Source: Crocinitomicaceae bacterium (GTDB taxonomy: Bacteria; Bacteroidota; Bacteroidia; Flavobacteriales_D; Sanyastnellaceae). From it: a DNA stretch of 38,472 nt. Shown piece after piece: positions 1-38,472 of this stretch. Made by a program: the position numbers and the translations under genes. Within the stretch, counting starts at the first letter, position 1. Each line of letters starts with the position of its first letter. The DNA is taken from positions 1-38,472 of the forward strand of contig JBEIFO010000001.1 of assembly GCA_040382375.1 (NCBI GenBank). The letters run 5' to 3'. The notes beneath the pieces were generated by a model. That model made no database searches and was not told where the DNA came from. It was given only the letters and a program-made list of their open reading frames with translations.

Positions 1-368
1 CCGCCATCTGTGAAAATAACAATCATAACCGTTCCGTTCTTTTCCTTCAGGTCACGTCCAACTGCATATTTCATGCGGTTAATCACGGTACCTATGGCGT
101 CAAGCAATCCTGTCATTCCGTCTAACACATAATCTTTTTCCGTAAGTACAGGTAATTCTGCTGCAGGCAGGTTTTCGAATACCAATTCAGGACTGTCTGA
201 AAATAGTGTTAGCGATACATAGATCGGCTGATCTAAGTTGCGCTCTTGAATGGCTTTTATTGAATGAAGCTTTTCATTCAACCCTTCAAGGGTTTCTTTG
301 TAATGCGATTGCATACTTCCACTTTTGTCCAAGACAATGTGGTAGTGGGTGGCGTTTTGTTTATTCAT
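1..368 (-). CDS. vWA (von Willebrand factor type A) domain protein, 5' part only; the gene continues beyond the left window edge
   Basis: Absent from the ORF track because it is open at the window edge. Manual translation of the minus strand from ATG (complement of 366-368) gives MNKQNATHYHIVLDKSGSMQSHYKETLEGLNEKLHSIKAIQ...VLDGMTGLLDAIGTVINRM...GTVMIVIFTDGG. The hhhhLDxSGSM (MIDAS DxSxS) motif, the GxTxL threonine motif and the hhhhhTDG strand are the standard vWA signature in the standard order. Confidence 0.7.
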   Translation of the reverse strand, partial: MNKQNATHYHIVLDKSGSMQSHYKETLEGLNEKLHSIKAIQERNLDQPIYVSLTLFSDSPELVFENLPAAELPVLTEKDYVLDGMTGLLDAIGTVINRMKYAVGRDLKEKNGTVMIVIFTDG

Positions 369-529
369 TTTGTTTAATTATTTACGCAAAGATGTGGTGT
401 TGAACAAGGCTAAGTAAAGTTTTGACAACCTTGTTTTTTTAATTGAAGTGAAGTTGAAGGGGGATTTTCTTTTTCCAGTTTACATTGGTTTTATTGGTGT
501 TGTAGAGCGAAGGAAACACTTCGCTTCTT

Positions 530-1864
530 TTAGTTACGGTGTGCTGACTCACGTGTGATGTGTGATTTTTTTTTATTTTTAATGAAGTGGTAAATCCGGA
601 TATCTGACTTCGTTATTTTCTTTGAACGAATGAGTTCTTTGGTCAGACTTTCAATGTGTGTTCCTCTTGTTTCAAAAAAGTAATTGTAGTTCGGAAAATG
701 CTTCAAGAGATTTTTTATGAAGGTGCCAAGCTCGGCAACAGGCATGAGGTTTTCTAAATTGTCTAGGTACATCCAGCCGTGATCATTGTGAAAATTGAAT
801 TCACAGTGCATGTCCTGATGTGCGATGATTTGCGTGAGTAAAAAGATTTTTCGTTGTTCCGTTGAACTCAGCTGGTAGTATTGAACACGTTTCTTGTTCG
901 AATATTCGAAGAGATAGGAATAACCGTAGTTGTTTCCTTCGCTGTCAGTGAGCTCGGACTTAATAGGCTTGGGCAATCCGAAATCTTTAAAAATGGGTGT
1001 GATTTTTTTTGCGTCAGAAAAAAGTTCAAATTCGTCGAGTTTTTTAAAACCGTCTTCAATATTTTTAAATGCAGTAGGTGTGAAGCGATTGTAGTTCTTC
1101 GCAGTGTTAAGGAGGTTTCTTTGAAAGTAAAGTCCTAGCGTTGAGAAGCATTGACGGATAAACCAGGAAAGTGATTCGGCGAATTCTGTTAAGCTATTGA
1201 ATTCAGTTATTTCGAAGAGTTGAAAGAAAAAATCTTCAAAGGGAAGATCGCTTTCTTGGTTGGTGCCTTTTTTTCTCATTTTCAGCGCTGGGGTTCGCTG
1301 GAAGAATTCGCGCTCGGCTTGTCCAATGAAATTCGAATCATCGGCTAAACGAAAAACGGCTATGAGTAATTCAGATCGGGTAGGACAATCCACTGCTAAA
1401 GGAATATTTTTCTCTTGTTTGGAAAGGAAGTCCTTAGCTGCTTCGAAAAGGTTCAAGGTGGGAAGGGTAAACAGCTGACCATCGCCATCGGCGTATTCAA
1501 AGATAAGTTCTTCATTGAAGATAATTTTGAAATTGGAGAGTATTGCTTCCTTTTTCTTTTCAGCTGATTTGAATTCATAGGTTTGTGTAAACACACCAAT
1601 TTCTGCGCGTACCTCAAAGCCAATCTTCAAAGGTTTGCTCTTGTCGTGTAAGATGTTCTCGAAATTGGCGTAAGGACCAAACGACTGGAAGTATTTTACT
1701 TCTTTCATTTCTTGATCGTTACTTGGGAATAATTCAAGGAGATTAATTAAACTGCTTTTTCCTGTTGCTAATTCTCCGTAAAGGAAATTTAATCTTCCAA
1801 TTTCCCAGGTTTGTTTTTCTTGAAATACAGTGAAATTCTCAGCGTGAATGAATATTTGATGCAT
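530..1864 (-). CDS. AAA family ATPase (ABC/SMC-like, AAA_15/AAA_21 type), function unknown
   Basis: 444-aa ORF. The N-terminal P-loop is LYGELATGKSSLINLL (Walker A GxxxxGKS). The C-terminus has WMYLDNLEN (Walker B-like hhhhD) and ETRGTH (His-switch-like). It lies directly upstream of the vWA gene on the same strand. Confidence 0.65.
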   Translation of the reverse strand: MHQIFIHAENFTVFQEKQTWEIGRLNFLYGELATGKSSLINLLELFPSNDQEMKEVKYFQSFGPYANFENILHDKSKPLKIGFEVRAEIGVFTQTYEFKSAEKKKEAILSNFKIIFNEELIFEYADGDGQLFTLPTLNLFEAAKDFLSKQEKNIPLAVDCPTRSELLIAVFRLADDSNFIGQAEREFFQRTPALKMRKKGTNQESDLPFEDFFFQLFEITEFNSLTEFAESLSWFIRQCFSTLGLYFQRNLLNTAKNYNRFTPTAFKNIEDGFKKLDEFELFSDAKKITPIFKDFGLPKPIKSELTDSEGNNYGYSYLFEYSNKKRVQYYQLSSTEQRKIFLLTQIIAHQDMHCEFNFHNDHGWMYLDNLENLMPVAELGTFIKNLLKHFPNYNYFFETRGTHIESLTKELIRSKKITKSDIRIYHFIKNKKKSHITRESAHRN

Positions 1865-2243
1865 AGTTTTTAGTCTTCTGGGCGAAAGTATTTGTTAGGT
1901 GTGCAGTGTTGCTGCACGAAAAAAAGTCAAAGCAGTGGCTGTTCCTGTATGTGCGGGAAGTGCCGTGAATAAAGGAGTTGAGCGTTTAAAAAATAAAGCG
2001 GGGTGATTTTTTCAAATCGGGATATCAAAAGTAGAATGACTTCTCGCGCGAAAGGGCAAATAGTTTTTAACTGTTGAAAAAACGAATCGCTTCGACCGAT
2101 GTTAAAAAATATTTATTTTCAAGTTTGATAAGCCTTCCGGAATTAATTCAAATAAAACTCGACTGAAAATAAATTTTTTGGCACGGTGAAATAATTATCC
2201 ACAATGGGCACGAAGGTGAATTTTCGTCCTAATTTCACTCCCT

Positions 2244-3614
2244 ATGTCAGCCCCTAAAAAAACATTTACCCTTCTTCAACTTACTCAAAGCATTCATAGA
2301 GCAGTACAGTCTGCATTCGATGGCCGTTACTGGATAGTTGCTGAAATGAACAAGCTGAATCTTTATCCGAAAAGTGGACACGCCTATCCGGAATTGGTAG
2401 AAAAGCAAGACGGAGTCATTGTTGCTGAAATGCGCGCTAATCTTTGGAAGAACGACTTTGAGCGCATTAACCAGAGCTTTATTCAGGCCATTCAAGAACC
2501 GCTGAAAGATGGTATTAAGGTGCTTATGAATGTTTCGGTTGGATTCGATTCGAAATATGGTATTTCTTTAACTATTCATGAAATAGATGCGAATTACACC
2601 TTAGGCGATTTAGAGCAGGAAAAGCAGAACAGCATCCAGGCACTAAAGAAGCAGGGCATTTTCGATTTGAATCGGAAAAAGAGTTTGCCTCTGCTTCCGC
2701 AAAGATTGGCTATTATCTCTGTAGCGAACAGCAAGGGATATCAAGATTTCACCCACGTGCTCGATGAGAACGCCTGGAAGTACAAATTCTTCCACATGCT
2801 CTTTCCTTCTTTGTTACAAGGAGATAAGGCTGTTGCAGATTTAACCAATCAGCTCAATCGCATTCGTAAAGTCGCCCATCACTTCGATGCGGTCGTAATT
2901 GTGCGAGGTGGAGGCGGTGATATCGGATTGGCCTGCTACAACAATGTGAACCTGTGCAAAGTCATTGCCGAATTTCCTATGCCCGTGCTCACGGGTATTG
3001 GTCACCGGGTGAATGAATCGGTTGCAGATATGGTGGCTTATAAAAATCTAATTACGCCGACAGACCTGGGCAATTACTTTATTCAGCAATTTCATAATTT
3101 TTCTTTACCCGTTCAACGTGCTGAAGAAGCGATAGCAGACAAATCGTTGCGTCTTCTTTCCGAAACGAAATCGAAATTGCATGGCTTTGTGCTGTTGTTT
3201 CGCTCTGTGGTGGAAACAACCTTGGTCAAGAACACTTCGAAGATTGAAACGCTTCGTGTGGGTTTGCGCGTGAAAACAATTCAGCACGTTTCTAACGAGA
3301 AAGGAAATATTCAAAAGCTTTCCAAAGCCTTGGCCAACGACGCGCGAACACTCTTGACCGCAGAACGGGTTTCTGTTTCGAAATTGCAAGAGGGAATGAA
3401 AAACCGAATAAACGTTCGGTTGTCGAAAGATCTAATGTTGGTAAACGGATTGGAGAATAGCGTTCGTTTGTTAGATCCACGAAATGTCTTGAAACGCGGA
3501 TTCAGTATAACCCTCGTGAATGGCAAGGCGGTGACCGATGAGAATCAAGTGAATTCAGGCGAAGAGATAACAACACTATTATATAACGGAACATTAAAAT
3601 CTATTAAAGAATAA
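2244..3614 (+). CDS. xseA: exodeoxyribonuclease VII large subunit
   Basis: 456-aa ORF with the expected length and layout: an N-terminal OB-fold-like region (YWIVAEMNKLN...SGHAYPEL), a central VIVRGGGGDIGLACYNN (RGGG motif) and a long helical C-terminus. The small-subunit gene follows 4 nt later. Confidence 0.9.
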   Translation: MSAPKKTFTLLQLTQSIHRAVQSAFDGRYWIVAEMNKLNLYPKSGHAYPELVEKQDGVIVAEMRANLWKNDFERINQSFIQAIQEPLKDGIKVLMNVSVGFDSKYGISLTIHEIDANYTLGDLEQEKQNSIQALKKQGIFDLNRKKSLPLLPQRLAIISVANSKGYQDFTHVLDENAWKYKFFHMLFPSLLQGDKAVADLTNQLNRIRKVAHHFDAVVIVRGGGGDIGLACYNNVNLCKVIAEFPMPVLTGIGHRVNESVADMVAYKNLITPTDLGNYFIQQFHNFSLPVQRAEEAIADKSLRLLSETKSKLHGFVLLFRSVVETTLVKNTSKIETLRVGLRVKTIQHVSNEKGNIQKLSKALANDARTLLTAERVSVSKLQEGMKNRINVRLSKDLMLVNGLENSVRLLDPRNVLKRGFSITLVNGKAVTDENQVNSGEEITTLLYNGTLKSIKE

Positions 3615-3618
3615 AAAT

Positions 3619-3819
3619 ATGAGTGAACCAGAAGTAAACTATGCGCGTGCCTTCGAAGAGTTGCAGGCCATTGTAACGGAAATTGAATTGGGACAAATTA
3701 CCGTAGACATTTTATCTGAAAAGGTGAAGCGCGCTTCGGAGTTAATCACCATCTGCAAAACGAAGTTGACATCGACGGAGGAGGATGTGAATCAGATTTT
3801 GAAAGAGCTGGAAGGGTAG
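3619..3819 (+). CDS. xseB: exodeoxyribonuclease VII small subunit
   Basis: 66-aa all-helical ORF immediately after xseA. FEELQAIVTEIELGQ matches the small-subunit consensus (FEEaLxeLExIVxxLE). Confidence 0.85.
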   Translation: MSEPEVNYARAFEELQAIVTEIELGQITVDILSEKVKRASELITICKTKLTSTEEDVNQILKELEG

Positions 3820-3876
3820 ATTCTTCGAAAGATGTTGCACAAGATTGCTTCGCAAAGTTGTCCTTAATATTGCACA

Positions 3877-4188
3877 ATGAAAATAGAAATTTGGAGCGAC
3901 ATTGTATGTCCGTTTTGTTACATCGGGAAGCGTCATTTAGAGCAAGCAATTGCGAAGACTGGGAAGACAGTAGAGATTGAATGGAAGAGTTTTCAGCTAG
4001 ATCCGAGTGTTACTCCGGAAGATGCGGGTGCTTCGGTGGTGGAGCATTTAGCAGAGAAGAAAGGAATGTCCATTGATCAAGTAAATGGAATGATGGCACG
4101 TGTGGAATCCATGGCGATTGAAGCTGGCTTAGACATGAAGCTTCGCAGTTCTTTCGTGATGAATACGTTTCATGCGCATCACTTTTGA
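3877..4188 (+). pseudogene. DsbA/FrnE-family thiol oxidoreductase, truncated (5' ~45% only)
   Basis: The ORF starts MKIEIWSDIVCPFCYIGKRHLE (CPFC active site) and continues colinearly with full-length DsbA-family oxidoreductases up to ...NTFHAH. It stops at 103 aa where the family is usually ~230 aa. Confidence 0.6.
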
Positions 4189-4457
4189 ATCTTCAAATAC
4201 TGTTTTTTGCTTGCATTGTTTCATTGCAATTACAAGCACAAATCTTACCATACAAAGACTCGAACCAAGGATTTCAGAAAGTTTTCCTTCAACCCAACGA
4301 AGAAAAAGAATTGATTTTCCGAGTTGGTCAGCAAGAACTTCAGGAATACACGGGGAATAATGAATGGAAGTTTCAGCAAGGAAAATACCGCATTATGTTC
4401 GGCAGTTCGAGCAGCGAAATTCAACAGGAGTTTGTGTGGGAATATTTTCCGAATTAA
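4185..4457 (+). pseudogene. remnant of a family-3 glycoside hydrolase (signal-peptide-like start joined to the C-terminal Fn3-like tail)
   Basis: 90-aa ORF with a TTG start. NLQILFFACIVSLQLQAQ (signal-peptide-like) runs directly into GFQKVFLQPNEEKELIFRVGQQELQEYTGNNEWKFQQGKYRIMFGSSSSEIQ. That segment reads like the last beta-sandwich strands of BglX-type beta-glucosidases, which are normally over 700 aa. Confidence 0.45.
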
Positions 4458-5281
4458 TGCGGATTTAAAATCACGAGTATCGGAATAGCAATTAGAAGAA
4501 GCAGTCCGAGAATTTTCAATCGTCCAATCGGGCTGAACAAATTTTGTCCAAACCACAATCCGAATCTCCTGAGGTATTGGTGTTCAGACTCTCTCAAGCG
4601 ATGTTTTTTTTCTTTTTTGTTAATGGCAACATCGTCTTTTTTTCCGAATATTTTGAGCACTGTAAGTTTTATAATTCGGAGTAAACCTCGAACGAGGTAG
4701 AAAATGAATCCAGCTATTGACAGAACGAATACAACCGTTAGGAAAACGAGTCCATCTCCCACGCTAGTTGCTGACGGTCCAACGAGGGCGAGTAATCCGC
4801 CAGAAATACCGCCGAGAATCATAGCAAGCAAAACAAGTTTGAAATCTCTTCCAATTGCTTTTTTTAGCTGTTCTACCGTTTTGGGTTTTCTTATCGGATG
4901 GCCGAAAAAAGGTTCTTTGTATTCTTTTGGTAAGGAGGTTTCTTTTTGTCCGAAGTAATCTTCTTCTTTATTCGTTGGCGTAATGGTGTCGGAAGGCGTT
5001 TTAAATTTTAAATTCTTCGAAAGATTCTCCGAAAGGTCTTGTGAAACACCTGTTTCAAAATTCTTCGAAAGGTCTTGTGAAACATCTGTTTCAAGATTCT
5101 CCGAAAGATTCTCCGAAAGGTCCTGCGGAAGGTCTTGTGAAACATCTGCCAGAGGGTTCATCGGTTTTGGATGCAGCCATGAAATATGATATCCTTTTTC
5201 ATAGATGCGCTTTTCAATGGAGCAGGAGGTAAAGGCTATTACACAAAATAGGAACGCCAATAGCGCTAGGTTTAATCTCAT
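4454..5281 (-). CDS. membrane lipoprotein with acidic tandem repeats, unknown function
   Basis: 275-aa ORF. The signal peptide has a lipobox-like AFTSC followed by SIEKRIYEKGYHISW. A repeat block follows (DVSQDLPQDLSENLSENLETDVSQDLSKNFETGVSQDLSENLSKNL), then hydrophobic helices (LVLLAMILGGISGGLLALV, LVFLTVVFVLSIAGFIFYLV, ILGLLLLIAIPILVIL). Confidence 0.6.
   Translation of the reverse strand: MRLNLALLAFLFCVIAFTSCSIEKRIYEKGYHISWLHPKPMNPLADVSQDLPQDLSENLSENLETDVSQDLSKNFETGVSQDLSENLSKNLKFKTPSDTITPTNKEEDYFGQKETSLPKEYKEPFFGHPIRKPKTVEQLKKAIGRDFKLVLLAMILGGISGGLLALVGPSATSVGDGLVFLTVVFVLSIAGFIFYLVRGLLRIIKLTVLKIFGKKDDVAINKKEKKHRLRESEHQYLRRFGLWFGQNLFSPIGRLKILGLLLLIAIPILVILNPH
5011..5150 (-). repeat. in-frame mosaic tandem repeat (12-nt and 24-nt units) inside the lipoprotein gene
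   Basis: Units attcttcgaaag / attctccgaaag and gtcttgtgaaacaYctgtttcaaR recur head to tail. They encode the D/E/S/L-rich DVSQDLSENLS repeats. Confidence 0.7.
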
Positions 5282-5397
5282 GGTGCAGGTTGTAAACGAA
5301 AAGTGAAATTAAGGAAATTTGGGAATACCGGTAAACATGCTGAGGAGTTTGTTGTTTGAACTGTGTTATTCGAAATAACTTTACAAAAATACAGATT

Positions 5398-6027
5398 ATG
5401 AATGCAGTAGAAGCAATGCAATGGAGATATGCGGTGAAGGCCATGAATGGAGAGAAAGTAAGCGACGATAAGATTGAAAGAATTTTGGAAGCGATACGTT
5501 TGTCGCCGTCTTCAAGCGGCTTGCAGCCATACGAATTGTTGGTTGTAACAAATCCAGAATTGAAGACACAGCTGAGAGCAGCAGCGCACAACCAAAGTCA
5601 GGTTGAAGACTGCTCGCATCTTTTGGTTTTCGCGGCCTGGGATACGTATACAGAGGAGCGCATTAACAAGTGGTTCGATTTAGTGAATGAAGTAAGAGGG
5701 GTGAAGAGTGAGGGTTGGGAGAACTATCGCAATAGTATTTTGAAAGCTTATCCTCCACGCCCTGCTGAAGCGAATTTCGAGCATGCATCGAAGCAAGCCT
5801 ACATAGCTCTTGGAATAGCCATGTTAGCAGCCGCAATGGAAGAAGTAGACTGCACACCTATGGAGGGATTTATTCCAGCCGAAGTCGATCGCATTCTGGG
5901 TCTTGAAGCGAAAGGATTGAAGTCTGTGCTTCTACTTCCATTGGGATATAGAAATCCGGAAAAGGATTATTTAATCAATGCGAAGAAGGTTAGGAAGTCG
6001 ATGAGTGATTTTGTTCTTCAACTTTAA
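5398..6027 (+). CDS. NAD(P)H nitroreductase family protein
   Basis: The ORF-track entry starts at a TTG (5356); the ATG at 5398 (MNAVEAMQWRYAVKAM) gives the usual ~209 aa. RLSPSSSGLQPYELLVV, LLVFAAW and DCTPMEGF follow the nitroreductase-fold pattern (PSsxNxQPw..vvv, ...P.eGF). Confidence 0.8.
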   Translation: MNAVEAMQWRYAVKAMNGEKVSDDKIERILEAIRLSPSSSGLQPYELLVVTNPELKTQLRAAAHNQSQVEDCSHLLVFAAWDTYTEERINKWFDLVNEVRGVKSEGWENYRNSILKAYPPRPAEANFEHASKQAYIALGIAMLAAAMEEVDCTPMEGFIPAEVDRILGLEAKGLKSVLLLPLGYRNPEKDYLINAKKVRKSMSDFVLQL

Positions 6028-7145
6028 TGAATCAAATTCAGTTCGTCACTGACATTGGTCTTTTTAACCGACCAAATTATCTGAATTAAGATTGAGATTA
6101 GAAGAGCTAGAACTACTGCTGGTATGGCGCTCAAGGCGGCAGTCGAGGCTTCAGCTGCCATGATGATAATGGTAAGACAGCTCAGTACCATGAATATTTT
6201 ATTGATTCTCATCTTCTTTTTTAGCTTTTCAAGTTGTTCTTGCAGTGAAGCGGTGTTTTGAGTGTTTAGTTTTGAAGCGGGATTTGTTTTTGGTTCGATA
6301 TTGAGTAGGTTATTTTTTACTGCAATGAGTCGTTTACGTTTACTCGTATAAATGGAGAAAAGCACGAGACTCGCCATTCCAAACAGGAACAGGTAGGTAA
6401 AAGTCAAAATTGAAAGAGGAAGTAATGTGAAACGGACGATATTGTAACGCTTAATTTTCTTATTTAAGTCCGTCACTTTTGAAGCTATTTCTTCTTGGTC
6501 GCGCGGTACGTTTGGGTTTGCTATGGGTGTCCCAACGGTATCTTGTTTATAATAGATATGACTTTGATCGAGGTGCTTGTTTTTTATGATAGTGTAGGTA
6601 ATAATTAATATGATAGAAACGACCACCCCTACAAAACCAAGTCCGAAAAGTGCCCACGCCACACCAGCATCGGTTTCTACGAGAATAGGAATACTCACGA
6701 AGAAAGCAACAGTACTTATTGCGAGACTTAACCACGATCGAAGGATACGTTTGAAGTCTTTTTCCTCTTGATTATACTTTTCTGCCGATTTAACTTCAGT
6801 TGGATTGGGGCTCTTGGTTTCAGGAACGGTGTCGGTATTTGAAATCGATAAGTGTTGCTTTTTTATTTTGGAATTTACTTTCCCAAAAGTGAGTGTAGTG
6901 ACGTTGTTCTTTTGAATGGTGTCTATGGAAGCTTTGCCATCTCGGTTGTTCTTGTCTTCTTCAGATTTCGGGATATTCAACAGGCTATACTTTTCAGATT
7001 TGAAATTTGTAGCCGTTGTTTTCTTTGGAATAAACTTTTGGACATTCCATGTCGTGTGATATCCGTTTGAGTATCGCTTTTTTTCTATTGTGCATCCGTT
7101 TAATAAGAGTGCACAGAAAATTATCAGCGTAAGAATTTTCGACAT
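6024..7145 (-). CDS. membrane lipoprotein, unknown function
   Basis: The ORF-track start (GTG at 7211) lies inside the terminator hairpin. The internal ATG (codon 23, ~7145) gives MSKILTLIIFCALLLNGC-TIEKKRYSNGYHTTW, a lipoprotein signal with the same post-Cys motif as the 4454-5281 protein. Several C-terminal TM helices are present. Confidence 0.6.
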   Translation of the reverse strand: MSKILTLIIFCALLLNGCTIEKKRYSNGYHTTWNVQKFIPKKTTATNFKSEKYSLLNIPKSEEDKNNRDGKASIDTIQKNNVTTLTFGKVNSKIKKQHLSISNTDTVPETKSPNPTEVKSAEKYNQEEKDFKRILRSWLSLAISTVAFFVSIPILVETDAGVAWALFGLGFVGVVVSIILIITYTIIKNKHLDQSHIYYKQDTVGTPIANPNVPRDQEEIASKVTDLNKKIKRYNIVRFTLLPLSILTFTYLFLFGMASLVLFSIYTSKRKRLIAVKNNLLNIEPKTNPASKLNTQNTASLQEQLEKLKKKMRINKIFMVLSCLTIIIMAAEASTAALSAIPAVVLALLISILIQIIWSVKKTNVSDELNLIH

Positions 7146-7195
7146 AAATAGAATAGTAAGGTTATTCAAAAGTATCGAAAAAATTGATTGCTGGA

Positions 7196-7230
7196 AATAA
7201 AAAAGTCCCACTGCAAGGTGGGATTTTTTG
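7196..7230 (-). terminator. rho-independent (bidirectional-looking) terminator ending the 16-gene operon
   Basis: The stem tcccac (7206-7211) / gtggga (7218-7223) has a 6-nt loop and is flanked by an A-run on the left and a T-run on the right, so a U-tract follows the stem on either strand. It is the first such structure after the last operon gene (stop at 7358). Coordinates are +/- 1-2 nt. Confidence 0.55.
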
Positions 7231-7357
7231 GTTTTGGGGAGTGAGGTTTCTATTTCGAAATAATGACTTCCTCTAATTTAACATGTTGCAGTTAAAGGGA
7301 AGTTTGCGAATGGGGAAATTAAAGTAAAAGCTAATTTCTCAAATCTTACAGAAATTA

Positions 7358-8887
7358 TTACTTCGAATAAATAACATTCTCATCGAGCATGGAGTTGATA
7401 GCTGCAATTTTTCTTTTGGTTGTTTTAACCAGGCGTAATGTTCGGGAAAAGTCAATGACAATCATGGTTGAATACAATATACAAGAGCCTGTGAGAATTT
7501 TCGTGCTGGTATTGGCTACATTCGGTGAATTCTTGTACCTAATGGGATCTTCATTATACAAACTGTTCGCAAAGAAGCGGGTCAAACCGGAAAGTGTTCC
7601 TGCAGCGAAGCCAATAACCATAAATTTTTGTGTGGCACATCTTTTATTCTTCTCCGAGGTTGAAAACAACCGCTTCGATCCACTAGTTCCGTTTTTGTAT
7701 CCTCGGCCAAAGAAAGACATCATGGGTAAAGCACCATAAGATTTTGGAAGATCAATAGATAACACGCGCATGACATCTGTTTCCAAAGGAATAACATTGT
7801 AGTCACCGGTAGTTAAAGTAGTGGAAAACGTTGAGTATTTTATTTGGGTGTTTACGGGCAGTTTCAGTTCTCCCTTGTACCTGCCTTTAAGCAAAGTGTG
7901 AAAAAGCGTCTCATTTGCAAGATCCAAGGGAACTGAATTCATCTTGGATTGCTTTTGAAAACTAAACTGAATGGCTAGTTCACTGGGCACTCTGTATGTT
8001 TTATTTCCGCGTGAAGCGACGAAGTATGATTTTTGTGTCCACTGCTTGAAGTCGCTTTCAATACCTTCTGTTACTTTAATAATTTGTTCGGTATCTAGAA
8101 TAATGTTTGACTGAAAAGTGAAGTTTGAAAAGGAACTCTCAGTAGTTGTGAAAACGAAATTTCCTTTCCATGTCACAGTGAAGTTTTCGTCATTGGAACG
8201 AGCGATTAAATTTATTTTCTCTTTGTATTTGTTCTCGAATGCGATTTTAGAAAGTTGATTGATGTTTTGGAATCTTCCTTTGTCAGAGCTAGTAATTCGG
8301 TTACTTAATTCGGAGTAGGGGAGTTGAGAGTGGTCATAAAAACTCTGAACGGTTTGAATAAGCACAGCAGCGTGATTGGATTCCAAATTACTTTCTGAAT
8401 TAAAAACAGATGCTTTTTTATCGTAATAATTTGCTGGATAAGTAGCAGGGAAATTCGAAGTTTTATAAGCACGAACAGTCCAGCAAGAGGGTACACTGCT
8501 ATTTAAGCTGTTTTTGTAGAAAGCTTGGAGGTAATTTTTGTCTGAGTTATTTGCTAATCGGTAGCCTAAAGTTGTGGAGTCTATTTGATTGAATAGGGTA
8601 TTGAAGGCATACCAGTTGTATGTTACAGAATTCCCCTCTACTAATGAGGCGGGAGAGTTCCAATTGTTCTGATATTTAAAATCTGTGAGATAGGCACAGC
8701 GATTCACTTCAGAGAAATTTAACGATTGTGCAACTTCGTTTAAGTTCGCGTTAGTACTAAATTGTGATAACGATTGTTCGGGTTGAAACACTATTGGAGA
8801 ATAGGGGAAATCTATTTTAATTTGGGCCGATATAGAGTGTCCAACAAGCAAGAAAGAAATCAATAAAGAGGTTCTTAGTTTTTTCAT
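7358..8887 (-). CDS. secreted beta-rich protein with C-terminal hydrophobic segments, unknown function (last operon gene)
   Basis: The ATG at 8887 gives the signal peptide MKKLRTSLLISFLLVGHSISAQ; the track start at 8929 adds an unlikely 14-aa extension. The sequence is S/N/T/aromatic-rich. Hydrophobic stretches FMVIGFAAGTLSGL and ILTGSCILYSTMIVI lie near the C-terminus. No family recognised. Confidence 0.55.
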   Translation of the reverse strand: MKKLRTSLLISFLLVGHSISAQIKIDFPYSPIVFQPEQSLSQFSTNANLNEVAQSLNFSEVNRCAYLTDFKYQNNWNSPASLVEGNSVTYNWYAFNTLFNQIDSTTLGYRLANNSDKNYLQAFYKNSLNSSVPSCWTVRAYKTSNFPATYPANYYDKKASVFNSESNLESNHAAVLIQTVQSFYDHSQLPYSELSNRITSSDKGRFQNINQLSKIAFENKYKEKINLIARSNDENFTVTWKGNFVFTTTESSFSNFTFQSNIILDTEQIIKVTEGIESDFKQWTQKSYFVASRGNKTYRVPSELAIQFSFQKQSKMNSVPLDLANETLFHTLLKGRYKGELKLPVNTQIKYSTFSTTLTTGDYNVIPLETDVMRVLSIDLPKSYGALPMMSFFGRGYKNGTSGSKRLFSTSEKNKRCATQKFMVIGFAAGTLSGLTRFFANSLYNEDPIRYKNSPNVANTSTKILTGSCILYSTMIVIDFSRTLRLVKTTKRKIAAINSMLDENVIYSK

Positions 8888-8918
8888 TTTTGAAATACTC
8901 GAAATTGTCGGATAGAAT

Positions 8919-9470
8919 CTAATTCCCATACTTTGTGAACTTGAGACTGACGTCAGTTGGTTTGTCTCCGTAGATTAAAATCGATTCGTCGTTGGCGAGA
9001 GAATAGACATACAATTTGTATTTCTTCTCCGAGTAATTTACCGTTGATTCGTCGCTATAGTCAACAAACAAACTTTCGTATTGACTTGAAGTCAAATCTA
9101 TTCTTAAGACAAGATGGTTATCTAAATCTGTAAAGTTGGTCCAAAATATATGTTTGTATTGATCGGGTGTGTAATCTCGGGTATATGCTGTTGTGAAGTT
9201 GTCTAGCAGCTTCACGCGAATCTTAGATTTGCATGCATTATTTCTTGACTCAAACTTATAGTCGAAGGGTATATCGAAAAAAAATCGGTCTTTAGATATA
9301 CTGCTCGTGGCCAAGTATACATTGCTTTCGATGAATTGAAAGTAATTTGCTTTGCTTGTAAAGGAAGTGTCTAGGTAATCTTGAATCTTGTCGTTTAACA
9401 AAGGAAAACACTCCTGAGAGAAACAAGGTTGGCATGCCAGAATAAAAATAATAATGACAGAGACACGCAT
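8919..9470 (-). CDS. small secreted protein, unknown function
   Basis: 183-aa ORF with signal peptide MRVSVIIIFILACQPCFSQ. It starts 1 nt after the upstream gene's stop. Confidence 0.5.
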   Translation of the reverse strand: MRVSVIIIFILACQPCFSQECFPLLNDKIQDYLDTSFTSKANYFQFIESNVYLATSSISKDRFFFDIPFDYKFESRNNACKSKIRVKLLDNFTTAYTRDYTPDQYKHIFWTNFTDLDNHLVLRIDLTSSQYESLFVDYSDESTVNYSEKKYKLYVYSLANDESILIYGDKPTDVSLKFTKYGN

Positions 9471-9471
9471 T

Positions 9472-10194
9472 TTACAATGATATTTTATCTATCCTAAAGT
9501 TTTTGAACCTCACACCTTTTGTAACGGAGGTAATTTCCAAAAGAACAGTATAATTAAAGCCTTTTTTGAGTTTTTGTTTGGGGTAATTAAATTCTCCACC
9601 ATCTTCTAAAGATAAAGTACCGGAACGAATAATTTCTTTTCCGGCAGGCCAATCCAAAACTACTAATTGTGCTTGGCAATAATTAAGAATAGTTGGGTCG
9701 TACATAAACTTATTTCCGCCACGTACGAGCAGCACATCCAATTCTCGTTCACATCCTTGTGCTTCACTTAGCCCATATTGAAGAGGGCAAGAGTCTTCTT
9801 TGTCTTTTATTCCGTCTTTATCTGTATCGTCGCTTTCCGGATTTGTTTTGTTAGCTAATTCTTGTTCAAGCGTAATACCGTCTTTATCAAAATCACAAGT
9901 ACCGCAATTTTTGTTTGGAACGCACGGCTCGTTGTCGTTCACATCTTGCGTTGAAGCATCCTTAACAAATCCCGCGAAAAAACCATCGCCATCTGCATCG
10001 TTGTTATTCTGAACCACGCTATCTTTCGGACAACCGTTGTTCAGCGAAGAGGCTACCGTTGGACATCTGTCTACCTCATCGGCAAATCCGTCTGAGTCAG
10101 TATCCACAACCTTGGTTTCCGGCGTATAGAGTATATACCCCAAAGCCACCAGCGCCACAATGAAAATAGTGAGTATCGGTATTCGCTTTTTCAT
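9472..10194 (-). CDS. thrombospondin type-3 (TSP3) Ca-binding repeat protein, N-terminally anchored or secreted
   Basis: 240-aa ORF with an N-terminal hydrophobic helix IPILTIFIVALVALGYILY. There are four Asp-rich loops of the DxDxDGxxDxxDxCP type: DTDSDGFADEVDRCP, NNDADGDGFF, CDFDKDGITLEQE, DDTDKDGIKDKEDSCP. A ~90-aa beta-rich tail follows. Confidence 0.65.
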   Translation of the reverse strand: MKKRIPILTIFIVALVALGYILYTPETKVVDTDSDGFADEVDRCPTVASSLNNGCPKDSVVQNNNDADGDGFFAGFVKDASTQDVNDNEPCVPNKNCGTCDFDKDGITLEQELANKTNPESDDTDKDGIKDKEDSCPLQYGLSEAQGCERELDVLLVRGGNKFMYDPTILNYCQAQLVVLDWPAGKEIIRSGTLSLEDGGEFNYPKQKLKKGFNYTVLLEITSVTKGVRFKNFRIDKISL

Positions 10195-10198
10195 TGAG

Positions 10199-11173
10199 TT
10201 ATTTCAATGGAATTCCTAGCTTACAGTTTGGATCTGTTAGAGCATCCTCGAATTTTTTTACAAGGAAAAGATAAGGTTTAATTGCGAGTAGGTATTTTTC
10301 TGAAGATTTGTATACTTCATCTCCTCTAAATTTTGGATTAGTATACTTAACATTTTCTTGCATCACCTCTTCAAATTTCGAACATAATTCAAGGAAACGG
10401 TCATAATCAGCTTTAACTTCAATTGCAGATTTTTGAAGACCCAGAAATGTTGAATTCGCTATTAAACTAGTTAGTGATAATTGCGCCTTTGTAAATTCAT
10501 CTTTTGATATATTCTCGTTTTTCAGCAATGTGATGGCCGATTGAAGCGCTGAGGCTTGCTTTTTAAATTCATCAAGTTTTGTTTTTGTCTCCTCTTTCTT
10601 CAGCTGGCTCTTCATCAAGTCAATTGTTGAGTTGTCAGGACTTTGACAATGTAAAATGTAGTCGTTCACTATTTGGTCATAGGCCTTGTCCTTGACTTCA
10701 GCTTCAGCACTGAGTTGGTTTTTTTGGTTTTTTTCTAAATTAGTTTGTTTCTTCTCATCCGAGAGAAGATTCTCGGCTTGCTTTTTTTCTTCAATCAATT
10801 TTTTATTAGAGGTTTCTAACTTCTTATATGCCACTGCAGAAGATACTAAAGAATCTTCTAGGACTTTTAACTTCGTGTATTGTTTGTTTATCTCCATAGG
10901 TATTCCATCTACCCCCGTTTTTAAATTCTTAACCTCTTCTTGAAGTAGTTTGAATTGTTCGGCTAAATCACTTAAATCTTTTTTTGTTAGCGGTCGCTTT
11001 GGGTCTTCCGGATTGCAAGGTTTTTCTTTCGATGAATTTTCTTTATCGTCTTTTCCTTTTTCATCTTTGATTTCAGTCTTATCTTTTTTAACCTTTTCCT
11101 CAACATCGACTTGAGAAAAGGCTGTCAATCCGAGAAATAGTAATGTTATGGAAGTGAGTAATTTTGCAGTCAT
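10199..11173 (-). CDS. secreted coiled-coil protein, unknown function
   Basis: 324-aa ORF with signal peptide MTAKLLTSITLLFLGLTAFSQ, followed by long K/E/L/Q-rich heptad-like sequence. Confidence 0.55.
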   Translation of the reverse strand: MTAKLLTSITLLFLGLTAFSQVDVEEKVKKDKTEIKDEKGKDDKENSSKEKPCNPEDPKRPLTKKDLSDLAEQFKLLQEEVKNLKTGVDGIPMEINKQYTKLKVLEDSLVSSAVAYKKLETSNKKLIEEKKQAENLLSDEKKQTNLEKNQKNQLSAEAEVKDKAYDQIVNDYILHCQSPDNSTIDLMKSQLKKEETKTKLDEFKKQASALQSAITLLKNENISKDEFTKAQLSLTSLIANSTFLGLQKSAIEVKADYDRFLELCSKFEEVMQENVKYTNPKFRGDEVYKSSEKYLLAIKPYLFLVKKFEDALTDPNCKLGIPLK

Positions 11174-11179
11174 CTTTTT

Positions 11180-11911
11180 TTATTTTTTATTTAGTTCTTC
11201 TATGTTTAGTCGATAAATTGCATAGTAATATTTATACTTCATCACGACATTTTCATCAATTTTGTACCAGTTTTTACTTGCTTGGGCTTGATTAAATTCT
11301 TGGTCTACAAAATAAAAAAAGGAAGAGATTTCGGAATAAATTTTACTTTCTAGACTGCTTATTGCTGTGCAGTTGCGAAATGGTTCGCCGTTTATTGCTG
11401 TAGATATTCCGTTCGCTAGTCCATCTGCCTGTGCTTGATCATAGGGCCCAGCTAGAAAGGCATTCAGTCTCGATTCGAAGTTTAAAACAGAGTTGTAGCG
11501 CGTGTGCGTATTCAATAAATCTTGAAGTTCATTGGATTTGTTTGAACAGTTATTGGCAGTTCGAATAACCTTGTCCAAGCCTGAAGCATTGCAGCTGTTG
11601 TTTAACCAGTTCTTCAGTGAGAGTACCAATGCGTTTTGCTTGGCATATTCAAGGTTACTGAGTAAACTTGATTTCTTTCCTGAATTAATTTTGCCAACCG
11701 ATTCGAACATGTTAATGTCACCTTCAATAGTTAACACGCTGTCTTCATTGAAAGGTAATTTTCCTAAGGAATCTATGCGCTCATCGATATTCATTTTTTT
11801 TCTTGGAGGTTCTCCGCCACTACCAAAAGGACCTTTGGTAATAAGTAAACTCAATCCGAACAAGAGTCCGGCTATGGCAATGACAATAATGATGAGACTG
11901 TGTTTTTTCAT
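11180..11911 (-). CDS. N-terminally membrane-anchored protein, unknown function
   Basis: 243-aa ORF with a single TM LIIIVIAIAGLLFGLSLLI after MKKHS, followed by a soluble domain with four Cys. Confidence 0.5.
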   Translation of the reverse strand: MKKHSLIIIVIAIAGLLFGLSLLITKGPFGSGGEPPRKKMNIDERIDSLGKLPFNEDSVLTIEGDINMFESVGKINSGKKSSLLSNLEYAKQNALVLSLKNWLNNSCNASGLDKVIRTANNCSNKSNELQDLLNTHTRYNSVLNFESRLNAFLAGPYDQAQADGLANGISTAINGEPFRNCTAISSLESKIYSEISSFFYFVDQEFNQAQASKNWYKIDENVVMKYKYYYAIYRLNIEELNKK

Positions 11912-11942
11912 GGTATATTATTGTTAAAACTGTAAAAGAATT

Positions 11943-12686
11943 TTAAGGCATTTGATTCATTAGTCTTTTTTGCTGGCTTGAGGTGAATTGGAACTCTGCC
12001 ACTTTGTTTATTATACAATCGGGGGTACATTTTCCTGCTCTGACATCCATCTCAATTTCTTTGTATATAGCTGCCTTTTCTGATGGAGTAAGCGTTTTTT
12101 TAGTCGGTGGTGTCACCTTAGGAATTTCCGTCCGTGGTGTTTTCGGTGGCTTAGGATCCTTAGGTGGACTCGTTACCGGTGGAGTTGTTGGAGGTGTTAC
12201 CGGGGGAGTTGGTGGTAGAGGGTTCGTTTGAGCGAGATCACCCTTGTTTTTCGCCTCCTCTGTTCTAAACTTCTCATCCCATTTAGCTAAAATTAGGGGA
12301 ATGTCACTACTAGGCGTTGCAGGTTTCCATTTGGCATCAGCGGTTCCTTCTTTCATTTCCCAAGCATTGTTTAAAAAGCGATAGAATCGTTTATTCGCAT
12401 TGTATTTACTTCCGTCTTCGGTGAGTAATGATTTTTCCACGCGATAAGTCTTGCCATCATATTCAAAATCTGTGTACTGTTCGTCATTGGCTGGAGGGAC
12501 AACTTTATCACCACCTTCTGATCCAGCTGGAGGTTTAGGAGTTACTGGAGGTAGCGGATTCTCCACAACATCAGGAAACCAGGTATTCCAATTCATTCCA
12601 GCAAAAAAGCAACCTGAGGCCAAGGCCAACGTCAAGATAGAGCTAAAGGTTATTTTAGCAACATTGTGATTATTTAGCTTTTTCAT
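11943..12686 (-). CDS. bitopic membrane protein; paralogue of the C-terminal module of the 12762-14834 protein
   Basis: 247-aa ORF. It aligns by eye over its whole length with residues ~455-698 of the upstream 698-aa ORF: the TM ending in F(F/A)AGMNWNTWF, a Pro-rich spacer, YDGKTYRVEKSLLTEDGSK...WEMK...DIPLILAKWDEKF, a second Pro/Lys spacer, and the C-terminal KCTPDCIINKVAEFQF..QQKRLMN. Confidence 0.6.
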   Translation of the reverse strand: MKKLNNHNVAKITFSSILTLALASGCFFAGMNWNTWFPDVVENPLPPVTPKPPAGSEGGDKVVPPANDEQYTDFEYDGKTYRVEKSLLTEDGSKYNANKRFYRFLNNAWEMKEGTADAKWKPATPSSDIPLILAKWDEKFRTEEAKNKGDLAQTNPLPPTPPVTPPTTPPVTSPPKDPKPPKTPRTEIPKVTPPTKKTLTPSEKAAIYKEIEMDVRAGKCTPDCIINKVAEFQFTSSQQKRLMNQMP

Positions 12687-12761
12687 ATGCCATTTTTTTT
12701 AGTTCGCATATAAATCAACTCTGAACTCGTTGTTTTTTTATGAATGATTTTATTCATTTGT

Positions 12762-14834
12762 CTAATCAAGCTCATTCATTAGTTGTTTTTGTTCGTTTGC
12801 GCCGAATTTAAACTCTTTCACTTTACTTATTATACAATCAGCATCACACTTGCCATTTTTAACCTCCTTTTTGATTTCTTCGAATTTCGCAGCTTTTTGA
12901 GCTGGAGTTAGAGGTTTTGTCTTTGCCTTTTCTGCAGCTGCTCTTTCCGCAGCTGCTTTCTCTGCAGCTACTTTCTCTGCAGCTGCTTTTTCCGCAGCTT
13001 TTGCTTTATCCGCTGCACTTTCATCTGTTTTTCTTTTTTCTGTTTCTGTGAAGTCCTTATTATCAGCTTCACCTTCGGTTTTTTTTACTTCTTGTTTAAA
13101 TCTTTTATTCCATTCAACTAATATAAAGGGTATATCAGTTTTTCCAGGAGCACCCCAACTTTCATCGCTATCCGATGTTTTCATCTCCCACTTTCCTCCG
13201 ATATAGCGATAGGTGCTGCCATTTCCATAACCAGCGGTTTGTCCTCCAAATTTACTACCTGTATCAGTTAATAGAGATTTTTCCACACGATAAGTCGTGC
13301 CATTGTATGGGAATTCAATATGATTATTTGCAATTTCAGCAGGTTTAGGTGTCACTGGTCCTGGAGGTTCAGGGTCTTTTGGTGGTTGCGGATCCTTTGG
13401 CCCCTCAACTTCATGTGAAAACCAATTATCCCAATTCATAGCCGCGAAAAAACCACCACCTGTCAATGCAATGGCCACAAATGCCATTACTGCTATTTTA
13501 GCTATCGGCTTTTCGTTCTTTACCCATTTTTTACTGACAAGAAATTGATATTTCTCCTGCATTTTTTTATCAAAAGGAGAAGCGCCATTTAGTCTTTTAG
13601 GCCAGCCCTCAATAGTCTTCAGCCATTCATTTTGTTTAACAAGAATTGTTGATCTGTCTCTGGTTGTAACTTCCTTGTAAATATGTACAATGTCATCCTG
13701 AATATCAGAATTCGTCTGCATTCGGCGCCAGTTCTTAAGCTTTATCTTCGAATCTGAAGGTAATCTTGATTCGAGCTGATTTTTTTGAAGTCTAGTCTCA
13801 ACAGCGTTAATTGGTATGCCGTATTCGTGTTTTTCGGCTTTATTAATATCATTAACTAGCTCATCAATTTCCTTTTTCTCGTTTGTGAGTATTTGATTAT
13901 CTAAAAGATTTTGCCAATTAAGCAGAGCTTTTTGTTCATCACCAGTTAGTTGATTGGTAATTTTTGGGAATTGAGCCAACAGATTTTCACACGGAGAATA
14001 ATCAGTTGAATTGTTCTGAATGAATGAACTAATTAGGTTTTTTAGTTGAAAGACTGCGCTTGAATAGTGCATTTCAGATTTCCAATTCTCGAACAAAGTG
14101 CGCTCATTTTCATTGAGTGCCGATGAAACTGTGTTATATAATTCATTCGCCTTCTGAAAATTCGATTTTGCACTCAGAAGGGCTCTGAATTCCACAACAC
14201 TTTGCGATCTTTTTTGATTTTCTTGATTTATTTGCCCCAGGTTCAATTGCTGAGTAGATAAATTCAAATGAATTGGTAATTCCGGATTGCTTCCGGTCTG
14301 CATGAAATAGACTTCATCACCAATATAATCATTTAAGTTAAGTTCAGACTCATTCTGAAAGTAACACACGGTATTGTTACCAATAGAGCGGGCATTTCCG
14401 GACGATAAGGTTAAATTGGAAATGACACTTCGAACTTGATCATTGGTGAACATGTTCGTGCGAATCGTATAGTCAGCATTGCGGGTTTTGTATAGTTTTT
14501 TTAGGTTTTGTAATCCGTCTTTAATACTCCCGCCAATGATATTCGACTTTGGACAAACAATGCTATAAACAAGGTATGTTTCTCTTCCTGCAATGTCTTG
14601 GTGCGATTTGTCTACCAAAGAATAGATTTGGTATTGGTGATCTTGCATGAGAAAATAAAAATCTCGTTGACCAGATCGAAAAGCAACGTCTTTTGCAGAA
14701 GTGAAATAATGACAAATATTGTCGTAGTCCTGAATTTCAGACGCCTCTGTTAGCCTGTTTCTCTCGGGGAAAAGAGCTGTGCCCTCTGTAAAACCATAAC
14801 GTACCCCCCAAATATAAACTTGAATCGTATTCAT
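12762..14834 (-). CDS. large bitopic membrane protein: ~450-aa cytoplasmic domain + TM + Pro-rich spacer + periplasmic module; GTPase partner candidate
   Basis: The ATG at 14834 lies 4 nt after the GTPase stop; the alternative GTG at 14858 would overlap it by 20 nt. The TM is IAVMAFVAIALTGGGFFAAMNW, the Pro-rich spacer is PKDPQPPKDPEPPGPVTPKP, there is an (AEKAA)n helix, and the tail is KCDADCIISKVKEFKF. The N-terminal domain has no family I can name. Confidence 0.6.
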   Translation of the reverse strand: MNTIQVYIWGVRYGFTEGTALFPERNRLTEASEIQDYDNICHYFTSAKDVAFRSGQRDFYFLMQDHQYQIYSLVDKSHQDIAGRETYLVYSIVCPKSNIIGGSIKDGLQNLKKLYKTRNADYTIRTNMFTNDQVRSVISNLTLSSGNARSIGNNTVCYFQNESELNLNDYIGDEVYFMQTGSNPELPIHLNLSTQQLNLGQINQENQKRSQSVVEFRALLSAKSNFQKANELYNTVSSALNENERTLFENWKSEMHYSSAVFQLKNLISSFIQNNSTDYSPCENLLAQFPKITNQLTGDEQKALLNWQNLLDNQILTNEKKEIDELVNDINKAEKHEYGIPINAVETRLQKNQLESRLPSDSKIKLKNWRRMQTNSDIQDDIVHIYKEVTTRDRSTILVKQNEWLKTIEGWPKRLNGASPFDKKMQEKYQFLVSKKWVKNEKPIAKIAVMAFVAIALTGGGFFAAMNWDNWFSHEVEGPKDPQPPKDPEPPGPVTPKPAEIANNHIEFPYNGTTYRVEKSLLTDTGSKFGGQTAGYGNGSTYRYIGGKWEMKTSDSDESWGAPGKTDIPFILVEWNKRFKQEVKKTEGEADNKDFTETEKRKTDESAADKAKAAEKAAAEKVAAEKAAAERAAAEKAKTKPLTPAQKAAKFEEIKKEVKNGKCDADCIISKVKEFKFGANEQKQLMNELD
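12930..13004 (-). repeat. in-frame 15-nt tandem repeat (about 5 units) encoding (AEKAA)n
   Basis: ttcYgcagctgcttt-like units repeat head to tail. The protein reads AAEKAAAEKVAAEKAAAERAAAEKAK. Confidence 0.7.
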
Positions 14835-14838
14835 GATG

Positions 14839-16191
14839 TTAGTTTGAGAATAATCCACGCACTCCTGTTTTATAGCGAGCGGTATGACTAATTACTTTTT
14901 CTGTGATTGATTGTGGGAAGGTATTTAACGATTGGTTTGTTCTCGGGTTGTAATCTACCAACAATTGTCCGAACGTACACTCTCCAATGGAATAGGCAAT
15001 AACATCCCACTCAAATTCGTATTTGCTAGCTAAATCGAGCATTCGGTTTTTGAATGAGCCGTAATATTCCGAAACATATTTTCCTGCACGGTCGTCATAT
15101 TCAGACATCGGGCAATTAAACATATCAGCCTTTGTAACCACTAAATAAATGCTGTCCGTGTTATCCAGAATACCCATGGTTTCCAAATTATTTAGCACCA
15201 TGATCAAATTCAAACTTTGTTCAAAGGCATCGGCACCGTCATTATCTACCGAGTAATCAAGTACAAAGAACAAGGCCTTTGAGTTGTTGTTTTGAAGGTA
15301 GTTCTTATGCTCATTGAAATTACTTTGTCCTTCTGTAGCTACACGCTCGAACTTCTCACCCGCCATGTCTAGGATATTAATGGGCAAGTCGTATTTAATT
15401 CGAGTAGTTTTTCCGAGGAATCCCTTTTTGTCTTCTTCAATAGAAAGTATTACTTCAATGTAGTCAATGAAATTGTTTGGGTTCCCAATGGGAAGAATTC
15501 CTTTTGAAAATCCACCGCCTAGAATTCTGAAGTATTGTGAGCTTCGCGGGTTGGCAACTTCCGGGTTACAAATTCCAATGCGCATCCAGTGGCTAAGCAT
15601 ACTTGCAATAAGGCAAGATTTACCTGCTGACGGCATTCCTAAGAAATAAAAATCTGTTCGGTCTTTTTGCAACGGAGGTAAACTAGAAAAGTCAACAGCA
15701 GGCATTTGCTGCATGGTGTACTTTCGAATGCGCTCCACCATGGATTGATCTAAATAGCATCTATTTATTAAATCGTTTTCCGATATATCGTCGTTGAGCA
15801 GTGCCTCTTGTATTTGGCTAACAGTTATCTTTCTTCTGACAATTCGATCAATAAGTTGCGCATTGTATGATCCAATAGGAGGTGCCGAAGGTGATGGATT
15901 AGAGTAATATATTGGTTCCGGTTCAGGTTGTGCTTCTGGACCGAAGATTTGATCAATACGCGATTGATGCATACCGGCGCCTACCAGCGTCTCTTTGGAA
16001 ATGTTTTCTTGATTAACTCTTTTTTTAGTAAGTTCTAAATCAATGTTATTGAGCTTTTCAACATTTAATCCGTATTGAATAAGACAGTTCAATTCGAAAT
16101 TATGAATGCGAATAAAGTTGTCTATTTCCGTTTGTCCGTATGTATTAATAGAGTTTAATACAGGCAGTTGGTTTGGCGTAGCATTGCACAT
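14839..16191 (-). CDS. Ras/Rab-like (TRAFAC-class) small GTPase domain protein with a novel N-terminal region
   Basis: G1 is FLGMPSAGKS (15616-15639), G3 is ILDMAGE (15355-15369) and G4 is LVVTKAD (15124-15135), in canonical order. I prefer the ATG at 16191, 26 nt after the upstream stop. The track ORF extends to a TTG at 16389 but would then overlap the upstream gene by 172 nt. Confidence 0.65.
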   Translation of the reverse strand: MCNATPNQLPVLNSINTYGQTEIDNFIRIHNFELNCLIQYGLNVEKLNNIDLELTKKRVNQENISKETLVGAGMHQSRIDQIFGPEAQPEPEPIYYSNPSPSAPPIGSYNAQLIDRIVRRKITVSQIQEALLNDDISENDLINRCYLDQSMVERIRKYTMQQMPAVDFSSLPPLQKDRTDFYFLGMPSAGKSCLIASMLSHWMRIGICNPEVANPRSSQYFRILGGGFSKGILPIGNPNNFIDYIEVILSIEEDKKGFLGKTTRIKYDLPINILDMAGEKFERVATEGQSNFNEHKNYLQNNNSKALFFVLDYSVDNDGADAFEQSLNLIMVLNNLETMGILDNTDSIYLVVTKADMFNCPMSEYDDRAGKYVSEYYGSFKNRMLDLASKYEFEWDVIAYSIGECTFGQLLVDYNPRTNQSLNTFPQSITEKVISHTARYKTGVRGLFSN

Positions 16192-16217
16192 ATGGGTAAT
16201 GGTTGTATAGGTAAAGG

Positions 16218-17156
16218 TTATGAGCCAAACTGTCTTCCTTTCGTAAGGAAGTATGGCAATAGAATGAACATTTGAAACAAGAGAATCACAATAATACTTG
16301 AAGCTCCAAGGTGCTTCTTCGCTAAATCTATCGGGTGATTTATAAGCGTATTTTGCATGAATGACTTCTGAGGTACTGAAAGCTGGCAAGTGTTCACCGT
16401 TCTCGATTTAAGTTCGTTGTTGAGTGCTTCGTTATCTGCTGTAATCTTTAAGTTAAGTTGTTCCAATGTATTGGTTATTTCCATTCTGTTCCAATTGGAA
16501 ATATTCTGCTTTGCTTTTTCGAAGTATGCAACTTTATCATCACCTATAAGTTCTATAGGTTTCAGTGCAAACTCTTCGTTCAAATAGGCAGTTCTTTTCT
16601 GAAGTGCTTGTGCTAGGTTAGGTTGGCTCTTTAAATTATTTATACAGCCCTCGTCGCAATTGAAAGGCGCGGCGTTTAAAGTAGCAGTCACACTTGCGTT
16701 TGCACCTCCCTTGAGCGCATTGATGTTTGTAATAAACTGAGACTCCAGAGTAGAGGTGAAAGTTTGATATTGGGTTTCGTAATCCGTGTATATTTCTTCC
16801 AATCCTTTTACTTTATTCAATCCAATTTTTTTAATTTCTTCTTTTTCAAAAAATTCAACATTCACAAAGTGAAGGACAAAAACAGATAGGGTCAAGTTAA
16901 TGAAGGCGTATAATCCAAACATGGCATAGAAGCTTGTTGGGTAGCCCTTCCTTTTTCTGTTTTCTTTTTCCCAACAAAATTTAATAATTAAATAATAGAT
17001 GGCAACAACGAAAATGACGCTAATGAGCCCTGCGATTAATATGTTACCGCTGAACATATAAAGTCCACCAATAAAACTAAAAAGTAAAGTAAGAATAAGT
17101 CCAAAGGCTTGAACGAGTTGAATGTAGAGCTTAAAGTTATTTTGTCTAGCTTTCAT
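16218..17156 (-). CDS. polytopic membrane protein with a central coiled-coil/soluble loop, unknown function
   Basis: 312-aa ORF. N-terminal helices are FGLILTLLFSFIGGLYMF, ILIAGLISVIFVVAIYYLII and FYAMFGLYAFINLTLSVFVLHFV. A ~170-aa polar region follows, then a C-terminal helix SSIIVILLFQMFILLPYFL. Confidence 0.55.
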   Translation of the reverse strand: MKARQNNFKLYIQLVQAFGLILTLLFSFIGGLYMFSGNILIAGLISVIFVVAIYYLIIKFCWEKENRKRKGYPTSFYAMFGLYAFINLTLSVFVLHFVNVEFFEKEEIKKIGLNKVKGLEEIYTDYETQYQTFTSTLESQFITNINALKGGANASVTATLNAAPFNCDEGCINNLKSQPNLAQALQKRTAYLNEEFALKPIELIGDDKVAYFEKAKQNISNWNRMEITNTLEQLNLKITADNEALNNELKSRTVNTCQLSVPQKSFMQNTLINHPIDLAKKHLGASSIIVILLFQMFILLPYFLTKGRQFGS

Positions 17157-17196
17157 GAGGTAAGGAGTTGTTTAAAAATGTCATTTTAGGTAGCCA

Positions 17197-17204
17197 CAAA
17201 TATA
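17197..17204 (-). promoter_or_regulatory. candidate Bacteroidota -7 box (TATATTTG) in the 62-nt gap upstream of the 16218-17156 gene
   Basis: The plus strand reads caaatata, so the minus strand reads TATATTTG, which matches TAnnTTTG. It lies ~41 nt upstream of the ATG at 17156. No convincing -33 TTTG sits at proper spacing, and the motif is expected by chance many times in AT-rich DNA. Confidence 0.25.
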
Positions 17205-17218
17205 ACCATTTTTCAATT

Positions 17219-19408
17219 TTAATTTCTGATTTTATATAGCGCCTGATTAATTTGAATAAGTGGTGGACAATTGGCTTCAGACATAGGTTTTGCTGTTTCG
17301 TGAAGAATCTTTAAAACTTCAGCATTGGTTATGTTTGGCTTAACAGATTTAAGCAATGCAATGCACCCCGTTACAATAGGTGCTGCCATACTAGTGCCGT
17401 CCATAAATTCATAATTATTTCCTGGTACTGTGCTGAAAATCTTCTCTCCAGGCGCTGAAATGTAATTTACCGAAGTGCTATTCGCCTCAGAGAAATTGCT
17501 AAAAGAGGCTTTTCTTAGATTTTCATTGACCGCAACAACTTTTAATACTTGTTCTGAGCGCTGCATAGGATCTAGTCCAATTAATAGGTTCTCGTTGCCA
17601 CCCGCCAAAACAATAAGTGTATTGTTCTTTTCAGCCATATTGAAAAGCTCTTTCCAAAAGGCTTCTTCATCTTTTTCATCATTGGCTTTTATCTGTTTTT
17701 GGTCGTCTAGACTTAAGCGCTTTGCAGCTTCACCGTAGTATTTCCCGAGTGACATGTTAATGACATCAGCTTTTTTGTTTAAAGCGTACAGCACCGCATC
17801 TACAATATCGGTCGTTGTAAAAAACTCGCCGTCTCCGCCAATTTGAACAGGCATAAAGCTGCAATTTGGAGCAATTCCCGCGCCTCCAATTCCATTGTTT
17901 GCGTTAGCAAGAGCAAGACCGGCCACGTGTGTTCCGTGAATAATCTCTCCACCCCCGGTTACCGATGTATTTCTTAGGGGAATATTGTATGGGAACAAAA
18001 TTCTTTTTCCCGAGAATTCTGAATGAGTTAAATCGAAGCCGTCATCTATAACCGCAATGCAAACGCTTGTGTCTCCCATGGTTACATCCCAAGCCTCAGG
18101 TGCATGAATAGCACGAAGAAACCAGTTTTTATCTGCCATGAATGTGCTAGGGTCATTTGTAGTTTTTCCGCTGTGAAATACACTTTCATCCCACATAAGT
18201 AAGTTGTAGGAACTGAGTTTTGTCCGGATCTCATTTTTTATCGTACTCGAAAGTTCTTCAGGATAACTCAGTTGAATACGCTGCGTTTGATCATCGAAAT
18301 AAACTATTTCATAGCTGTCGTCTGGAAATGATTGTTTCAACGAGATGGCCATTCTTTTGAACTCTTCCTTTTTATCAACCATTGCAATGTTCAGGAGCCC
18401 ACCAACGATTATTCTGCCTGATTCATCGTCTTCTCTGAATTGAGCAGTGTCAATGGGAATAGATCTGTGCCTTGGTTCATCGGGAGTAATCTCTTCAAAA
18501 TGTTCATTGACCTCTTCTTCATTTAATTCACTCACATTTATGCCATCTAGGCCGTTACATGTTTTAAATAGCAGGAGAGCAATCAGTAGTGCCAGAATTA
18601 GAAACAACCACCAAAATCGTTTAAAGAATCTTTCGAACCCGTCGAGCATACGGTAGAACAGCGGCTTTTCTTTTACTGGCAATACCTTCGGCGCAACCGG
18701 CGCAGGTGCTGCTTCTTCAATAGTTTCAACTGGCTCTTCGGGTACAGTGCTTTCTTCTTCTGCTGAGGCTATCGTGTATTCAGGTGTTGTTTCAGCTTCA
18801 GCCGAAGGCGTTGGTTCGTTTTCAACGTTCGCAGTGGATATTTCATTTTGAACTTCCGCCGGCTCAGTTGAATAGACTTCAGGCGTTTCGTGTTCAATCG
18901 CTGTGTTTTCATCGATTGCGCTCTCAACGGCACTTGCCGCAATGATGGAGGACTTGTACTCGTCGAAAGGAACGGTATAGTCAAGTTGCTTGTTTGTTTT
19001 AATTCCCCAAACGACTACAATTTGAGTTCCGTTAGAGAATAGGAAAAGGTGATTTGGATTGAAAGCACTTTGTAAGATGCTTGCCCAAAGTTGTTTGTCG
19101 AAATCTTCAGATTGCGCCAAATACAAACATTTGGTTTCTATTTCATGTTTTCGAGCATTGTAAATCTGAAGGAGTTTAGCTTGATTTTCTTTTGGAAGGT
19201 CTTCGATTTTTTGGAATTCACCATCAAGAGAAGTGAACCAATCCAATGAAGTTCCCTTCTTTTCTGGTTTTGCTAAAAGATGGTGATACTCCGGTGGGAA
19301 ATTTACTTTTATGAATTGTTGAATCTGATTGAATTGCTCATACATATAATTGATATGATTTGAGACCAATTCGAATTCATTTATCGACGAAGTGAAGAAC
19401 TTTTTCAT
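17219..19408 (-). CDS. membrane-anchored subtilisin-like serine protease (peptidase S8) with an N-terminal cytoplasmic domain
   Basis: 729-aa ORF. The S8 triad sits in canonical contexts: AVIDDGFD (Asp455, ~18044-18046), HGTHVAGLA (His491, ~17936-17938), GTSMAAPIVTG (Ser673, ~17390-17392), plus the oxyanion Asn in LAGGNEN. Upstream of the S8 domain are a ~150-aa N-domain, an acidic/Pro-rich linker, a TM (RFWWLFLILALLIALLLF) and a propeptide-like region. Confidence 0.8.
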   Translation of the reverse strand: MKKFFTSSINEFELVSNHINYMYEQFNQIQQFIKVNFPPEYHHLLAKPEKKGTSLDWFTSLDGEFQKIEDLPKENQAKLLQIYNARKHEIETKCLYLAQSEDFDKQLWASILQSAFNPNHLFLFSNGTQIVVVWGIKTNKQLDYTVPFDEYKSSIIAASAVESAIDENTAIEHETPEVYSTEPAEVQNEISTANVENEPTPSAEAETTPEYTIASAEEESTVPEEPVETIEEAAPAPVAPKVLPVKEKPLFYRMLDGFERFFKRFWWLFLILALLIALLLFKTCNGLDGINVSELNEEEVNEHFEEITPDEPRHRSIPIDTAQFREDDESGRIIVGGLLNIAMVDKKEEFKRMAISLKQSFPDDSYEIVYFDDQTQRIQLSYPEELSSTIKNEIRTKLSSYNLLMWDESVFHSGKTTNDPSTFMADKNWFLRAIHAPEAWDVTMGDTSVCIAVIDDGFDLTHSEFSGKRILFPYNIPLRNTSVTGGGEIIHGTHVAGLALANANNGIGGAGIAPNCSFMPVQIGGDGEFFTTTDIVDAVLYALNKKADVINMSLGKYYGEAAKRLSLDDQKQIKANDEKDEEAFWKELFNMAEKNNTLIVLAGGNENLLIGLDPMQRSEQVLKVVAVNENLRKASFSNFSEANSTSVNYISAPGEKIFSTVPGNNYEFMDGTSMAAPIVTGCIALLKSVKPNITNAEVLKILHETAKPMSEANCPPLIQINQALYKIRN

Positions 19409-19442
19409 GTTTGAAATCTTTACTGTTTGTATGTGATAATTT

Positions 19443-20198
19443 CTATTTTACGAAAGTTAGAATTTGGGTGGCTCTGTCGAATCTCAAAACGCCAATTTTT
19501 TCGGCTTTCCCACACCCTCCCAAATTTTTAATTCGATGTGGAAAGGAAATGACGTTGCCAACTTCTTCTCCGCCATCGTTTATAAATTGAAATTTATCTT
19601 TGCGCATGGTTCCCCCTTTGTAAGCTCTAATATCAAGTGACATCTTCCCGCTGTCTTTTCGAGTATACCACCACGCTTTGCAAAGTACTTCAATGACATC
19701 GTTTTCTTTGAAATGATTGACATCGATGTAAACCGATTCAACACCGGTTCCTTGGTTATCAAGACTCCAATATAACCCCTCAGCATCGCGATCTTTGCAA
19801 AAACCCAATTCATTCCCCTTCTCTGGAGAAATGATTCTGGTTCTTGTATCTAGATCCGTCCCTCCGCTTGCGTCGAATTGGTAAGTAATGATGATATAAT
19901 CGGCGGGTAGAAATATTTCATTAGAATCTAATGGAGGAGTAATTTCTTTTCTACAATTACAGCATTGATCCAAATCGCGACGAATGTTTACAATCAAAGA
20001 GTCGATGCTTTCTTTTTGTGAGCAATTGAAAACTGAATCAGCAGGCGACTTCTTTAGAATGAAAAACAAGAGCAATGAAATGAGTGCAGCCCAAACAAGG
20101 TAATTGAACCACCAGTATCGAAAGGAAAACCAGGAGTAGCTGCGAATGGATTTTCCCCACCATTTGTTTTTTATACTATGATTCTTTGTGGTTAGCAT
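19443..20198 (-). CDS. anchor-module paralogue 3: short basic N-terminus + TM + CCNC motif + unique C-terminal domain
   Basis: 251-aa ORF. The N-terminal ~90 aa (KWWGKSIRSYSWFSFRYWWFNYLVWAALISLLLFFILKK...DSLIVNIRRDLDQCCNCRKE) is nearly identical to the neighbouring 20202-20945 protein. The C-terminal ~160 aa is unrelated to it by eye. Confidence 0.6.
   Translation of the reverse strand: MLTTKNHSIKNKWWGKSIRSYSWFSFRYWWFNYLVWAALISLLLFFILKKSPADSVFNCSQKESIDSLIVNIRRDLDQCCNCRKEITPPLDSNEIFLPADYIIITYQFDASGGTDLDTRTRIISPEKGNELGFCKDRDAEGLYWSLDNQGTGVESVYIDVNHFKENDVIEVLCKAWWYTRKDSGKMSLDIRAYKGGTMRKDKFQFINDGGEEVGNVISFPHRIKNLGGCGKAEKIGVLRFDRATQILTFVK
19954..20170 (-). repeat. conserved 5' anchor-coding segment, copy A (direct repeat of 20701-20917)
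   Basis: About 217 nt align without gaps to 20701-20917, at roughly 85% identity by eye. The downstream (3') coding parts do not align. Confidence 0.7.
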
Positions 20199-20201
20199 GA
20201 A

Positions 20202-20945
20202 TTAATCGCAGGTTATTTTGCAAGATCCAAAGCTCCAAGGTCTCATGTCAGTTCTACTCCATTTGCGCACGGATTGTGGATAATTACGTTGTAATTCACC
20301 AGTGTAAGTGTCAGTATTACAGTGAGTATAATTAGGATTATCTTTTAGCAAGACATTATTAATGATCGCTGGGCCTTTGACATCAAGCACCACAGTTCCT
20401 TTGAAATTCTTCTCACTATAAATTACCAGTCGGGTATCCTTATCTATGGCAATTCCATCAAAGGATTTGTCAACAGCCTTTGGGAAGGCGGCTTCATTCG
20501 ATGGATACTCTCCGGAACCGACATATTCACTGAAATCATCGGTTACGTAAATTTTTGAAATTCCGACGGGGTCATATTCACCCCCCATGATTCCGCCGCT
20601 GAAATGTACCCGGCAGTTTTCAGATGGTCCTTTCGGACGAGTGTCTTCGACAGGTGGTGGTGTTGGTTCTTTTATCGGAGGGGGAGGTACTTCTTTGCTG
20701 CAATTACAGCACTGATCCAAATCGCGACGAATGCTTACAATCAGAGAATCGATACTCTCTTTTTGCGTGCAATTGAAAACTGATTCTGCAGGCGATTTTT
20801 TTAGAATAAAAAACAGAAGTAATGAGATGAGTATGGCCCAAACGAGGTAGTTAAACCACCAATATCGAAATGAAAACCAAGAGTTATTTCGAATGGTCTT
20901 TCCCCACCATTTTGACTTTATAATATTGTTTTTCTTTGTGGACAT
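20202..20945 (-). CDS. anchor-module paralogue 2: short basic N-terminus + TM + CCNC motif + unique C-terminal domain
   Basis: ATG at 20945; the track start at 20948 is a TTG one codon upstream. The anchor is KWWGKTIRNNSWFSFRYWWFNYLVWAILISLLLFFILKK...DQCCNCSKE, followed by a Pro-rich PPPPIKEPTPPPVEDTRP stretch and a ~140-aa beta-rich domain ending in SFGSCKITCD. Confidence 0.6.
   Translation of the reverse strand: MSTKKNNIIKSKWWGKTIRNNSWFSFRYWWFNYLVWAILISLLLFFILKKSPAESVFNCTQKESIDSLIVSIRRDLDQCCNCSKEVPPPPIKEPTPPPVEDTRPKGPSENCRVHFSGGIMGGEYDPVGISKIYVTDDFSEYVGSGEYPSNEAAFPKAVDKSFDGIAIDKDTRLVIYSEKNFKGTVVLDVKGPAIINNVLLKDNPNYTHCNTDTYTGELQRNYPQSVRKWSRTDMRPWSFGSCKITCD
20701..20917 (-). repeat. conserved 5' anchor-coding segment, copy B (direct repeat of 19954-20170)
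   Basis: See copy A. The two copies are 747 nt apart, head to tail, in adjacent genes. Confidence 0.7.
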
Positions 20946-20957
20946 CAATAAGTTAAT

Positions 20958-21659
20958 TTATTCGCAACAACGTGTGTAATTGAAATTAATGTTGAAGTTT
21001 TTTCCGGAATTCATTTGATAGGGTATGTTTTTAATTTTACAAGGGTCTGAAAGTTCTTTGCCCATTAGCAGGTAATTTCTTATTTCGATTGTACCGAGGT
21101 TGTCGTTGTGATTATTCTGGGTGTTTTTTAGTCTTATTTTATTCTTCCCGAACTTAATAATTCTTGGATCGAAATAATAAATATTCATGTTGCTAATCGG
21201 GCATATAAAATCAGATTGCTTAATTAAAATGCTATGATCATTGGTTGCTAAGAAAACGGAACCCACTTGTTGATTAGTGTTCAAGTCTAATTTGCCGATG
21301 TTCACTTCGTTTAAATACACGTCGAAATTGTCGTCTTTTGCAGCATTGGAATTGCACACTTGAAAGGCAAGTATTCGATCGGGACAATCAACTGCGATGG
21401 AATCTACTTTGTTTTTAGCGCAATTACAGCAATTTTCGAGTGCGATCTTAATCTGTTCAATAGAAGAATTAACCTCATCAACTTGCGGACAGTCAGCGCT
21501 TAGAGTGTCAGTTTTGAAGTAGAAAAACCCGAACAAGAAGAGAGCCGCTAGGAGGAGCATCCAATTGAACCACCAATAACGGAAACCGAAATAATTTCGT
21601 TCACGAATCGCGCGTACCCACCATTTTTTGAATATTCCTGACTTTCTAGTAATTGCCAT
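20958..21659 (-). CDS. anchor-module paralogue 1 (more diverged): short basic N-terminus + TM + CCNC motif + unique C-terminal domain
   Basis: 233-aa ORF. The anchor is KKWWVRAIRERNYFGFRYWWFNWMLLLAALFLFGFFYF...IKIALENCCNCAKNK. A ~150-aa beta-rich domain follows, ending in YTRCCE. Confidence 0.6.
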   Translation of the reverse strand: MAITRKSGIFKKWWVRAIRERNYFGFRYWWFNWMLLLAALFLFGFFYFKTDTLSADCPQVDEVNSSIEQIKIALENCCNCAKNKVDSIAVDCPDRILAFQVCNSNAAKDDNFDVYLNEVNIGKLDLNTNQQVGSVFLATNDHSILIKQSDFICPISNMNIYYFDPRIIKFGKNKIRLKNTQNNHNDNLGTIEIRNYLLMGKELSDPCKIKNIPYQMNSGKNFNINFNYTRCCE

Positions 21660-21682
21660 TGCAGTTAATATAAATTCAGAAA

Positions 21683-22555
21683 TTATTTCTTAACGTAAGT
21701 TGTGTCGCATCTTTCATGCACGCGATTTTGCAGGTCTAGTAACTCTTGTTTAGTTTTTTCTAAATCGTTACACATTGCACCGCAATCAGGTTTGTTGCAA
21801 GATTTGCAGAGCCAAATGATTAAAAGCGTGTAAATGATTAGCCAAAACAATCCCCAAAAGCGGTACGAAATCCATCTGAGAATTCGTTTAATTCTTTCCC
21901 AAAATCCAACGCGATGCTTTACTATAGCAGGATCGATTATTGGAACTACCGGAATGGGCTGCTCTTCTTTAATTGCACCGCTTGTCGGTTGCTCTGTGTA
22001 TTGAGTATTTTGAAAAGTCGGTTGCACCGGAGCAGGTATCACAGGTTCTTCTTGTCTAACCTCGGGCTCGCTTACGGGAACAGCTGGTTTAATTGAGGGT
22101 GGAAGAACAGGCAGTCTATTGTCATTCTGTGTTTTGAAATCCCAGCCCCATAACATTCCCCAGTCTCCGTTTTCATTACCGATAAGAATTATTTTGTCGT
22201 GCTGAAAAAGAGTGTCAAGTAAATTCCCCCATTCTTTGCTATCTATGTCTTTTTTAGCAGTAAGCGGGTATGAAATGGATTTGCACTTTTTTAGGAATTG
22301 GTCGAATTCTAATTTTAATTGCTGTGCCCTTTCTTCGGAAAGCTCATTTATTTTTGAGAACGAGCCGTTCATATTGCCATACCATGCAATTTCACCATTG
22401 GCATTGAGGACAGGCTTAAGCAACTTATCAAGTTCCTGAGGACTCAACTTACCCCTTAAGAACGAAATGATAATTTCATAGGTGTCATAGAGATAGCGAT
22501 CTCTAAATGAAATTGGGGTGTAGTTATTACTGTACGTAGAATATAATAAGTTCAT
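21683..22555 (-). CDS. bitopic membrane protein: N-domain homologous to that of the S8 protease + Pro-rich linker + TM + short Cys-rich tail
   Basis: The ATG at 22555 lies 1 nt after the upstream stop (TAAAATG); the track start at 22564 is a TTG. The N-domain aligns with residues ~40-145 of the 729-aa protease. The TM is WGLFWLIIYTLLIIWL, followed by CKSCNKPDCGAMCND...RCD. Confidence 0.6.
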   Translation of the reverse strand: MNLLYSTYSNNYTPISFRDRYLYDTYEIIISFLRGKLSPQELDKLLKPVLNANGEIAWYGNMNGSFSKINELSEERAQQLKLEFDQFLKKCKSISYPLTAKKDIDSKEWGNLLDTLFQHDKIILIGNENGDWGMLWGWDFKTQNDNRLPVLPPSIKPAVPVSEPEVRQEEPVIPAPVQPTFQNTQYTEQPTSGAIKEEQPIPVVPIIDPAIVKHRVGFWERIKRILRWISYRFWGLFWLIIYTLLIIWLCKSCNKPDCGAMCNDLEKTKQELLDLQNRVHERCDTTYVKK

Positions 22556-22556
22556 T

Positions 22557-25319
22557 TTAAACAAAATTTAATGATTCTATCTCGTCGATTAATTCCTTTA
22601 GCTTGTTGTTCTCTTCAACATTGTACTTCCTGAATCCGCAGTTGGATAGAAGTATCAGTTGTACTTTGGTAATAAAGTTTTTATAGTGGTCAACCACTGG
22701 AAAAGTTACAGGTAAAATATTTGAAGAGCTGTCTTCTTCAAATAAATTAATTAATTCTTGATCAGATATGTTCTTACTTTTCGTGAGTAGAGAAGAAGTA
22801 TCAATGTTGAAAGTTTCTGCTAGTTCTAGAACAAGTTCATTTCTTTCTTCAGACATGAAGTTGAATCCGAAGTTGGAAACAAAGTCGTTGACATAGAATG
22901 TTATGATTGAGGCAAGATATTCATCGGTATCGTTAGAAACGCGCATTAACCTTGTTTTCTTTTCAAATAAATGAATGAGTTCTTGACGCACTCCAAATAT
23001 TTCAAAGGTTTGAATTAAGTTCTCACTAATTATTTTAACAGCCCCCAGATCGAGGCCTTGACTGGTATAGTCCTTGAAATTCTCAAGTTCTAATTTAGAT
23101 TTCCAAATTTCAATTACCCCATCAACTAAAGTGCTTGCAGCGGTTATGTGAACGTTTTTCAGAACTTCTGAAAGATCTATATTTTGAGCATTGAGCCATT
23201 CTTGCAATTGAGCAGGTGACTGCAAATTCTGTTTTTCCATGAGCATTCTCTCATTTTCCTCAACAGATTTATTTAGATCTAAGTCGTATGTTCGAATAAT
23301 AACCTCTTCGCGGGTAGGGGTGTGGTCGTTAGATGCAGGCAGGTAATGCTCATGAATGAAATTGTACGTTTCCGTATTCGAGATATAAAGTTTGGAAAGA
23401 AATTCTCCGAACTTCGAACCATTCGCAGTGAAAAGATTTAAGAGTTGCGTTCGAACTTTCTTACCATCATCCGCTGCCTGCTTTCTTTGATTCTGTATGT
23501 CATCTGTTTTATAATGCGATTTCAGATTCTTTAAAGTCAAGGTTTTGAAGCTTCCAAGTTTACTTGAATAGTTCTTCGTCTTAATTAAATTATTAGCAGC
23601 CGGGTACAGATCATTAATTATTCGTTGGCTTCCGTCTTTATTCGGACTTGATGATTCTTCCCAGGCCTCCAAAGGATTTCTGAAATGCTCTTTGATGTAT
23701 GGATATTTAGTGAAGCTTTCTTTTAATCGATTGTAGTAATCGAGTTTCTCTTGATGAATACCCGTTTCCTTGCCGCTTGCATGGAACCCCGAGAAGACGT
23801 CTTCTGAAAACTGATAATCACGAAGCATATAAAAGCTCTTAAACATGGCTTCGCTTGTGGTCCAATTCTCGTCCCAGTCATTGGCTTTGGTAACAGTTTC
23901 TTCTTTGAAAAGTCTGACGAATCGTTTTTCCCATTTCTCAGCAAGCTCGCCCTGATCAGAATTTGGGTTGAACTTCAACGTTTCATTGTAAAAGGTAAGT
24001 ACAACGAACAATGGGCTAGTTCCTGAATTTCCAATTCTTTTTTCACGCTCATCAGCATTTTCACCTACGTTTCTTTTAATCCAATCGTTAATTAAAAGAG
24101 GTATTTCCTTTACCTCGTTATTTCTATTGAATAGACAAAAGAGAAGGTTGTTAATTTCGTAGTTGGAAGAATACTTGTTGAATAAATAAGATACCTTACC
24201 TCTTAAAAATAAAGAAGGAATGGTACTCCTTTTTAAATCGCTTTGTTCGAATGGTTTTCTAGAACGTGCCCCAGGGAAGTCTAATAAGTCAGTGTTATGT
24301 AAAAAAGGTTTTTCCTCGGCTACTTCGGGGCTCAGAGGCATAGAAATTTCTGCAGTAAGAGCACTCAGTATATGAACGTCAATGGTAACTTGTTGTTTGT
24401 TCGAAAGAAGAATGTTAATATTCTCCTCGCGATCTAATATCCCTTCAACACGCATAACATCAAGGATCTTTCCTTCGTCGCGGTGTATTGCACTTTTATT
24501 AACGTAAACAGTAGTTTCGTAATTTAGAATTGAGAGTGCAGATAATAATTTTCGAAATAGTTCACTGAAGTTTTTGTCGAATGCCCAAATAATTTCGAAT
24601 AGTTCAACCCAACGCATGGGTTCTACTTTAGGAATCATATCTGCAATTTCAGCCCAAAATGCACTTTGTGAAAATTCGACAGCTTTTGAGCTGGCACGTT
24701 CCAAATAGTTTTCGAAATACTTTTTTAAATAATAAATATGATCCTCATTCAAATGCGTTTGGTTGTGAGTTGAATGAGCCAAGCTTTTCTTGAAATTCTC
24801 GAGATGTGAATCTATTTCAGCCGTCGAAGGATAAGATTCGAGCTTAATAATATCTGAGAAAAAACTATCGCTTAATATCAGCAATACATCTTTTGTATCT
24901 AAAAGCTTAACTTTTATTGGATAATCATTGCTAATGATTTTTGAATCAATAGTGAAGCGGCTAACTACTCCAGTACTTTCTGTTCCACCACCTCTTGGAT
25001 TTATGGACTGAAGAAAATCGATGTTCTCATTGGGAAGCTGAATCTCTAGATTCTTGTGCTCAGATGAAAGTAGGTTTTTTACAAGGTACGATTTACCCAC
25101 TTGGCTCACGCCGAAAAGTGCGAAAACAGGTTTGGTTTCTACACTGTCTTCTATCGTTTTTATTTCAGACTTCGTCTCCAGTAATGAATTTAACATTACC
25201 CCTTTCTCCTCAAGACTTAAATTCTCCTTTGTCCACCCTGCGGCAGAGGACATCAGTTTATGAAATTCTAATGATTCTTTTCGAAGTTGAACAAGTTCTT
25301 CTTTGCTGTAATTCTTCAT
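22557..25319 (-). CDS. large P-loop GTPase, SrfC-like (putative virulence factor family), dynamin-sized
   Basis: 920-aa ORF. Walker A/G1 is FALFGVSQVGKSYLV (25089-25112), followed by INPRGGGTESTGVVSRFT, and G3-like LLDFPGARS (24270-24281). It starts 5 nt after the SrfB-like gene. Gene order and size match my recollection of srfB-srfC. The assignment has not been verified by a search. Confidence 0.6.
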   Translation of the reverse strand: MKNYSKEELVQLRKESLEFHKLMSSAAGWTKENLSLEEKGVMLNSLLETKSEIKTIEDSVETKPVFALFGVSQVGKSYLVKNLLSSEHKNLEIQLPNENIDFLQSINPRGGGTESTGVVSRFTIDSKIISNDYPIKVKLLDTKDVLLILSDSFFSDIIKLESYPSTAEIDSHLENFKKSLAHSTHNQTHLNEDHIYYLKKYFENYLERASSKAVEFSQSAFWAEIADMIPKVEPMRWVELFEIIWAFDKNFSELFRKLLSALSILNYETTVYVNKSAIHRDEGKILDVMRVEGILDREENINILLSNKQQVTIDVHILSALTAEISMPLSPEVAEEKPFLHNTDLLDFPGARSRKPFEQSDLKRSTIPSLFLRGKVSYLFNKYSSNYEINNLLFCLFNRNNEVKEIPLLINDWIKRNVGENADEREKRIGNSGTSPLFVVLTFYNETLKFNPNSDQGELAEKWEKRFVRLFKEETVTKANDWDENWTTSEAMFKSFYMLRDYQFSEDVFSGFHASGKETGIHQEKLDYYNRLKESFTKYPYIKEHFRNPLEAWEESSSPNKDGSQRIINDLYPAANNLIKTKNYSSKLGSFKTLTLKNLKSHYKTDDIQNQRKQAADDGKKVRTQLLNLFTANGSKFGEFLSKLYISNTETYNFIHEHYLPASNDHTPTREEVIIRTYDLDLNKSVEENERMLMEKQNLQSPAQLQEWLNAQNIDLSEVLKNVHITAASTLVDGVIEIWKSKLELENFKDYTSQGLDLGAVKIISENLIQTFEIFGVRQELIHLFEKKTRLMRVSNDTDEYLASIITFYVNDFVSNFGFNFMSEERNELVLELAETFNIDTSSLLTKSKNISDQELINLFEEDSSSNILPVTFPVVDHYKNFITKVQLILLSNCGFRKYNVEENNKLKELIDEIESLNFV

Positions 25320-25324
25320 TCTGT

Positions 25325-28300
25325 TTAAGTTCTTGAGTTAATAGACAAAGTGAATTCTGCCGTGTCGAACCAATATCCGTTTTCGCTGGCCAGCGTAATA
25401 AGTTTTATTGTGAACATTGAATTGGAAATACTATCTCCATTCGCATCTACAACTTCTTCAAGTTCTAGTTTTTCTCTGTCAATGTCAAATTCGCGGCTTA
25501 CCTTAAACGTGAATGGAAGCTTCGCATTATTCTCATTTATGATATTTTGATACACGTTAGCGAAATTTCCAGGATTATTCATGGTTCTGGATTTGGCTTG
25601 ATTACTTATGAAAAGTTCATTGTAATCTATTTGATAAATATATCGAGCTGGATAATTGTTAGAATCTACTTTCTTCATTCCTATTTGAAGAGGAATGTAG
25701 TAGGCGTTAAAGCTAATTTGTTTTTGCTCAGGATTCATGATCACATTTGGAATGACATTATCTTGAATTTGTCCTAAATAATTCGCGGTCGATTGTAATC
25801 TCATTTTAAGTTCGTCGGCATTTATTTTGAACTTATTTAATTTAAAAAACTTCGTGCCCATCAGTCCAATTAGAGCTCCAGTGGCTACAATTGTCTTGGG
25901 ATCTTTGATGTATCCGTTGTTATCTGAAAAAGGGTACCATTTGCCAATCCAATAGTTATTCAAATTAATAAACCTGTTCGGCTGCACTGGGTGTATCTCC
26001 AAGAAAAGTTCTTCAATAGCTTTTAAATTACAAGGTCTTCCAGATATAATAATGAAATCACATCTGTAGAGGTGCATTAATTTTGCAACTTGCTTAATTA
26101 ATTTTGAAAAAGTGAAGCGTACAACGTTATTTACTTTTTTAGGATTTAAGTTCCATGTTAAATCTTCAAATCGGAATCCAAAATGTTCATGGAAATAATT
26201 CAACAGATCATCACTCGGCTTGTTGTCAGCAAATAGCTCTTGATAGCTCACTGTTTCGGATTGAGAGTTATTTGCAATGTCAAGGTACTTATGGGCAATA
26301 GGTATACCAATTTGGTTTAAGAAATTAACACGCATCATGCGTGTTAAATAGCTCATAGTGGCAGCATCTCTTCCAAAGAAACCGTTGATTTTCTCTCTGA
26401 TTTCATTCCCAATAACGGAGTATCCGAAGTTTTCAATAACACCTGAACATCCTATGTCATCAGGTGAAAGTTGCGCTCCTTCTATAATTATTGATTGAAT
26501 AATATTTTTAATTAGATCATCACCGGCCAAATGAAATCCTTCGAAATATAATGGTTTTGGTTTTAGTTCGGTAGAATTGTTAAACGTCAACTCATATTCG
26601 CAGATCATTAAATCGGAGGTGCCTCCTCCAATATCAAGTGATCCTATGGTTAGCACTTTTTTATCATCTGGCGTTTTGTGACCGAAAATATTAAAGAGGT
26701 CAGTCGGGTTTCCATCGAATTTATGTTGAATCAGCCCATACATGAAGACAAGCTGACTGCATGTAGCTTCGTCATAGATCCAATCAACTCTGTCCTCGAG
26801 TGGCTCGTCGTGATTTTTCCTTAGGTCGGCAATTCTAGGTATAATATCAAAAGAATCAGCGACCATTGGGCTAATTACTGCTCCGCTTGAATTTATTTTT
26901 TTAGAATAATTTGAAAGCATTTTCACAGCTTCTTCTGCGCATTGTCTTAACGCCACTTGCTCGGCTTTTATCATTCCAATAGGACAGCTAATTACAACAT
27001 GTCGTAATCTTCTTCTAGAATTTGGTTTGCCATGAATGGATCGAAACTCAAAAGAGTTGAACTGTGCAATAGCTTGGGAGAAAATCTCTAAAAACAAAAA
27101 TGTCATTAAAGTCTTTCTCGAGTAAAGGGGCAATGCTCCGAAGGCGTCATCTGAACAATACGCTCCGTCACTCTTTAACTGTTCTGAAATGCCTTTTTTA
27201 TAGACGTTTTTAGGTATTTCAGCTGCATTATCATGGAATTTCCATGGGGTCTTAGACGCTTTTTTATCCCATAGATATCGCTTAGGACTTGAGTTGAATG
27301 ATTTTGTTTCTTGTTGTATATTTCGCTTTACTTCGAATGCATGAATGAGGTTTTCAGCTTCAAAACCAATTCTGACAGGGCTAGGCCATAAAAACTTTTC
27401 TTGGCCCGCAAAAAAAGAATCCTCTAATCCGAATTTTTCATCTCGAAACACAATTCGAGTAGAAAATGCTTCACCATATGATTTCGAAGGGTTACTAAGG
27501 TCTCTTATTTTTAATTTCTTTACTTTGTTAAAGTTAATCTCACCCTCTGTGGGTGTTTCGAAAAGTATAGCGCAAGTATGAGAATTCCCAACATCTATTG
27601 AGAGATCTAGATCAATAACATCTGATTGGTCACTGAGCAACTGAATCGTGGGTAATTGCATACTCGATTTCAATAACCGAAGCAAATGAATGTAACTCGC
27701 GAGGTGCTTGGTTTGCGAGTCTGTAGCATTGAATTTGAATAAACTCTTTAGCCAACTTTCCACCCAACCGCAACCAGTGAAATCGCTGAGAAAACTCAAG
27801 ATGGAATCTTCGTTTTGACAGATATGGTATTTGTTCTCGTTGGGATTAGAATTTAGTAATGGAGTGTGATTTTGATTGTTCTCATCGGTTATCGTCGTGT
27901 CAATGGCGAGAACGAATTTTAACTCTGAAGACGCCTCAATGTATTCAAACCAACAACGAACCCAGTCAGTTGGCCCGAATAGATTATCATTGATTTGATT
28001 GTTTTTAAAGTAGGGTAATGGAATCCATTTTTTTTCAAATTGCTTTAAGGTCTTTTCTATATTTCGTATGGAAAATGTTCTTTCTTCATCCTCATCAAAC
28101 AAATAAACATCAGAGCTAACAATTTTATTTATGGCTTCAATATCAGCAAGGCTATCGCGATCAATTCGTAATTTTAGCAGATCAGATTTACGGATGAGTT
28201 TACCAAGACTTTTTATTTCAATCAACTCTTCGAACCAATACTTCATGGTAAGGCTATCGATCCCTTCGAAATAATTGAACCTTAGAGCTCTGAATTTTTG

Positions 28301-28369
28301 CGCATCTAATTTTATTGAAAAATCTAAAATTTGAATGCCAGTGCTCGAAATCAATGAAATATATTCCAT
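25325..28369 (-). CDS. Hsp70/actin-fold (ASKHA) ATPase, SrfB-like
   Basis: 1014-aa ORF. Phosphate-1 is DLSIDVGNSHTCAILFE (Asp259 at 27593-27595), phosphate-2 is IGSLDIGGGTSDLMICE (Asp579 at 26633-26635) and the adenosine-type motif is FIIISGRPCNLKAI. It also has SPKRYLWD, which I associate with the SrfB family. It is the first gene of the operon. Confidence 0.65.
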   Translation of the reverse strand: MEYISLISSTGIQILDFSIKLDAQKFRALRFNYFEGIDSLTMKYWFEELIEIKSLGKLIRKSDLLKLRIDRDSLADIEAINKIVSSDVYLFDEDEERTFSIRNIEKTLKQFEKKWIPLPYFKNNQINDNLFGPTDWVRCWFEYIEASSELKFVLAIDTTITDENNQNHTPLLNSNPNENKYHICQNEDSILSFLSDFTGCGWVESWLKSLFKFNATDSQTKHLASYIHLLRLLKSSMQLPTIQLLSDQSDVIDLDLSIDVGNSHTCAILFETPTEGEINFNKVKKLKIRDLSNPSKSYGEAFSTRIVFRDEKFGLEDSFFAGQEKFLWPSPVRIGFEAENLIHAFEVKRNIQQETKSFNSSPKRYLWDKKASKTPWKFHDNAAEIPKNVYKKGISEQLKSDGAYCSDDAFGALPLYSRKTLMTFLFLEIFSQAIAQFNSFEFRSIHGKPNSRRRLRHVVISCPIGMIKAEQVALRQCAEEAVKMLSNYSKKINSSGAVISPMVADSFDIIPRIADLRKNHDEPLEDRVDWIYDEATCSQLVFMYGLIQHKFDGNPTDLFNIFGHKTPDDKKVLTIGSLDIGGGTSDLMICEYELTFNNSTELKPKPLYFEGFHLAGDDLIKNIIQSIIIEGAQLSPDDIGCSGVIENFGYSVIGNEIREKINGFFGRDAATMSYLTRMMRVNFLNQIGIPIAHKYLDIANNSQSETVSYQELFADNKPSDDLLNYFHEHFGFRFEDLTWNLNPKKVNNVVRFTFSKLIKQVAKLMHLYRCDFIIISGRPCNLKAIEELFLEIHPVQPNRFINLNNYWIGKWYPFSDNNGYIKDPKTIVATGALIGLMGTKFFKLNKFKINADELKMRLQSTANYLGQIQDNVIPNVIMNPEQKQISFNAYYIPLQIGMKKVDSNNYPARYIYQIDYNELFISNQAKSRTMNNPGNFANVYQNIINENNAKLPFTFKVSREFDIDREKLELEEVVDANGDSISNSMFTIKLITLASENGYWFDTAEFTLSINSRT

Positions 28370-28965
28370 GTTTAAATATTCTTTAATGCATAAGGTAAAC
28401 TTACCTAAAATTGTAACGTTTAGAATTAGACTACCTCAATTGTTTATTGTTGCTAAGTTAGCTATCTATTTGAATCGTTTGGAATTCAAAATGAATAAAA
28501 TCTCGTTTTAAGTGTTCAAGAATGAAGTTTTGGAAAAATGTTTTTATTCGGGCCTAAAGCCGATTTATAGTTTATTCAACTCCCCTCAATATCATACAGT
28601 ATTTTTTTAGCGAAGAGGGAATAGTATCTAACACTTTAGCTCCAGCTGAAGGGGCAATGCATTTTGAGGTTGTGGTTTCGTTGTTTATTCCCAGAACTGA
28701 GGAGTTAGAAATTGTGTACGGGGTTGAAAACTAATGGCACTTCACTGAATTATATGTGCCTAATAGCGGCGTCATTCCGAGGTATGCCTGGATTTTTGGC
28801 GGTGAAATCTCTAATGTAGATTTTCGCTCAAAACCTTAATCATTAATTTAGTCTCTTTTCCAAATCTGGTTTTGGTAATTATTCGTAACATAATTCTTTT
28901 GTGTTAGGGTGCTTAGGGTTCCTTTGACATTGTTTTATTGTATATTTACCAATCTAAACGATTCT

Positions 28966-29238
28966 ATGAGACAATATGTGTTGTTTGTATTGGCACTTTT
29001 CGTTGGTTTAAATTCGATTGCATCAAGCGTCATTGGGTTTATTAACACTGCCGTTGACTTCAATAGAAATAACCGGTCCATTACATTTGATTATAGAGAC
29101 TCTTGTTTTACCAATGCGGATTCTGCGGTTGATATTAATTGCTTTAAATCACTCGAGCTAATTTTAAGGGTAAATGAAAGACTCATTGGTTTGTTTTATC
29201 AATCGAAGGGCGTGGCTGTGAAAGATCTATCCCCATGA
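28966..29238 (+). CDS. possible small secreted protein (90 aa)
   Basis: An internal ATG in the 28909-29238 ORF gives MRQYVLFVLALFVGLNSIASS, which is signal-peptide-like. It is the only sizeable ORF in the 0.98-kb divergent gap. There is no homology support. Confidence 0.35.
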   Translation: MRQYVLFVLALFVGLNSIASSVIGFINTAVDFNRNNRSITFDYRDSCFTNADSAVDINCFKSLELILRVNERLIGLFYQSKGVAVKDLSP

Positions 29239-29347
29239 GATTTGTTGTTTTTTACAAGGAGTAATATAAACTCCGGAAAAGTAGGAAAAGGGCTTTGTTT
29301 TAATTTCTAAGTTGCATGAATTTATGTTGAATAAATAGAATTGAAGA

Positions 29348-30451
29348 ATGAATACGAATAAGAAAATTAAGAAAAAGAACAAAAGGTTTGTTGCATTAGG
29401 AGTGTTTGTTGCGCTGCTTTTGGTTGCTGTTTTGATATTCTTTATGTTTTCGGAATATGAGTTAACCAAAGAGCAGAGTTACTCAGTTGAAATTTATCAT
29501 TCTGGTCCAATTGCTCAGAATATGGAAGAATTCAATAAAGAAATGTCGGCTTTACTTATGAGCTCAAAGTTGCCAACTTCTTCCGGATTTATCTCGCCGG
29601 TTGTCGAGTTGCATGAAAAGCTTAATGCAGGGGAAACGAGTAAAATTGAAGTGCCAATAGGCGGCTTAACATGGTTGGTGAATAAGTGTTTTGGTGGTTT
29701 TTATGATTATGACAGTAGAAAGGGTGACGACGAGGATATGTTAGGCGAGAGTGGTAGTTTGTTTTCAAGGGATGACTATAAATATTTTTCTGTAAGCGCC
29801 TTAGCTAACGGAGATCCAGCGGTGAATCAAGTTGTTCATGATGTGAATAATAGCACTGAGTTTTTTATAAATGGCAACTTGCCGGGTATTTCTTCTGCTG
29901 ATAAAGTAGTTTGGAAATCATTGGCTGAACTTAAAAAACATTTGGACGCCCTCATCTCTTCGGGTAAAATTTCAAGTGAAACTGTTGTGAAGATATATTA
30001 CCAAGGTGGAGATACAGAATCTGATAGCGATAGGGATGGCGTTTTAGATAACGTAGATGGCTGTCCTGGTGTAGCAGGTGAGATCGCATGTGGTGGATGT
30101 ATTTGCGAAACTGTTGTGGATGAATTACCAGAGGAAGAGGAAATAGGTTTAGTGGAGCCGCCTGTTGCAGCAGCGGAAGCTCCAAGTGACTTTGTTTTGA
30201 ATAACGGAGTATTAAGTTGGTCGGGTGGTCCGGAAAGATTAAATTTTCATGTTGTAACTAGTTCTGGAACTATGAGAGCAGTTGAAATAGGGAAGGGTGG
30301 TGAGCTCAAATTGAAGGAAGATGAATATTTAAAGCTTCAGAGAACAATAAGCAGTTCAAATAAAAGACTAGAGTATCAAAGTGCCGATAGAAATTGGGTT
30401 GATTGTCAGATTAAAGAGTTCTCATGTAATAAAGTAATTAAAGATGAATAG
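29348..30451 (+). CDS. N-terminally anchored protein with one TSP3-like Ca-binding loop and a Cys cluster
   Basis: 367-aa ORF with a Lys-rich N-terminus followed by the TM FVALGVFVALLLVAVLIFFMF. It contains DTESDSDRDGVLDNVDGCPGVAGEIACGGCIC. Confidence 0.55.
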   Translation: MNTNKKIKKKNKRFVALGVFVALLLVAVLIFFMFSEYELTKEQSYSVEIYHSGPIAQNMEEFNKEMSALLMSSKLPTSSGFISPVVELHEKLNAGETSKIEVPIGGLTWLVNKCFGGFYDYDSRKGDDEDMLGESGSLFSRDDYKYFSVSALANGDPAVNQVVHDVNNSTEFFINGNLPGISSADKVVWKSLAELKKHLDALISSGKISSETVVKIYYQGGDTESDSDRDGVLDNVDGCPGVAGEIACGGCICETVVDELPEEEEIGLVEPPVAAAEAPSDFVLNNGVLSWSGGPERLNFHVVTSSGTMRAVEIGKGGELKLKEDEYLKLQRTISSSNKRLEYQSADRNWVDCQIKEFSCNKVIKDE

Positions 30452-31709
30452 GGAAATCGTTTTTTGGCTCAGGCCAAATTTGTTAGGGTTGGTATTATTA
30501 GTTTGCCTTTCGGTGAATTTTGCCTCTGCACAGTACATTCTGTTATTTGATAAAATTCCTACGGAGGAAGACGTAGATCGGTTAATGATGTCGAATGAGA
30601 CACTCTCTAAAATGAAGGGGGAAAGTTTTAAAGTTGCTGTTATAGGTTACGGAAATGTAGGCGTGTATTTTCACGGTAAAAATGGAGGGTTGAGTATAAC
30701 AGGGAGTCATCAGAGTCTTTGCAATTACAATGAATTGGAGGGTATAAAATCGTATTTTACTAAGAATAATCCGCAGGGTGTTTTCTATTTAGGAGAGGGC
30801 TCAATGTTAGTTTCGGCAGTTGGTTCGAAAGCCCTCTCGATTAATTCATTTAATAAGCTTTTTAGGAAGAAGTATAGCTCTATTGTTTTCGCGCATTTGG
30901 TTGCTCCGGAGAACAAATGGTTGAGAGATTTGAAGCTTCAAATTCCCGACAGGAAATTTATTGTTGGGGATAAAGCACAATTGAAATTCAGTTACAGCAC
31001 GAATTTTTCAAGAGAAGAACTTGATTTTTCGTTTAAACTAAATGACATTGAATATGAAGTGCCAGAATCTGGTGTTGTAGATGTTCGCTTGACTCAAATA
31101 ATGAACAAAATCACTTATTCGGTCAAAAGTAATTCCTGTGACTGTTTTATAGACTCCAGTGTTACAATTCTTGCCAATTCATGTGATACGAAGTTTCCAA
31201 TTTTATTGGATATGAATTTCGATAGTTTTTTAAATGCCAACGAGGGAGAGAAGATAAATAATGTCGAAAGGTGGCAGGTTACAGATAATTATATTTTTAG
31301 TGATTCATTGAAACTATACGATATCGGATATTGCTATGTTATTCCTGTTCATTTTGAGTGTCCGATTTCGGAGTTTAAAGTTTTTCTATGGAATGGTTCC
31401 GATTCGATGGAAACAAACCCACTGGTTCAGCAGGTGAGCAGAATGAATGAAGAACACGCTCCTGTTATAGATTTAAATGCACCCTTCAATAAATCTGTAG
31501 GAGACTGGACCTACTCTAAAGTGGGAAGAGAAGTGTATAAGTCGGTTTATAAGGCCCCGATTCCTGAGGACGTGGAGTTTATTTTGTTTAAGCCTGAAGG
31601 TGATTTGAGTCAATTTTTTAAATTGAGCTTTATTCCCTTAAATCTTACAAATAGTAATTGGCAATTCCCTCCTTTTGATATTGGATTTACAAGTTGTGAA
31701 AAGAATTAA
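30444..31709 (+). CDS. secreted protein, unknown function
   Basis: 421-aa ORF that overlaps the upstream gene by 8 nt. The signal peptide is LLGLVLLVCLSVNFASAQ. Confidence 0.5.
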   Translation: MNREIVFWLRPNLLGLVLLVCLSVNFASAQYILLFDKIPTEEDVDRLMMSNETLSKMKGESFKVAVIGYGNVGVYFHGKNGGLSITGSHQSLCNYNELEGIKSYFTKNNPQGVFYLGEGSMLVSAVGSKALSINSFNKLFRKKYSSIVFAHLVAPENKWLRDLKLQIPDRKFIVGDKAQLKFSYSTNFSREELDFSFKLNDIEYEVPESGVVDVRLTQIMNKITYSVKSNSCDCFIDSSVTILANSCDTKFPILLDMNFDSFLNANEGEKINNVERWQVTDNYIFSDSLKLYDIGYCYVIPVHFECPISEFKVFLWNGSDSMETNPLVQQVSRMNEEHAPVIDLNAPFNKSVGDWTYSKVGREVYKSVYKAPIPEDVEFILFKPEGDLSQFFKLSFIPLNLTNSNWQFPPFDIGFTSCEKN

Positions 31710-31710
31710 T

Positions 31711-33111
31711 ATGAAATTACATGTAATAGTCTTTTTAGTTGCTGTGTTTTACAGCATAGCGGGGCATTCGCAGACTGAAATTAATAGGGCGGTTTTAACG
31801 GACACAGAGGCGAATTCAAAAGTTGGAGCGCGTTCGTCTATTTGTTTAAATGTTTATTTTGGTGATGGCCAAGAGAATAAGAATGAAGCCGACTTTAAAC
31901 GCAAAGTAAAAAAACACCATGTAGGTTTTGATATAAACTACTGGGTAAAAGATGCTGAGCGAACAAATAGCTTTAGGGTGCTAAATTATGATTTGAGAGA
32001 TTACCACCTTCTTTTGGTTACCGATTATTATTGGGATTGTGCGAAGTTTAATGATTTGCTCTCGTCTCAAATACCATCGATAAATTATTCGTTCAAAAAT
32101 GTTAGGGTTTCAGAAGATTCTACAAAGTTTGAGTATCTCTTGATGAAAAACGAGGGACATTGTCAACTTTCCGGAGATTTCGAAGTTTTTTTTCCAATTG
32201 TTGAGCTTATCATTAAGGAGCAGGAGGTGTCAATGTTGAGTTCAAATCGACTGTTGGAGAGAAGATTGAAATCTTCTGATGATATGGTTAAATCTCTAAG
32301 CGCAGAGCTGAAAAGAATTGACGCTTCCAATAAGGATTTAAAAAACACCTTAGAGGATATAAAATCGAGTTTAGATGACTCGAATAATGATAGTGGCAAG
32401 TTAAAAGTTCAATTGTCCTATTTACCTGAATTGAAGAGTTCTCAATTGAGCAATCAAGCGCTTTCGGCAAAGGTTAAGTTTAGATTAAATAACCCCTTTT
32501 TCAATGTGGTAGTGGGTTATGGTCAATTGAACAAGCAATGGAGTTCTAGCTCTTTTGATTATAGTCAACAGAGGTTGAATTCCGTTGGTAATGTGCCCAT
32601 GAATATTGTTACCCAAGGAGGAAATATTCAGGACAATTATTCATTAAAATACAACGCTGCAATTGTGGGGTGTGAGTACAACTTAGGTGATTTGATAATA
32701 GGTTTGGATAGTTGGTTGCCAATAAATTCAAACTTAACTTGTGAAAATAAAGCCGGTGTGTTTAATTATTATGGGATTTCTAATCAGGTGTTAGAACCAA
32801 TCGAGAATATTCCAAGTTTGGGTTTATCATCGAATGTTTCATACATAGGTGAGAAAAGTGTTTTTAAAGATGTAATGAAAACTCGTTTTGCATTTCATGC
32901 TGGATATGAGATTAATGTTTTGAAGAATATGAGTTTTTTGCCTTCGCTGTGCTTTATGTCGAAATCAACATTTAAGAATATTTCAGATTCAGAAAATTTA
33001 ACGGATGGTTTGGGACAATATTCGAGCTTGATTGAGTATGCTAATTCAGAGAGAAATCTGAGTAGTTCCCTGTACTTAAATTTATCGGTTTGTTTTAAAA
33101 TAACAAAATAA
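31711..33111 (+). CDS. secreted protein with a central coiled coil and a C-terminal beta-strand-rich (possible outer-membrane barrel) half
   Basis: The ATG at 31711 (1 nt after the upstream stop) gives the signal peptide MKLHVIVFLVAVFYSIAGHSQ. The coiled coil is LERRLKSSDDMVKSLSAELKRIDASNKDLKNTLEDIKSSL. The C-terminal ~230 aa show an alternating hydrophobic pattern (FAFHAGYEINV, LYLNLSVCFKI). Confidence 0.45.
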   Translation: MKLHVIVFLVAVFYSIAGHSQTEINRAVLTDTEANSKVGARSSICLNVYFGDGQENKNEADFKRKVKKHHVGFDINYWVKDAERTNSFRVLNYDLRDYHLLLVTDYYWDCAKFNDLLSSQIPSINYSFKNVRVSEDSTKFEYLLMKNEGHCQLSGDFEVFFPIVELIIKEQEVSMLSSNRLLERRLKSSDDMVKSLSAELKRIDASNKDLKNTLEDIKSSLDDSNNDSGKLKVQLSYLPELKSSQLSNQALSAKVKFRLNNPFFNVVVGYGQLNKQWSSSSFDYSQQRLNSVGNVPMNIVTQGGNIQDNYSLKYNAAIVGCEYNLGDLIIGLDSWLPINSNLTCENKAGVFNYYGISNQVLEPIENIPSLGLSSNVSYIGEKSVFKDVMKTRFAFHAGYEINVLKNMSFLPSLCFMSKSTFKNISDSENLTDGLGQYSSLIEYANSERNLSSSLYLNLSVCFKITK

Positions 33112-33118
33112 CATTTAC

Positions 33119-36100
33119 ATGCGATCAATATTATTCACAGCCGTTTTTGCTTTAATAAATCTAGTTTCATTTGGTGTATGTGAACCTGCAACAATAACTC
33201 CTTCAACACCACAAACAATTTGTGCAGGTGGAAGTGTAATTCTTAGCACCGCCGTCCTGACAAATGCAACCTATCAATGGAACTTAAATGGATTAGTTGT
33301 AGGTACTAATTCTGCTACATACACTGCAACTTCGAGTGGCTCTTATACGGTTACTGTTTCAGGTGCAGCTGACGGGGCAGGTGGGACTTGTGATGTTTCG
33401 ACAAGTTTGGAGACTATTGTTACGGTCAATCCTTTGCCAACAGCTACAATCACTCCAGCTTCTGCAACAACTTTCTGTCAGGGAGGTTCCGTGGCGTTGA
33501 ATGCAAACACAGGGGCAGGTCTAACTTATCAATGGAAAAAAGATGGTTCCAACCTTTCAGGAGCGACTACCTCTTCATATTCAGCCAATACAAGTGGATC
33601 ATACACTGTTGTTGTTACGAATGCATCAAGTTGTTCTGCGACTAGCGGAGCTATTATTGTTACAGTCAACACTCTGCCAAGCGCTCCAACATCACCATTA
33701 CCTAATTCACGATGTGGTGCTGGCACCGTGTCCTTGTCAGCCACCGCTCCTTCGGGATCAACCATCGATTGGTATTCAGCAGCTTCTGGAGGAACTTTAT
33801 TGTTTAGCAGTTCAACATCTTTTACTACTCCAAGTATTTCAACAACGACCATTTATTATGCTGAAGCCAGAAATACTACGACAGGTTGTGTTTCAGCAAC
33901 TAGAACAGCTGTAACAGCATCAGTTAATGCCCTTCCAATAGCCCCAAACTCACTTAATAATTTTTCCCGATGCGGCACAGGCACATTAACGTTGTCAGCC
34001 ACCGCGCCATCAGGCTCAACCATCGATTGGTATTCAGCAGCTTCTGGAGGAACTTTATTGTTTAGCAGTTCAATATCTTATACTACTCCAAGTATTTCAA
34101 CAACTACCATTTATTATGCTGAAGCCAGAAATACCACGACAGGTTGTGTTTCAGCGACAAGAACAGCTGTAACGGCAACGGTGAATGTTGTGCCTGTAGT
34201 AGGGAATATTTCATTAACCATTTGTTCGGGAGCTGGTTTTTCTGAAACCCCTCAGAACGGTGGAAGTAATGTTATTCCTGCTGGGACTCAATATTCATGG
34301 ACTGTTTCAAATGCGGATGTAATAGGTGAATCTGTTTCAGTTACATTACAAACAAGTATTGCTCAACAGGCATTAACGAACTCCTCTTTGACTGATCAAG
34401 TTGTGGAATACGCAGTAACGCCTGAGGCCTTAGCATGCCCGGGTAACTCTTTCACGGTTTCAGTTACAGTTTCTACGAATTCAATTCCTGTACTCAACGA
34501 TCCTATAGATCAAAACCTTTGCGCGGGAAGCAGCACAGCATCCGTTAATTTCACTGTTTCACCGGTAATTCCAAATACAATTTACAATTGGACGAACAGC
34601 AATCCTTCAATTGGCATTGGAGCATCAGGTTCGGGTAATATCACGTCTTTCCCAGCTACAAATTCTACCAACGCTGCTGTAACCTCCAATATAGTTGTAA
34701 CACCATCGTATACTGTTTCAGGTTTGACATGTACTGGAGTAAGCCAAACTTTTATTTTTACAGTAAAGCCGCTGCCATCAATGACCAGTTCTTCAAGCTT
34801 GAGCGTATGCTCCGGAGCTACTTGGAGCATACCTTTGAATAGCAATATTACAAGTACATACACTTGGCAAGCAACATCAAATACCAATGTTGGAGGAGAA
34901 AGCGCAATAGTTCAAACTTCAGGAACGGTTTCAGATCTGTTAACGAACACAACAATAACTGATCAGGTCGTGAATTATTCGGTTATTCCAACAGCGAATG
35001 GTTGTCCGGGTTCTCCACAGTCGGTTTCGGTTACTGTCAAACCTCTTCCATCAATGACAAGCCTCAATTCGTCAAACATTTGTTCTGGTTCTCCCTTGAA
35101 TTTTCAATTAACAAGTAATATTACAAGTTCATACACTTGGCTTGCAACATCGAATGGTAATGTTGGAGGAGAAAGTACTACCAGTCAATCATCTTCAGCA
35201 ATTAATAATACATTGACTAATTCAACCCTTGTGGATCAAACGGTGGTTTACTCAGTTATTCCAACAGCGAATGGTTGTCCGGGTTCTCAACAATCGGTTT
35301 CTATTACTGTCAAACCTCTTCCATCAATGACAAGTCTCAATGCGGCAAGCATTTGTTCAGGTATTCCTTTGAATTTTCAATTAACAAGTAGTATTGCAAG
35401 TTCATACACTTGGCTTGCAACATCGAATGGTAATGTTGGAGGAGAGAGTACTGCCAGTCAATCATCTTCGATAATAAACAATTCATTGACTAATTCAACC
35501 CTTGTAGATCAAACGGTGGTTTATTCAGTAATTCCAACATCGAATGGTTGTCCGGGCTCTCCACAGTCGGTTTCGGTTACTGTCAAACCTCTTCCCTCAA
35601 TGACAAGCCTCAATTCGTCAAGCATTTGTTCTGGTTCTCCCTTGAATTTTCAATTAACAAGTAATATTACAAGTTCATACACTTGGCTTGCAACATCGAA
35701 TGGTAATGTAGGAGGAGAGAGTTTGTCGAGTCAAAACACCTCGATAATCAACAATACTCTTTCTCATTTATCAAATAGCAATCAAGTTGTAGATTACATC
35801 GTAACTCCAACAGCGAATGGCTGTCAAGGTTCAATACAGACAGTTTCTATTACAGTAAAGCCCAAACCAAGTATCACCTCAAATCTTCAACAAACCATTT
35901 GCTCGGAACAACAATTCACGTTTACACCTGAGAACAATACAAACGGCATTGTGCCTGCGAATACAACCCTAACTTGGACAGTAAGTAATTCAAACGTCAC
36001 AGGCGAACAGAGTAATACTAACTCGGGTGTGGGTACATTGAATCAAACCCTAACGAATACGAATTATGCGAACAATCAAGTTGTTTATACGGTCACTCCT

Positions 36101-38080
36101 GTAGCTAATTCATGTACAGGAAATTCATTTGATTATACGGTTACAGTTAACAAAGCGCCGAACTTGAGTGTTACTCCAACAAGTACGATTTGCGACGGGA
36201 ACTCAATTCAACTGTTTGCAGTAGATGCGTTCAATACAGGTCAATTGTTCTACAGCTGGTCAAATGCGAGTACACTAAATAGTTCCTTCATATTTAATCC
36301 GATTGCGACACCACAGACGAGCACTACTTATACAGTTTCAGCCACTGACAACACTACTTTATGTCAGGTTTCACGGAATGTTACGGTGAATGTTTTTCAA
36401 CAAGTGGCGAATATTTCATACACCTCCCCAACTTCTTTTTGCCAAGGAGGAAGTGTAACGCTGACAGCAAATTCGGGAGTTGGACTGAGCTACCAATGGA
36501 AAATAAATGGAACGGACATTCCTGGGGCAACATCAATAAACTACCCTGCAATTTCTTCGGGAGTTTATACTGTGATGGTAACAAATACAAATGGTTGCGT
36601 AAAAACAAGCATGGGACAAACTGTAATAGTTAACTCGCTGCCCATTGCTGATATTTCAAATTTATCAACGACAACTTTCTGTCAAGGTGAAAGTGTGATA
36701 TTTAACACCACCAATGTGGTAGGCAACATTTATCAATGGAAATTGAATGGCAGTAATATTCCAGGTGCTACTTTATATTCATACGAAGCCAGTCTATCAG
36801 GAAGTTATTCTGTAGTAGTTACGAATACAAATTCATGTAGTTTGCAGAGTCCGAGTGTTAGCGTTACTGTTCATTCTTTGCCGGTACTTTCTGTTTCAGC
36901 CGATGACTATAATCTATGTGTAGGTGAAAGCACTAATCTAAACGTCACGGGTGCTTCAAGTTATTCATGGACACCCGCAGGTCTCGTTTCGAATTCAAAC
37001 GCAGCTAGTCCTGCTGTATATCCAACTTCAACTACAAACTTTGGTGTGACAGGAACAGATCAAAACGGATGTTCCAACTATGAAGAAATTCAAATTACAG
37101 TTGTTCCAAATCCAACTCTTGATTTGCCAAACACGATAGAGGCATGTGAAGGTTCGGTAGTTTCTTTGCCGGGTTCAGCGGCAATAGATTGGTCAGGGAT
37201 TACTCCAATAGCCGAGTTTACAGCGCAGCAGTCTGGATATGCTATAGCTACACTTCAAAATTCTAATTTGTGCTCTGCTATAGATTCAATTTATCTTCAA
37301 GTGAATCCGTTGCCAACACCTGATATTACCGGGTCTGAAGCTGTTTGCGCTAACGCGCACTATTCCGAATATTCTGTAGTTTCATCGGGGAATGCATATT
37401 CTTGGAATGTCTCGAACGGAGAGTTACAAGGAATCGACAATGGAAATACAGCTTACATTCATTGGTACGATATGGAATACGGACCTTCGACTTTTGTAAC
37501 AATGATTGAGCACGATAACATTACTGGTTGCGAAGGAAGTGATACATTGTTCGTGACGTTTTCAGGTTTGGCTCCGAATACTACAAATGTCAATTTGCTC
37601 GATCCAAGCGGAAGTACTTTGTATGCTGAAGATCACTTTGCTATTATGAATTGGGGAGCAACGATTATTTCGAATAATGTTGACGAATACACTAACGGTC
37701 ACGCTCAGTACTATACATTTGAGAATTTCGATACCGCACTGCGTTATTATTGGATTGAGGCTGGTGACGATTCCTTGTGTTTAACGCGTTCATACTACAA
37801 CGCCCCAGTTTGGCAGGTAGGTGTTGAGGAGAATCAAGATTTTTCAGCGGTCAACATTTACCCGAATCCAACCTCTGGTGTCTTAAACATTTCTCATGAT
37901 TCAAACTTTGAATTGTCAAGTGTTAAAGTCTATGACATGACAGGACATTTAATAAAAGAGAATTTGTATTTTAGAAATCAAAACTTATTTGATGTGAGTG
38001 AATTGCCTTCAGGTTTTTACATTTTAAAACTGGTTTCCTCCAGTGGACAAAGCGTGAATAAAACTTTCGTGAAGGAATAG
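33119..38080 (+). CDS. giant repeat-rich cell-surface protein (Ig-like/PKD-like domains) with a T9SS C-terminal sorting domain
   Basis: 1653-aa ORF with signal peptide MRSILFTAVFALINLVSFG. It contains many ~85-95-aa S/T/N-rich Cys-containing beta-sandwich-type repeats (TFCQGGSV.L.A....TYQWK.NG...GAT...Y....SG.Y.V.VTN). The C-terminus matches the Por/T9SS sorting-domain pattern. Confidence 0.8.
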   Translation: MRSILFTAVFALINLVSFGVCEPATITPSTPQTICAGGSVILSTAVLTNATYQWNLNGLVVGTNSATYTATSSGSYTVTVSGAADGAGGTCDVSTSLETIVTVNPLPTATITPASATTFCQGGSVALNANTGAGLTYQWKKDGSNLSGATTSSYSANTSGSYTVVVTNASSCSATSGAIIVTVNTLPSAPTSPLPNSRCGAGTVSLSATAPSGSTIDWYSAASGGTLLFSSSTSFTTPSISTTTIYYAEARNTTTGCVSATRTAVTASVNALPIAPNSLNNFSRCGTGTLTLSATAPSGSTIDWYSAASGGTLLFSSSISYTTPSISTTTIYYAEARNTTTGCVSATRTAVTATVNVVPVVGNISLTICSGAGFSETPQNGGSNVIPAGTQYSWTVSNADVIGESVSVTLQTSIAQQALTNSSLTDQVVEYAVTPEALACPGNSFTVSVTVSTNSIPVLNDPIDQNLCAGSSTASVNFTVSPVIPNTIYNWTNSNPSIGIGASGSGNITSFPATNSTNAAVTSNIVVTPSYTVSGLTCTGVSQTFIFTVKPLPSMTSSSSLSVCSGATWSIPLNSNITSTYTWQATSNTNVGGESAIVQTSGTVSDLLTNTTITDQVVNYSVIPTANGCPGSPQSVSVTVKPLPSMTSLNSSNICSGSPLNFQLTSNITSSYTWLATSNGNVGGESTTSQSSSAINNTLTNSTLVDQTVVYSVIPTANGCPGSQQSVSITVKPLPSMTSLNAASICSGIPLNFQLTSSIASSYTWLATSNGNVGGESTASQSSSIINNSLTNSTLVDQTVVYSVIPTSNGCPGSPQSVSVTVKPLPSMTSLNSSSICSGSPLNFQLTSNITSSYTWLATSNGNVGGESLSSQNTSIINNTLSHLSNSNQVVDYIVTPTANGCQGSIQTVSITVKPKPSITSNLQQTICSEQQFTFTPENNTNGIVPANTTLTWTVSNSNVTGEQSNTNSGVGTLNQTLTNTNYANNQVVYTVTPVANSCTGNSFDYTVTVNKAPNLSVTPTSTICDGNSIQLFAVDAFNTGQLFYSWSNASTLNSSFIFNPIATPQTSTTYTVSATDNTTLCQVSRNVTVNVFQQVANISYTSPTSFCQGGSVTLTANSGVGLSYQWKINGTDIPGATSINYPAISSGVYTVMVTNTNGCVKTSMGQTVIVNSLPIADISNLSTTTFCQGESVIFNTTNVVGNIYQWKLNGSNIPGATLYSYEASLSGSYSVVVTNTNSCSLQSPSVSVTVHSLPVLSVSADDYNLCVGESTNLNVTGASSYSWTPAGLVSNSNAASPAVYPTSTTNFGVTGTDQNGCSNYEEIQITVVPNPTLDLPNTIEACEGSVVSLPGSAAIDWSGITPIAEFTAQQSGYAIATLQNSNLCSAIDSIYLQVNPLPTPDITGSEAVCANAHYSEYSVVSSGNAYSWNVSNGELQGIDNGNTAYIHWYDMEYGPSTFVTMIEHDNITGCEGSDTLFVTFSGLAPNTTNVNLLDPSGSTLYAEDHFAIMNWGATIISNNVDEYTNGHAQYYTFENFDTALRYYWIEAGDDSLCLTRSYYNAPVWQVGVEENQDFSAVNIYPNPTSGVLNISHDSNFELSSVKVYDMTGHLIKENLYFRNQNLFDVSELPSGFYILKLVSSSGQSVNKTFVKE
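33674..34189 (+). repeat. 2 x 258-bp tandem duplication inside the adhesin gene
   Basis: The copies start at 33674 and 33932. Their cores (33758-33922 and 34016-34180) differ at only a handful of positions. Both encode STIDWYSAASGGTLLFSSS.S.TTPSISTTTIYYAEARNTTTGCVSATRTAVTA. Confidence 0.8.
34763..35854 (+). repeat. 4 x 273-bp in-frame tandem repeat inside the adhesin gene
   Basis: Unit starts (gtMaaRccNctNcc...) are at 34763, 35036, 35309 and 35582, and the next unit starts at 35855, an exact 273-nt period. Each unit encodes VKPLPSMTSLNSSSICSGSPLNFQLTSNITSSYTWLATSNGNVGGES...DQTVVYSVIPTANGCPGSPQSVS.T. The middle copies are the most similar. Confidence 0.85.
37850..38077 (+). other. segment encoding the T9SS (Por) C-terminal sorting domain
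   Basis: VNIYPNPTSGVLNISHDSNFELSSVKVYDMTGHLIKENLYFRNQNLFDVSELPSGFYILKLVSSSGQSVNKTFVKE shows the characteristic YPNPt...l.i, v.vyd..G, l..G.Y.lkl and K.hhK pattern at the extreme C-terminus. Confidence 0.75.
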
Positions 38081-38120
38081 CCATTCATTTGTATTGTACG
38101 ACTAGAGTTCGTCACCAAAC

Positions 38121-38153
38121 AAAAAGTCCCCAACTTCGTTGAGGACTTTTTTG
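38121..38153. terminator. bidirectional rho-independent terminator between the adhesin gene and tRNA-Arg
   Basis: The sequence is aaaaAGTCCCCAActtcgTTGAGGACTtttttg: a 9-bp stem with one mismatch, an A-run to the left and a T-run to the right. It lies 41 nt after the adhesin stop and 9 nt beyond the 3' end of tRNA-Arg. Confidence 0.6.
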
Positions 38154-38161
38154 TCTCTTAG

Positions 38162-38235
38162 TGATCCCGAAGGGATTCGAACCCCTGGCCGTCTGCTTAG
38201 AAGGCAGATGCTCTATCCAACTGAGCTACGAGATC
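38162..38235 (-). tRNA. tRNA-Arg (anticodon TCT)
   Basis: The reverse complement folds by hand into a cloverleaf: GATCTCG TA GCTC AGTTGGATA GAGC A TCTGC CTTCTAA GCAGA CGGCC AGGGG TTCGAAT CCCTT CGGGATC A. It is 74 nt, and the anticodon loop is C-T-TCT-A-A. CCA is not encoded. Confidence 0.9.
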
Positions 38236-38243
38236 ATTCATCT

Positions 38244-38280
38244 GTAAAAAAAGAAAGACAACCGAGTTGTCTTTTCTTTG
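38244..38280 (-). terminator. terminator-like hairpin + U-tract between tRNA-Pro and tRNA-Arg
   Basis: The minus strand reads caaaGAAAAGACAACtcgGTTGTCTTTCtttttttacag. The AT-rich stem is ~10 bp with one bulge and is followed by 7 T. It could instead be a processing spacer if the two tRNAs are co-transcribed. Confidence 0.4.
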
Positions 38281-38354
38281 TCGGGGTGGCAGGATTCGAA
38301 CCTACGACCTCCTGCTCCCAAAGCAGGCGCGATACCGGGCTACGCTACACCCCG
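38281..38354 (-). tRNA. tRNA-Pro (anticodon TGG)
   Basis: The reverse complement is CGGGGTG TA GCGT AGCCCGGTA TCGC G CCTGC TTTGGGA GCAGG AGGTC GTAGG TTCGAAT CCTGC CACCCCG A. It is 74 nt, the anticodon loop is T-T-TGG-G-A, and the acceptor stem is perfect. Confidence 0.9.
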
Positions 38355-38382
38355 AAATGCTCTTTAGCACCCTAAGGGGGTG

Positions 38383-38390
38383 CAAATATA
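38383..38390 (-). promoter_or_regulatory. candidate -7 box (TATATTTG) upstream of tRNA-Pro
   Basis: The plus strand reads caaatata, so the minus strand reads TATATTTG, which matches the Bacteroidota TAnnTTTG consensus. It lies 29 nt upstream of the mature tRNA 5' end. No clear -33 element is present. Confidence 0.3.
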
Positions 38391-38472
38391 CAGCTCTTTT
38401 TGAATTAACAAGACTTCTTACAAAATCTTTTTTATCCTACTGCGCGAAGATGCTACGTGAATCAACGTTCGC

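Follow-up and report, generated by a model that had tools for sequence, protein, structure and literature searches.

An expanded SrfABC-type locus in Bacteroidota, with two co-inherited gene blocks and a possible role in envelope maintenance

The 16-gene run described here, part of a 38,472-nucleotide window (the whole stretch of DNA analysed) from a Crocinitomicaceae bacterium, is a Bacteroidota-specific, expanded SrfABC-type system composed of two co-inherited blocks, a conclusion that is well supported. Block A comprises SrfB, SrfC, the SrfA-like anchors and an S8 protease; block B comprises g8, g9, g10 and g12. The initial annotation had proposed an undescribed system. A literature search found no paper on this composition, but a full SrfABC-type set is present, rearranged and expanded, and the locus is hence not wholly new: the Bacteroidota variant is new, while the SrfABC kind is known, though mechanistically uncharacterised. 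For the run as a whole, the best explanation, to which we give about even credence, is an expanded SrfABC system that monitors, repairs or remodels the envelope and membrane.

Gene run and boundaries

All 16 minus-strand ORFs proposed between 28369 and 7358 were confirmed, with zero internal stops. With ATG starts, the intergenic gaps from g1 to g16 are 5, 1, 23, 12, 3, 34, 62, 26, 4, 75, 31, 6, 4, 1 and 31 nt, bearing out the 1-75 nt range claimed earlier, including TAA-A-ATG at 22553-22559 and TAA + 4 nt + ATG at 14832-14841. The run is also uninterrupted, as had been stated: the span holds no homology-supported opposite-strand ORF. A hairpin with a T-run does occur only past the last gene, at 7223-7196 on the minus strand, between g16 and the next gene, which is 212 nt away.

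7196..7223, minus strand: terminator-like hairpin plus T-run at the cluster end (TCCCACCTTGCAGTGGGA CTTTTTTATT)
17157..17218, minus strand: g7-g8 gap, 62 nt, at the block A/B boundary (TATATTTG, TAnnTTTG motif)

The Bacteroidetes-type TAnnTTTG motif within the g7-g8 gap, a consensus match only, is a possible internal promoter candidate. Given this motif, one transcript for the whole run is plausible, and the candidate promoter could allow separate regulation of blocks A and B.

The three sets of nucleotide-binding motifs previously noted (in SrfB, SrfC and g9) are all present and invariant across homologue alignments. The description of the 13 other products as membrane or secreted proteins needs amending for g3, g7 and g10, which are bitopic with large cytoplasmic N-terminal domains (TM segments by TM scan at aa 232-250, aa 265-283 and ~aa 447-465, respectively).

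SrfB and SrfC

25325..28369, minus strand: g1, SrfB, 1014 aa, predicted cytoplasmic Hsp70/actin-like (ASKHA-motif) ATPase (Pfam PF07520)
22557..25319, minus strand: g2, SrfC, 920 aa, predicted cytoplasmic dynamin-like large GTPase (Pfam PF10139)

The suggested identities of the first two genes hold: g1 matches the SrfB family PF07520 over its full length (E 3.4e-183), and g2 matches the SrfC family PF10139 (E 4.4e-119). The SrfB phosphate-1, phosphate-2 and adenosine motifs are invariant in seven divergent homologues (D259/G261/N262/S263/T265; D579/G581/G583/T584/D586; G777/R778/P779), and a TM scan found no TM segments. Alignment to the DnaK NBD (hhalign) gave a local match only, around DIGGGTSD (35%); the putative ASKHA fold is assigned from the motifs and the Pfam family.

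The earlier reading of g2 as a dynamin-sized P-loop GTPase is strengthened by its AF2 model (pLDDT 84.5, pTM 0.75), whose leading Foldseek matches in the PDB were dynamin-superfamily structures only: BDLP 2j69 (E 3.8e-6), Campylobacter DLP 5oxf, Drp1, OPA1, Fzo1, mitofusin and MxA. Global TM-scores against dynamins are low (0.17-0.26), as expected of multi-domain proteins in different conformations, and the predicted dynamin likeness rests on the Foldseek E-value and probability. SrfC carries G70..G75-K76-S77 and D347-x-P349-G350, and both the P-loop and DxPG are invariant in 48 sequences. Since no canonical G4 motif was found in the homologue alignments, GTP specificity is predicted only.

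Compared with known bacterial dynamin-like proteins (Nostoc BDLP, Campylobacter DLP1/2, B. subtilis DynA; LeoABC/Eleos), the SrfC model lies nearest BDLP and mitofusin-type dynamins, and SrfC shares with the group the P-loop, the DxPG motif and membership in a membrane-proximal system. It differs in having no Pfam dynamin match, no PADLOC match and no dynamin among its PDB sequence matches, in its non-canonical G4 motif and in its partner, an Hsp70/actin-like ATPase rather than a second dynamin-like protein. It also lacks an evident membrane paddle; recruitment is instead predicted to occur via SrfA-N and SrfB.

SrfA-like anchors and the tethered protease

21683..22555, minus strand: g3, 290 aa, SrfA N-terminal domain, Pro-rich linker and TM 'stub', periplasmic domain nearly absent (NCBIfam SrfA_fam)
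20958..21659, minus strand: g4, 233 aa, TM stub paralogue, periplasmic C-domain of its own (stub paralogy)
20202..20945, minus strand: g5, 247 aa, TM stub paralogue whose periplasmic domain is beta-rich and contains Cys (stub paralogy)
19443..20198, minus strand: g6, 251 aa, TM stub paralogue with a third periplasmic domain type (domain family of 7)
17219..19408, minus strand: g7, 729 aa, SrfA-N, acidic/Pro-rich linker, TM, conserved juxtamembrane domain and periplasm-facing S8 subtilase (Pfam and NCBIfam)

The initial annotation, which listed SrfB and SrfC with 13 other membrane or secreted proteins, overlooked SrfA: g3 and g7 carry the SrfA N-terminal domain. NCBIfam SrfA_fam matches g3 with its N-terminal part (E 1.4e-6) and g7 at aa 20-217 (E 1.5e-10), and g3 matches the g7 N-terminus (blastp 1.6e-11; hhalign 100%). 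The SrfA-N profile matches Klebsiella SrfA (hhalign, 93.4%, E 2.5e-7) and, in the reverse direction, Klebsiella SrfA matches Bacteroidota SrfA-N proteins directly. Stub paralogy spans g3-g7: the N-terminal 85 aa of g4 are 38% identical to g5/g6, and the stubs of g5 and g6 share 83% identity over 89 aa. The C-domain of g4 forms a cluster of three members in close relatives only, and that of g5 a family found at six loci.

The canonical SrfA plan (cytoplasmic SrfA-N, linker, TM helix, periplasmic head) thus appears split and multiplied, an interpretation that is well supported: g3 is a headless SrfA-N plus TM; g4, g5 and g6 lack SrfA-N and each join a TM stub to a different head; and g7 has the full SrfA-like layout, with a head predicted from its sequence to be an active subtilase. 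At locus L031, SrfA-N-TM proteins keep their own heads, representing the unsplit form.

The S8 protease recognised earlier is confirmed at g7 aa 448-707 (Pfam Peptidase_S8, E 1.6e-45), and catalytic D455, H491, S673 and N605 are invariant in 25 homologues. As in membrane-anchored subtilases of secretion systems, such as the T7SS mycosin, which is the best NCBIfam S8 match of g7 (E 5e-31, 108 bits versus an equivalog threshold of 279), the catalytic domain is membrane-held outside the cytoplasm. Unlike the mycosin, g7 has an N-terminal anchor preceded by a cytoplasmic SrfA-N domain, and T7SS genes are absent here.

The second GTPase module

16218..17156, minus strand: g8, 312 aa, polytopic, three N-terminal TM, helical domain of ~180 aa and one C-terminal TM; opens block B (TM scan)
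14839..16191, minus strand: g9, 450 aa, cytoplasmic TRAFAC GTPase with N-terminal helical domain, DO-GTPase-like (motifs, AF2, Foldseek)
12762..14834, minus strand: g10, 690 aa, conserved cytoplasmic N-domain of ~440 aa, TM, Pro-rich spacer and periplasmic tail (TM scan)
11180..11911, minus strand: g12, 243 aa, N-terminally anchored periplasmic protein, conserved in block B (homologues)

It is well supported that block B consists of the polytopic g8, the DO-GTPase-like switch g9 with its bitopic partner g10, which has a cell-wall- or Ca-binding-type tail, and the periplasmic g12. Profile searches (Pfam, PADLOC, NCBIfam) gave no family match for g8. The GTPase motifs behind the earlier 'Ras-like' label for g9 stand, GxxxxGK[ST], DMAGE (Walker B) and xKxD (TKAD) being invariant in homologues, but the class is TRAFAC, nearest DO-GTPases by sequence signature; structural matches of the AF2 model (pLDDT 83.9) are generic (SR-beta, YcjX, MglA, Npa3, EF-Tu, Rab/Arf). 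The gene for g10 always lies directly 3' of the GTPase gene, its N-domain was found in 27/60 loci, and neither GAP1 nor any other Pfam family matched it. In g10 homologues the periplasmic tail is swapped for LysM (L014) or TSP3 repeats (L033), which supports the envelope orientation. Homologues of g12 occur in 40/60 loci, including a Runella plasmid and gut Bacteroidales.

Lineage-specific proteins

11943..12686, minus strand: g11, 247 aa, anchor-only, paralogous to the TM plus periplasmic tail of g10 (g10 similarity)
10199..11173, minus strand: g13, 324 aa, secreted coiled-coil protein (signal-like N-terminus)
9472..10194, minus strand: g14, 240 aa, anchored or secreted, TSP3-type Ca-binding repeats and C-terminal beta domain (Pfam TSP_3)
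8919..9470, minus strand: g15, 183 aa, small, lipoprotein-like or secreted (hydrophobic N-terminal stretch containing ILAC)
7358..8887, minus strand: g16, 509 aa from an internal ATG, secreted, hydrophobic C-terminal region, last gene (signal peptide MKKLRTSLLISFLLVGHSISAQ)

In the window, g11 and g13-g16 are, with good support, lineage-specific periplasmic proteins 3' of block B. The first resembles g10 aa 452-697 (32% identity, E 1.6e-38), and g13-g16 are confined to close relatives. The sole family match of g13 is coiled-coil-type SMC; L001 and L003 have genes of similar size at the corresponding position, and a coiled-coil protein that is secreted occurs in Runella. The proposed TSP3 protein is only partly upheld: D-rich repeats are visible in g14 and NCBIfam gives TraB/MtsC/MtsD TSP3-type matches, but Pfam TSP_3 is sub-threshold (E 1.5e-4). 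Homologues were found of g14 in L001, L003, L007 and L012, of g15 in L001, L003/L009 and L007, and of g16, at the same terminal position, in L001 and L009.

Conservation and relation to proteobacterial srfABC

The case for one co-inherited unit, as first suggested, was strengthened by a survey of 60 loci in which SrfC is followed by 8 kb or more of sequence: g8 and g9 are each present in 57/60 and the S8 protease in 55/60. Conversely, all 15 GTPase-bearing genome loci with enough flank contained SrfB and SrfC. Blocks A and B co-occur in ~95% of loci, in both orders, and remain adjacent where their order is permuted (L014 and L032); the gene set is kept from 90% to ~25% GTPase identity. Carriers are Flavobacteriales, Cryomorphaceae/Crocinitomicaceae, Cytophagales (Runella plasmid) and gut Bacteroidales.

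Like srfABC of Salmonella, Xenorhabdus and Klebsiella plasmids (NCBIfam SrfA_fam NF040486), the locus encodes full-length SrfB and SrfC (Pfam PF07520 and Virul_Fac PF10139) and a homologous SrfA N-terminal domain, after which come a linker and one TM helix, and its cytoplasm, inner membrane and periplasm layout is that described for SrfA (bioRxiv 10.64898/2026.09.18.752743). Several features differ: SrfB identity is only 24-26%; the genes run B-C-A instead of A-B-C; SrfA has been duplicated and broken up, giving platform-only, head-only and complete versions; an S8 protease or small unrelated domains stand in for the lipocalin-like C-domain of SrfA; and the proteobacterial vWA, Lol-like ABC and SUMF1/FGE genes give way to g8, a DO-like GTPase, g10 and g12.

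The 'trans-envelope' label of the initial annotation is unsupported: the searches found no OM barrel, T9SS tail or OM lipoprotein module in the 16 proteins, and all map to the cytoplasm, inner membrane or periplasm. Cys-rich segments are periplasmic, and the topology is DsbA-compatible.

Proposed mechanism and alternatives

The locus most probably serves to monitor, repair or remodel the envelope and membrane, not to mediate adhesion, gliding or host-toxin secretion; as a best guess, it couples remodelling of membranes to proteolysis in the periplasm. Xenorhabdus SrfA, SrfB and SrfC form a complex by co-IP and native PAGE (PMC6950479), and in an AF3 model from Haemophilus SrfA binds SrfB and then SrfC (bioRxiv 10.64898/2026.09.18.752743). 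By analogy, SrfA-N domains could serve as membrane docking platforms for SrfB, which would then recruit SrfC. The homologous TM stubs and Cys-rich juxtamembrane segment may bundle head-only and platform-only paralogues with the protease, which would link events at the periplasmic heads, on one side of the inner membrane, with two nucleotide switches on the other, SrfB/SrfC and g9/g10. One output might be GTP-driven remodelling or stabilisation of the inner membrane by dynamin-like SrfC, for which the bacterial dynamin-like protein DynA, acting in membrane surveillance and repair, offers a precedent (PMC8844932, PMC12998192); another could be control of the tethered periplasmic protease.

Alternatively, though we consider it unlikely, the locus could be an anti-phage or conflict (immune) system at the envelope, whose variable periplasmic heads sense an invader, whose DO-type GTPase and SrfB/SrfC provide NTP-dependent thresholding, and whose protease and/or dynamin-like protein responds by sealing the membrane, by abortive infection or by degrading an invader protein that has been injected or is periplasmic. 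DO-GTPases are predicted regulators of 'GTPase-centric' conflict systems (Kaur, Burroughs, Iyer and Aravind 2020, PMC7159879). With these systems the locus shares a TRAFAC GTPase in which a conserved Glu follows Walker B (the DxxGE signature, DMAGE in g9), weak PF19993/PF19975 matches and a Zn-ribbon-like CxxC...CxxC insert in some g9 homologues, a conserved partner gene directly 3', many TM components and an Hsp70-class ATPase. Yet g9 itself scores 20.1 bits against Pfam DO-GTPase2, under the cut-off of 27; g10 lacks GAP1-N, GAP1-M and GAP1-C; there is a single GTPase rather than a paralogous pair; no GASH or FNIII protein is present in the window; and SrfB, rather than DnaK with GrpE and DnaJ, is the Hsp70-class member. 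The heads are variable: their paralogues number from one to three among loci, and g5 and g6 are the strain-variable genes, g5 the most so (84% identity between strains; g6 88-92% between near-identical strains) with flanks 98-100% identical. Their repertoire is nevertheless small (five families among 26 proteins). Proteobacterial srfABC loci contain vWA and FGE/SUMF1, the other regulator/effector pair of these predicted conflict systems, FGE genes lie directly upstream in L091, and DynA gives phage protection (PMC8844932). A defence role is hinted at in only three neighbourhoods: the Runella plasmid copy adjoins BREX-1 and AbiEii, the Fluviicola system follows type I HsdR, RadC and an integrase, and in L031 a GmrSD/Schlafen-AlbA2 gene is two genes off. 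Set against these, no enrichment emerged among 98 proteins encoded in the upstream flanks of 38 additional loci, where PADLOC matched only generic kinase- and primase-type domains (two proteins each) and Pfam showed mostly housekeeping genes. Moreover, PADLOC matched nothing in g1-g10 but a generic subtilase, no nuclease, TIR or pore-forming effector was found, and IMG/VR held no relatives.

A host-directed SrfABC 'toxin' or virulence factor exported in membrane vesicles, as proposed for Xenorhabdus, Haemophilus and Salmonella, is improbable here. Dynamin-like proteins can drive vesiculation, as LeoABC does in ETEC, which would suit such a role. Xenorhabdus SrfABC preparations are cytotoxic and insecticidal (PMC6950479), and vesicle export is argued in a preprint (bioRxiv 10.64898/2026.09.18.752743); but the cytotoxicity data concern lysates, purified proteins on cells or transfection, leaving the natural delivery route uncovered. 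Carriers of the present system are free-living freshwater or marine Flavobacteriales, Cryomorphaceae and Cytophagales together with gut commensals, export signals are absent from SrfB, SrfC and g9, the SrfA-like proteins have a stable membrane anchor, and family searches found no known toxin domain in the 16 proteins. Published SrfABC work labels the system a toxin, an observation we counted against the maintenance role.

We attach similarly low probability to the locus being several merely adjacent, separately regulated units: SrfBC with its anchors, the g8-g12 GTPase module, and g13-g16. The blocks do permute as units, the g7-g8 gap holds its TAnnTTTG motif, and g13-g16 are narrowly distributed, but such a view sits poorly with the co-occurrence of blocks A and B in both orders down to ~25% GTPase identity, and the g9 family was never seen without SrfBC among loci with enough flank.

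An accessory role in surface adhesin, T9SS or gliding dynamics, raised earlier in view of the divergent T9SS adhesin cluster and by analogy with MglA/MreB, is very improbable and largely refuted by the comparative data: MglA is among the g9 structural neighbours, but 0/16 proteins match Por_Secre_tail, gliding or T9SS families, and the system also occurs in gut Bacteroidales, which to our knowledge do not glide. The divergently upstream T9SS cargo gene, with PKD and CHU_C Ig repeats, is real, as had been claimed (PKD_5, Ig_7, Por_Secre_tail), but the proposed link fails, the neighbour being absent in all other contexts examined and kept only in close relatives (L026-L028, L034; SrfC identity 88-100%).

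Gene content and co-inheritance of the cluster

Gene order in the window is SrfB (g1), SrfC (g2), then SrfA-like genes and at least five further conserved genes, rather than the srfA-srfB-srfC three-gene unit seen on a Klebsiella plasmid (L025). We call SrfB, SrfC, the SrfA-like anchors and the S8 protease (g1-g7) block A, and g8, g9, g10 and g12 block B. Among genome loci seeded with the g9 GTPase and retaining enough flank, SrfB and SrfC were present in 15 of 15; these loci range from 90% down to ~24-25% GTPase identity and come from Flavobacteriales, Cryomorphaceae/Crocinitomicaceae, other Bacteroidia and gut Bacteroidales. A metagenome scan from SrfC retrieved 538 relatives. When all 60 loci with 8 kb or more of sequence 3' of SrfC were counted, the best-retained partners were SrfB, g8 and g9 (57 each) and the S8 protease (55), followed by the SrfA N-terminal domain (SrfA-N; 48), g12 (40), the cytoplasmic N-domain of g10 (27) and the short transmembrane (TM) stubs (25). 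In two loci (L014 and L032) the blocks are permuted, with g8-g9-g10-g12 followed by SrfB-SrfC-SrfA-like genes; the L032 locus includes the S8 protease, while the fetched flank of L014 ends before that position. Since adjacency has been kept through permutation and deep divergence, blocks A and B are functionally linked. Genes g11 and g13-g16 are lineage-specific additions.

The system also occurs in full on a plasmid of Runella sp. SP2 (L024):

1-43159 of plasmid pSP2_1 (NZ_CP031031, 93 kb): complete system with SrfB, SrfC, a SrfA-N-S8 protein, a g8-like protein, the GTPase, a g12-like protein and further proteins

CarboxypepD_reg/Ig-like repeat proteins occur in the Runella and gut versions. 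In a 1101-aa downstream protein of the Runella locus such repeats flank a TM helix, and by eye the N-terminus of this protein resembles SrfA-N. A fully syntenic locus of Flavobacteriales type (GTPase 53% identical) was also present in a MAG labelled uncultured Comamonadaceae (L007); this betaproteobacterial label is most likely a binning error rather than a sign of transfer between phyla.

SrfB and a dynamin-like SrfC

The first two genes encode full-length members of their families: g1 matches SrfB (PF07520) over profile positions 11-989 of 992 (E 3.4e-183; 611.7 bits, cut-off 27.1), and g2, directly after it, matches SrfC (PF10139; E 4.4e-119; 399.6 bits, cut-off 28.1). The nucleotide-binding motifs quoted in the initial annotation were all present and proved invariant across alignments of divergent homologues as well. 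In SrfB, the ASKHA motifs occur in order (phosphate-1 DxGNSxT, phosphate-2 DIGxGTxD, adenosine GRP) and are retained across homologues of 33-44% identity. Alignment of SrfB to the DnaK nucleotide-binding domain with hhalign, using an approximate DnaK sequence, was local, covering 58 columns around phosphate-2 (35% probability, E 4e-4). PDB sequence searches with SrfB, SrfC and a profile of each returned chance matches only (nanobodies, a cytokine receptor, LDH).

Structure was predicted for SrfC, a family of more than 1,400 sequence clusters. An AF2 model from a 48-sequence alignment (pLDDT 84.5, pTM 0.75) gave dynamin-family proteins as all of its top 31 Foldseek matches in the PDB, the best being BDLP (E 3.8e-6, probability 1.00), with Campylobacter DLP (DLP1/2), Drp1, OPA1, Fzo1, MFN1/2, MxA/B and dynamin among the relatives. 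Global TM-scores against full-length dynamin targets were low (≤0.26), as expected of flexible multi-domain proteins. The G1 motif (GxSQVGKS), the candidate switch-I residue T116 and G3 (DxPG) are invariant, and a conserved [NT]KxD (canonical G4) was not found in the alignment. On this model, SrfC has a predicted dynamin-type GTPase domain and a helical stalk/bundle fold, making it a dynamin-like protein and predicted GTPase. No paper in the literature searched tied SrfC to dynamins.

In one metagenome contig (L028 4801-7772), gene calling split SrfB into two genes of 383 and 583 aa, and the alignment to the window has short breaks, reflecting either an assembly problem or a disrupted allele.

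SrfA modules, stubs and periplasmic heads

As published, SrfA starts with SrfA-N in the cytoplasm, continues through a disordered linker and a single TM helix, and ends in a lipocalin-like domain in the periplasm; it has been modelled as a platform that is bound first by SrfB and next by SrfC (bioRxiv 10.64898/2026.09.18.752743); in Xenorhabdus, SrfA, SrfB and SrfC form a complex by co-IP (PMC6950479). The SrfA layout (SrfA-N, linker, single TM helix after the domain) is present in both g3 and g7. The N-terminal half of the NCBIfam SrfA model (NF040486, positions ~20-218) matches g3 residues 34-198 (E 1.4e-6) and g7 residues 20-217 (E 1.5e-10), so the initial annotation, which counted g3 and g7 among 13 membrane or secreted proteins, had overlooked SrfA-N in both. 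Full-length SrfA membership fails, with 28 bits (g3) and 41 bits (g7) against a cut-off of 150, as the N-terminal half alone aligns; the lipocalin-like C-terminal region is missing from g3, and in g7 its position is held by the S8 protease. The relationship to SrfA was also recovered with a 14-sequence SrfA-N profile, which aligned to the annotated Klebsiella plasmid SrfA over 137 columns (hhalign, 93.4%, E 2.5e-7), and by phmmer, with which Klebsiella SrfA directly retrieves several Bacteroidota homologues (best 1e-16). The g3 and g7 N-termini are themselves paralogues (blastp 1.6e-11; hhalign 100%), and an all-against-all hhalign comparison of 19 domain families of the locus revealed no hidden paralogy beyond this pair, ruling out the N-domain of g10 as a further SrfA-N.

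The complete form is g7, with SrfA-N, linker, TM helix, a conserved juxtamembrane domain and an S8 subtilase (PF00082, E 1.6e-45) whose catalytic triad (D455, H491, S673) and oxyanion N605 show no variation in 25 homologues from across the phylum. By comparison g3 joins SrfA-N through a Pro-rich linker to a TM helix, and ends ~40 residues past the membrane. Genes g4, g5 and g6 each encode a stub (a short basic segment, TM helix and Cys-rich juxtamembrane motif) followed by an unrelated periplasmic domain, or head, of 130-160 aa; the stubs are homologous among all three, and the homology extends to the g3 C-terminal stub and the g7 TM region. In another locus (L031) the SrfA-N-TM proteins retain heads of their own (~150 aa), which suggests that an ancestral plan was split to give the window's platform-only and head-only genes.

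Heads are the fastest-changing part of the system within the window's population: in metagenome contigs with a 100%-identical SrfC (L026 and L027), neighbouring genes are 98-100% identical to the window, whereas g5 is 84% and g6 88-92% identical, with indels (window 19443-20945). This pattern is localised allelic divergence of periplasmic head genes. A hypervariable repertoire was ruled out: the heads of 26 stub proteins fall into just five C-domain families, with one to three copies per locus, a small combinatorial set. An apparent deletion of the g4 cassette in L026 was a scaffolding artefact, with N-runs and an N-gap at the repeated stub sequences.

A second GTPase module

In the 450-aa g9 protein, the GxxxxGK[ST], DMAGE and TKAD motifs are invariant, and D275-M-A-G278-E279 is retained in 16 sequences down to 33% identity. 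A conserved Glu after Walker B is a hallmark of DO-GTPases (Kaur et al. 2020, PMC7159879). The match of g9 to Pfam DO-GTPase2 is below the cut-off (20.1 bits versus 27), and some homologues have weak precomputed DO-GTPase1 or DO-GTPase2 matches. An AF2 model (pLDDT 83.9) predicts a TRAFAC GTPase preceded by a helical N-domain, and its structural neighbours are generic (SR-beta, YcjX, MglA, Npa3, EF-Tu, Rab/Arf). The family is small: among 1.84 billion cluster representatives, 171 match at E ≤1e-30.

Directly downstream of g9 there is always g10, in whose product a cytoplasmic domain of ~440 aa is conserved and a TM helix leads to a periplasmic tail that varies. In the window this tail is Pro-rich and includes a domain common to g11. 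Homologues keep the cytoplasmic domain and swap the tail for a LysM peptidoglycan-binding domain (L014 11195-12817, E 5e-11) or TSP3 repeats (L033 19622-21211, E 2e-6), which points to contact with the cell wall or Ca-dependent ligands. The other two conserved members, polytopic g8 and anchored periplasmic g12, have no family assignment yet are widely conserved.

Block B thus shares some features with DO-GTPase systems and lacks others. GAP1 was considered for g10 and rejected: no GAP1 (N, M, C) Pfam match was found in g10 and nine divergent homologues at E up to 1, so g9 and g10 resemble a DO-GTPase/GAP1 pair by position only. Paired paralogous GTPases occur in 38% of DO-GTPase systems (Kaur et al. 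2020, PMC7159879), whereas the window and most loci have one g9-family GTPase; the GASH or FNIII components of those systems were not found in the window. Proteobacterial srfABC loci, exemplified by the Klebsiella plasmid, differ in another way, having no block B and instead a vWA protein, a Lol-like ABC pair and SUMF1/FGE. One Bacteroidota-type metagenome locus (L091 1063-4997) has two co-directional FGE-sulfatase (SUMF1-like) genes just upstream of SrfB, echoing the SUMF1 gene (L025 22512-24080) that accompanies vWA and the ABC pair in proteobacterial loci.

Transcription and limits of the cluster

The 16 consecutive minus-strand ORFs (g1-g16) span 28369 to 7358 with all frames intact, and gaps are 1-75 nt when ATG starts are taken (5 nt between g1 and g2); the initial annotation of this run and its junctions was exact. 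No internal terminator-like site of note was found in the cluster. Features relevant to its limits and transcription are:

7223-7196, minus strand: terminator-like G+C-rich hairpin followed by a T-run, 3' of g16
6024-7145, minus strand: g17, predicted polytopic lipoprotein, start 212 nt beyond the g16 side of the cluster
17157-17218 (62-nt g7-g8 gap): TATATTTG, consensus match to the Bacteroidetes TAnnTTTG promoter element
38162-38235 and 38281-38354, minus strand: pair of tRNA genes at the far window end, just past the T9SS cargo gene (Rfam scores of 71.6 and 67.1 bits)

Judging from the sequence, a single transcript for g1-g16 is plausible and two transcripts are possible. The TAnnTTTG match is the sole one among the intergenic gaps examined and sits exactly at the A/B boundary, the junction of blocks that permute in other genomes; the motif is absent from the 600 nt upstream of g1. 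A sigma-70 promoter scan gave results at or below shuffle expectation, the sigma-70 consensus not being suited to Bacteroidota. An invertible promoter upstream of g1 was rejected, as inverted repeats there were weak (71-80% complementary), and g17 was ruled out as a 17th member because the terminator and gap intervene and no related locus has a homologue. The two tRNAs, both outside the cluster, were the only Rfam matches in the window. Beyond the cluster, window 3877-4457 (plus) may hold a frameshifted or split dsbA-like gene: a 103-aa ORF matches the first half of the Pfam DsbA-like thioredoxin model, and a 90-aa ORF in another frame overlaps it and directly follows.

Proposed role and meaning for the SrfABC family

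Parts of the system map to the cytoplasm, inner membrane and periplasm. The initial annotation proposed a trans-envelope apparatus, a label left unsupported because searches of g1-g16 turned up neither an outer-membrane component nor a T9SS tail or toxin domain. The reading we find most economical is a complex at the inner membrane, driven by nucleotides, that would serve membrane/envelope surveillance, repair or remodelling combined with regulated periplasmic proteolysis. SrfA-N platforms would recruit SrfB and dynamin-like SrfC, the homologous TM stubs would bring heads, platforms and protease together, and g9/g10 may act as a second GTPase switch tied to the cell wall or periplasm; what goes past domain identity, topology and co-inheritance here is what we infer. 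The bacterial dynamin-like protein DynA is a precedent for membrane surveillance (PMC8844932, PMC12998192).

The SrfABC family is already known from Pfam, NCBIfam and a few papers, though its mechanism is not, and it has stood in databases since 2000 as a "virulence factor" without mechanism. The literature searched held no description of the Bacteroidota architecture, in which SrfA-N is fused to a protease, SrfA paralogues are split, a DO-like GTPase block is obligatory and SrfC is dynamin-like. The locus reframes the family in four ways: SrfC models as a dynamin-like protein; SrfA becomes a transmembrane adaptor of modular build, with a periplasmic head that can be exchanged for a protease or small domains, or lost; in Bacteroidota the three Srf proteins come obligatorily with a second GTPase module, whose tails are of cell-wall- or Ca-binding type; and most carriers live free in water or as commensals in the gut, which argues against a dedicated host toxin. 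Through Flavobacterium, Bacteroides or Runella, the cluster gives genetically tractable access to what the SrfC family does, and it may be a new instance in which a bacterial dynamin and an Hsp70/actin-like partner work together at the inner membrane.

Defence and adhesin neighbours

Alternatively, the locus may have an anti-phage or conflict role. Three neighbourhoods suggest this, if anecdotally: a BREX-1 cluster and an AbiEii gene stand immediately upstream of the Runella system, a Fluviicola neighbourhood has HsdR and an integrase, and L031 has GmrSD. The DO-GTPase affinity of g9 and the vWA/FGE of proteobacterial loci likewise recall predicted conflict systems. However, the defence-island association, promising in these three contexts, did not hold in 38 further loci (a comparison made without a formal background control): among 98 non-redundant upstream flanking proteins searched with PADLOC and Pfam, PADLOC matched just generic kinase- and primase-type domains (two proteins each), and Pfam assigned mainly housekeeping functions. 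Furthermore, PADLOC 2.0 on g1-g10 gave a single match, a generic subtilase model for g7, and an IMG/VR scan found no SrfC relatives. Given these flank survey, PADLOC and IMG/VR results, defence is a minority reading beside the inner-membrane surveillance and remodelling complex.

A broader version, which we consider unlikely, is that SrfABC-type loci overall (Bacteroidota and proteobacterial) form an unrecognised class of envelope-level immune or conflict system. Polymorphic SrfA-like transmembrane sensors would recruit a dynamin-like GTPase and an Hsp70/actin-like ATPase under interchangeable regulators (for Bacteroidota loci a DO-type GTPase, for proteobacterial ones vWA together with FGE), with a tethered periplasmic protease and membrane sealing as output. 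Kaur et al. (PMC7159879) predicted two regulator classes analogous to each other, which these two modules mirror. If true, this would add an envelope-level immune mechanism and lead to the re-annotation of many "virulence" genes.

A link to the adjacent T9SS adhesins, also raised in the initial annotation, was ruled out on comparative grounds, since that neighbour is kept in close relatives only, and no Por_Secre_tail/T9SS or Gld/Spr family domains were found in g1-g16. The adjacent genes are:

29348-33111, plus strand: three genes of 367, 421 and 478 aa without Pfam match, preceding a 1653-aa T9SS cargo protein

This gene set, conserved just in the close relatives L026-L028 and L034, lies within unusually strong positive GC skew (0.22-0.36).

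Follow-up and report, generated by a model that had tools for sequence, protein, structure and literature searches.

What does a GTPase do when its gene runs almost directly into that of a large single-pass membrane protein, and what is the shorter gene that repeats the outer part of this protein? An initial annotation raised these questions for the window (the whole stretch of 38,472 nucleotides analysed here, from a Crocinitomicaceae bacterium). Its gene models, 4-nt junction, possible 20-nt overlap, single transmembrane (TM) segment and both spacers were all recovered:

14839-16191, minus strand: GTPase gene, 450 aa, N-terminal helical region and TRAFAC G domain
12762-14834, minus strand: partner gene, 690 aa, predicted bitopic inner-membrane protein, ATG 4 nt past the GTPase TAA
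11943-12686, minus strand: free-standing TM plus periplasmic cassette, 247 aa, matching the partner by BLASTP

An alternative partner GTG at 14858 would create the 20-nt overlap with the GTPase. The ATG is favored, because 8 of the 9 N-terminally complete close homologues begin with MN[AT]IQVYIWG; the exception, P0063, has a shorter called start. The GTPase starts at an ATG (MCNATPNQ), and the MCN N-terminus was found in every full-length homologue. Its parts are as follows:

residues 1-160, minus strand: N-terminal helical region
residues 85-105 (nt 15877-15939), minus strand: disordered Pro-rich linker inside this region
residues 176-440 (approximate), minus strand: TRAFAC G domain in the AF2 model
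15616-15639 (residues 185-192), minus strand: P-loop/G1, GMPSAGKS
15355-15369 (residues 275-279), minus strand: Walker B/G3, DMAGE
15124-15135 (residues 353-356), minus strand: G4, TKAD

Alignment of 52 family members showed invariant G1 (G185xxxxGK191[ST], including G190) and G3 (D275-x-x-G278-E279, with M276 and A277 nearly so) patterns, as well as invariant K354, D356 and Y400-S-I-G403. The G4 motif confers guanine specificity. The AF2 model (pLDDT 83.2, pTM 0.71) placed the G domain in the C-terminal ~270 aa, as annotated. Foldseek against the PDB matched it best to atlastin-1 (7e-5), EF-Tu, YcjX and MglA, followed by RABL3, GIMAP2 and Toc33. According to the model, the fold is that of a TRAFAC P-loop GTPase. 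Of the original "Ras-like GTPase" label, the P-loop GTPase part thus stands, but the Ras part was rejected: there was no Pfam Ras match, and an invariant Glu directly follows DxxG. The nearest family is the DO-GTPases of the proposed GTPase-centred conflict systems (PMC7159879), because of this invariant Walker B Glu, a stated hallmark of DO-GTPases (PMC7159879), a CxxC...CxxC insert (Zn ribbon) in some homologues, and the best Pfam matches of the family, DO-GTPase2 and DO-GTPase1, which are sub-threshold by the curated cut-offs. DO-GTPase2 was matched at E<=0.01 by 33 of the 52 members (top E = 3e-7); the window protein scored 20.7 bits, under the cut-off of 27.

The partner was divided into the following segments:

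14250-14834 (residues 1-195), minus strand: N-terminal alpha/beta domain, from alignments
13515-14222 (residues 205-440), minus strand: cytoplasmic helical stalk, long helices in AF2 (pLDDT 80-90), strain-variable
13419-13505 (residues 444-472), minus strand: pre-TM and TM segment IAKIAVMAFVAIALTGGGFFAAMNWDNWF, from hydropathy, common to the free-standing paralogues
12765-13403, minus strand: periplasmic cassette as a whole
13341-13403 (residues 478-498), minus strand: Pro-rich linker GPKDPQPPKDPEPPGPVTPKP
13098-13313 (residues 508-579), minus strand: beta-rich block
12921-13016 (residues 607-638), minus strand: (AEKAA)n helix, with a 15-nt tandem repeat at 12924-12999
12765-12911 (residues 642-690), minus strand: CxxxC three-helix C-terminal tip

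Residues 1-195 are the sole part conserved family-wide (motif VYIWGVRYGF), with G10, G14 and Y115 invariant and R84 nearly invariant in the alignments. A phmmer search of 1.84 billion representative proteins returned 26 matches, every one from the same family; judged by this search, it is a tiny orphan family. The N-domain had no Pfam match at E<=5 and no match in a profile search of the PDB, which assigned no fold, and its AF2 model was of low confidence (pLDDT 40-65). Models for GAP1, Roadblock/longin, TonB and TolA detected no homology in the partner. The profile search that had been proposed thus yielded neither a GAP1 nor a Roadblock/longin assignment, and the likeness to TonB is architectural only, as was assumed.

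Hydropathy gave a single hydrophobic segment (residues 447-465), and K446, I447, L457, G460 and W468 were invariant in the alignment. Basic residues cluster ahead of the TM and acidic residues lie behind it; this distribution predicts an N-in/C-out topology. Some family members carry LysM or Big_2 domains downstream of the TM, consistent with the suggested periplasmic location of the C-terminal part.

Linkage of the two genes was tested in the 47 loci whose sequence continues for 150 nt or more past the GTPase, all relatives compared being MAGs or metagenome contigs. An ORF starting with hh[WYV]Gx[RK]xG[FY] lay directly 3' of the GTPase in 39 of them, and each of the remaining eight has an assigned cause. 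In Flavobacteriales-type loci, the partner gene begins 1-22 nt past the GTPase. In the window, metatranscriptome contigs cover the GTPase, one crossing the junction with the partner (14742-14895). This linkage is tight and universal, so the GTPase and its partner count as a functional pair that is always co-inherited.

The pair had been treated as a stand-alone system. Inspection of the flanks revealed that it sits in a conserved operon of SrfB, SrfC, SrfA-like and S8 protease genes:

28369-25325, minus strand: SrfB (PF07520, 3e-183)
25319-22557, minus strand: SrfC (PF10139, 4e-119)
22564-21683, minus strand: tail-anchored SrfA-like protein (NCBIfam SrfA_fam 1.4e-6, sub-threshold)
21683-28369, minus strand: operon head formed by these three genes
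17219-19408, minus strand: 729-aa protein with SrfA-N-like cytoplasmic domain, acidic linker, TM and periplasmic S8 subtilase
16218-17156, minus strand: 312-aa membrane protein, four hydrophobic segments by hydropathy, directly upstream of the GTPase

The 729-aa protein matched Pfam Peptidase_S8 (1.6e-45), has its TM at residues 265-283, and its N-terminal domain can be aligned with the SrfA-like gene product. SrfC was present in all 24 GTPase loci whose upstream flank measures 9 kb or more, SrfB wherever the flank reaches, and S8 in 30 of the 32 loci with enough upstream sequence. BLAST found the 4-TM protein 5' of the GTPase across Flavobacteriales-type loci, with an equivalent 327-aa multi-TM ORF in its place in L014; in the permuted locus L012, it remains adjacent to the GTPase and the partner. 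The GTPase and partner are one sub-module within a large SrfB/SrfC envelope operon of Bacteroidota that is so far undescribed. GTPase loci are rare and patchy (18 among 185,579 species genomes), and the flanking genes examined included no mobile or defence-island genes.

Could the locus be a GAP1-N2-type DO-GTPase/GAP1 conflict system that has diverged strongly, with the partner as the GAP1 equivalent and SrfB replacing the HSP70-like component? The Walker B Glu, the Zn ribbon of homologues and the best Pfam matches fit this idea, as do the GAP1-like position of the partner directly downstream and a tandem second GTPase paralogue in L040. Membrane-anchored GAP1 proteins with C-terminal TMs and extracellular domains are known from GAP1-N2 systems, and some DO-GTPase systems have been linked to processing by peptidases (PMC7159879). 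However, the GTPase scores stay under the curated cut-offs, GAP1-N, -M and -C had no match at E<=5 in the partner and none in 26 family members, and the operon proteins scanned included no FNIII or GASH match. Srf proteins are absent from PMC7159879, and no PADLOC defence-system model matched the GTPase, partner or paralogue. We consider this explanation unlikely. Of the link to conflict systems first proposed, the family relationship holds, but GAP1 homology and defence-model matches are missing.

The 247-aa protein aligned with partner residues 444-689 at 32% identity (BLASTP, E=5e-40), covering the TM, beta block and C-terminal tip; the Pro-rich nature of its second spacer was confirmed. 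By the BLASTP statistics, the similarity lies well outside what chance would give, and the annotated repetition of the post-TM architecture was borne out. Neither of the two nearest relatives, L022 and L024, has the gene. The DNA of the window copy resembles the partner tails of exactly these strains, with 83.5% identity to L024 (window 12614-12258) and 74% to L022 (12614-12402). Single free-standing copies occur in L025, L027, L001 and L006, and four in L026, so the copy number across strains is 0, 1 or 4. A similar ORF in L032 is a candidate copy. From these alignments, the 247-aa gene is not a conserved second arm but a strain-variable spare copy of the periplasmic module, carrying an allele that is part of the partner gene in sister strains.

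The role first suggested for it, a second periplasmic arm, was part of a model in which a self-contained GTPase and TonB-like transducer relay the GTPase state, with the 247-aa protein as a constant, GTPase-independent second copy. The tight junction, the real architecture of TM, Pro-rich or helical spacers and C-terminal domain, and the paralogue's own ATG, basic N-terminus and intact TM agree with it. It is weakened by the variation in copy number, including the absence from the nearest relatives; moreover, the pair never occurs without SrfC where the flank suffices, and TonB_C, ExbB/ExbD and TolQ/TolR were not found among the operon proteins scanned. We regard this model as quite improbable.

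Alternatively, the 247-aa gene and its counterparts may be non-functional debris of cassette replacement, at most a recombination reservoir, analogous to the orphan CT modules of CdiA and Rhs loci. The gene does hold an allele displaced from the partner, and some copies are incomplete: L001 has no proper TM, L026_104 and L026_208 no beta domain, and L026_202 no tip. The window copy, however, is a full ORF with all blocks, and the L025 copy is 60% identical, full length and free of frameshifts, which indicates purifying selection. The partner and the 247-aa gene of the window share only 70-76% DNA identity and no long identical repeats, so that active switching is not apparent. Debris is a doubtful explanation.

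Comparison with L022 showed that variability is not confined to the partner:

11180-11911, minus strand: g243, signal-anchored, 73% aa identity to L022
10199-11173, minus strand: g324cc, secreted coiled-coil protein, 36% aa identity to L022
10199-11911, minus strand: both genes, the part of the island that co-varies with the partner tail

The amino acid identities for S8, the 4-TM protein, the GTPase, the partner and g240 were 98, 99, 93, 63 and 94%, respectively, and 91-99% for the genes flanking g243/g324cc. The most divergent gene, g324cc, had no DNA match. Within the partner, where DNA collinearity breaks, amino acid identity to L022 was down to 57% over residues 201-300 and to 35% over residues 301-390, with dS exceeding 2, and the periplasmic cassette had no DNA-level match in L022 or L024. 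The stretch 13654-13390, which contains the pre-TM/TM segment, kept 88% DNA identity to L022 between diverged flanks; this conserved stretch at the allele boundary may be a recombination anchor. The spacer type differed among close relatives, which had (NNNGGNA)n, (KKEEP)n or Pro/Thr-rich versions. Other lake metagenomes covered the GTPase but neither the partner nor g324cc at a likeness of 90% or more, with near-zero depth over 10420-11555 and low depth over 13260-14679. Along the operon, dS ranged from 0.05 to above 2 and dN/dS stayed below 1 throughout, although saturation of dS makes dN/dS unreliable in the variable segments. These values point to old alleles reshuffled by recombination. 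As judged from these comparisons, the partner stalk and tail, g243 and g324cc are a recombining island between near-identical flanks.

Such variability could also reflect phage or predator selection on the exposed parts of an envelope assembly or export apparatus (surface fibre, vesicle or toxin release), whose assembly the pair would regulate, rather than sensing or defence. The downstream genes encode numerous secreted or anchored proteins (g243, g324cc, g240 with TSP3 repeats, g183 and g523), the secreted g324cc varies most, and reports describe SrfABC as a tripartite toxin, with vesicles as its proposed way out of the cell (PMC6950479; bioRxiv 10.64898/2026.09.18.752743). Yet these reports come from Proteobacteria without a demonstrated mechanism, the distribution is rare and patchy, and the operon proteins scanned gave no match to secretin, outer-membrane barrel, ABC or T9SS families. 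An apparatus of this kind is a minor possibility.

On balance, we favor, with slightly better than even confidence, a GTPase switch with a polymorphic periplasmic tether inside the SrfB/SrfC operon, its cassette alleles swapped by recombination. The ~20-kb, Bacteroidota-specific operon, centred on SrfB and SrfC, includes SrfA-N-anchored bitopic proteins, one with a periplasmic subtilase. The GTPase, the 690-aa partner and the upstream 4-TM protein would form its inner-membrane "switch" sub-module. In the cytoplasm, a DO-type TRAFAC GTPase, whose Walker B motif is followed by Glu, would probably bind the partner at the latter's conserved N-terminal domain of 190 aa. The partner's stalk of helices and its one TM would connect this nucleotide-dependent switch with a tether that spans the periplasm, running from the Pro-rich rod through the small beta domain and the low-complexity spacer to the three-helix CxxxC tip. 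Strains swap tether alleles by recombination, and extra "anchor plus tether" genes, such as the 247-aa gene, pile up downstream in 0 to 4 copies. The most likely contacts of the tether would be the co-varying secreted g243 and g324cc, the cell wall, or both. The analysis shows the fold, the linkage of the genes, the topology signals, the polymorphism, the recombination mosaic and transcription; that the GTPase physically binds the partner, which way signals pass and what the system does for the cell are the parts of this scheme that we infer. With no defence-model match and no mobile or defence-island genes in the flanks examined, the case for a conflict role is circumstantial.

The SrfB/SrfC operon of Bacteroidota that contains the GTPase and its partner has so far been undescribed. 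Within it, the pair would act as a membrane GTPase switch that ties the GTP/GDP state of the cytoplasmic side to a periplasmic interface that varies between strains, with a probable role in conflict or sensing.

The GTPase, its bitopic partner and the 247-aa gene all lie on the minus strand, within a single long operon. Its genes are listed below in their order.

Genes of the operon
1. SrfB (PF07520, E = 3.4e-183)
2. SrfC (PF10139, E = 4.4e-119)
3. 21683-22564 (-), tail-anchored SrfA-like protein with weak similarity to the SrfA family
4. g233, g248 and g251 (-), three small TM-anchored paralogues
5. 729-aa protein (S8), SrfA-N-like domain, TM and periplasmic S8 subtilase
6-9. 312-aa 4-TM protein, GTPase, partner and 247-aa gene
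10. Five secreted or anchored proteins at the operon end

The initial annotation described the GTPase and the partner as a linked pair. The linkage held across loci, but the pair does not stand alone, and its SrfB/SrfC/S8 context had been missed. The proposed length of 450 aa for the GTPase proved correct. The ATG at 16191 yields MCNATPNQ, and MCN begins every full-length homologue; the mechanically listed ORF (14839..16389, TTG start) runs too far into the upstream gene. The gap between the GTPase TAA and the partner ATG (14834) was confirmed as 4 nt, and it measures 1-22 nt in Flavobacteriales-type loci. Initiation at the GTG at 14858 corresponds to a 20-nt overlap with the GTPase. The sequence MN[AT]IQVYIWG starts eight of the nine N-terminally complete close partner homologues (the start of the remaining one, P0063, was called shorter), which indicates that the partner ATG is the real start and that the protein has 690 residues. 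In a freshwater metatranscriptome, contigs 95-99% alike extend over the 4-TM gene, the GTPase and a portion of the partner N-domain. One of these contigs crosses the GTPase-partner junction (14742-14895), which is consistent with co-transcription, bearing in mind that RNA libraries can contain DNA.

Domains of the GTPase and the partner
GTPase, residues 1-160 (-), N-terminal helical region (AlphaFold2)
GTPase, about residues 85-107 (-), window 15877-15939, disordered Pro-rich linker inside the N-terminal helical region
GTPase, residues 176-440 (-), G domain (AlphaFold2)
Partner, residues 447-465 (-), TM, the only one by hydropathy
Partner, residues 478-498 (-), Pro-rich linker GPKDPQPPKDPEPPGPVTPKP
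Partner, residues 508-579 (-), beta-rich block
Partner, residues 607-638 (-), (AEKAA)n, coded by a 15-nt tandem repeat
Partner, residues 642-690 (-), CxxxC C-terminal tip

The TM, Pro-rich linker, beta block, AEKAA helix and tip of the partner were all found where they had first been placed. The 247-aa protein, proposed as a paralogue of the partner, indeed aligned to partner residues 444-689 with 32% identity (E = 5e-40), covering the TM, the beta block and the tip. At the 15-nt repeat (window 12924-12999), several runs, among them the source-like run X1, show broken contigs, loose ends and short alternative contigs, which suggests repeat-number heterogeneity or assembly ambiguity.

The AlphaFold2 model of the GTPase, built on a 52-sequence alignment, had a mean pLDDT of 83 and a pTM of 0.71. 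A Foldseek search of the PDB with this model returned only GTPases: atlastin-1 (7e-5), EF-Tu, YcjX, MglA, RABL3, the GPN-loop GTPase Npa3, GIMAP2 and Toc33. The Foldseek probability was 1.0 for atlastin, EF-Tu, MglA, Rab27 and RABL3. The P-loop fold, on which the initial annotation depended, is therefore real and belongs to a TRAFAC G domain. Its description as Ras-like stood as far as the TRAFAC P-loop G fold with GxxxxGK[ST] is concerned, but was too specific in pointing to Ras. Across the 52 family sequences, the invariant positions are G185xxxxGK191, D275, G278 and E279 of DMAGE, K354-x-D356 and YSIG. Set against the Ras hallmarks, G3 reads DMAGE with an invariant Glu, G4 reads TKAD and the G5 position is occupied by YSIG. 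The family alignment contained no invariant Thr between G1 and G3 that could serve as the conserved switch-I Thr. A Ras-superfamily small GTPase was rejected, as DxxGQ, NKxD, SAK, the switch-I Thr and a Pfam match of the Ras, Arf or Roc type are all lacking.

Pfam gave only sub-threshold matches for the window GTPase, namely DO-GTPase2 (20.7 bits, cut-off 27) and MMR_HSR1. In the wider family, DO-GTPase2 was matched by 33 of the 52 members at E<=0.01 (best 3.1e-7), and DO-GTPase1 by four (best 1.7e-6). DO-GTPases are characterized by a conserved Walker B Glu, and ~60% of them have N-terminal zinc ribbons (PMC7159879). The corresponding Glu, E279, is invariant in 52/52 sequences. A CxxC...CxxC zinc-ribbon-like insert is present in some homologues (P0008, P0016, P0022, P0035, P0039, P0041 and P0046), at the position that the Pro-rich linker (15877-15939) takes in the window GTPase. 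In the N-terminal region, Cys2 and Cys36 are conserved almost without exception. We conclude that the GTPase is a distant sister of the DO-GTPases or a divergent subfamily of them. Its family is a small one, with 55 clusters among 5.8 billion proteins. A paralogous relationship with the P-loop domain of SrfC was rejected, as the alignment was confined to the P-loop.

A tandem second GTPase occurs only in locus L040 among the loci examined, and the window has one GTPase copy. The second L040 paralogue (11462-11803) is 46% identical over residues 1-84 and starts 60 nt past the first GTPase. It occupies the usual start site of the partner, and the contig ends there.

For the partner, family-wide conservation is limited to the first ~190 residues. 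This N-domain carries the motif hhIWGxRxGF, invariant G10, G14 and Y115, and nearly invariant R84, L108 and F129. Pfam gave no match to the partner at E<=5, with the GAP1, Roadblock and TonB models included, and GAP1-N1/N2, GAP1-M and GAP1-C were absent from 26 partner family members (Pfam, E<=0.01). Pfam, NCBIfam and PADLOC searches of the partner, the paralogue and the neighbors yielded only low-complexity artefacts, e.g., the valine-tRNA ligase tail and Rpf. A profile of 21 diverse partner N-domains found no match among PDB sequences. An exhaustive phmmer search with residues 1-445 against 1.84 billion representative proteins gave 26 matches. The complete ones are 600-780 aa long; all matches begin at the N-terminus of the protein concerned, which places these proteins in the family of the partner. 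A word-indexed homologue search returned just 11 close relatives, both for the full-length protein and for residues 1-450.

The AlphaFold2 model of the partner, based on a shallow 13-sequence alignment, reached high confidence in two parts alone, the helical stalk (residues 205-440, pLDDT 80-90) and the three-helix tip at the C-terminus. Its N-domain was modeled at pLDDT 40-65 with a beta-alpha-beta4-alpha2 order. In this low-confidence model, the order would fit an alpha/beta sandwich of the longin-like or PAS-like kind. Foldseek with the same low-confidence N-domain gave a best E-value of 0.3, and the matches to TagF (E=1.2) and LOV domains were insignificant. The window pair resembles MglA/MglB, SRbeta/SRX, other pairs of a small GTPase with a Roadblock/longin regulator, and YcjX/YcjF in that a bacterial GTPase gene lies beside the gene of a dedicated partner. 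MglA and YcjX also figure among the best Foldseek matches of the window G domain. Unlike MglB-type, Roadblock or longin regulators, however, the partner is a 690-aa bitopic protein rather than a small soluble one, and it showed no sequence match or significant structural match to them.

Basic residues before the partner TM and acidic ones after it are topology signals for an N-in/C-out arrangement, which is the predicted one. The modules that follow the TM differ among relatives (they include LysM, Big_2 and TSP3-like repeats) and support a periplasmic, wall-proximal location of the tail. A beta-strand motif, hhhWG[x][RK], begins the partner (window 14790-14819) and closes the SrfA-N-like domain. 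Its counterparts are at residues ~129-139 of S8 and ~133-139 of the SrfA-like protein (GMLWGWDFK, VVVWGIKTNK). The shared motif may be a docking strand or a coincidence. A paralogy of the partner N-domain with the SrfA-N-like domain was rejected, since hhalign aligned only the 7-residue hhWG motif with a probability of <2%.

We followed the linkage in 54 distinct, non-redundant GTPase loci; species-representative genomes contributed 17 of these and metagenomes 37. The loci were retrieved with two peptide patterns, so divergent members are undercounted; synteny labels are based on BLAST to the window proteins, and all relatives are MAGs or metagenome contigs. SrfC was present in 24/24 loci with at least 9 kb upstream, and the S8 protease in 30 of the 32 with at least 3.3 kb upstream. 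An ORF with the partner N-terminal motif directly follows the GTPase in 39 of the 47 loci with room downstream. Among the other eight, most are very distant variants (Bacteroidales or marine) whose start motif differs; the eight also include a start-calling miss (L006, where the partner was found separately) and the tandem GTPase locus L040. The DO-type GTPase is obligately linked to the bitopic partner, SrfB, SrfC and S8. Its carriers are freshwater Flavobacteriales, Cryomorphaceae and Crocinitomicaceae and, at 24-30% identity, gut Bacteroidales, e.g., Alloprevotella and Muribaculaceae. The order is permuted in locus L012 (8964-21081), where the 4-TM protein, the GTPase and the partner are grouped ahead of SrfB-SrfC-SrfA-like. 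That these three stay together suggests a sub-module. The L012 partner tail carries a LysM domain, and no S8 gene was found within 9 kb upstream. A complete Bacteroidota-type operon with a 53% identical GTPase is deposited as "uncultured Comamonadaceae" (L005, CAZKRL010000015.1); this label probably stems from misbinning, not from a proteobacterial carrier.

A limited literature search found no description of a Bacteroidota SrfB/SrfC cluster, SrfABC being described in Proteobacteria only. [quoted passage not shown] The window operon resembles the SrfABC systems of Salmonella, Xenorhabdus and Haemophilus (PF07520, PF10139, NF040486) in its full-length SrfB and SrfC, in the SrfA-N-like domain on a bitopic membrane protein, and in the pairing of cytoplasmic NTPases with a partly periplasmic, TM-anchored protein. 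It differs in gene order (B-C-A here, A-B-C in Proteobacteria), in its short, tail-anchored SrfA-like protein without a lipocalin domain, in a second SrfA-N copy fused to a periplasmic subtilase, and in about twelve extra genes, including the GTPase module, that are not reported for proteobacterial loci. The SrfA-like protein scored 28 bits against NF040486 (cut-off 150), matched profile positions 31-190 only and stops ~37 aa past its TM; a full SrfA, with all three domains, was rejected on this score. The cytoplasmic N-domain of S8 (window 18809-19408) is a paralogue of the N-domain of the SrfA-like protein (21683-22564), with S16, Y21, P48, W109 and W136-G137 among the common invariant residues. 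The operon thus has two SrfA-N anchors, one of which bears the periplasmic subtilase. It is an SrfB/SrfC system with a non-canonical SrfA.

We compared the operon with its nearest relatives, loci L022 and L024; the GTPases of these two share 90-93% identity with that of the window.

Amino-acid identity to L022
S8, 98%
4-TM protein, 99%
GTPase, 93%
Partner, 63%
g243 (signal-anchored), 73%
g324cc (secreted coiled-coil), 36%
g240, 94%
g183, 91%
g523, 92%

The 247-aa gene had been proposed as a second copy of the periplasmic arm. It is a variable cassette and not a fixed arm: neither L022 nor L024 has a gene between the partner and g243. DNA collinearity with L022 is lost within the partner gene at about 13929, and the pre-TM/TM segment (13654-13390) forms an island 88% identical to L022 DNA. 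The window partner tail (13390-12762) had no DNA match in L022 or L024. The DNA of the 247-aa gene matches the partner tail of these relatives (74% in L022, 83.5% in L024). The allele that is fused to the partner in the sister strains is therefore a separate gene here, and the window partner has a different tail. One free-standing cassette gene was found in each of L025 (258 aa), L027 (179 aa), L001 and L006, and L032 has a candidate ORF that looks similar. L026 has four (104, 202, 222 and 208 aa), some without the beta block or the tip. The second spacer varies between close alleles, from (AEKAA)n to (NNNGGNA)n, (KKEEP)n or a Pro/Thr-rich segment. Alleles are mosaic: the homologue P0057 combines the exact Pro-rich linker of the window with another beta-block type. 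The periplasmic cassette recombines, and its spare copies vary.

Between strains, dS was 0.05 for the 4-TM gene, 0.15 for S8, 0.84 for the GTPase, about 2.5 for SrfC and >2 for the partner stalk, with contrasts of up to about 50-fold between adjacent genes (window 7358-28369 vs L022 and L024). The whole operon, beyond the partner region, is best described as a recombination mosaic. The dN/dS ratio was <1 everywhere along the operon, the high dS values being imprecise due to saturation in the variable parts. Together with the dS range, this points to old alleles reshuffled by recombination and not to fast local substitution. Positive selection by point mutation was rejected on the same values; the variation is allele replacement. 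The two window copies, in the partner and in the 247-aa gene, have no long identical repeats in common, only DNA blocks of 70-76% identity; active cassette switching within the genome is not supported. In independent lake metagenomes, at a likeness of at least 90%, the GTPase and the conserved downstream genes were covered, and the partner stalk and g324cc had a depth of about zero.

Polymorphic toxin loci with orphan cassettes (CdiA-CT and Rhs-CT arrays) likewise combine an N-terminal part that is constant with a C-terminal cassette that varies. Further parallels are the conserved segment at the allele junction, which may be a recombination anchor, and the displaced or extra cassettes in a variable-length array directly downstream. 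In contrast to those systems, every cassette here comes with a start codon and a TM anchor of its own, toxin or immunity domains were not recognizable, and the cassettes are periplasmic tethers instead of secreted toxin tips. A second family with a constant anchor and a variable periplasmic head is present in the same operon. The genes g251 (19443-20198) and g248 (20202-20948) are 83% identical over an N-terminus of 89 aa, made up of a short tail, a TM and a Cys-rich segment, and have unrelated C-terminal domains of ~160 aa each; g233 (20958-21659) is a more distant member.

Several other genes were recorded in and near the operon. A 395-aa multi-TM protein with a lipoprotein-like signal is encoded at window 6024-7211, between g523 and a nitroreductase gene. 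It is absent from L022, where the g523-nitroreductase spacing is just 176 nt, and is a second strain-specific gene at the operon end. A 103-aa ORF (window 3877-4188) matches only the first ~90 of the 191 DSBA profile positions and may be a truncated DsbA-like gene. On the opposite strand, window 33119-38080 encodes a T9SS cargo protein of 1653 aa that carries PKD-like and CHU_C Ig-like repeats as well as a Por_Secre_tail, preceded by three unannotated genes (29348-33111).

The tether resembles TonB and TolA in its N-in single TM anchor, in its Pro-rich rod (TonB-like) and Ala/Glu/Lys-rich helix (similar to TolA domain II), and in a small C-terminal domain placed to reach the wall or the outer membrane. 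The likeness to TonB is architectural only. No match to TonB_C (PF03544) or a TolA domain was found in the partner or the paralogue, nor to the ExbB, ExbD, TolQ and TolR families among the 17 operon ORFs scanned. The partner differs further by its 445-aa cytoplasmic region before the TM and by spacers that are freely interchangeable low-complexity segments, and the source of energy or signal would be a GTPase, not the proton-motive force.

The GTPase-centric conflict systems built on DO-GTPases and GAP1 proteins (Kaur, Burroughs, Iyer, Aravind, eLife 2020; PF19975, PF19993; PMC7159879) share with the window pair a TRAFAC GTPase with a Walker B Glu, a large partner encoded directly downstream, peptidase genes in some systems, and membrane-proximal, extracytoplasmic variable domains. 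The CxxC...CxxC inserts of some homologues may correspond to the N-terminal Zn ribbons of those systems, and the L040 tandem to their two paralogous GTPase genes, which are frequent there. GAP1 proteins may also have C-terminal TMs and extracellular domains, as the window partner has a TM followed by periplasmic domains. On the other hand, the window GTPase stays below the Pfam gathering cut-off and is present as a single copy, the partner has no detectable homology to GAP1-N, -M or -C, and the pair is always inside an SrfB/SrfC operon, a context absent from PMC7159879, which does not mention Srf proteins. No match to the FNIII or GASH families was found among the operon proteins scanned. Membership of the window proteins in GAP1, TonB, TolA or Ras thus fails, and that in the DO-GTPases is sub-threshold only.

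With the above results in hand, we favor, by a modest degree, a joint architectural and mechanistic model in which a GTPase switch, a bitopic partner and a periplasmic tether act together. The GTPase would dock on the conserved N-domain of the partner at the membrane, and it may dimerize like its best structural neighbors atlastin, GIMAP and Toc. The stalk and the TM of the partner would link the GTPase switch to the periplasm-spanning tether, whose tip would touch the co-varying secreted proteins, the wall, or both. The conserved TM segment GGGFF..MNWxxWF could bring free-standing copies into the same assembly.

The patchy distribution, the three NTPases, the protease and the polymorphic extracytoplasmic parts are in keeping with the "NTP-dependent conflict system" pattern (PMC7159879). 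PADLOC-DB v2 gave no match for the GTPase, the partner, the paralogue, SrfB, SrfC or the 4-TM protein, its sole match being a generic subtilase for S8, and no defence island was found among the flanking genes examined. A conflict or defence role specifically is therefore a tentative assignment that we regard as somewhat doubtful. A more far-reaching reading, which we consider unlikely, is that of a Bacteroidota NTP-powered trans-envelope system, in which the DO-type GTPase and SrfB/SrfC would gate or energize recombining, TonB/TolA-like periplasmic tethers and a periplasmic protease, countering or sensing attack by phages or competitors at the envelope. If true, it would be a GTP-driven functional analogue of the pmf-driven Ton/Tol systems and would give the long-orphan SrfB/SrfC families a mechanistic context.

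The main interest of the operon is that it ties orphan SrfB and SrfC to a GTPase switch and a protease, and that its cassette is polymorphic. We know of no function assigned since 2000 to these widespread "virulence factor" families. Here, they are constantly accompanied by a GTPase switch, a periplasmic protease and bitopic adaptor proteins, which points to an inner-membrane signaling or effector complex and not to a secreted toxin. The operon supplies concrete partners for SrfB and SrfC, and the GTPase-partner pair widens the DO-GTPase theme to a new partner family without detectable relatives. The tether cassette is unusual: its alleles are exchanged at a conserved TM anchor, it has 0-4 spare copies, and old alleles are retained in lake populations. 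This behavior is a population-level signature of selection on a periplasmic protein, and the polymorphism can be traced directly in existing freshwater time-series metagenomes.

Follow-up and report, generated by a model that had tools for sequence, protein, structure and literature searches.

The SrfABC system is known from Salmonella, in which it forms an SsrB-regulated factor operon, and from Xenorhabdus stockiae, in which it has been described as the 'SrfABC toxin' (PMC6950479); the SrfA protein of Haemophilus parainfluenzae has also been dissected (bioRxiv 10.64898/2026.09.18.752743). The DO-GTPase/GAP1 systems are conflict systems built around NTPases, in which the core is constant and other components vary (Kaur et al. 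2020, PMC7159879), and a term search of that paper gave no mention of SrfB or SrfC.

The locus described here lies in a stretch of 38,472 nt (hereafter the window) from an uncultured freshwater Flavobacteriales bacterium. Five minus-strand ORFs were confirmed at positions 17219 to 22564, with sequences as quoted in the initial annotation of this DNA. They sit directly 3' of srfB and srfC in a long co-directional gene run, which comprises the following genes:

25325-28369, minus strand: srfB, 1014 aa, first gene of the operon (PF07520 SrfB, E 3.4e-183, full length)
22557-25319, minus strand: srfC-like P-loop NTPase, 920 aa (PF10139 Virul_Fac, E 4.4e-119)
21683-22564, minus strand: SrfA-short, 290-293 aa; SrfA-N-like domain, Pro-rich linker, anchor and Cys-bracketed stalk, headless
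20958-21659, minus strand: cassette 1, 233 aa; anchor and H2 head
20202-20945, minus strand: cassette 2, 247 aa; anchor and H1 head
19443-20198, minus strand: cassette 3, 251 aa; anchor and H5 head
17219-19408, minus strand: SrfA-S8, 729 aa; SrfA-N-like domain, acidic/Pro-rich linker, anchor and periplasmic subtilase
16218-17156, minus strand: conserved partner protein, 312 aa, with several TM segments predicted from hydropathy
14839-16389, minus strand: conserved P-loop GTPase, 516 aa (weak DO-GTPase2 and MMR_HSR1 matches, both below cut-offs)
12762-14858, minus strand: 698-aa bitopic protein; cytoplasmic domain, TM helix and extracytoplasmic part
11943-12686, minus strand: 247-aa, N-terminally truncated paralogue of the 698-aa protein (BLASTP E 5e-40, TM helix and C-terminal part)

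The 312-aa partner is kept in the full-length related loci, that of Runella included, and the P-loop GTPase, whose true start is probably downstream of the listed TTG, is kept in those related loci that extend to its gene.

SrfA is the bitopic membrane component of the SrfABC system, and all five proteins are its paralogues. The initial annotation had mentioned the upstream NTPases, but recognised neither their identity as SrfB and SrfC nor this paralogy. The SrfA-N-like cytoplasmic domain is retained in two of the five, one headless and the other with a subtilase head (residues 448-707 of SrfA-S8, PF00082, E 1.6e-45). The N-terminal parts of SrfA-short and SrfA-S8 matched NF040486 SrfA_fam with E values of 1.4e-6 and 1.5e-10, respectively, both below the cut-off, as the scores of 28 and 41 bits are far from the NCBIfam cut-off of 150; the two N-domains also align with each other. 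The three short genes (233, 247 and 251 aa) are SrfA versions that have lost SrfA-N; they consist of the anchor and a Cys-bracketed stalk, followed by a beta-rich head on a Pro-rich linker. When representatives were searched with the anchor profile, 46 clusters came up, and in six (407-450 aa, from other metagenomes) an SrfA-N-like domain is joined to the same anchor and the same heads; among these fused clusters, P0039 bears the head of the 251-aa protein and P0043 that of the 233-aa protein. The N-domain of P0057 matched that of SrfA-S8 (E 3e-12), and P0059 and P0177 match SrfA_fam. The order in sister loci is SrfB, SrfC, a 317-aa protein, a fusion of SrfA-N, anchor and H2, a cassette, and S8.

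As the initial annotation had proposed, a single TM helix follows directly after a W/R-rich motif in all five proteins, each of which has exactly one hydrophobic segment. The anchors and stalks are located as follows:

21710-21907, minus strand: anchor and stalk of SrfA-short, about residues 220-285; GFWERIKRILRWISYRFWG, TM helix, CKSC..C-x20-C
21420-21632, minus strand: anchor and stalk of cassette 1, residues 10-80; KKWWVRAIRERNYFGFRYWWFN, TM helix, C-x19-CCNC
20700-20918, minus strand: anchor and stalk of cassette 2; one direct-repeat copy
19953-20171, minus strand: anchor and stalk of cassette 3; second direct-repeat copy, 83% identical to 20700-20918
18551-18661, minus strand: anchor of SrfA-S8, about residues 250-286; LFYRMLDGFERFFKRFWW, TM helix, KTC

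The constant module had thus been seen, but its real extent is longer. Common to all five proteins are a cytoplasmic W/R-rich juxtamembrane helix, the TM helix and a post-TM cysteine, and in four of them a Cys-bracketed periplasmic stalk helix is present as well; in the AF2 model of cassette 1, the helices of the anchor and stalk span residues 13-27, 29-49 and 60-76. Residues 1-85 are common to the three short proteins, with 30 invariant columns including KWW..IR, FxFRYWWFN and CCNC, and divergence is complete beyond them. The CCNC motif does come after the TM helix, but the distance of about 45 residues given previously counts from the helix start and is about 28 from the helix end.

Because aromatic and basic residues are frequent at the cytoplasmic ends of TM helices, the motif might be a chance or compositional likeness of unrelated single-pass membrane proteins, the generic effect against which the initial annotation had set its own reading. 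We compared 44-residue juxtamembrane and TM windows by hhalign, with 40 column shuffles as control. The cassettes matched the S8 class with a score of 38.0 (probability 96%, E 3.7e-9), in register from 2-43 to 2-43, and the shuffles gave 10.2 +/- 2.4 with a maximum of 15.9. The match of the cassettes to the 293-aa class, also in register, scored 26.0 (probability 86%, E 5.5e-6; shuffles 10.2 +/- 2.9, maximum 20.9), and with the stalk added it covered 63 aligned columns (probability 92.7%, E 4e-7). These profile-profile scores are significant and lie 5-11 SD over the shuffled controls. In addition, eight positions have identical spacing in the three classes (W0, [WF]1, [IL]5, aromatic 10-11, [RK]14, [YF]15, W16 and W17), fusions of the anchor to SrfA-N occur in other genomes, and neither canonical SrfA nor the remaining bitopic proteins of the operon have it. 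A chance origin is therefore hardly credible. Since the W/R-rich juxtamembrane motif is absent from the canonical proteobacterial SrfA of Rahnella, the handle is specific to this clade, a point against the reading preferred below.

The topology proposed earlier, with short cytoplasmic N-termini and periplasmic variable domains, fits several observations: eight Lys/Arg residues precede the helix and conserved Cys pairs come after it, an OmpA-like domain that binds peptidoglycan (PF00691) makes up one of the head classes, an S8 protease forms the head of one paralogue, and the AF2 helix pattern agrees with this topology. The three variable heads in the window are:

20958-21398, minus strand: H2 head, an all-beta sandwich with conserved Cys (AF2 pLDDT above 90)
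20202-20618, minus strand: H1 head, betagamma-crystallin-like fold (AF2 pLDDT above 95)
19443-19928, minus strand: H5 head (phrog_24956, E 1.9e-24)

A structure search with the AF2 model of H2 gave no PDB match. For H1, the top Foldseek matches in PDB were nearly all betagamma-crystallins (E 3e-3, probability 1.0, TM-score 0.6-0.68 on target). The heads are beta-rich, as previously stated; the Cys-containing tail ascribed to all three does not hold for the 251-aa protein, because its last Cys is 21 residues short of the C-terminus.

Copy number and content, the constancy of which would have spoken against interchangeable cassettes, vary among the related loci. The related Flavobacteriales loci have one to three cassettes each, with a constant anchor, and their heads belong to at least six classes overall, other classes including OmpA-like and vWA-like folds, and the distant Runella relative has none. 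The arrays found were H2-H1-H5, H1-H3-H5, H1-H4, H3-H4, H4-OmpA, H2-H4, H1-H5, H3 alone and none. The position-1 anchors of loci L004, L019 and L018 are 76-82% identical and their heads (H1, H2 and H3) are unrelated. Between the window and L012, identity is 70-75% in the heads but only 43-46% in the anchors of H1 and H5; within each of these two genomes, the H1 and H5 anchors are 89-94% identical to each other. Along related loci, DNA identity goes from 75-93% in the anchor to 35-55% in the head and 70-88% in the next anchor. Judged by their sequences, anchors and heads have discordant histories, and like anchors with unrelated heads together with like heads on divergent anchors demonstrate head/anchor exchange. 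Recombination has occurred repeatedly at a junction just past the CCxC motif, which accounts for the differing head numbers and combinations in related genomes.

At the DNA level, the segment shared by the 247- and 251-aa genes (19954-20170 versus 20701-20917) was confirmed over 217 nt with an identity of 83.4%, a little under the roughly 85% first given, and a repeat finder lengthens it to 270 nt at 80%. The 3' parts are indeed unrelated, identity being 27-40% within 30 nt past the CCNC codons. The initial annotation had considered the repeat long enough for homologous recombination. Past recombination at the junction is clear, but the present repeat is a weak substrate: the two anchors share no identical run of more than 21 nt, and their codon differences are mostly synonymous (24 versus 9 non-synonymous), which indicates purifying selection and not recent conversion. 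A tandem direct repeat of 217-270 nt with 80-83% identity and the homogenised anchors within genomes could also reflect a programmed switching of cassettes at high frequency, a phase or antigenic variation driven by anchor-repeat recombination in one cell lineage. We regard this as very improbable, given the short run and the synonymous differences. All cassettes are complete genes, each with a start codon and an anchor of its own, and the same array occurs on contigs from different samples (L001-L003, L007-L010 and L012/L013/L016). Neither a recombinase nor a convincing inverted repeat was found, so nothing suggests programmed switching.

A new finding is that each of the three heads in the window has homologues in phage contigs. 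H2 corresponds to the C-terminal domain of a virion structural protein of about 1600 aa of Flavobacteriia-type phages, with 49-59% identity in 37 IMG/VR contigs, which are predicted and not cultured viruses; in BFVD, H2 gave viral matches at E 1e-19. Cultured Flavobacterium, Cellulophaga and Tenacibaculum phages have virion proteins homologous to the carrier proteins in their N-terminal parts, whereas GenBank phages gave no match to H2, and H2 thus looks like a variable tip. H5 was the only match (phrog_24956) when ten locus proteins were scanned against PHROGs, and its relatives occur in virion structural and tail-fibre-J-like proteins. The phage homologue of H1 (51% identity) is a small ORF between tail-fibre and lysis genes in L062/L063. 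We concluded that H2 and H5, and less surely H1, are homologues of swappable phage tip domains. Domains of the H4 type abound in viral contigs (262 stretches), so this class lends little specific support to the phage link. The anchor was not found in the 2.9 million viral contigs searched. The head folds (betagamma-crystallin, beta-sandwich, OmpA-like and vWA-like) are generic binding modules that phages could simply have borrowed, a point against a phage-related reading.

Taken as a whole, the locus is best explained, with a likelihood a little above even, as an envelope-level device for phage sensing or exclusion, made of SrfA paralogues with a shared anchor handle and phage-homologous heads; this function is what we infer from the above features. 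The constant module, for which the initial annotation had suggested a docking role, is probably a handle for co-assembly in the membrane with the SrfA-N/SrfB/SrfC complex. Headed proteins without SrfA-N would join the SrfA-N-bearing paralogues through it, possibly also by stalk disulfides, and these paralogues would dock the cytoplasmic NTPases SrfB and SrfC, so that one cytoplasmic engine would be coupled to changeable periplasmic heads and one protease. The heads probably serve as binding modules in the periplasm, and the sensing or exclusion of phages is a possible role for them. Since they are homologous to phage virion modules and variable between close relatives, we prefer the reading that they would recognise the envelope ligand bound by the homologous phage proteins, or the phage proteins themselves. 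Periplasmic heads on the inner membrane can not reach outer-surface receptors, hence decoy or masking requires either a target within the periplasm or inner membrane or that the head be released, which counts against this reading. The Runella homologue of the locus adjoins a BREX system, in its favour; against it, no PADLOC model matches SrfB, SrfC or the cassettes.

An alternative, which we consider unlikely although it deserves weight, is that the operon encodes a trans-envelope tethering apparatus unrelated to phages, in which the NTPases and the SrfA paralogues have periplasmic proteins and lipoproteins as partners. The heads would then be ordinary glycan-, peptidoglycan- or calcium-binding modules fixing or tuning the complex in the periplasm, and phages would have gained the same modules independently, as binders of Flavobacteriia envelope polymers. 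The OmpA-like and vWA-like classes, the betagamma-crystallin fold and the occurrence of H1 on a different N-terminal scaffold in P0175 and P0179 are in line with this. So are the downstream genes, whose products mostly begin with one hydrophobic segment, as envelope proteins would, and include one with TSP_3 repeats, and the neighbourhood of the window locus (xseA, a nitroreductase and a T9SS cargo protein), which is not a defence island and speaks against the phage reading. A housekeeping tether, however, is not expected to swap heads among close relatives that keep the remainder of the operon collinear, an identity of 49-59% to a phage virion protein tip is high for an ancient shared module, and H2 is located exactly at the variable C-terminal position of that protein.

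The homology of the heads to phage virion and tail-fibre domains would also suit an exported SrfABC-type toxin, in which the heads choose the target cell as receptor-binding modules, in parallel with the reuse of phage receptor-binding domains by tailocins. They could be freed by the adjacent membrane-anchored S8 protease, encoded within the same array, cutting the Pro-rich linker, or be carried on vesicles. Xenorhabdus SrfABC is cytotoxic and insecticidal (PMC6950479), and vesicle export has been proposed for Haemophilus and Xenorhabdus SrfABC (preprint 10.64898/2026.09.18.752743), but export is speculative even for canonical SrfA. Domain and PADLOC scans of the locus found no toxin-like enzymatic domain or immunity gene, the heads are on predicted N-in/C-out membrane proteins without cleavable signal peptides, and the hosts are free-living freshwater Flavobacteriales; a toxin is therefore improbable. 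The preferred reading, phage sensing or exclusion, suggests that SrfABC, an enigmatic system in which SrfA is poorly understood, may serve in encounters with phages at the cell envelope.

Membrane proteins that exclude superinfecting phages or block their entry, such as P22 SieA, T4 Imm and Sp and T5 Llp, and plant NLR receptors with integrated decoys may be compared by analogy of mechanism only, the former as envelope proteins sensing or blocking phage entry and the latter for a pathogen-related domain copy used as bait; the proteins here have no sequence relationship to either. As in the DO-GTPase/GAP1 systems, NTPase genes that stay constant occur together with TM proteins and components varying between close relatives, and the 516-aa GTPase weakly matches DO-GTPase2 (20.1 bits, below the cut-off of 27), but there is no GAP1.

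The locus resembles SrfABC in having SrfB (PF07520) and SrfC (PF10139) side by side and a bitopic SrfA in which a disordered linker connects the N-terminal, cytoplasmic SrfA-N to the one TM helix and a Pro-rich linker connects this helix to a beta-rich, Cys-containing domain in the periplasm. It differs in gene order (srfB-srfC-srfA(n) instead of srfA-srfB-srfC), in having five SrfA paralogues instead of one, three of them without SrfA-N, and in bearing a subtilase, a betagamma-crystallin-like domain or one of two uncharacterised beta domains in place of the lipocalin-like SrfA-C. The W/R-rich juxtamembrane helix, absent from Rahnella SrfA, and an extra conserved set of a multi-TM protein, a GTPase and a bitopic protein further distinguish it.

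With the orphan cassettes of polymorphic toxins (Rhs, CdiA-CT/CdiI and MafB) it shares constant N-terminal and variable C-terminal parts in tandem arrays, recombination at a conserved junction and strain-dependent content. Unlike those arrays, it has no immunity gene behind each cassette, its cassettes are full genes with a start codon and TM anchor and not silent fragments, its head folds are of binding and not toxin type, and its constant part is a membrane anchor and not a delivery domain. The exchange of phage tail-fibre and tailocin tips is similar in joining a conserved N-terminal attachment part to a swappable C-terminal binding domain; in contrast to those tips, the heads described here are host-encoded, anchored in the inner membrane facing the periplasm, and linked to SrfB and SrfC.

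The five proteins form a family of SrfA paralogues in which one conserved juxtamembrane, transmembrane (TM) and stalk module carries exchanged heads, and these heads are homologous to phage virion modules. The architectural and evolutionary reading of the initial annotation was largely right but incomplete, as the SrfA-family identity and the phage homology of the heads had to be added. The minus-strand genes are co-directional and tightly packed, with gaps of 3-35 nt within the five-gene group.

Genes of the window, those on the minus strand in gene order
(-), 1014 aa, SrfB
(-), 920 aa, SrfC
(-), 293 aa, p293, the headless SrfA-short
(-), 233 aa, p233, cassette protein with head H2
(-), 247/248 aa, p247, cassette protein with head H1
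(-), 251 aa, p251, cassette protein with head H5
(-), 729 aa, p729, SrfA-S8 with a subtilase head
16218-17156 (-), 312 aa
14839-16389 (-), 516-aa GTPase ORF
12762-14858 (-), 698 aa
11943-12686 (-), 247 aa
33119-38080 (+), 1653 aa, PKD-like and Ig-like repeats, T9SS C-terminal sorting domain
3877-4188 (+), 103-aa ORF matching only the first half of a DsbA-like thioredoxin domain

The 1014-aa protein is SrfB (PF07520, E 3.4e-183, residues 3-1004) and the 920-aa protein, encoded directly after it, is SrfC (PF10139, Virul_Fac, E 4.4e-119). The first ~200 residues of p729 and of p293 aligned with the N-terminal part of the NCBIfam SrfA model NF040486 (E 1.5e-10, 41.1 bits and E 1.4e-6, 28 bits, respectively), both scores lying below the model cut-off of 150 bits and only the N-terminal ~200 profile positions being aligned. 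The two N-domains can also be aligned to one another. The cassette proteins p233, p247 and p251 gave no match to NF040486 and were not recognised by any Pfam or NCBIfam model. According to a preprint (10.64898/2026.09.18.752743), proteobacterial SrfA begins with a cytoplasmic SrfA-N domain, continues through a disordered linker and a TM helix, and ends in a lipocalin-like periplasmic domain that contains Cys; the SrfA-like architecture in the window is parallel to it. The order of SrfA-N, linker, single TM helix and putatively periplasmic Cys domain is found in p729, whose TM helix is followed by a subtilase domain (PF00082, E 1.6e-45), and in p293 minus the head, while the short proteins retain only the portion from the TM helix onwards. 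None of the five window proteins contains the motif FLNGxW of the lipocalin-like, four-Cys SrfA-C domain, found as FLNGNW in the Rahnella SrfA; the heads that they carry instead are an S8 protease, a putative betagamma-crystallin-like domain and two other beta domains. We concluded that the locus qualifies as an SrfBC locus and that its SrfA-like proteins fit the SrfA architecture, not the NCBIfam score, and are without the lipocalin-like C-domain.

Several observations concern the neighbouring genes. There is a 172-nt overlap between the 516-aa ORF and the 312-aa gene upstream of it; since orthologues of the 516-aa ORF are 448-471 aa long, its real start is probably an internal codon. The operon holds a second pair of full-length and N-terminally truncated paralogues: the 247-aa protein at 11943-12686 aligns with the 698-aa protein over the TM helix (FFAxMNWxxWF) and the extracytoplasmic part (BLASTP E 5e-40), which mirrors the pattern of full-length and truncated SrfA forms. 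T9SS cargo genes similar to that at 33119-38080 also flank the locus in two related contigs, L001 and L004. The 103-aa ORF may be a fragment or a mis-called gene. A scan for sigma-70 promoters and terminators did no better than shuffled sequences, the sigma-70 model being unsuited to Bacteroidota.

All motif strings quoted in the initial annotation are present in the five proteins, and each protein has exactly one hydrophobic segment, which directly follows the motif (5/5). The N-terminus that the three short proteins had been said to share comprises the first ~85 residues with 30 invariant columns, including KWW..IR, FxFRYWWFN and CCNC; beyond residue ~85 the three cannot be aligned. At the DNA level, the similar segments of the p247 and p251 genes, put earlier at about 85% identity, are 83.4% identical over 217 nt. 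A repeat finder returned a direct repeat of 270 nt at 80% with 747-nt spacing, and identity drops to about 27% within ~30 nt past the CCNC codons. The five-way similarity could have been a compositional artefact of the aromatic and basic residues common at the cytoplasmic ends of TM helices. This was refuted by hhalign comparison of 44-residue segments (juxtamembrane part plus TM helix) of three classes built from the collected homologues. The cassette class aligned to the S8 class with a score of 38.0 (probability 96%, E 3.7e-9, positions 2-43 onto 2-43) and to the 293-aa class, also in register, with a score of 26.0 (probability 86%, E 5.5e-6). With columns permuted separately inside the juxtamembrane and TM parts, the scores were 10.2 +/- 2.4 (maximum 15.9) and 10.2 +/- 2.9 (maximum 20.9), respectively. 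The motif shared across the five proteins, as originally claimed, therefore goes beyond generic TM composition. The residue spacing is the same in all classes: W0, [WF]1, [IL]5, an aromatic at 10-11, [RK]14, [YF]15, W16 and W17. When the comparison was extended past the TM helix, the C-terminal tail of p293 aligned with the cassette anchor plus the Cys-bracketed helix over 63 columns (probability 92.7%, E 4e-7), which indicates that the shared element is a genuine homologous module, bigger than had been described.

We defined the anchor family by KWWxRxIRxxN[YW]FxFRYWW[FL], a TM helix and C-x19-CCxC. A word-indexed protein search with the 85-residue anchor profile gave no match; an exhaustive search of representatives and a full-length profile were required. 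The exhaustive HMMER search of 1.84 billion representatives yielded 46 clusters (at 50% identity) at E<=1e-3, 13 of them at <=1e-10, and the full-length profile retrieved 130 anchor-family proteins. Most of the 46 clusters are proteins of 190-250 aa with the anchor at the N-terminus. In six clusters of 407-450 aa the same anchor lies at residues ~190-280, after an SrfA-N-like domain. The N-domain of one such metagenomic protein, P0057, matched that of p729 (E 3e-12), two others (P0059 and P0177) matched SrfA_fam, and the C-terminal head is of p251 type in P0039 and of p233 type in P0043. Their loci read SrfB, SrfC, a 317-aa protein, the fusion of SrfA-N, anchor and H2, a cassette and S8. These fusions of SrfA-N, anchor and head in SrfB-SrfC loci identify p233, p247 and p251 as SrfA paralogues that lost the cytoplasmic domain; p293 complements them, having kept this domain together with anchor and stalk but bearing no head. 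As a general feature of SrfA the juxtamembrane motif was ruled out, as a canonical SrfA from a Rahnella plasmid shows an ordinary TM helix and no W/R motif. The SrfA/S8 fusion of a Runella plasmid does contain the motif (APWWKRFWWVWLF), which seems confined to the Bacteroidota-type loci examined.

Related contigs of metagenomic origin were reached via orthologues of p729 and p293, and a genome scan added lake MAGs labelled Flavobacteriales and Crocinitomicaceae. Lake time series (Mendota, Zurich, Erie) are the source of these MAGs and of the viral contigs. One gene order holds in all full-length contigs: it runs from SrfB and SrfC through SrfA-short and the cassettes to SrfA-S8, followed by a multi-TM protein of ~310 aa, a GTPase of ~450 aa and a bitopic protein of 600-790 aa. 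L017 and L019, which are short fragments, agree with it as far as their sequence extends. An all-against-all BLAST sorted the heads into H1 (p247 type), H2 (p233 type), H3, H4, H5 (p251 type), an OmpA-like class (PF00691, E 9e-11), a vWA-like class and others.

Cassette arrays, by head class, in the window and related loci
H2-H1-H5: window, L012, L013, L016
H1-H3-H5: L001-L003
H1-H4: L004, L011
H3-H4: L007-L010, L018
H4-OmpA: L005, L006
H2-H4: L019
H2-H3, possibly more: L017
H1-H5: L021
H3 alone: L020
None: Runella

Cassette number and content thus vary among relatives, from three cassettes to none, in line with the diversification that had been suspected from the window. In the 13 distinct arrays, a small sample, the heads always follow the order H2, H1, H3, H4 or H5, OmpA, and H4 and H5 never occur together; this could reflect differential loss from an ancestral array that was longer. 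Short gene calls in L001 and L006 were considered as decayed cassettes and rejected, since the stop-to-stop ORFs show intact anchors and the gene caller had merely chosen different starts. The cassette-free Runella system (Runella sp. SP2 plasmid pSP2_1, NZ_CP031031.1, 13995-29889) is minimal: SrfB, SrfC and the SrfA/S8 fusion are accompanied by a multi-TM protein, a GTPase and a bitopic protein of 784 aa. The single-cassette locus L020 (CAZKRL010000015.1) is of typical Flavobacteriales type yet binned as 'uncultured Comamonadaceae', which is probably a binning error rather than a transfer to Betaproteobacteria.

Anchors and heads have different histories. At position 1, the anchors of L004, L019 and L018 share 76-82% identity and carry heads H1, H2 and H3, respectively. 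A comparison of the window with L012 gave 70-75% identity for the heads, whereas the H1 and H5 anchors are only 43-46% identical; inside each genome the H1 and H5 anchors are 89-94% identical to each other. DNA identity between loci is 75-93% over the end of SrfA-short and the anchor, 35-55% over the head and 70-88% over the next anchor. These discordant identities demonstrate exchange at the anchor-head junction and homogenisation of neighbouring anchors. The two similar anchors of the window differ by 24 synonymous and 9 non-synonymous codon changes, and their longest identical run is 21 bases, which argues that they are conserved by selection and are currently a poor recombination substrate. 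The earlier proposal of a constant anchor with exchanged variable heads therefore holds, but its view of the repeat as a recombination substrate is weak for the present sequence. Programmed cassette switching, in which the repeats would serve a dedicated rearrangement, is likewise not supported, as no recombinase, inversion signal or convincing inverted repeat was found when these were looked for. The H1 head also occurs in two metagenomic proteins of 302-305 aa (P0175 and P0179) on a different N-terminal scaffold, with another TM helix and a beta-rich domain, so this head is mobile beyond the SrfA-like anchor.

The heads themselves match no Pfam family and have no sequence relative in the PDB, where searches with the three family profiles came back empty. 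The AlphaFold2 model of p247 (54 sequences, mean pLDDT 85, head above 95) places helices at 13-27, 29-50 (the TM helix) and 61-79 ahead of a beta domain. In Foldseek searches of the PDB, betagamma-crystallin domains made up nearly all of the best matches of this head, among them a domain from Flavobacterium johnsoniae and Protein S of Myxococcus, with an E value of only 3e-3, a probability of about 1.0 and a target TM-score of 0.6-0.68. A double Greek-key fold with the signature Y/FxxxxY/FxG characterises the betagamma-crystallin superfamily, and the p247 sequence contains YSEKNFKG. The case for a betagamma-crystallin-like H1 head, built on the predicted model, is weak but consistent. The head of p233 was modelled as a beta sandwich (whole model pLDDT 80, head above 90) and had no credible match in the PDB fold search.

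Against the viral models of BFVD, p233 matched two proteins with E 1e-19 and 36-44% identity. An IMG/VR scan found H2 in 37 viral contigs, with 49-59% identity across the full domain length. Most of these contigs have it at the very C-terminal end of a protein of ~1530-1625 aa; this carrier belongs to phrog_14478 'virion structural protein' (E 3e-257) and is encoded within a cluster of genes for virion structure. In one viral contig, L059, it is found in a 520-aa protein with a fibre-like N-terminus, adjoining a 1231-aa tail-fibre gene. The large carrier shares homology over its N-terminal 800 residues with structural proteins from cultured Flavobacterium, Cellulophaga, Tenacibaculum and Maribacter phages, and no tblastn match to H2 or H1 was obtained among GenBank phages; H2 thus behaves as a variable C-terminal tip. 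All its Cys positions are conserved between host and phage copies. In a neighbour-joining tree the phage sequences are mostly apart from the host clade, with one exception (contig L058). The phage copies of H2 in virion proteins of three contigs (L025, L051 and L034) are preceded by CCDC or CxxC, resembling the CCxC that ends the host stalk, so the Cys cluster may structurally belong to the head and not to the anchor.

The other heads have viral relatives too. The p251 head matched phrog_24956 over residues 97-217 (E 1.9e-24), and relatives of H5 occur in an 1837-aa virion structural protein related to Flavobacterium psychrophilum phage proteins, in a 474-aa protein like the central tail fibre J, in a crAss-like 'putative tail protein' and in proteins of Xanthomonas and Stenotrophomonas jumbo phages. 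A 51% identical relative of H1 lies in two viral contigs between a tail-fibre gene and holin and endolysin genes. In the viral-contig scans for H1 and H5, single sequences found nothing and alignments used as query succeeded. H3 and H4 are also present in viral contigs; H4, found in 262 stretches, carries little specific weight. The anchor was not found in viral contigs, which makes it unlikely that the cassettes as such belong to phages; none of seven other operon proteins (0/7) matched PHROGs.

On these grounds we propose a mechanism in three steps. Firstly, the heads would face the periplasm, as suggested indirectly by charge bias, Cys pairs and the existence of OmpA-like and subtilase heads, as well as by the SrfA topology reported in the preprint (10.64898/2026.09.18.752743). 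Secondly, the constant module would mediate co-assembly of head-only proteins with SrfA-N-bearing paralogues, since SrfA-short (an adaptor without head) and the cassettes (heads without adaptor) are complementary, which suggests a split SrfA; SrfA-N would dock SrfB and SrfC, as modelled for Haemophilus in the same preprint. Thirdly, the heads would bind the ligand of the corresponding phage proteins, or those proteins themselves, and the locus would sense or block phage entry at the inner membrane, with the subtilase as sole enzymatic output. Because periplasmic heads could not mask receptors on the outer surface, the target would need to be periplasmic, possibly an envelope-penetrating virion protein or an envelope precursor. 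This third step is the least secure. We hold the structural and evolutionary part of the account to be highly probable, and the full mechanistic statement to be only slightly favoured.

In a CRISPRi screen in Serratia, srfB was one of the listed genes that conferred resistance to a nucleus-forming jumbo phage when silenced, the resistance being called partial or moderate-to-high and swimming ability being largely kept (PMC11797060); this points to some link to infection and does not indicate its direction. The Runella homologue lies immediately downstream of a BREX-1 operon on its plasmid, but no defence island surrounds the locus in the window. One rival is an envelope machine that works independently of phages, its heads being generic binding modules of which phages make use as well. 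It would fit the head folds and the envelope-type downstream genes, but the turnover of heads among close relatives is hard to reconcile with it, and we regard it as doubtful. Going further than the three-step mechanism, SrfBC-type loci might be envelope immune sensors that display captured copies of phage virion-tip domains in the periplasm as baits or competitors. The shared anchor would then relay engagement by an infecting phage to the NTPases SrfB and SrfC and to the subtilase tethered in the membrane; this proposal is speculative and rather unlikely.

SrfABC systems are widespread and annotated as 'virulence factor', without an agreed function. Orphan cassette arrays of polymorphic toxins pair a toxin domain with a cognate immunity gene, whereas the window cassettes abut with 3-35 nt gaps and no ORF between them, and no toxin family matched in the locus. 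That the heads are targeting modules of an exported SrfABC-type toxin would be in line with reports on Xenorhabdus, but no toxin, immunity gene or export signal was seen, which makes this reading improbable. Among PADLOC-DB 2.0 models the core proteins matched no defence system, only a generic subtilase model hitting the S8 domain. The comparison with DO-GTPase/GAP1 systems fell short as well: the DO-GTPase2 score was 20.1 bits against a cut-off of 27, and as to GAP1, no Pfam family matches the neighbouring 698-aa or 312-aa proteins. In the literature retrieved by searches on SrfA, SrfB and SrfC we found no description of a multi-paralogue array, of SrfA forms lacking the N-domain, of a W/R-rich anchor family, of head exchange or of homology between heads and phage proteins. 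That SrfA can be split into cytoplasmic adaptor and head-bearing parts sharing a conserved membrane module gives a concrete assembly model, and the locus amounts to a natural domain-swapping experiment with mapped breakpoints. Its predicted periplasmic heads are tied to virion proteins of phages related to those infecting the same bacterial class, which frames the function of SrfABC as a question of whether a head protects against, or responds to, phages with the matching domain. If this link is not functional, the locus still yields a novel anchor family along with several novel domains, periplasmic and shared with phages; if it is functional, it would represent a new logic of envelope-level immunity. 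Were the immune-sensor proposal true, SrfABC would gain its long-missing function, and the array would be a bacterial counterpart of integrated decoys.
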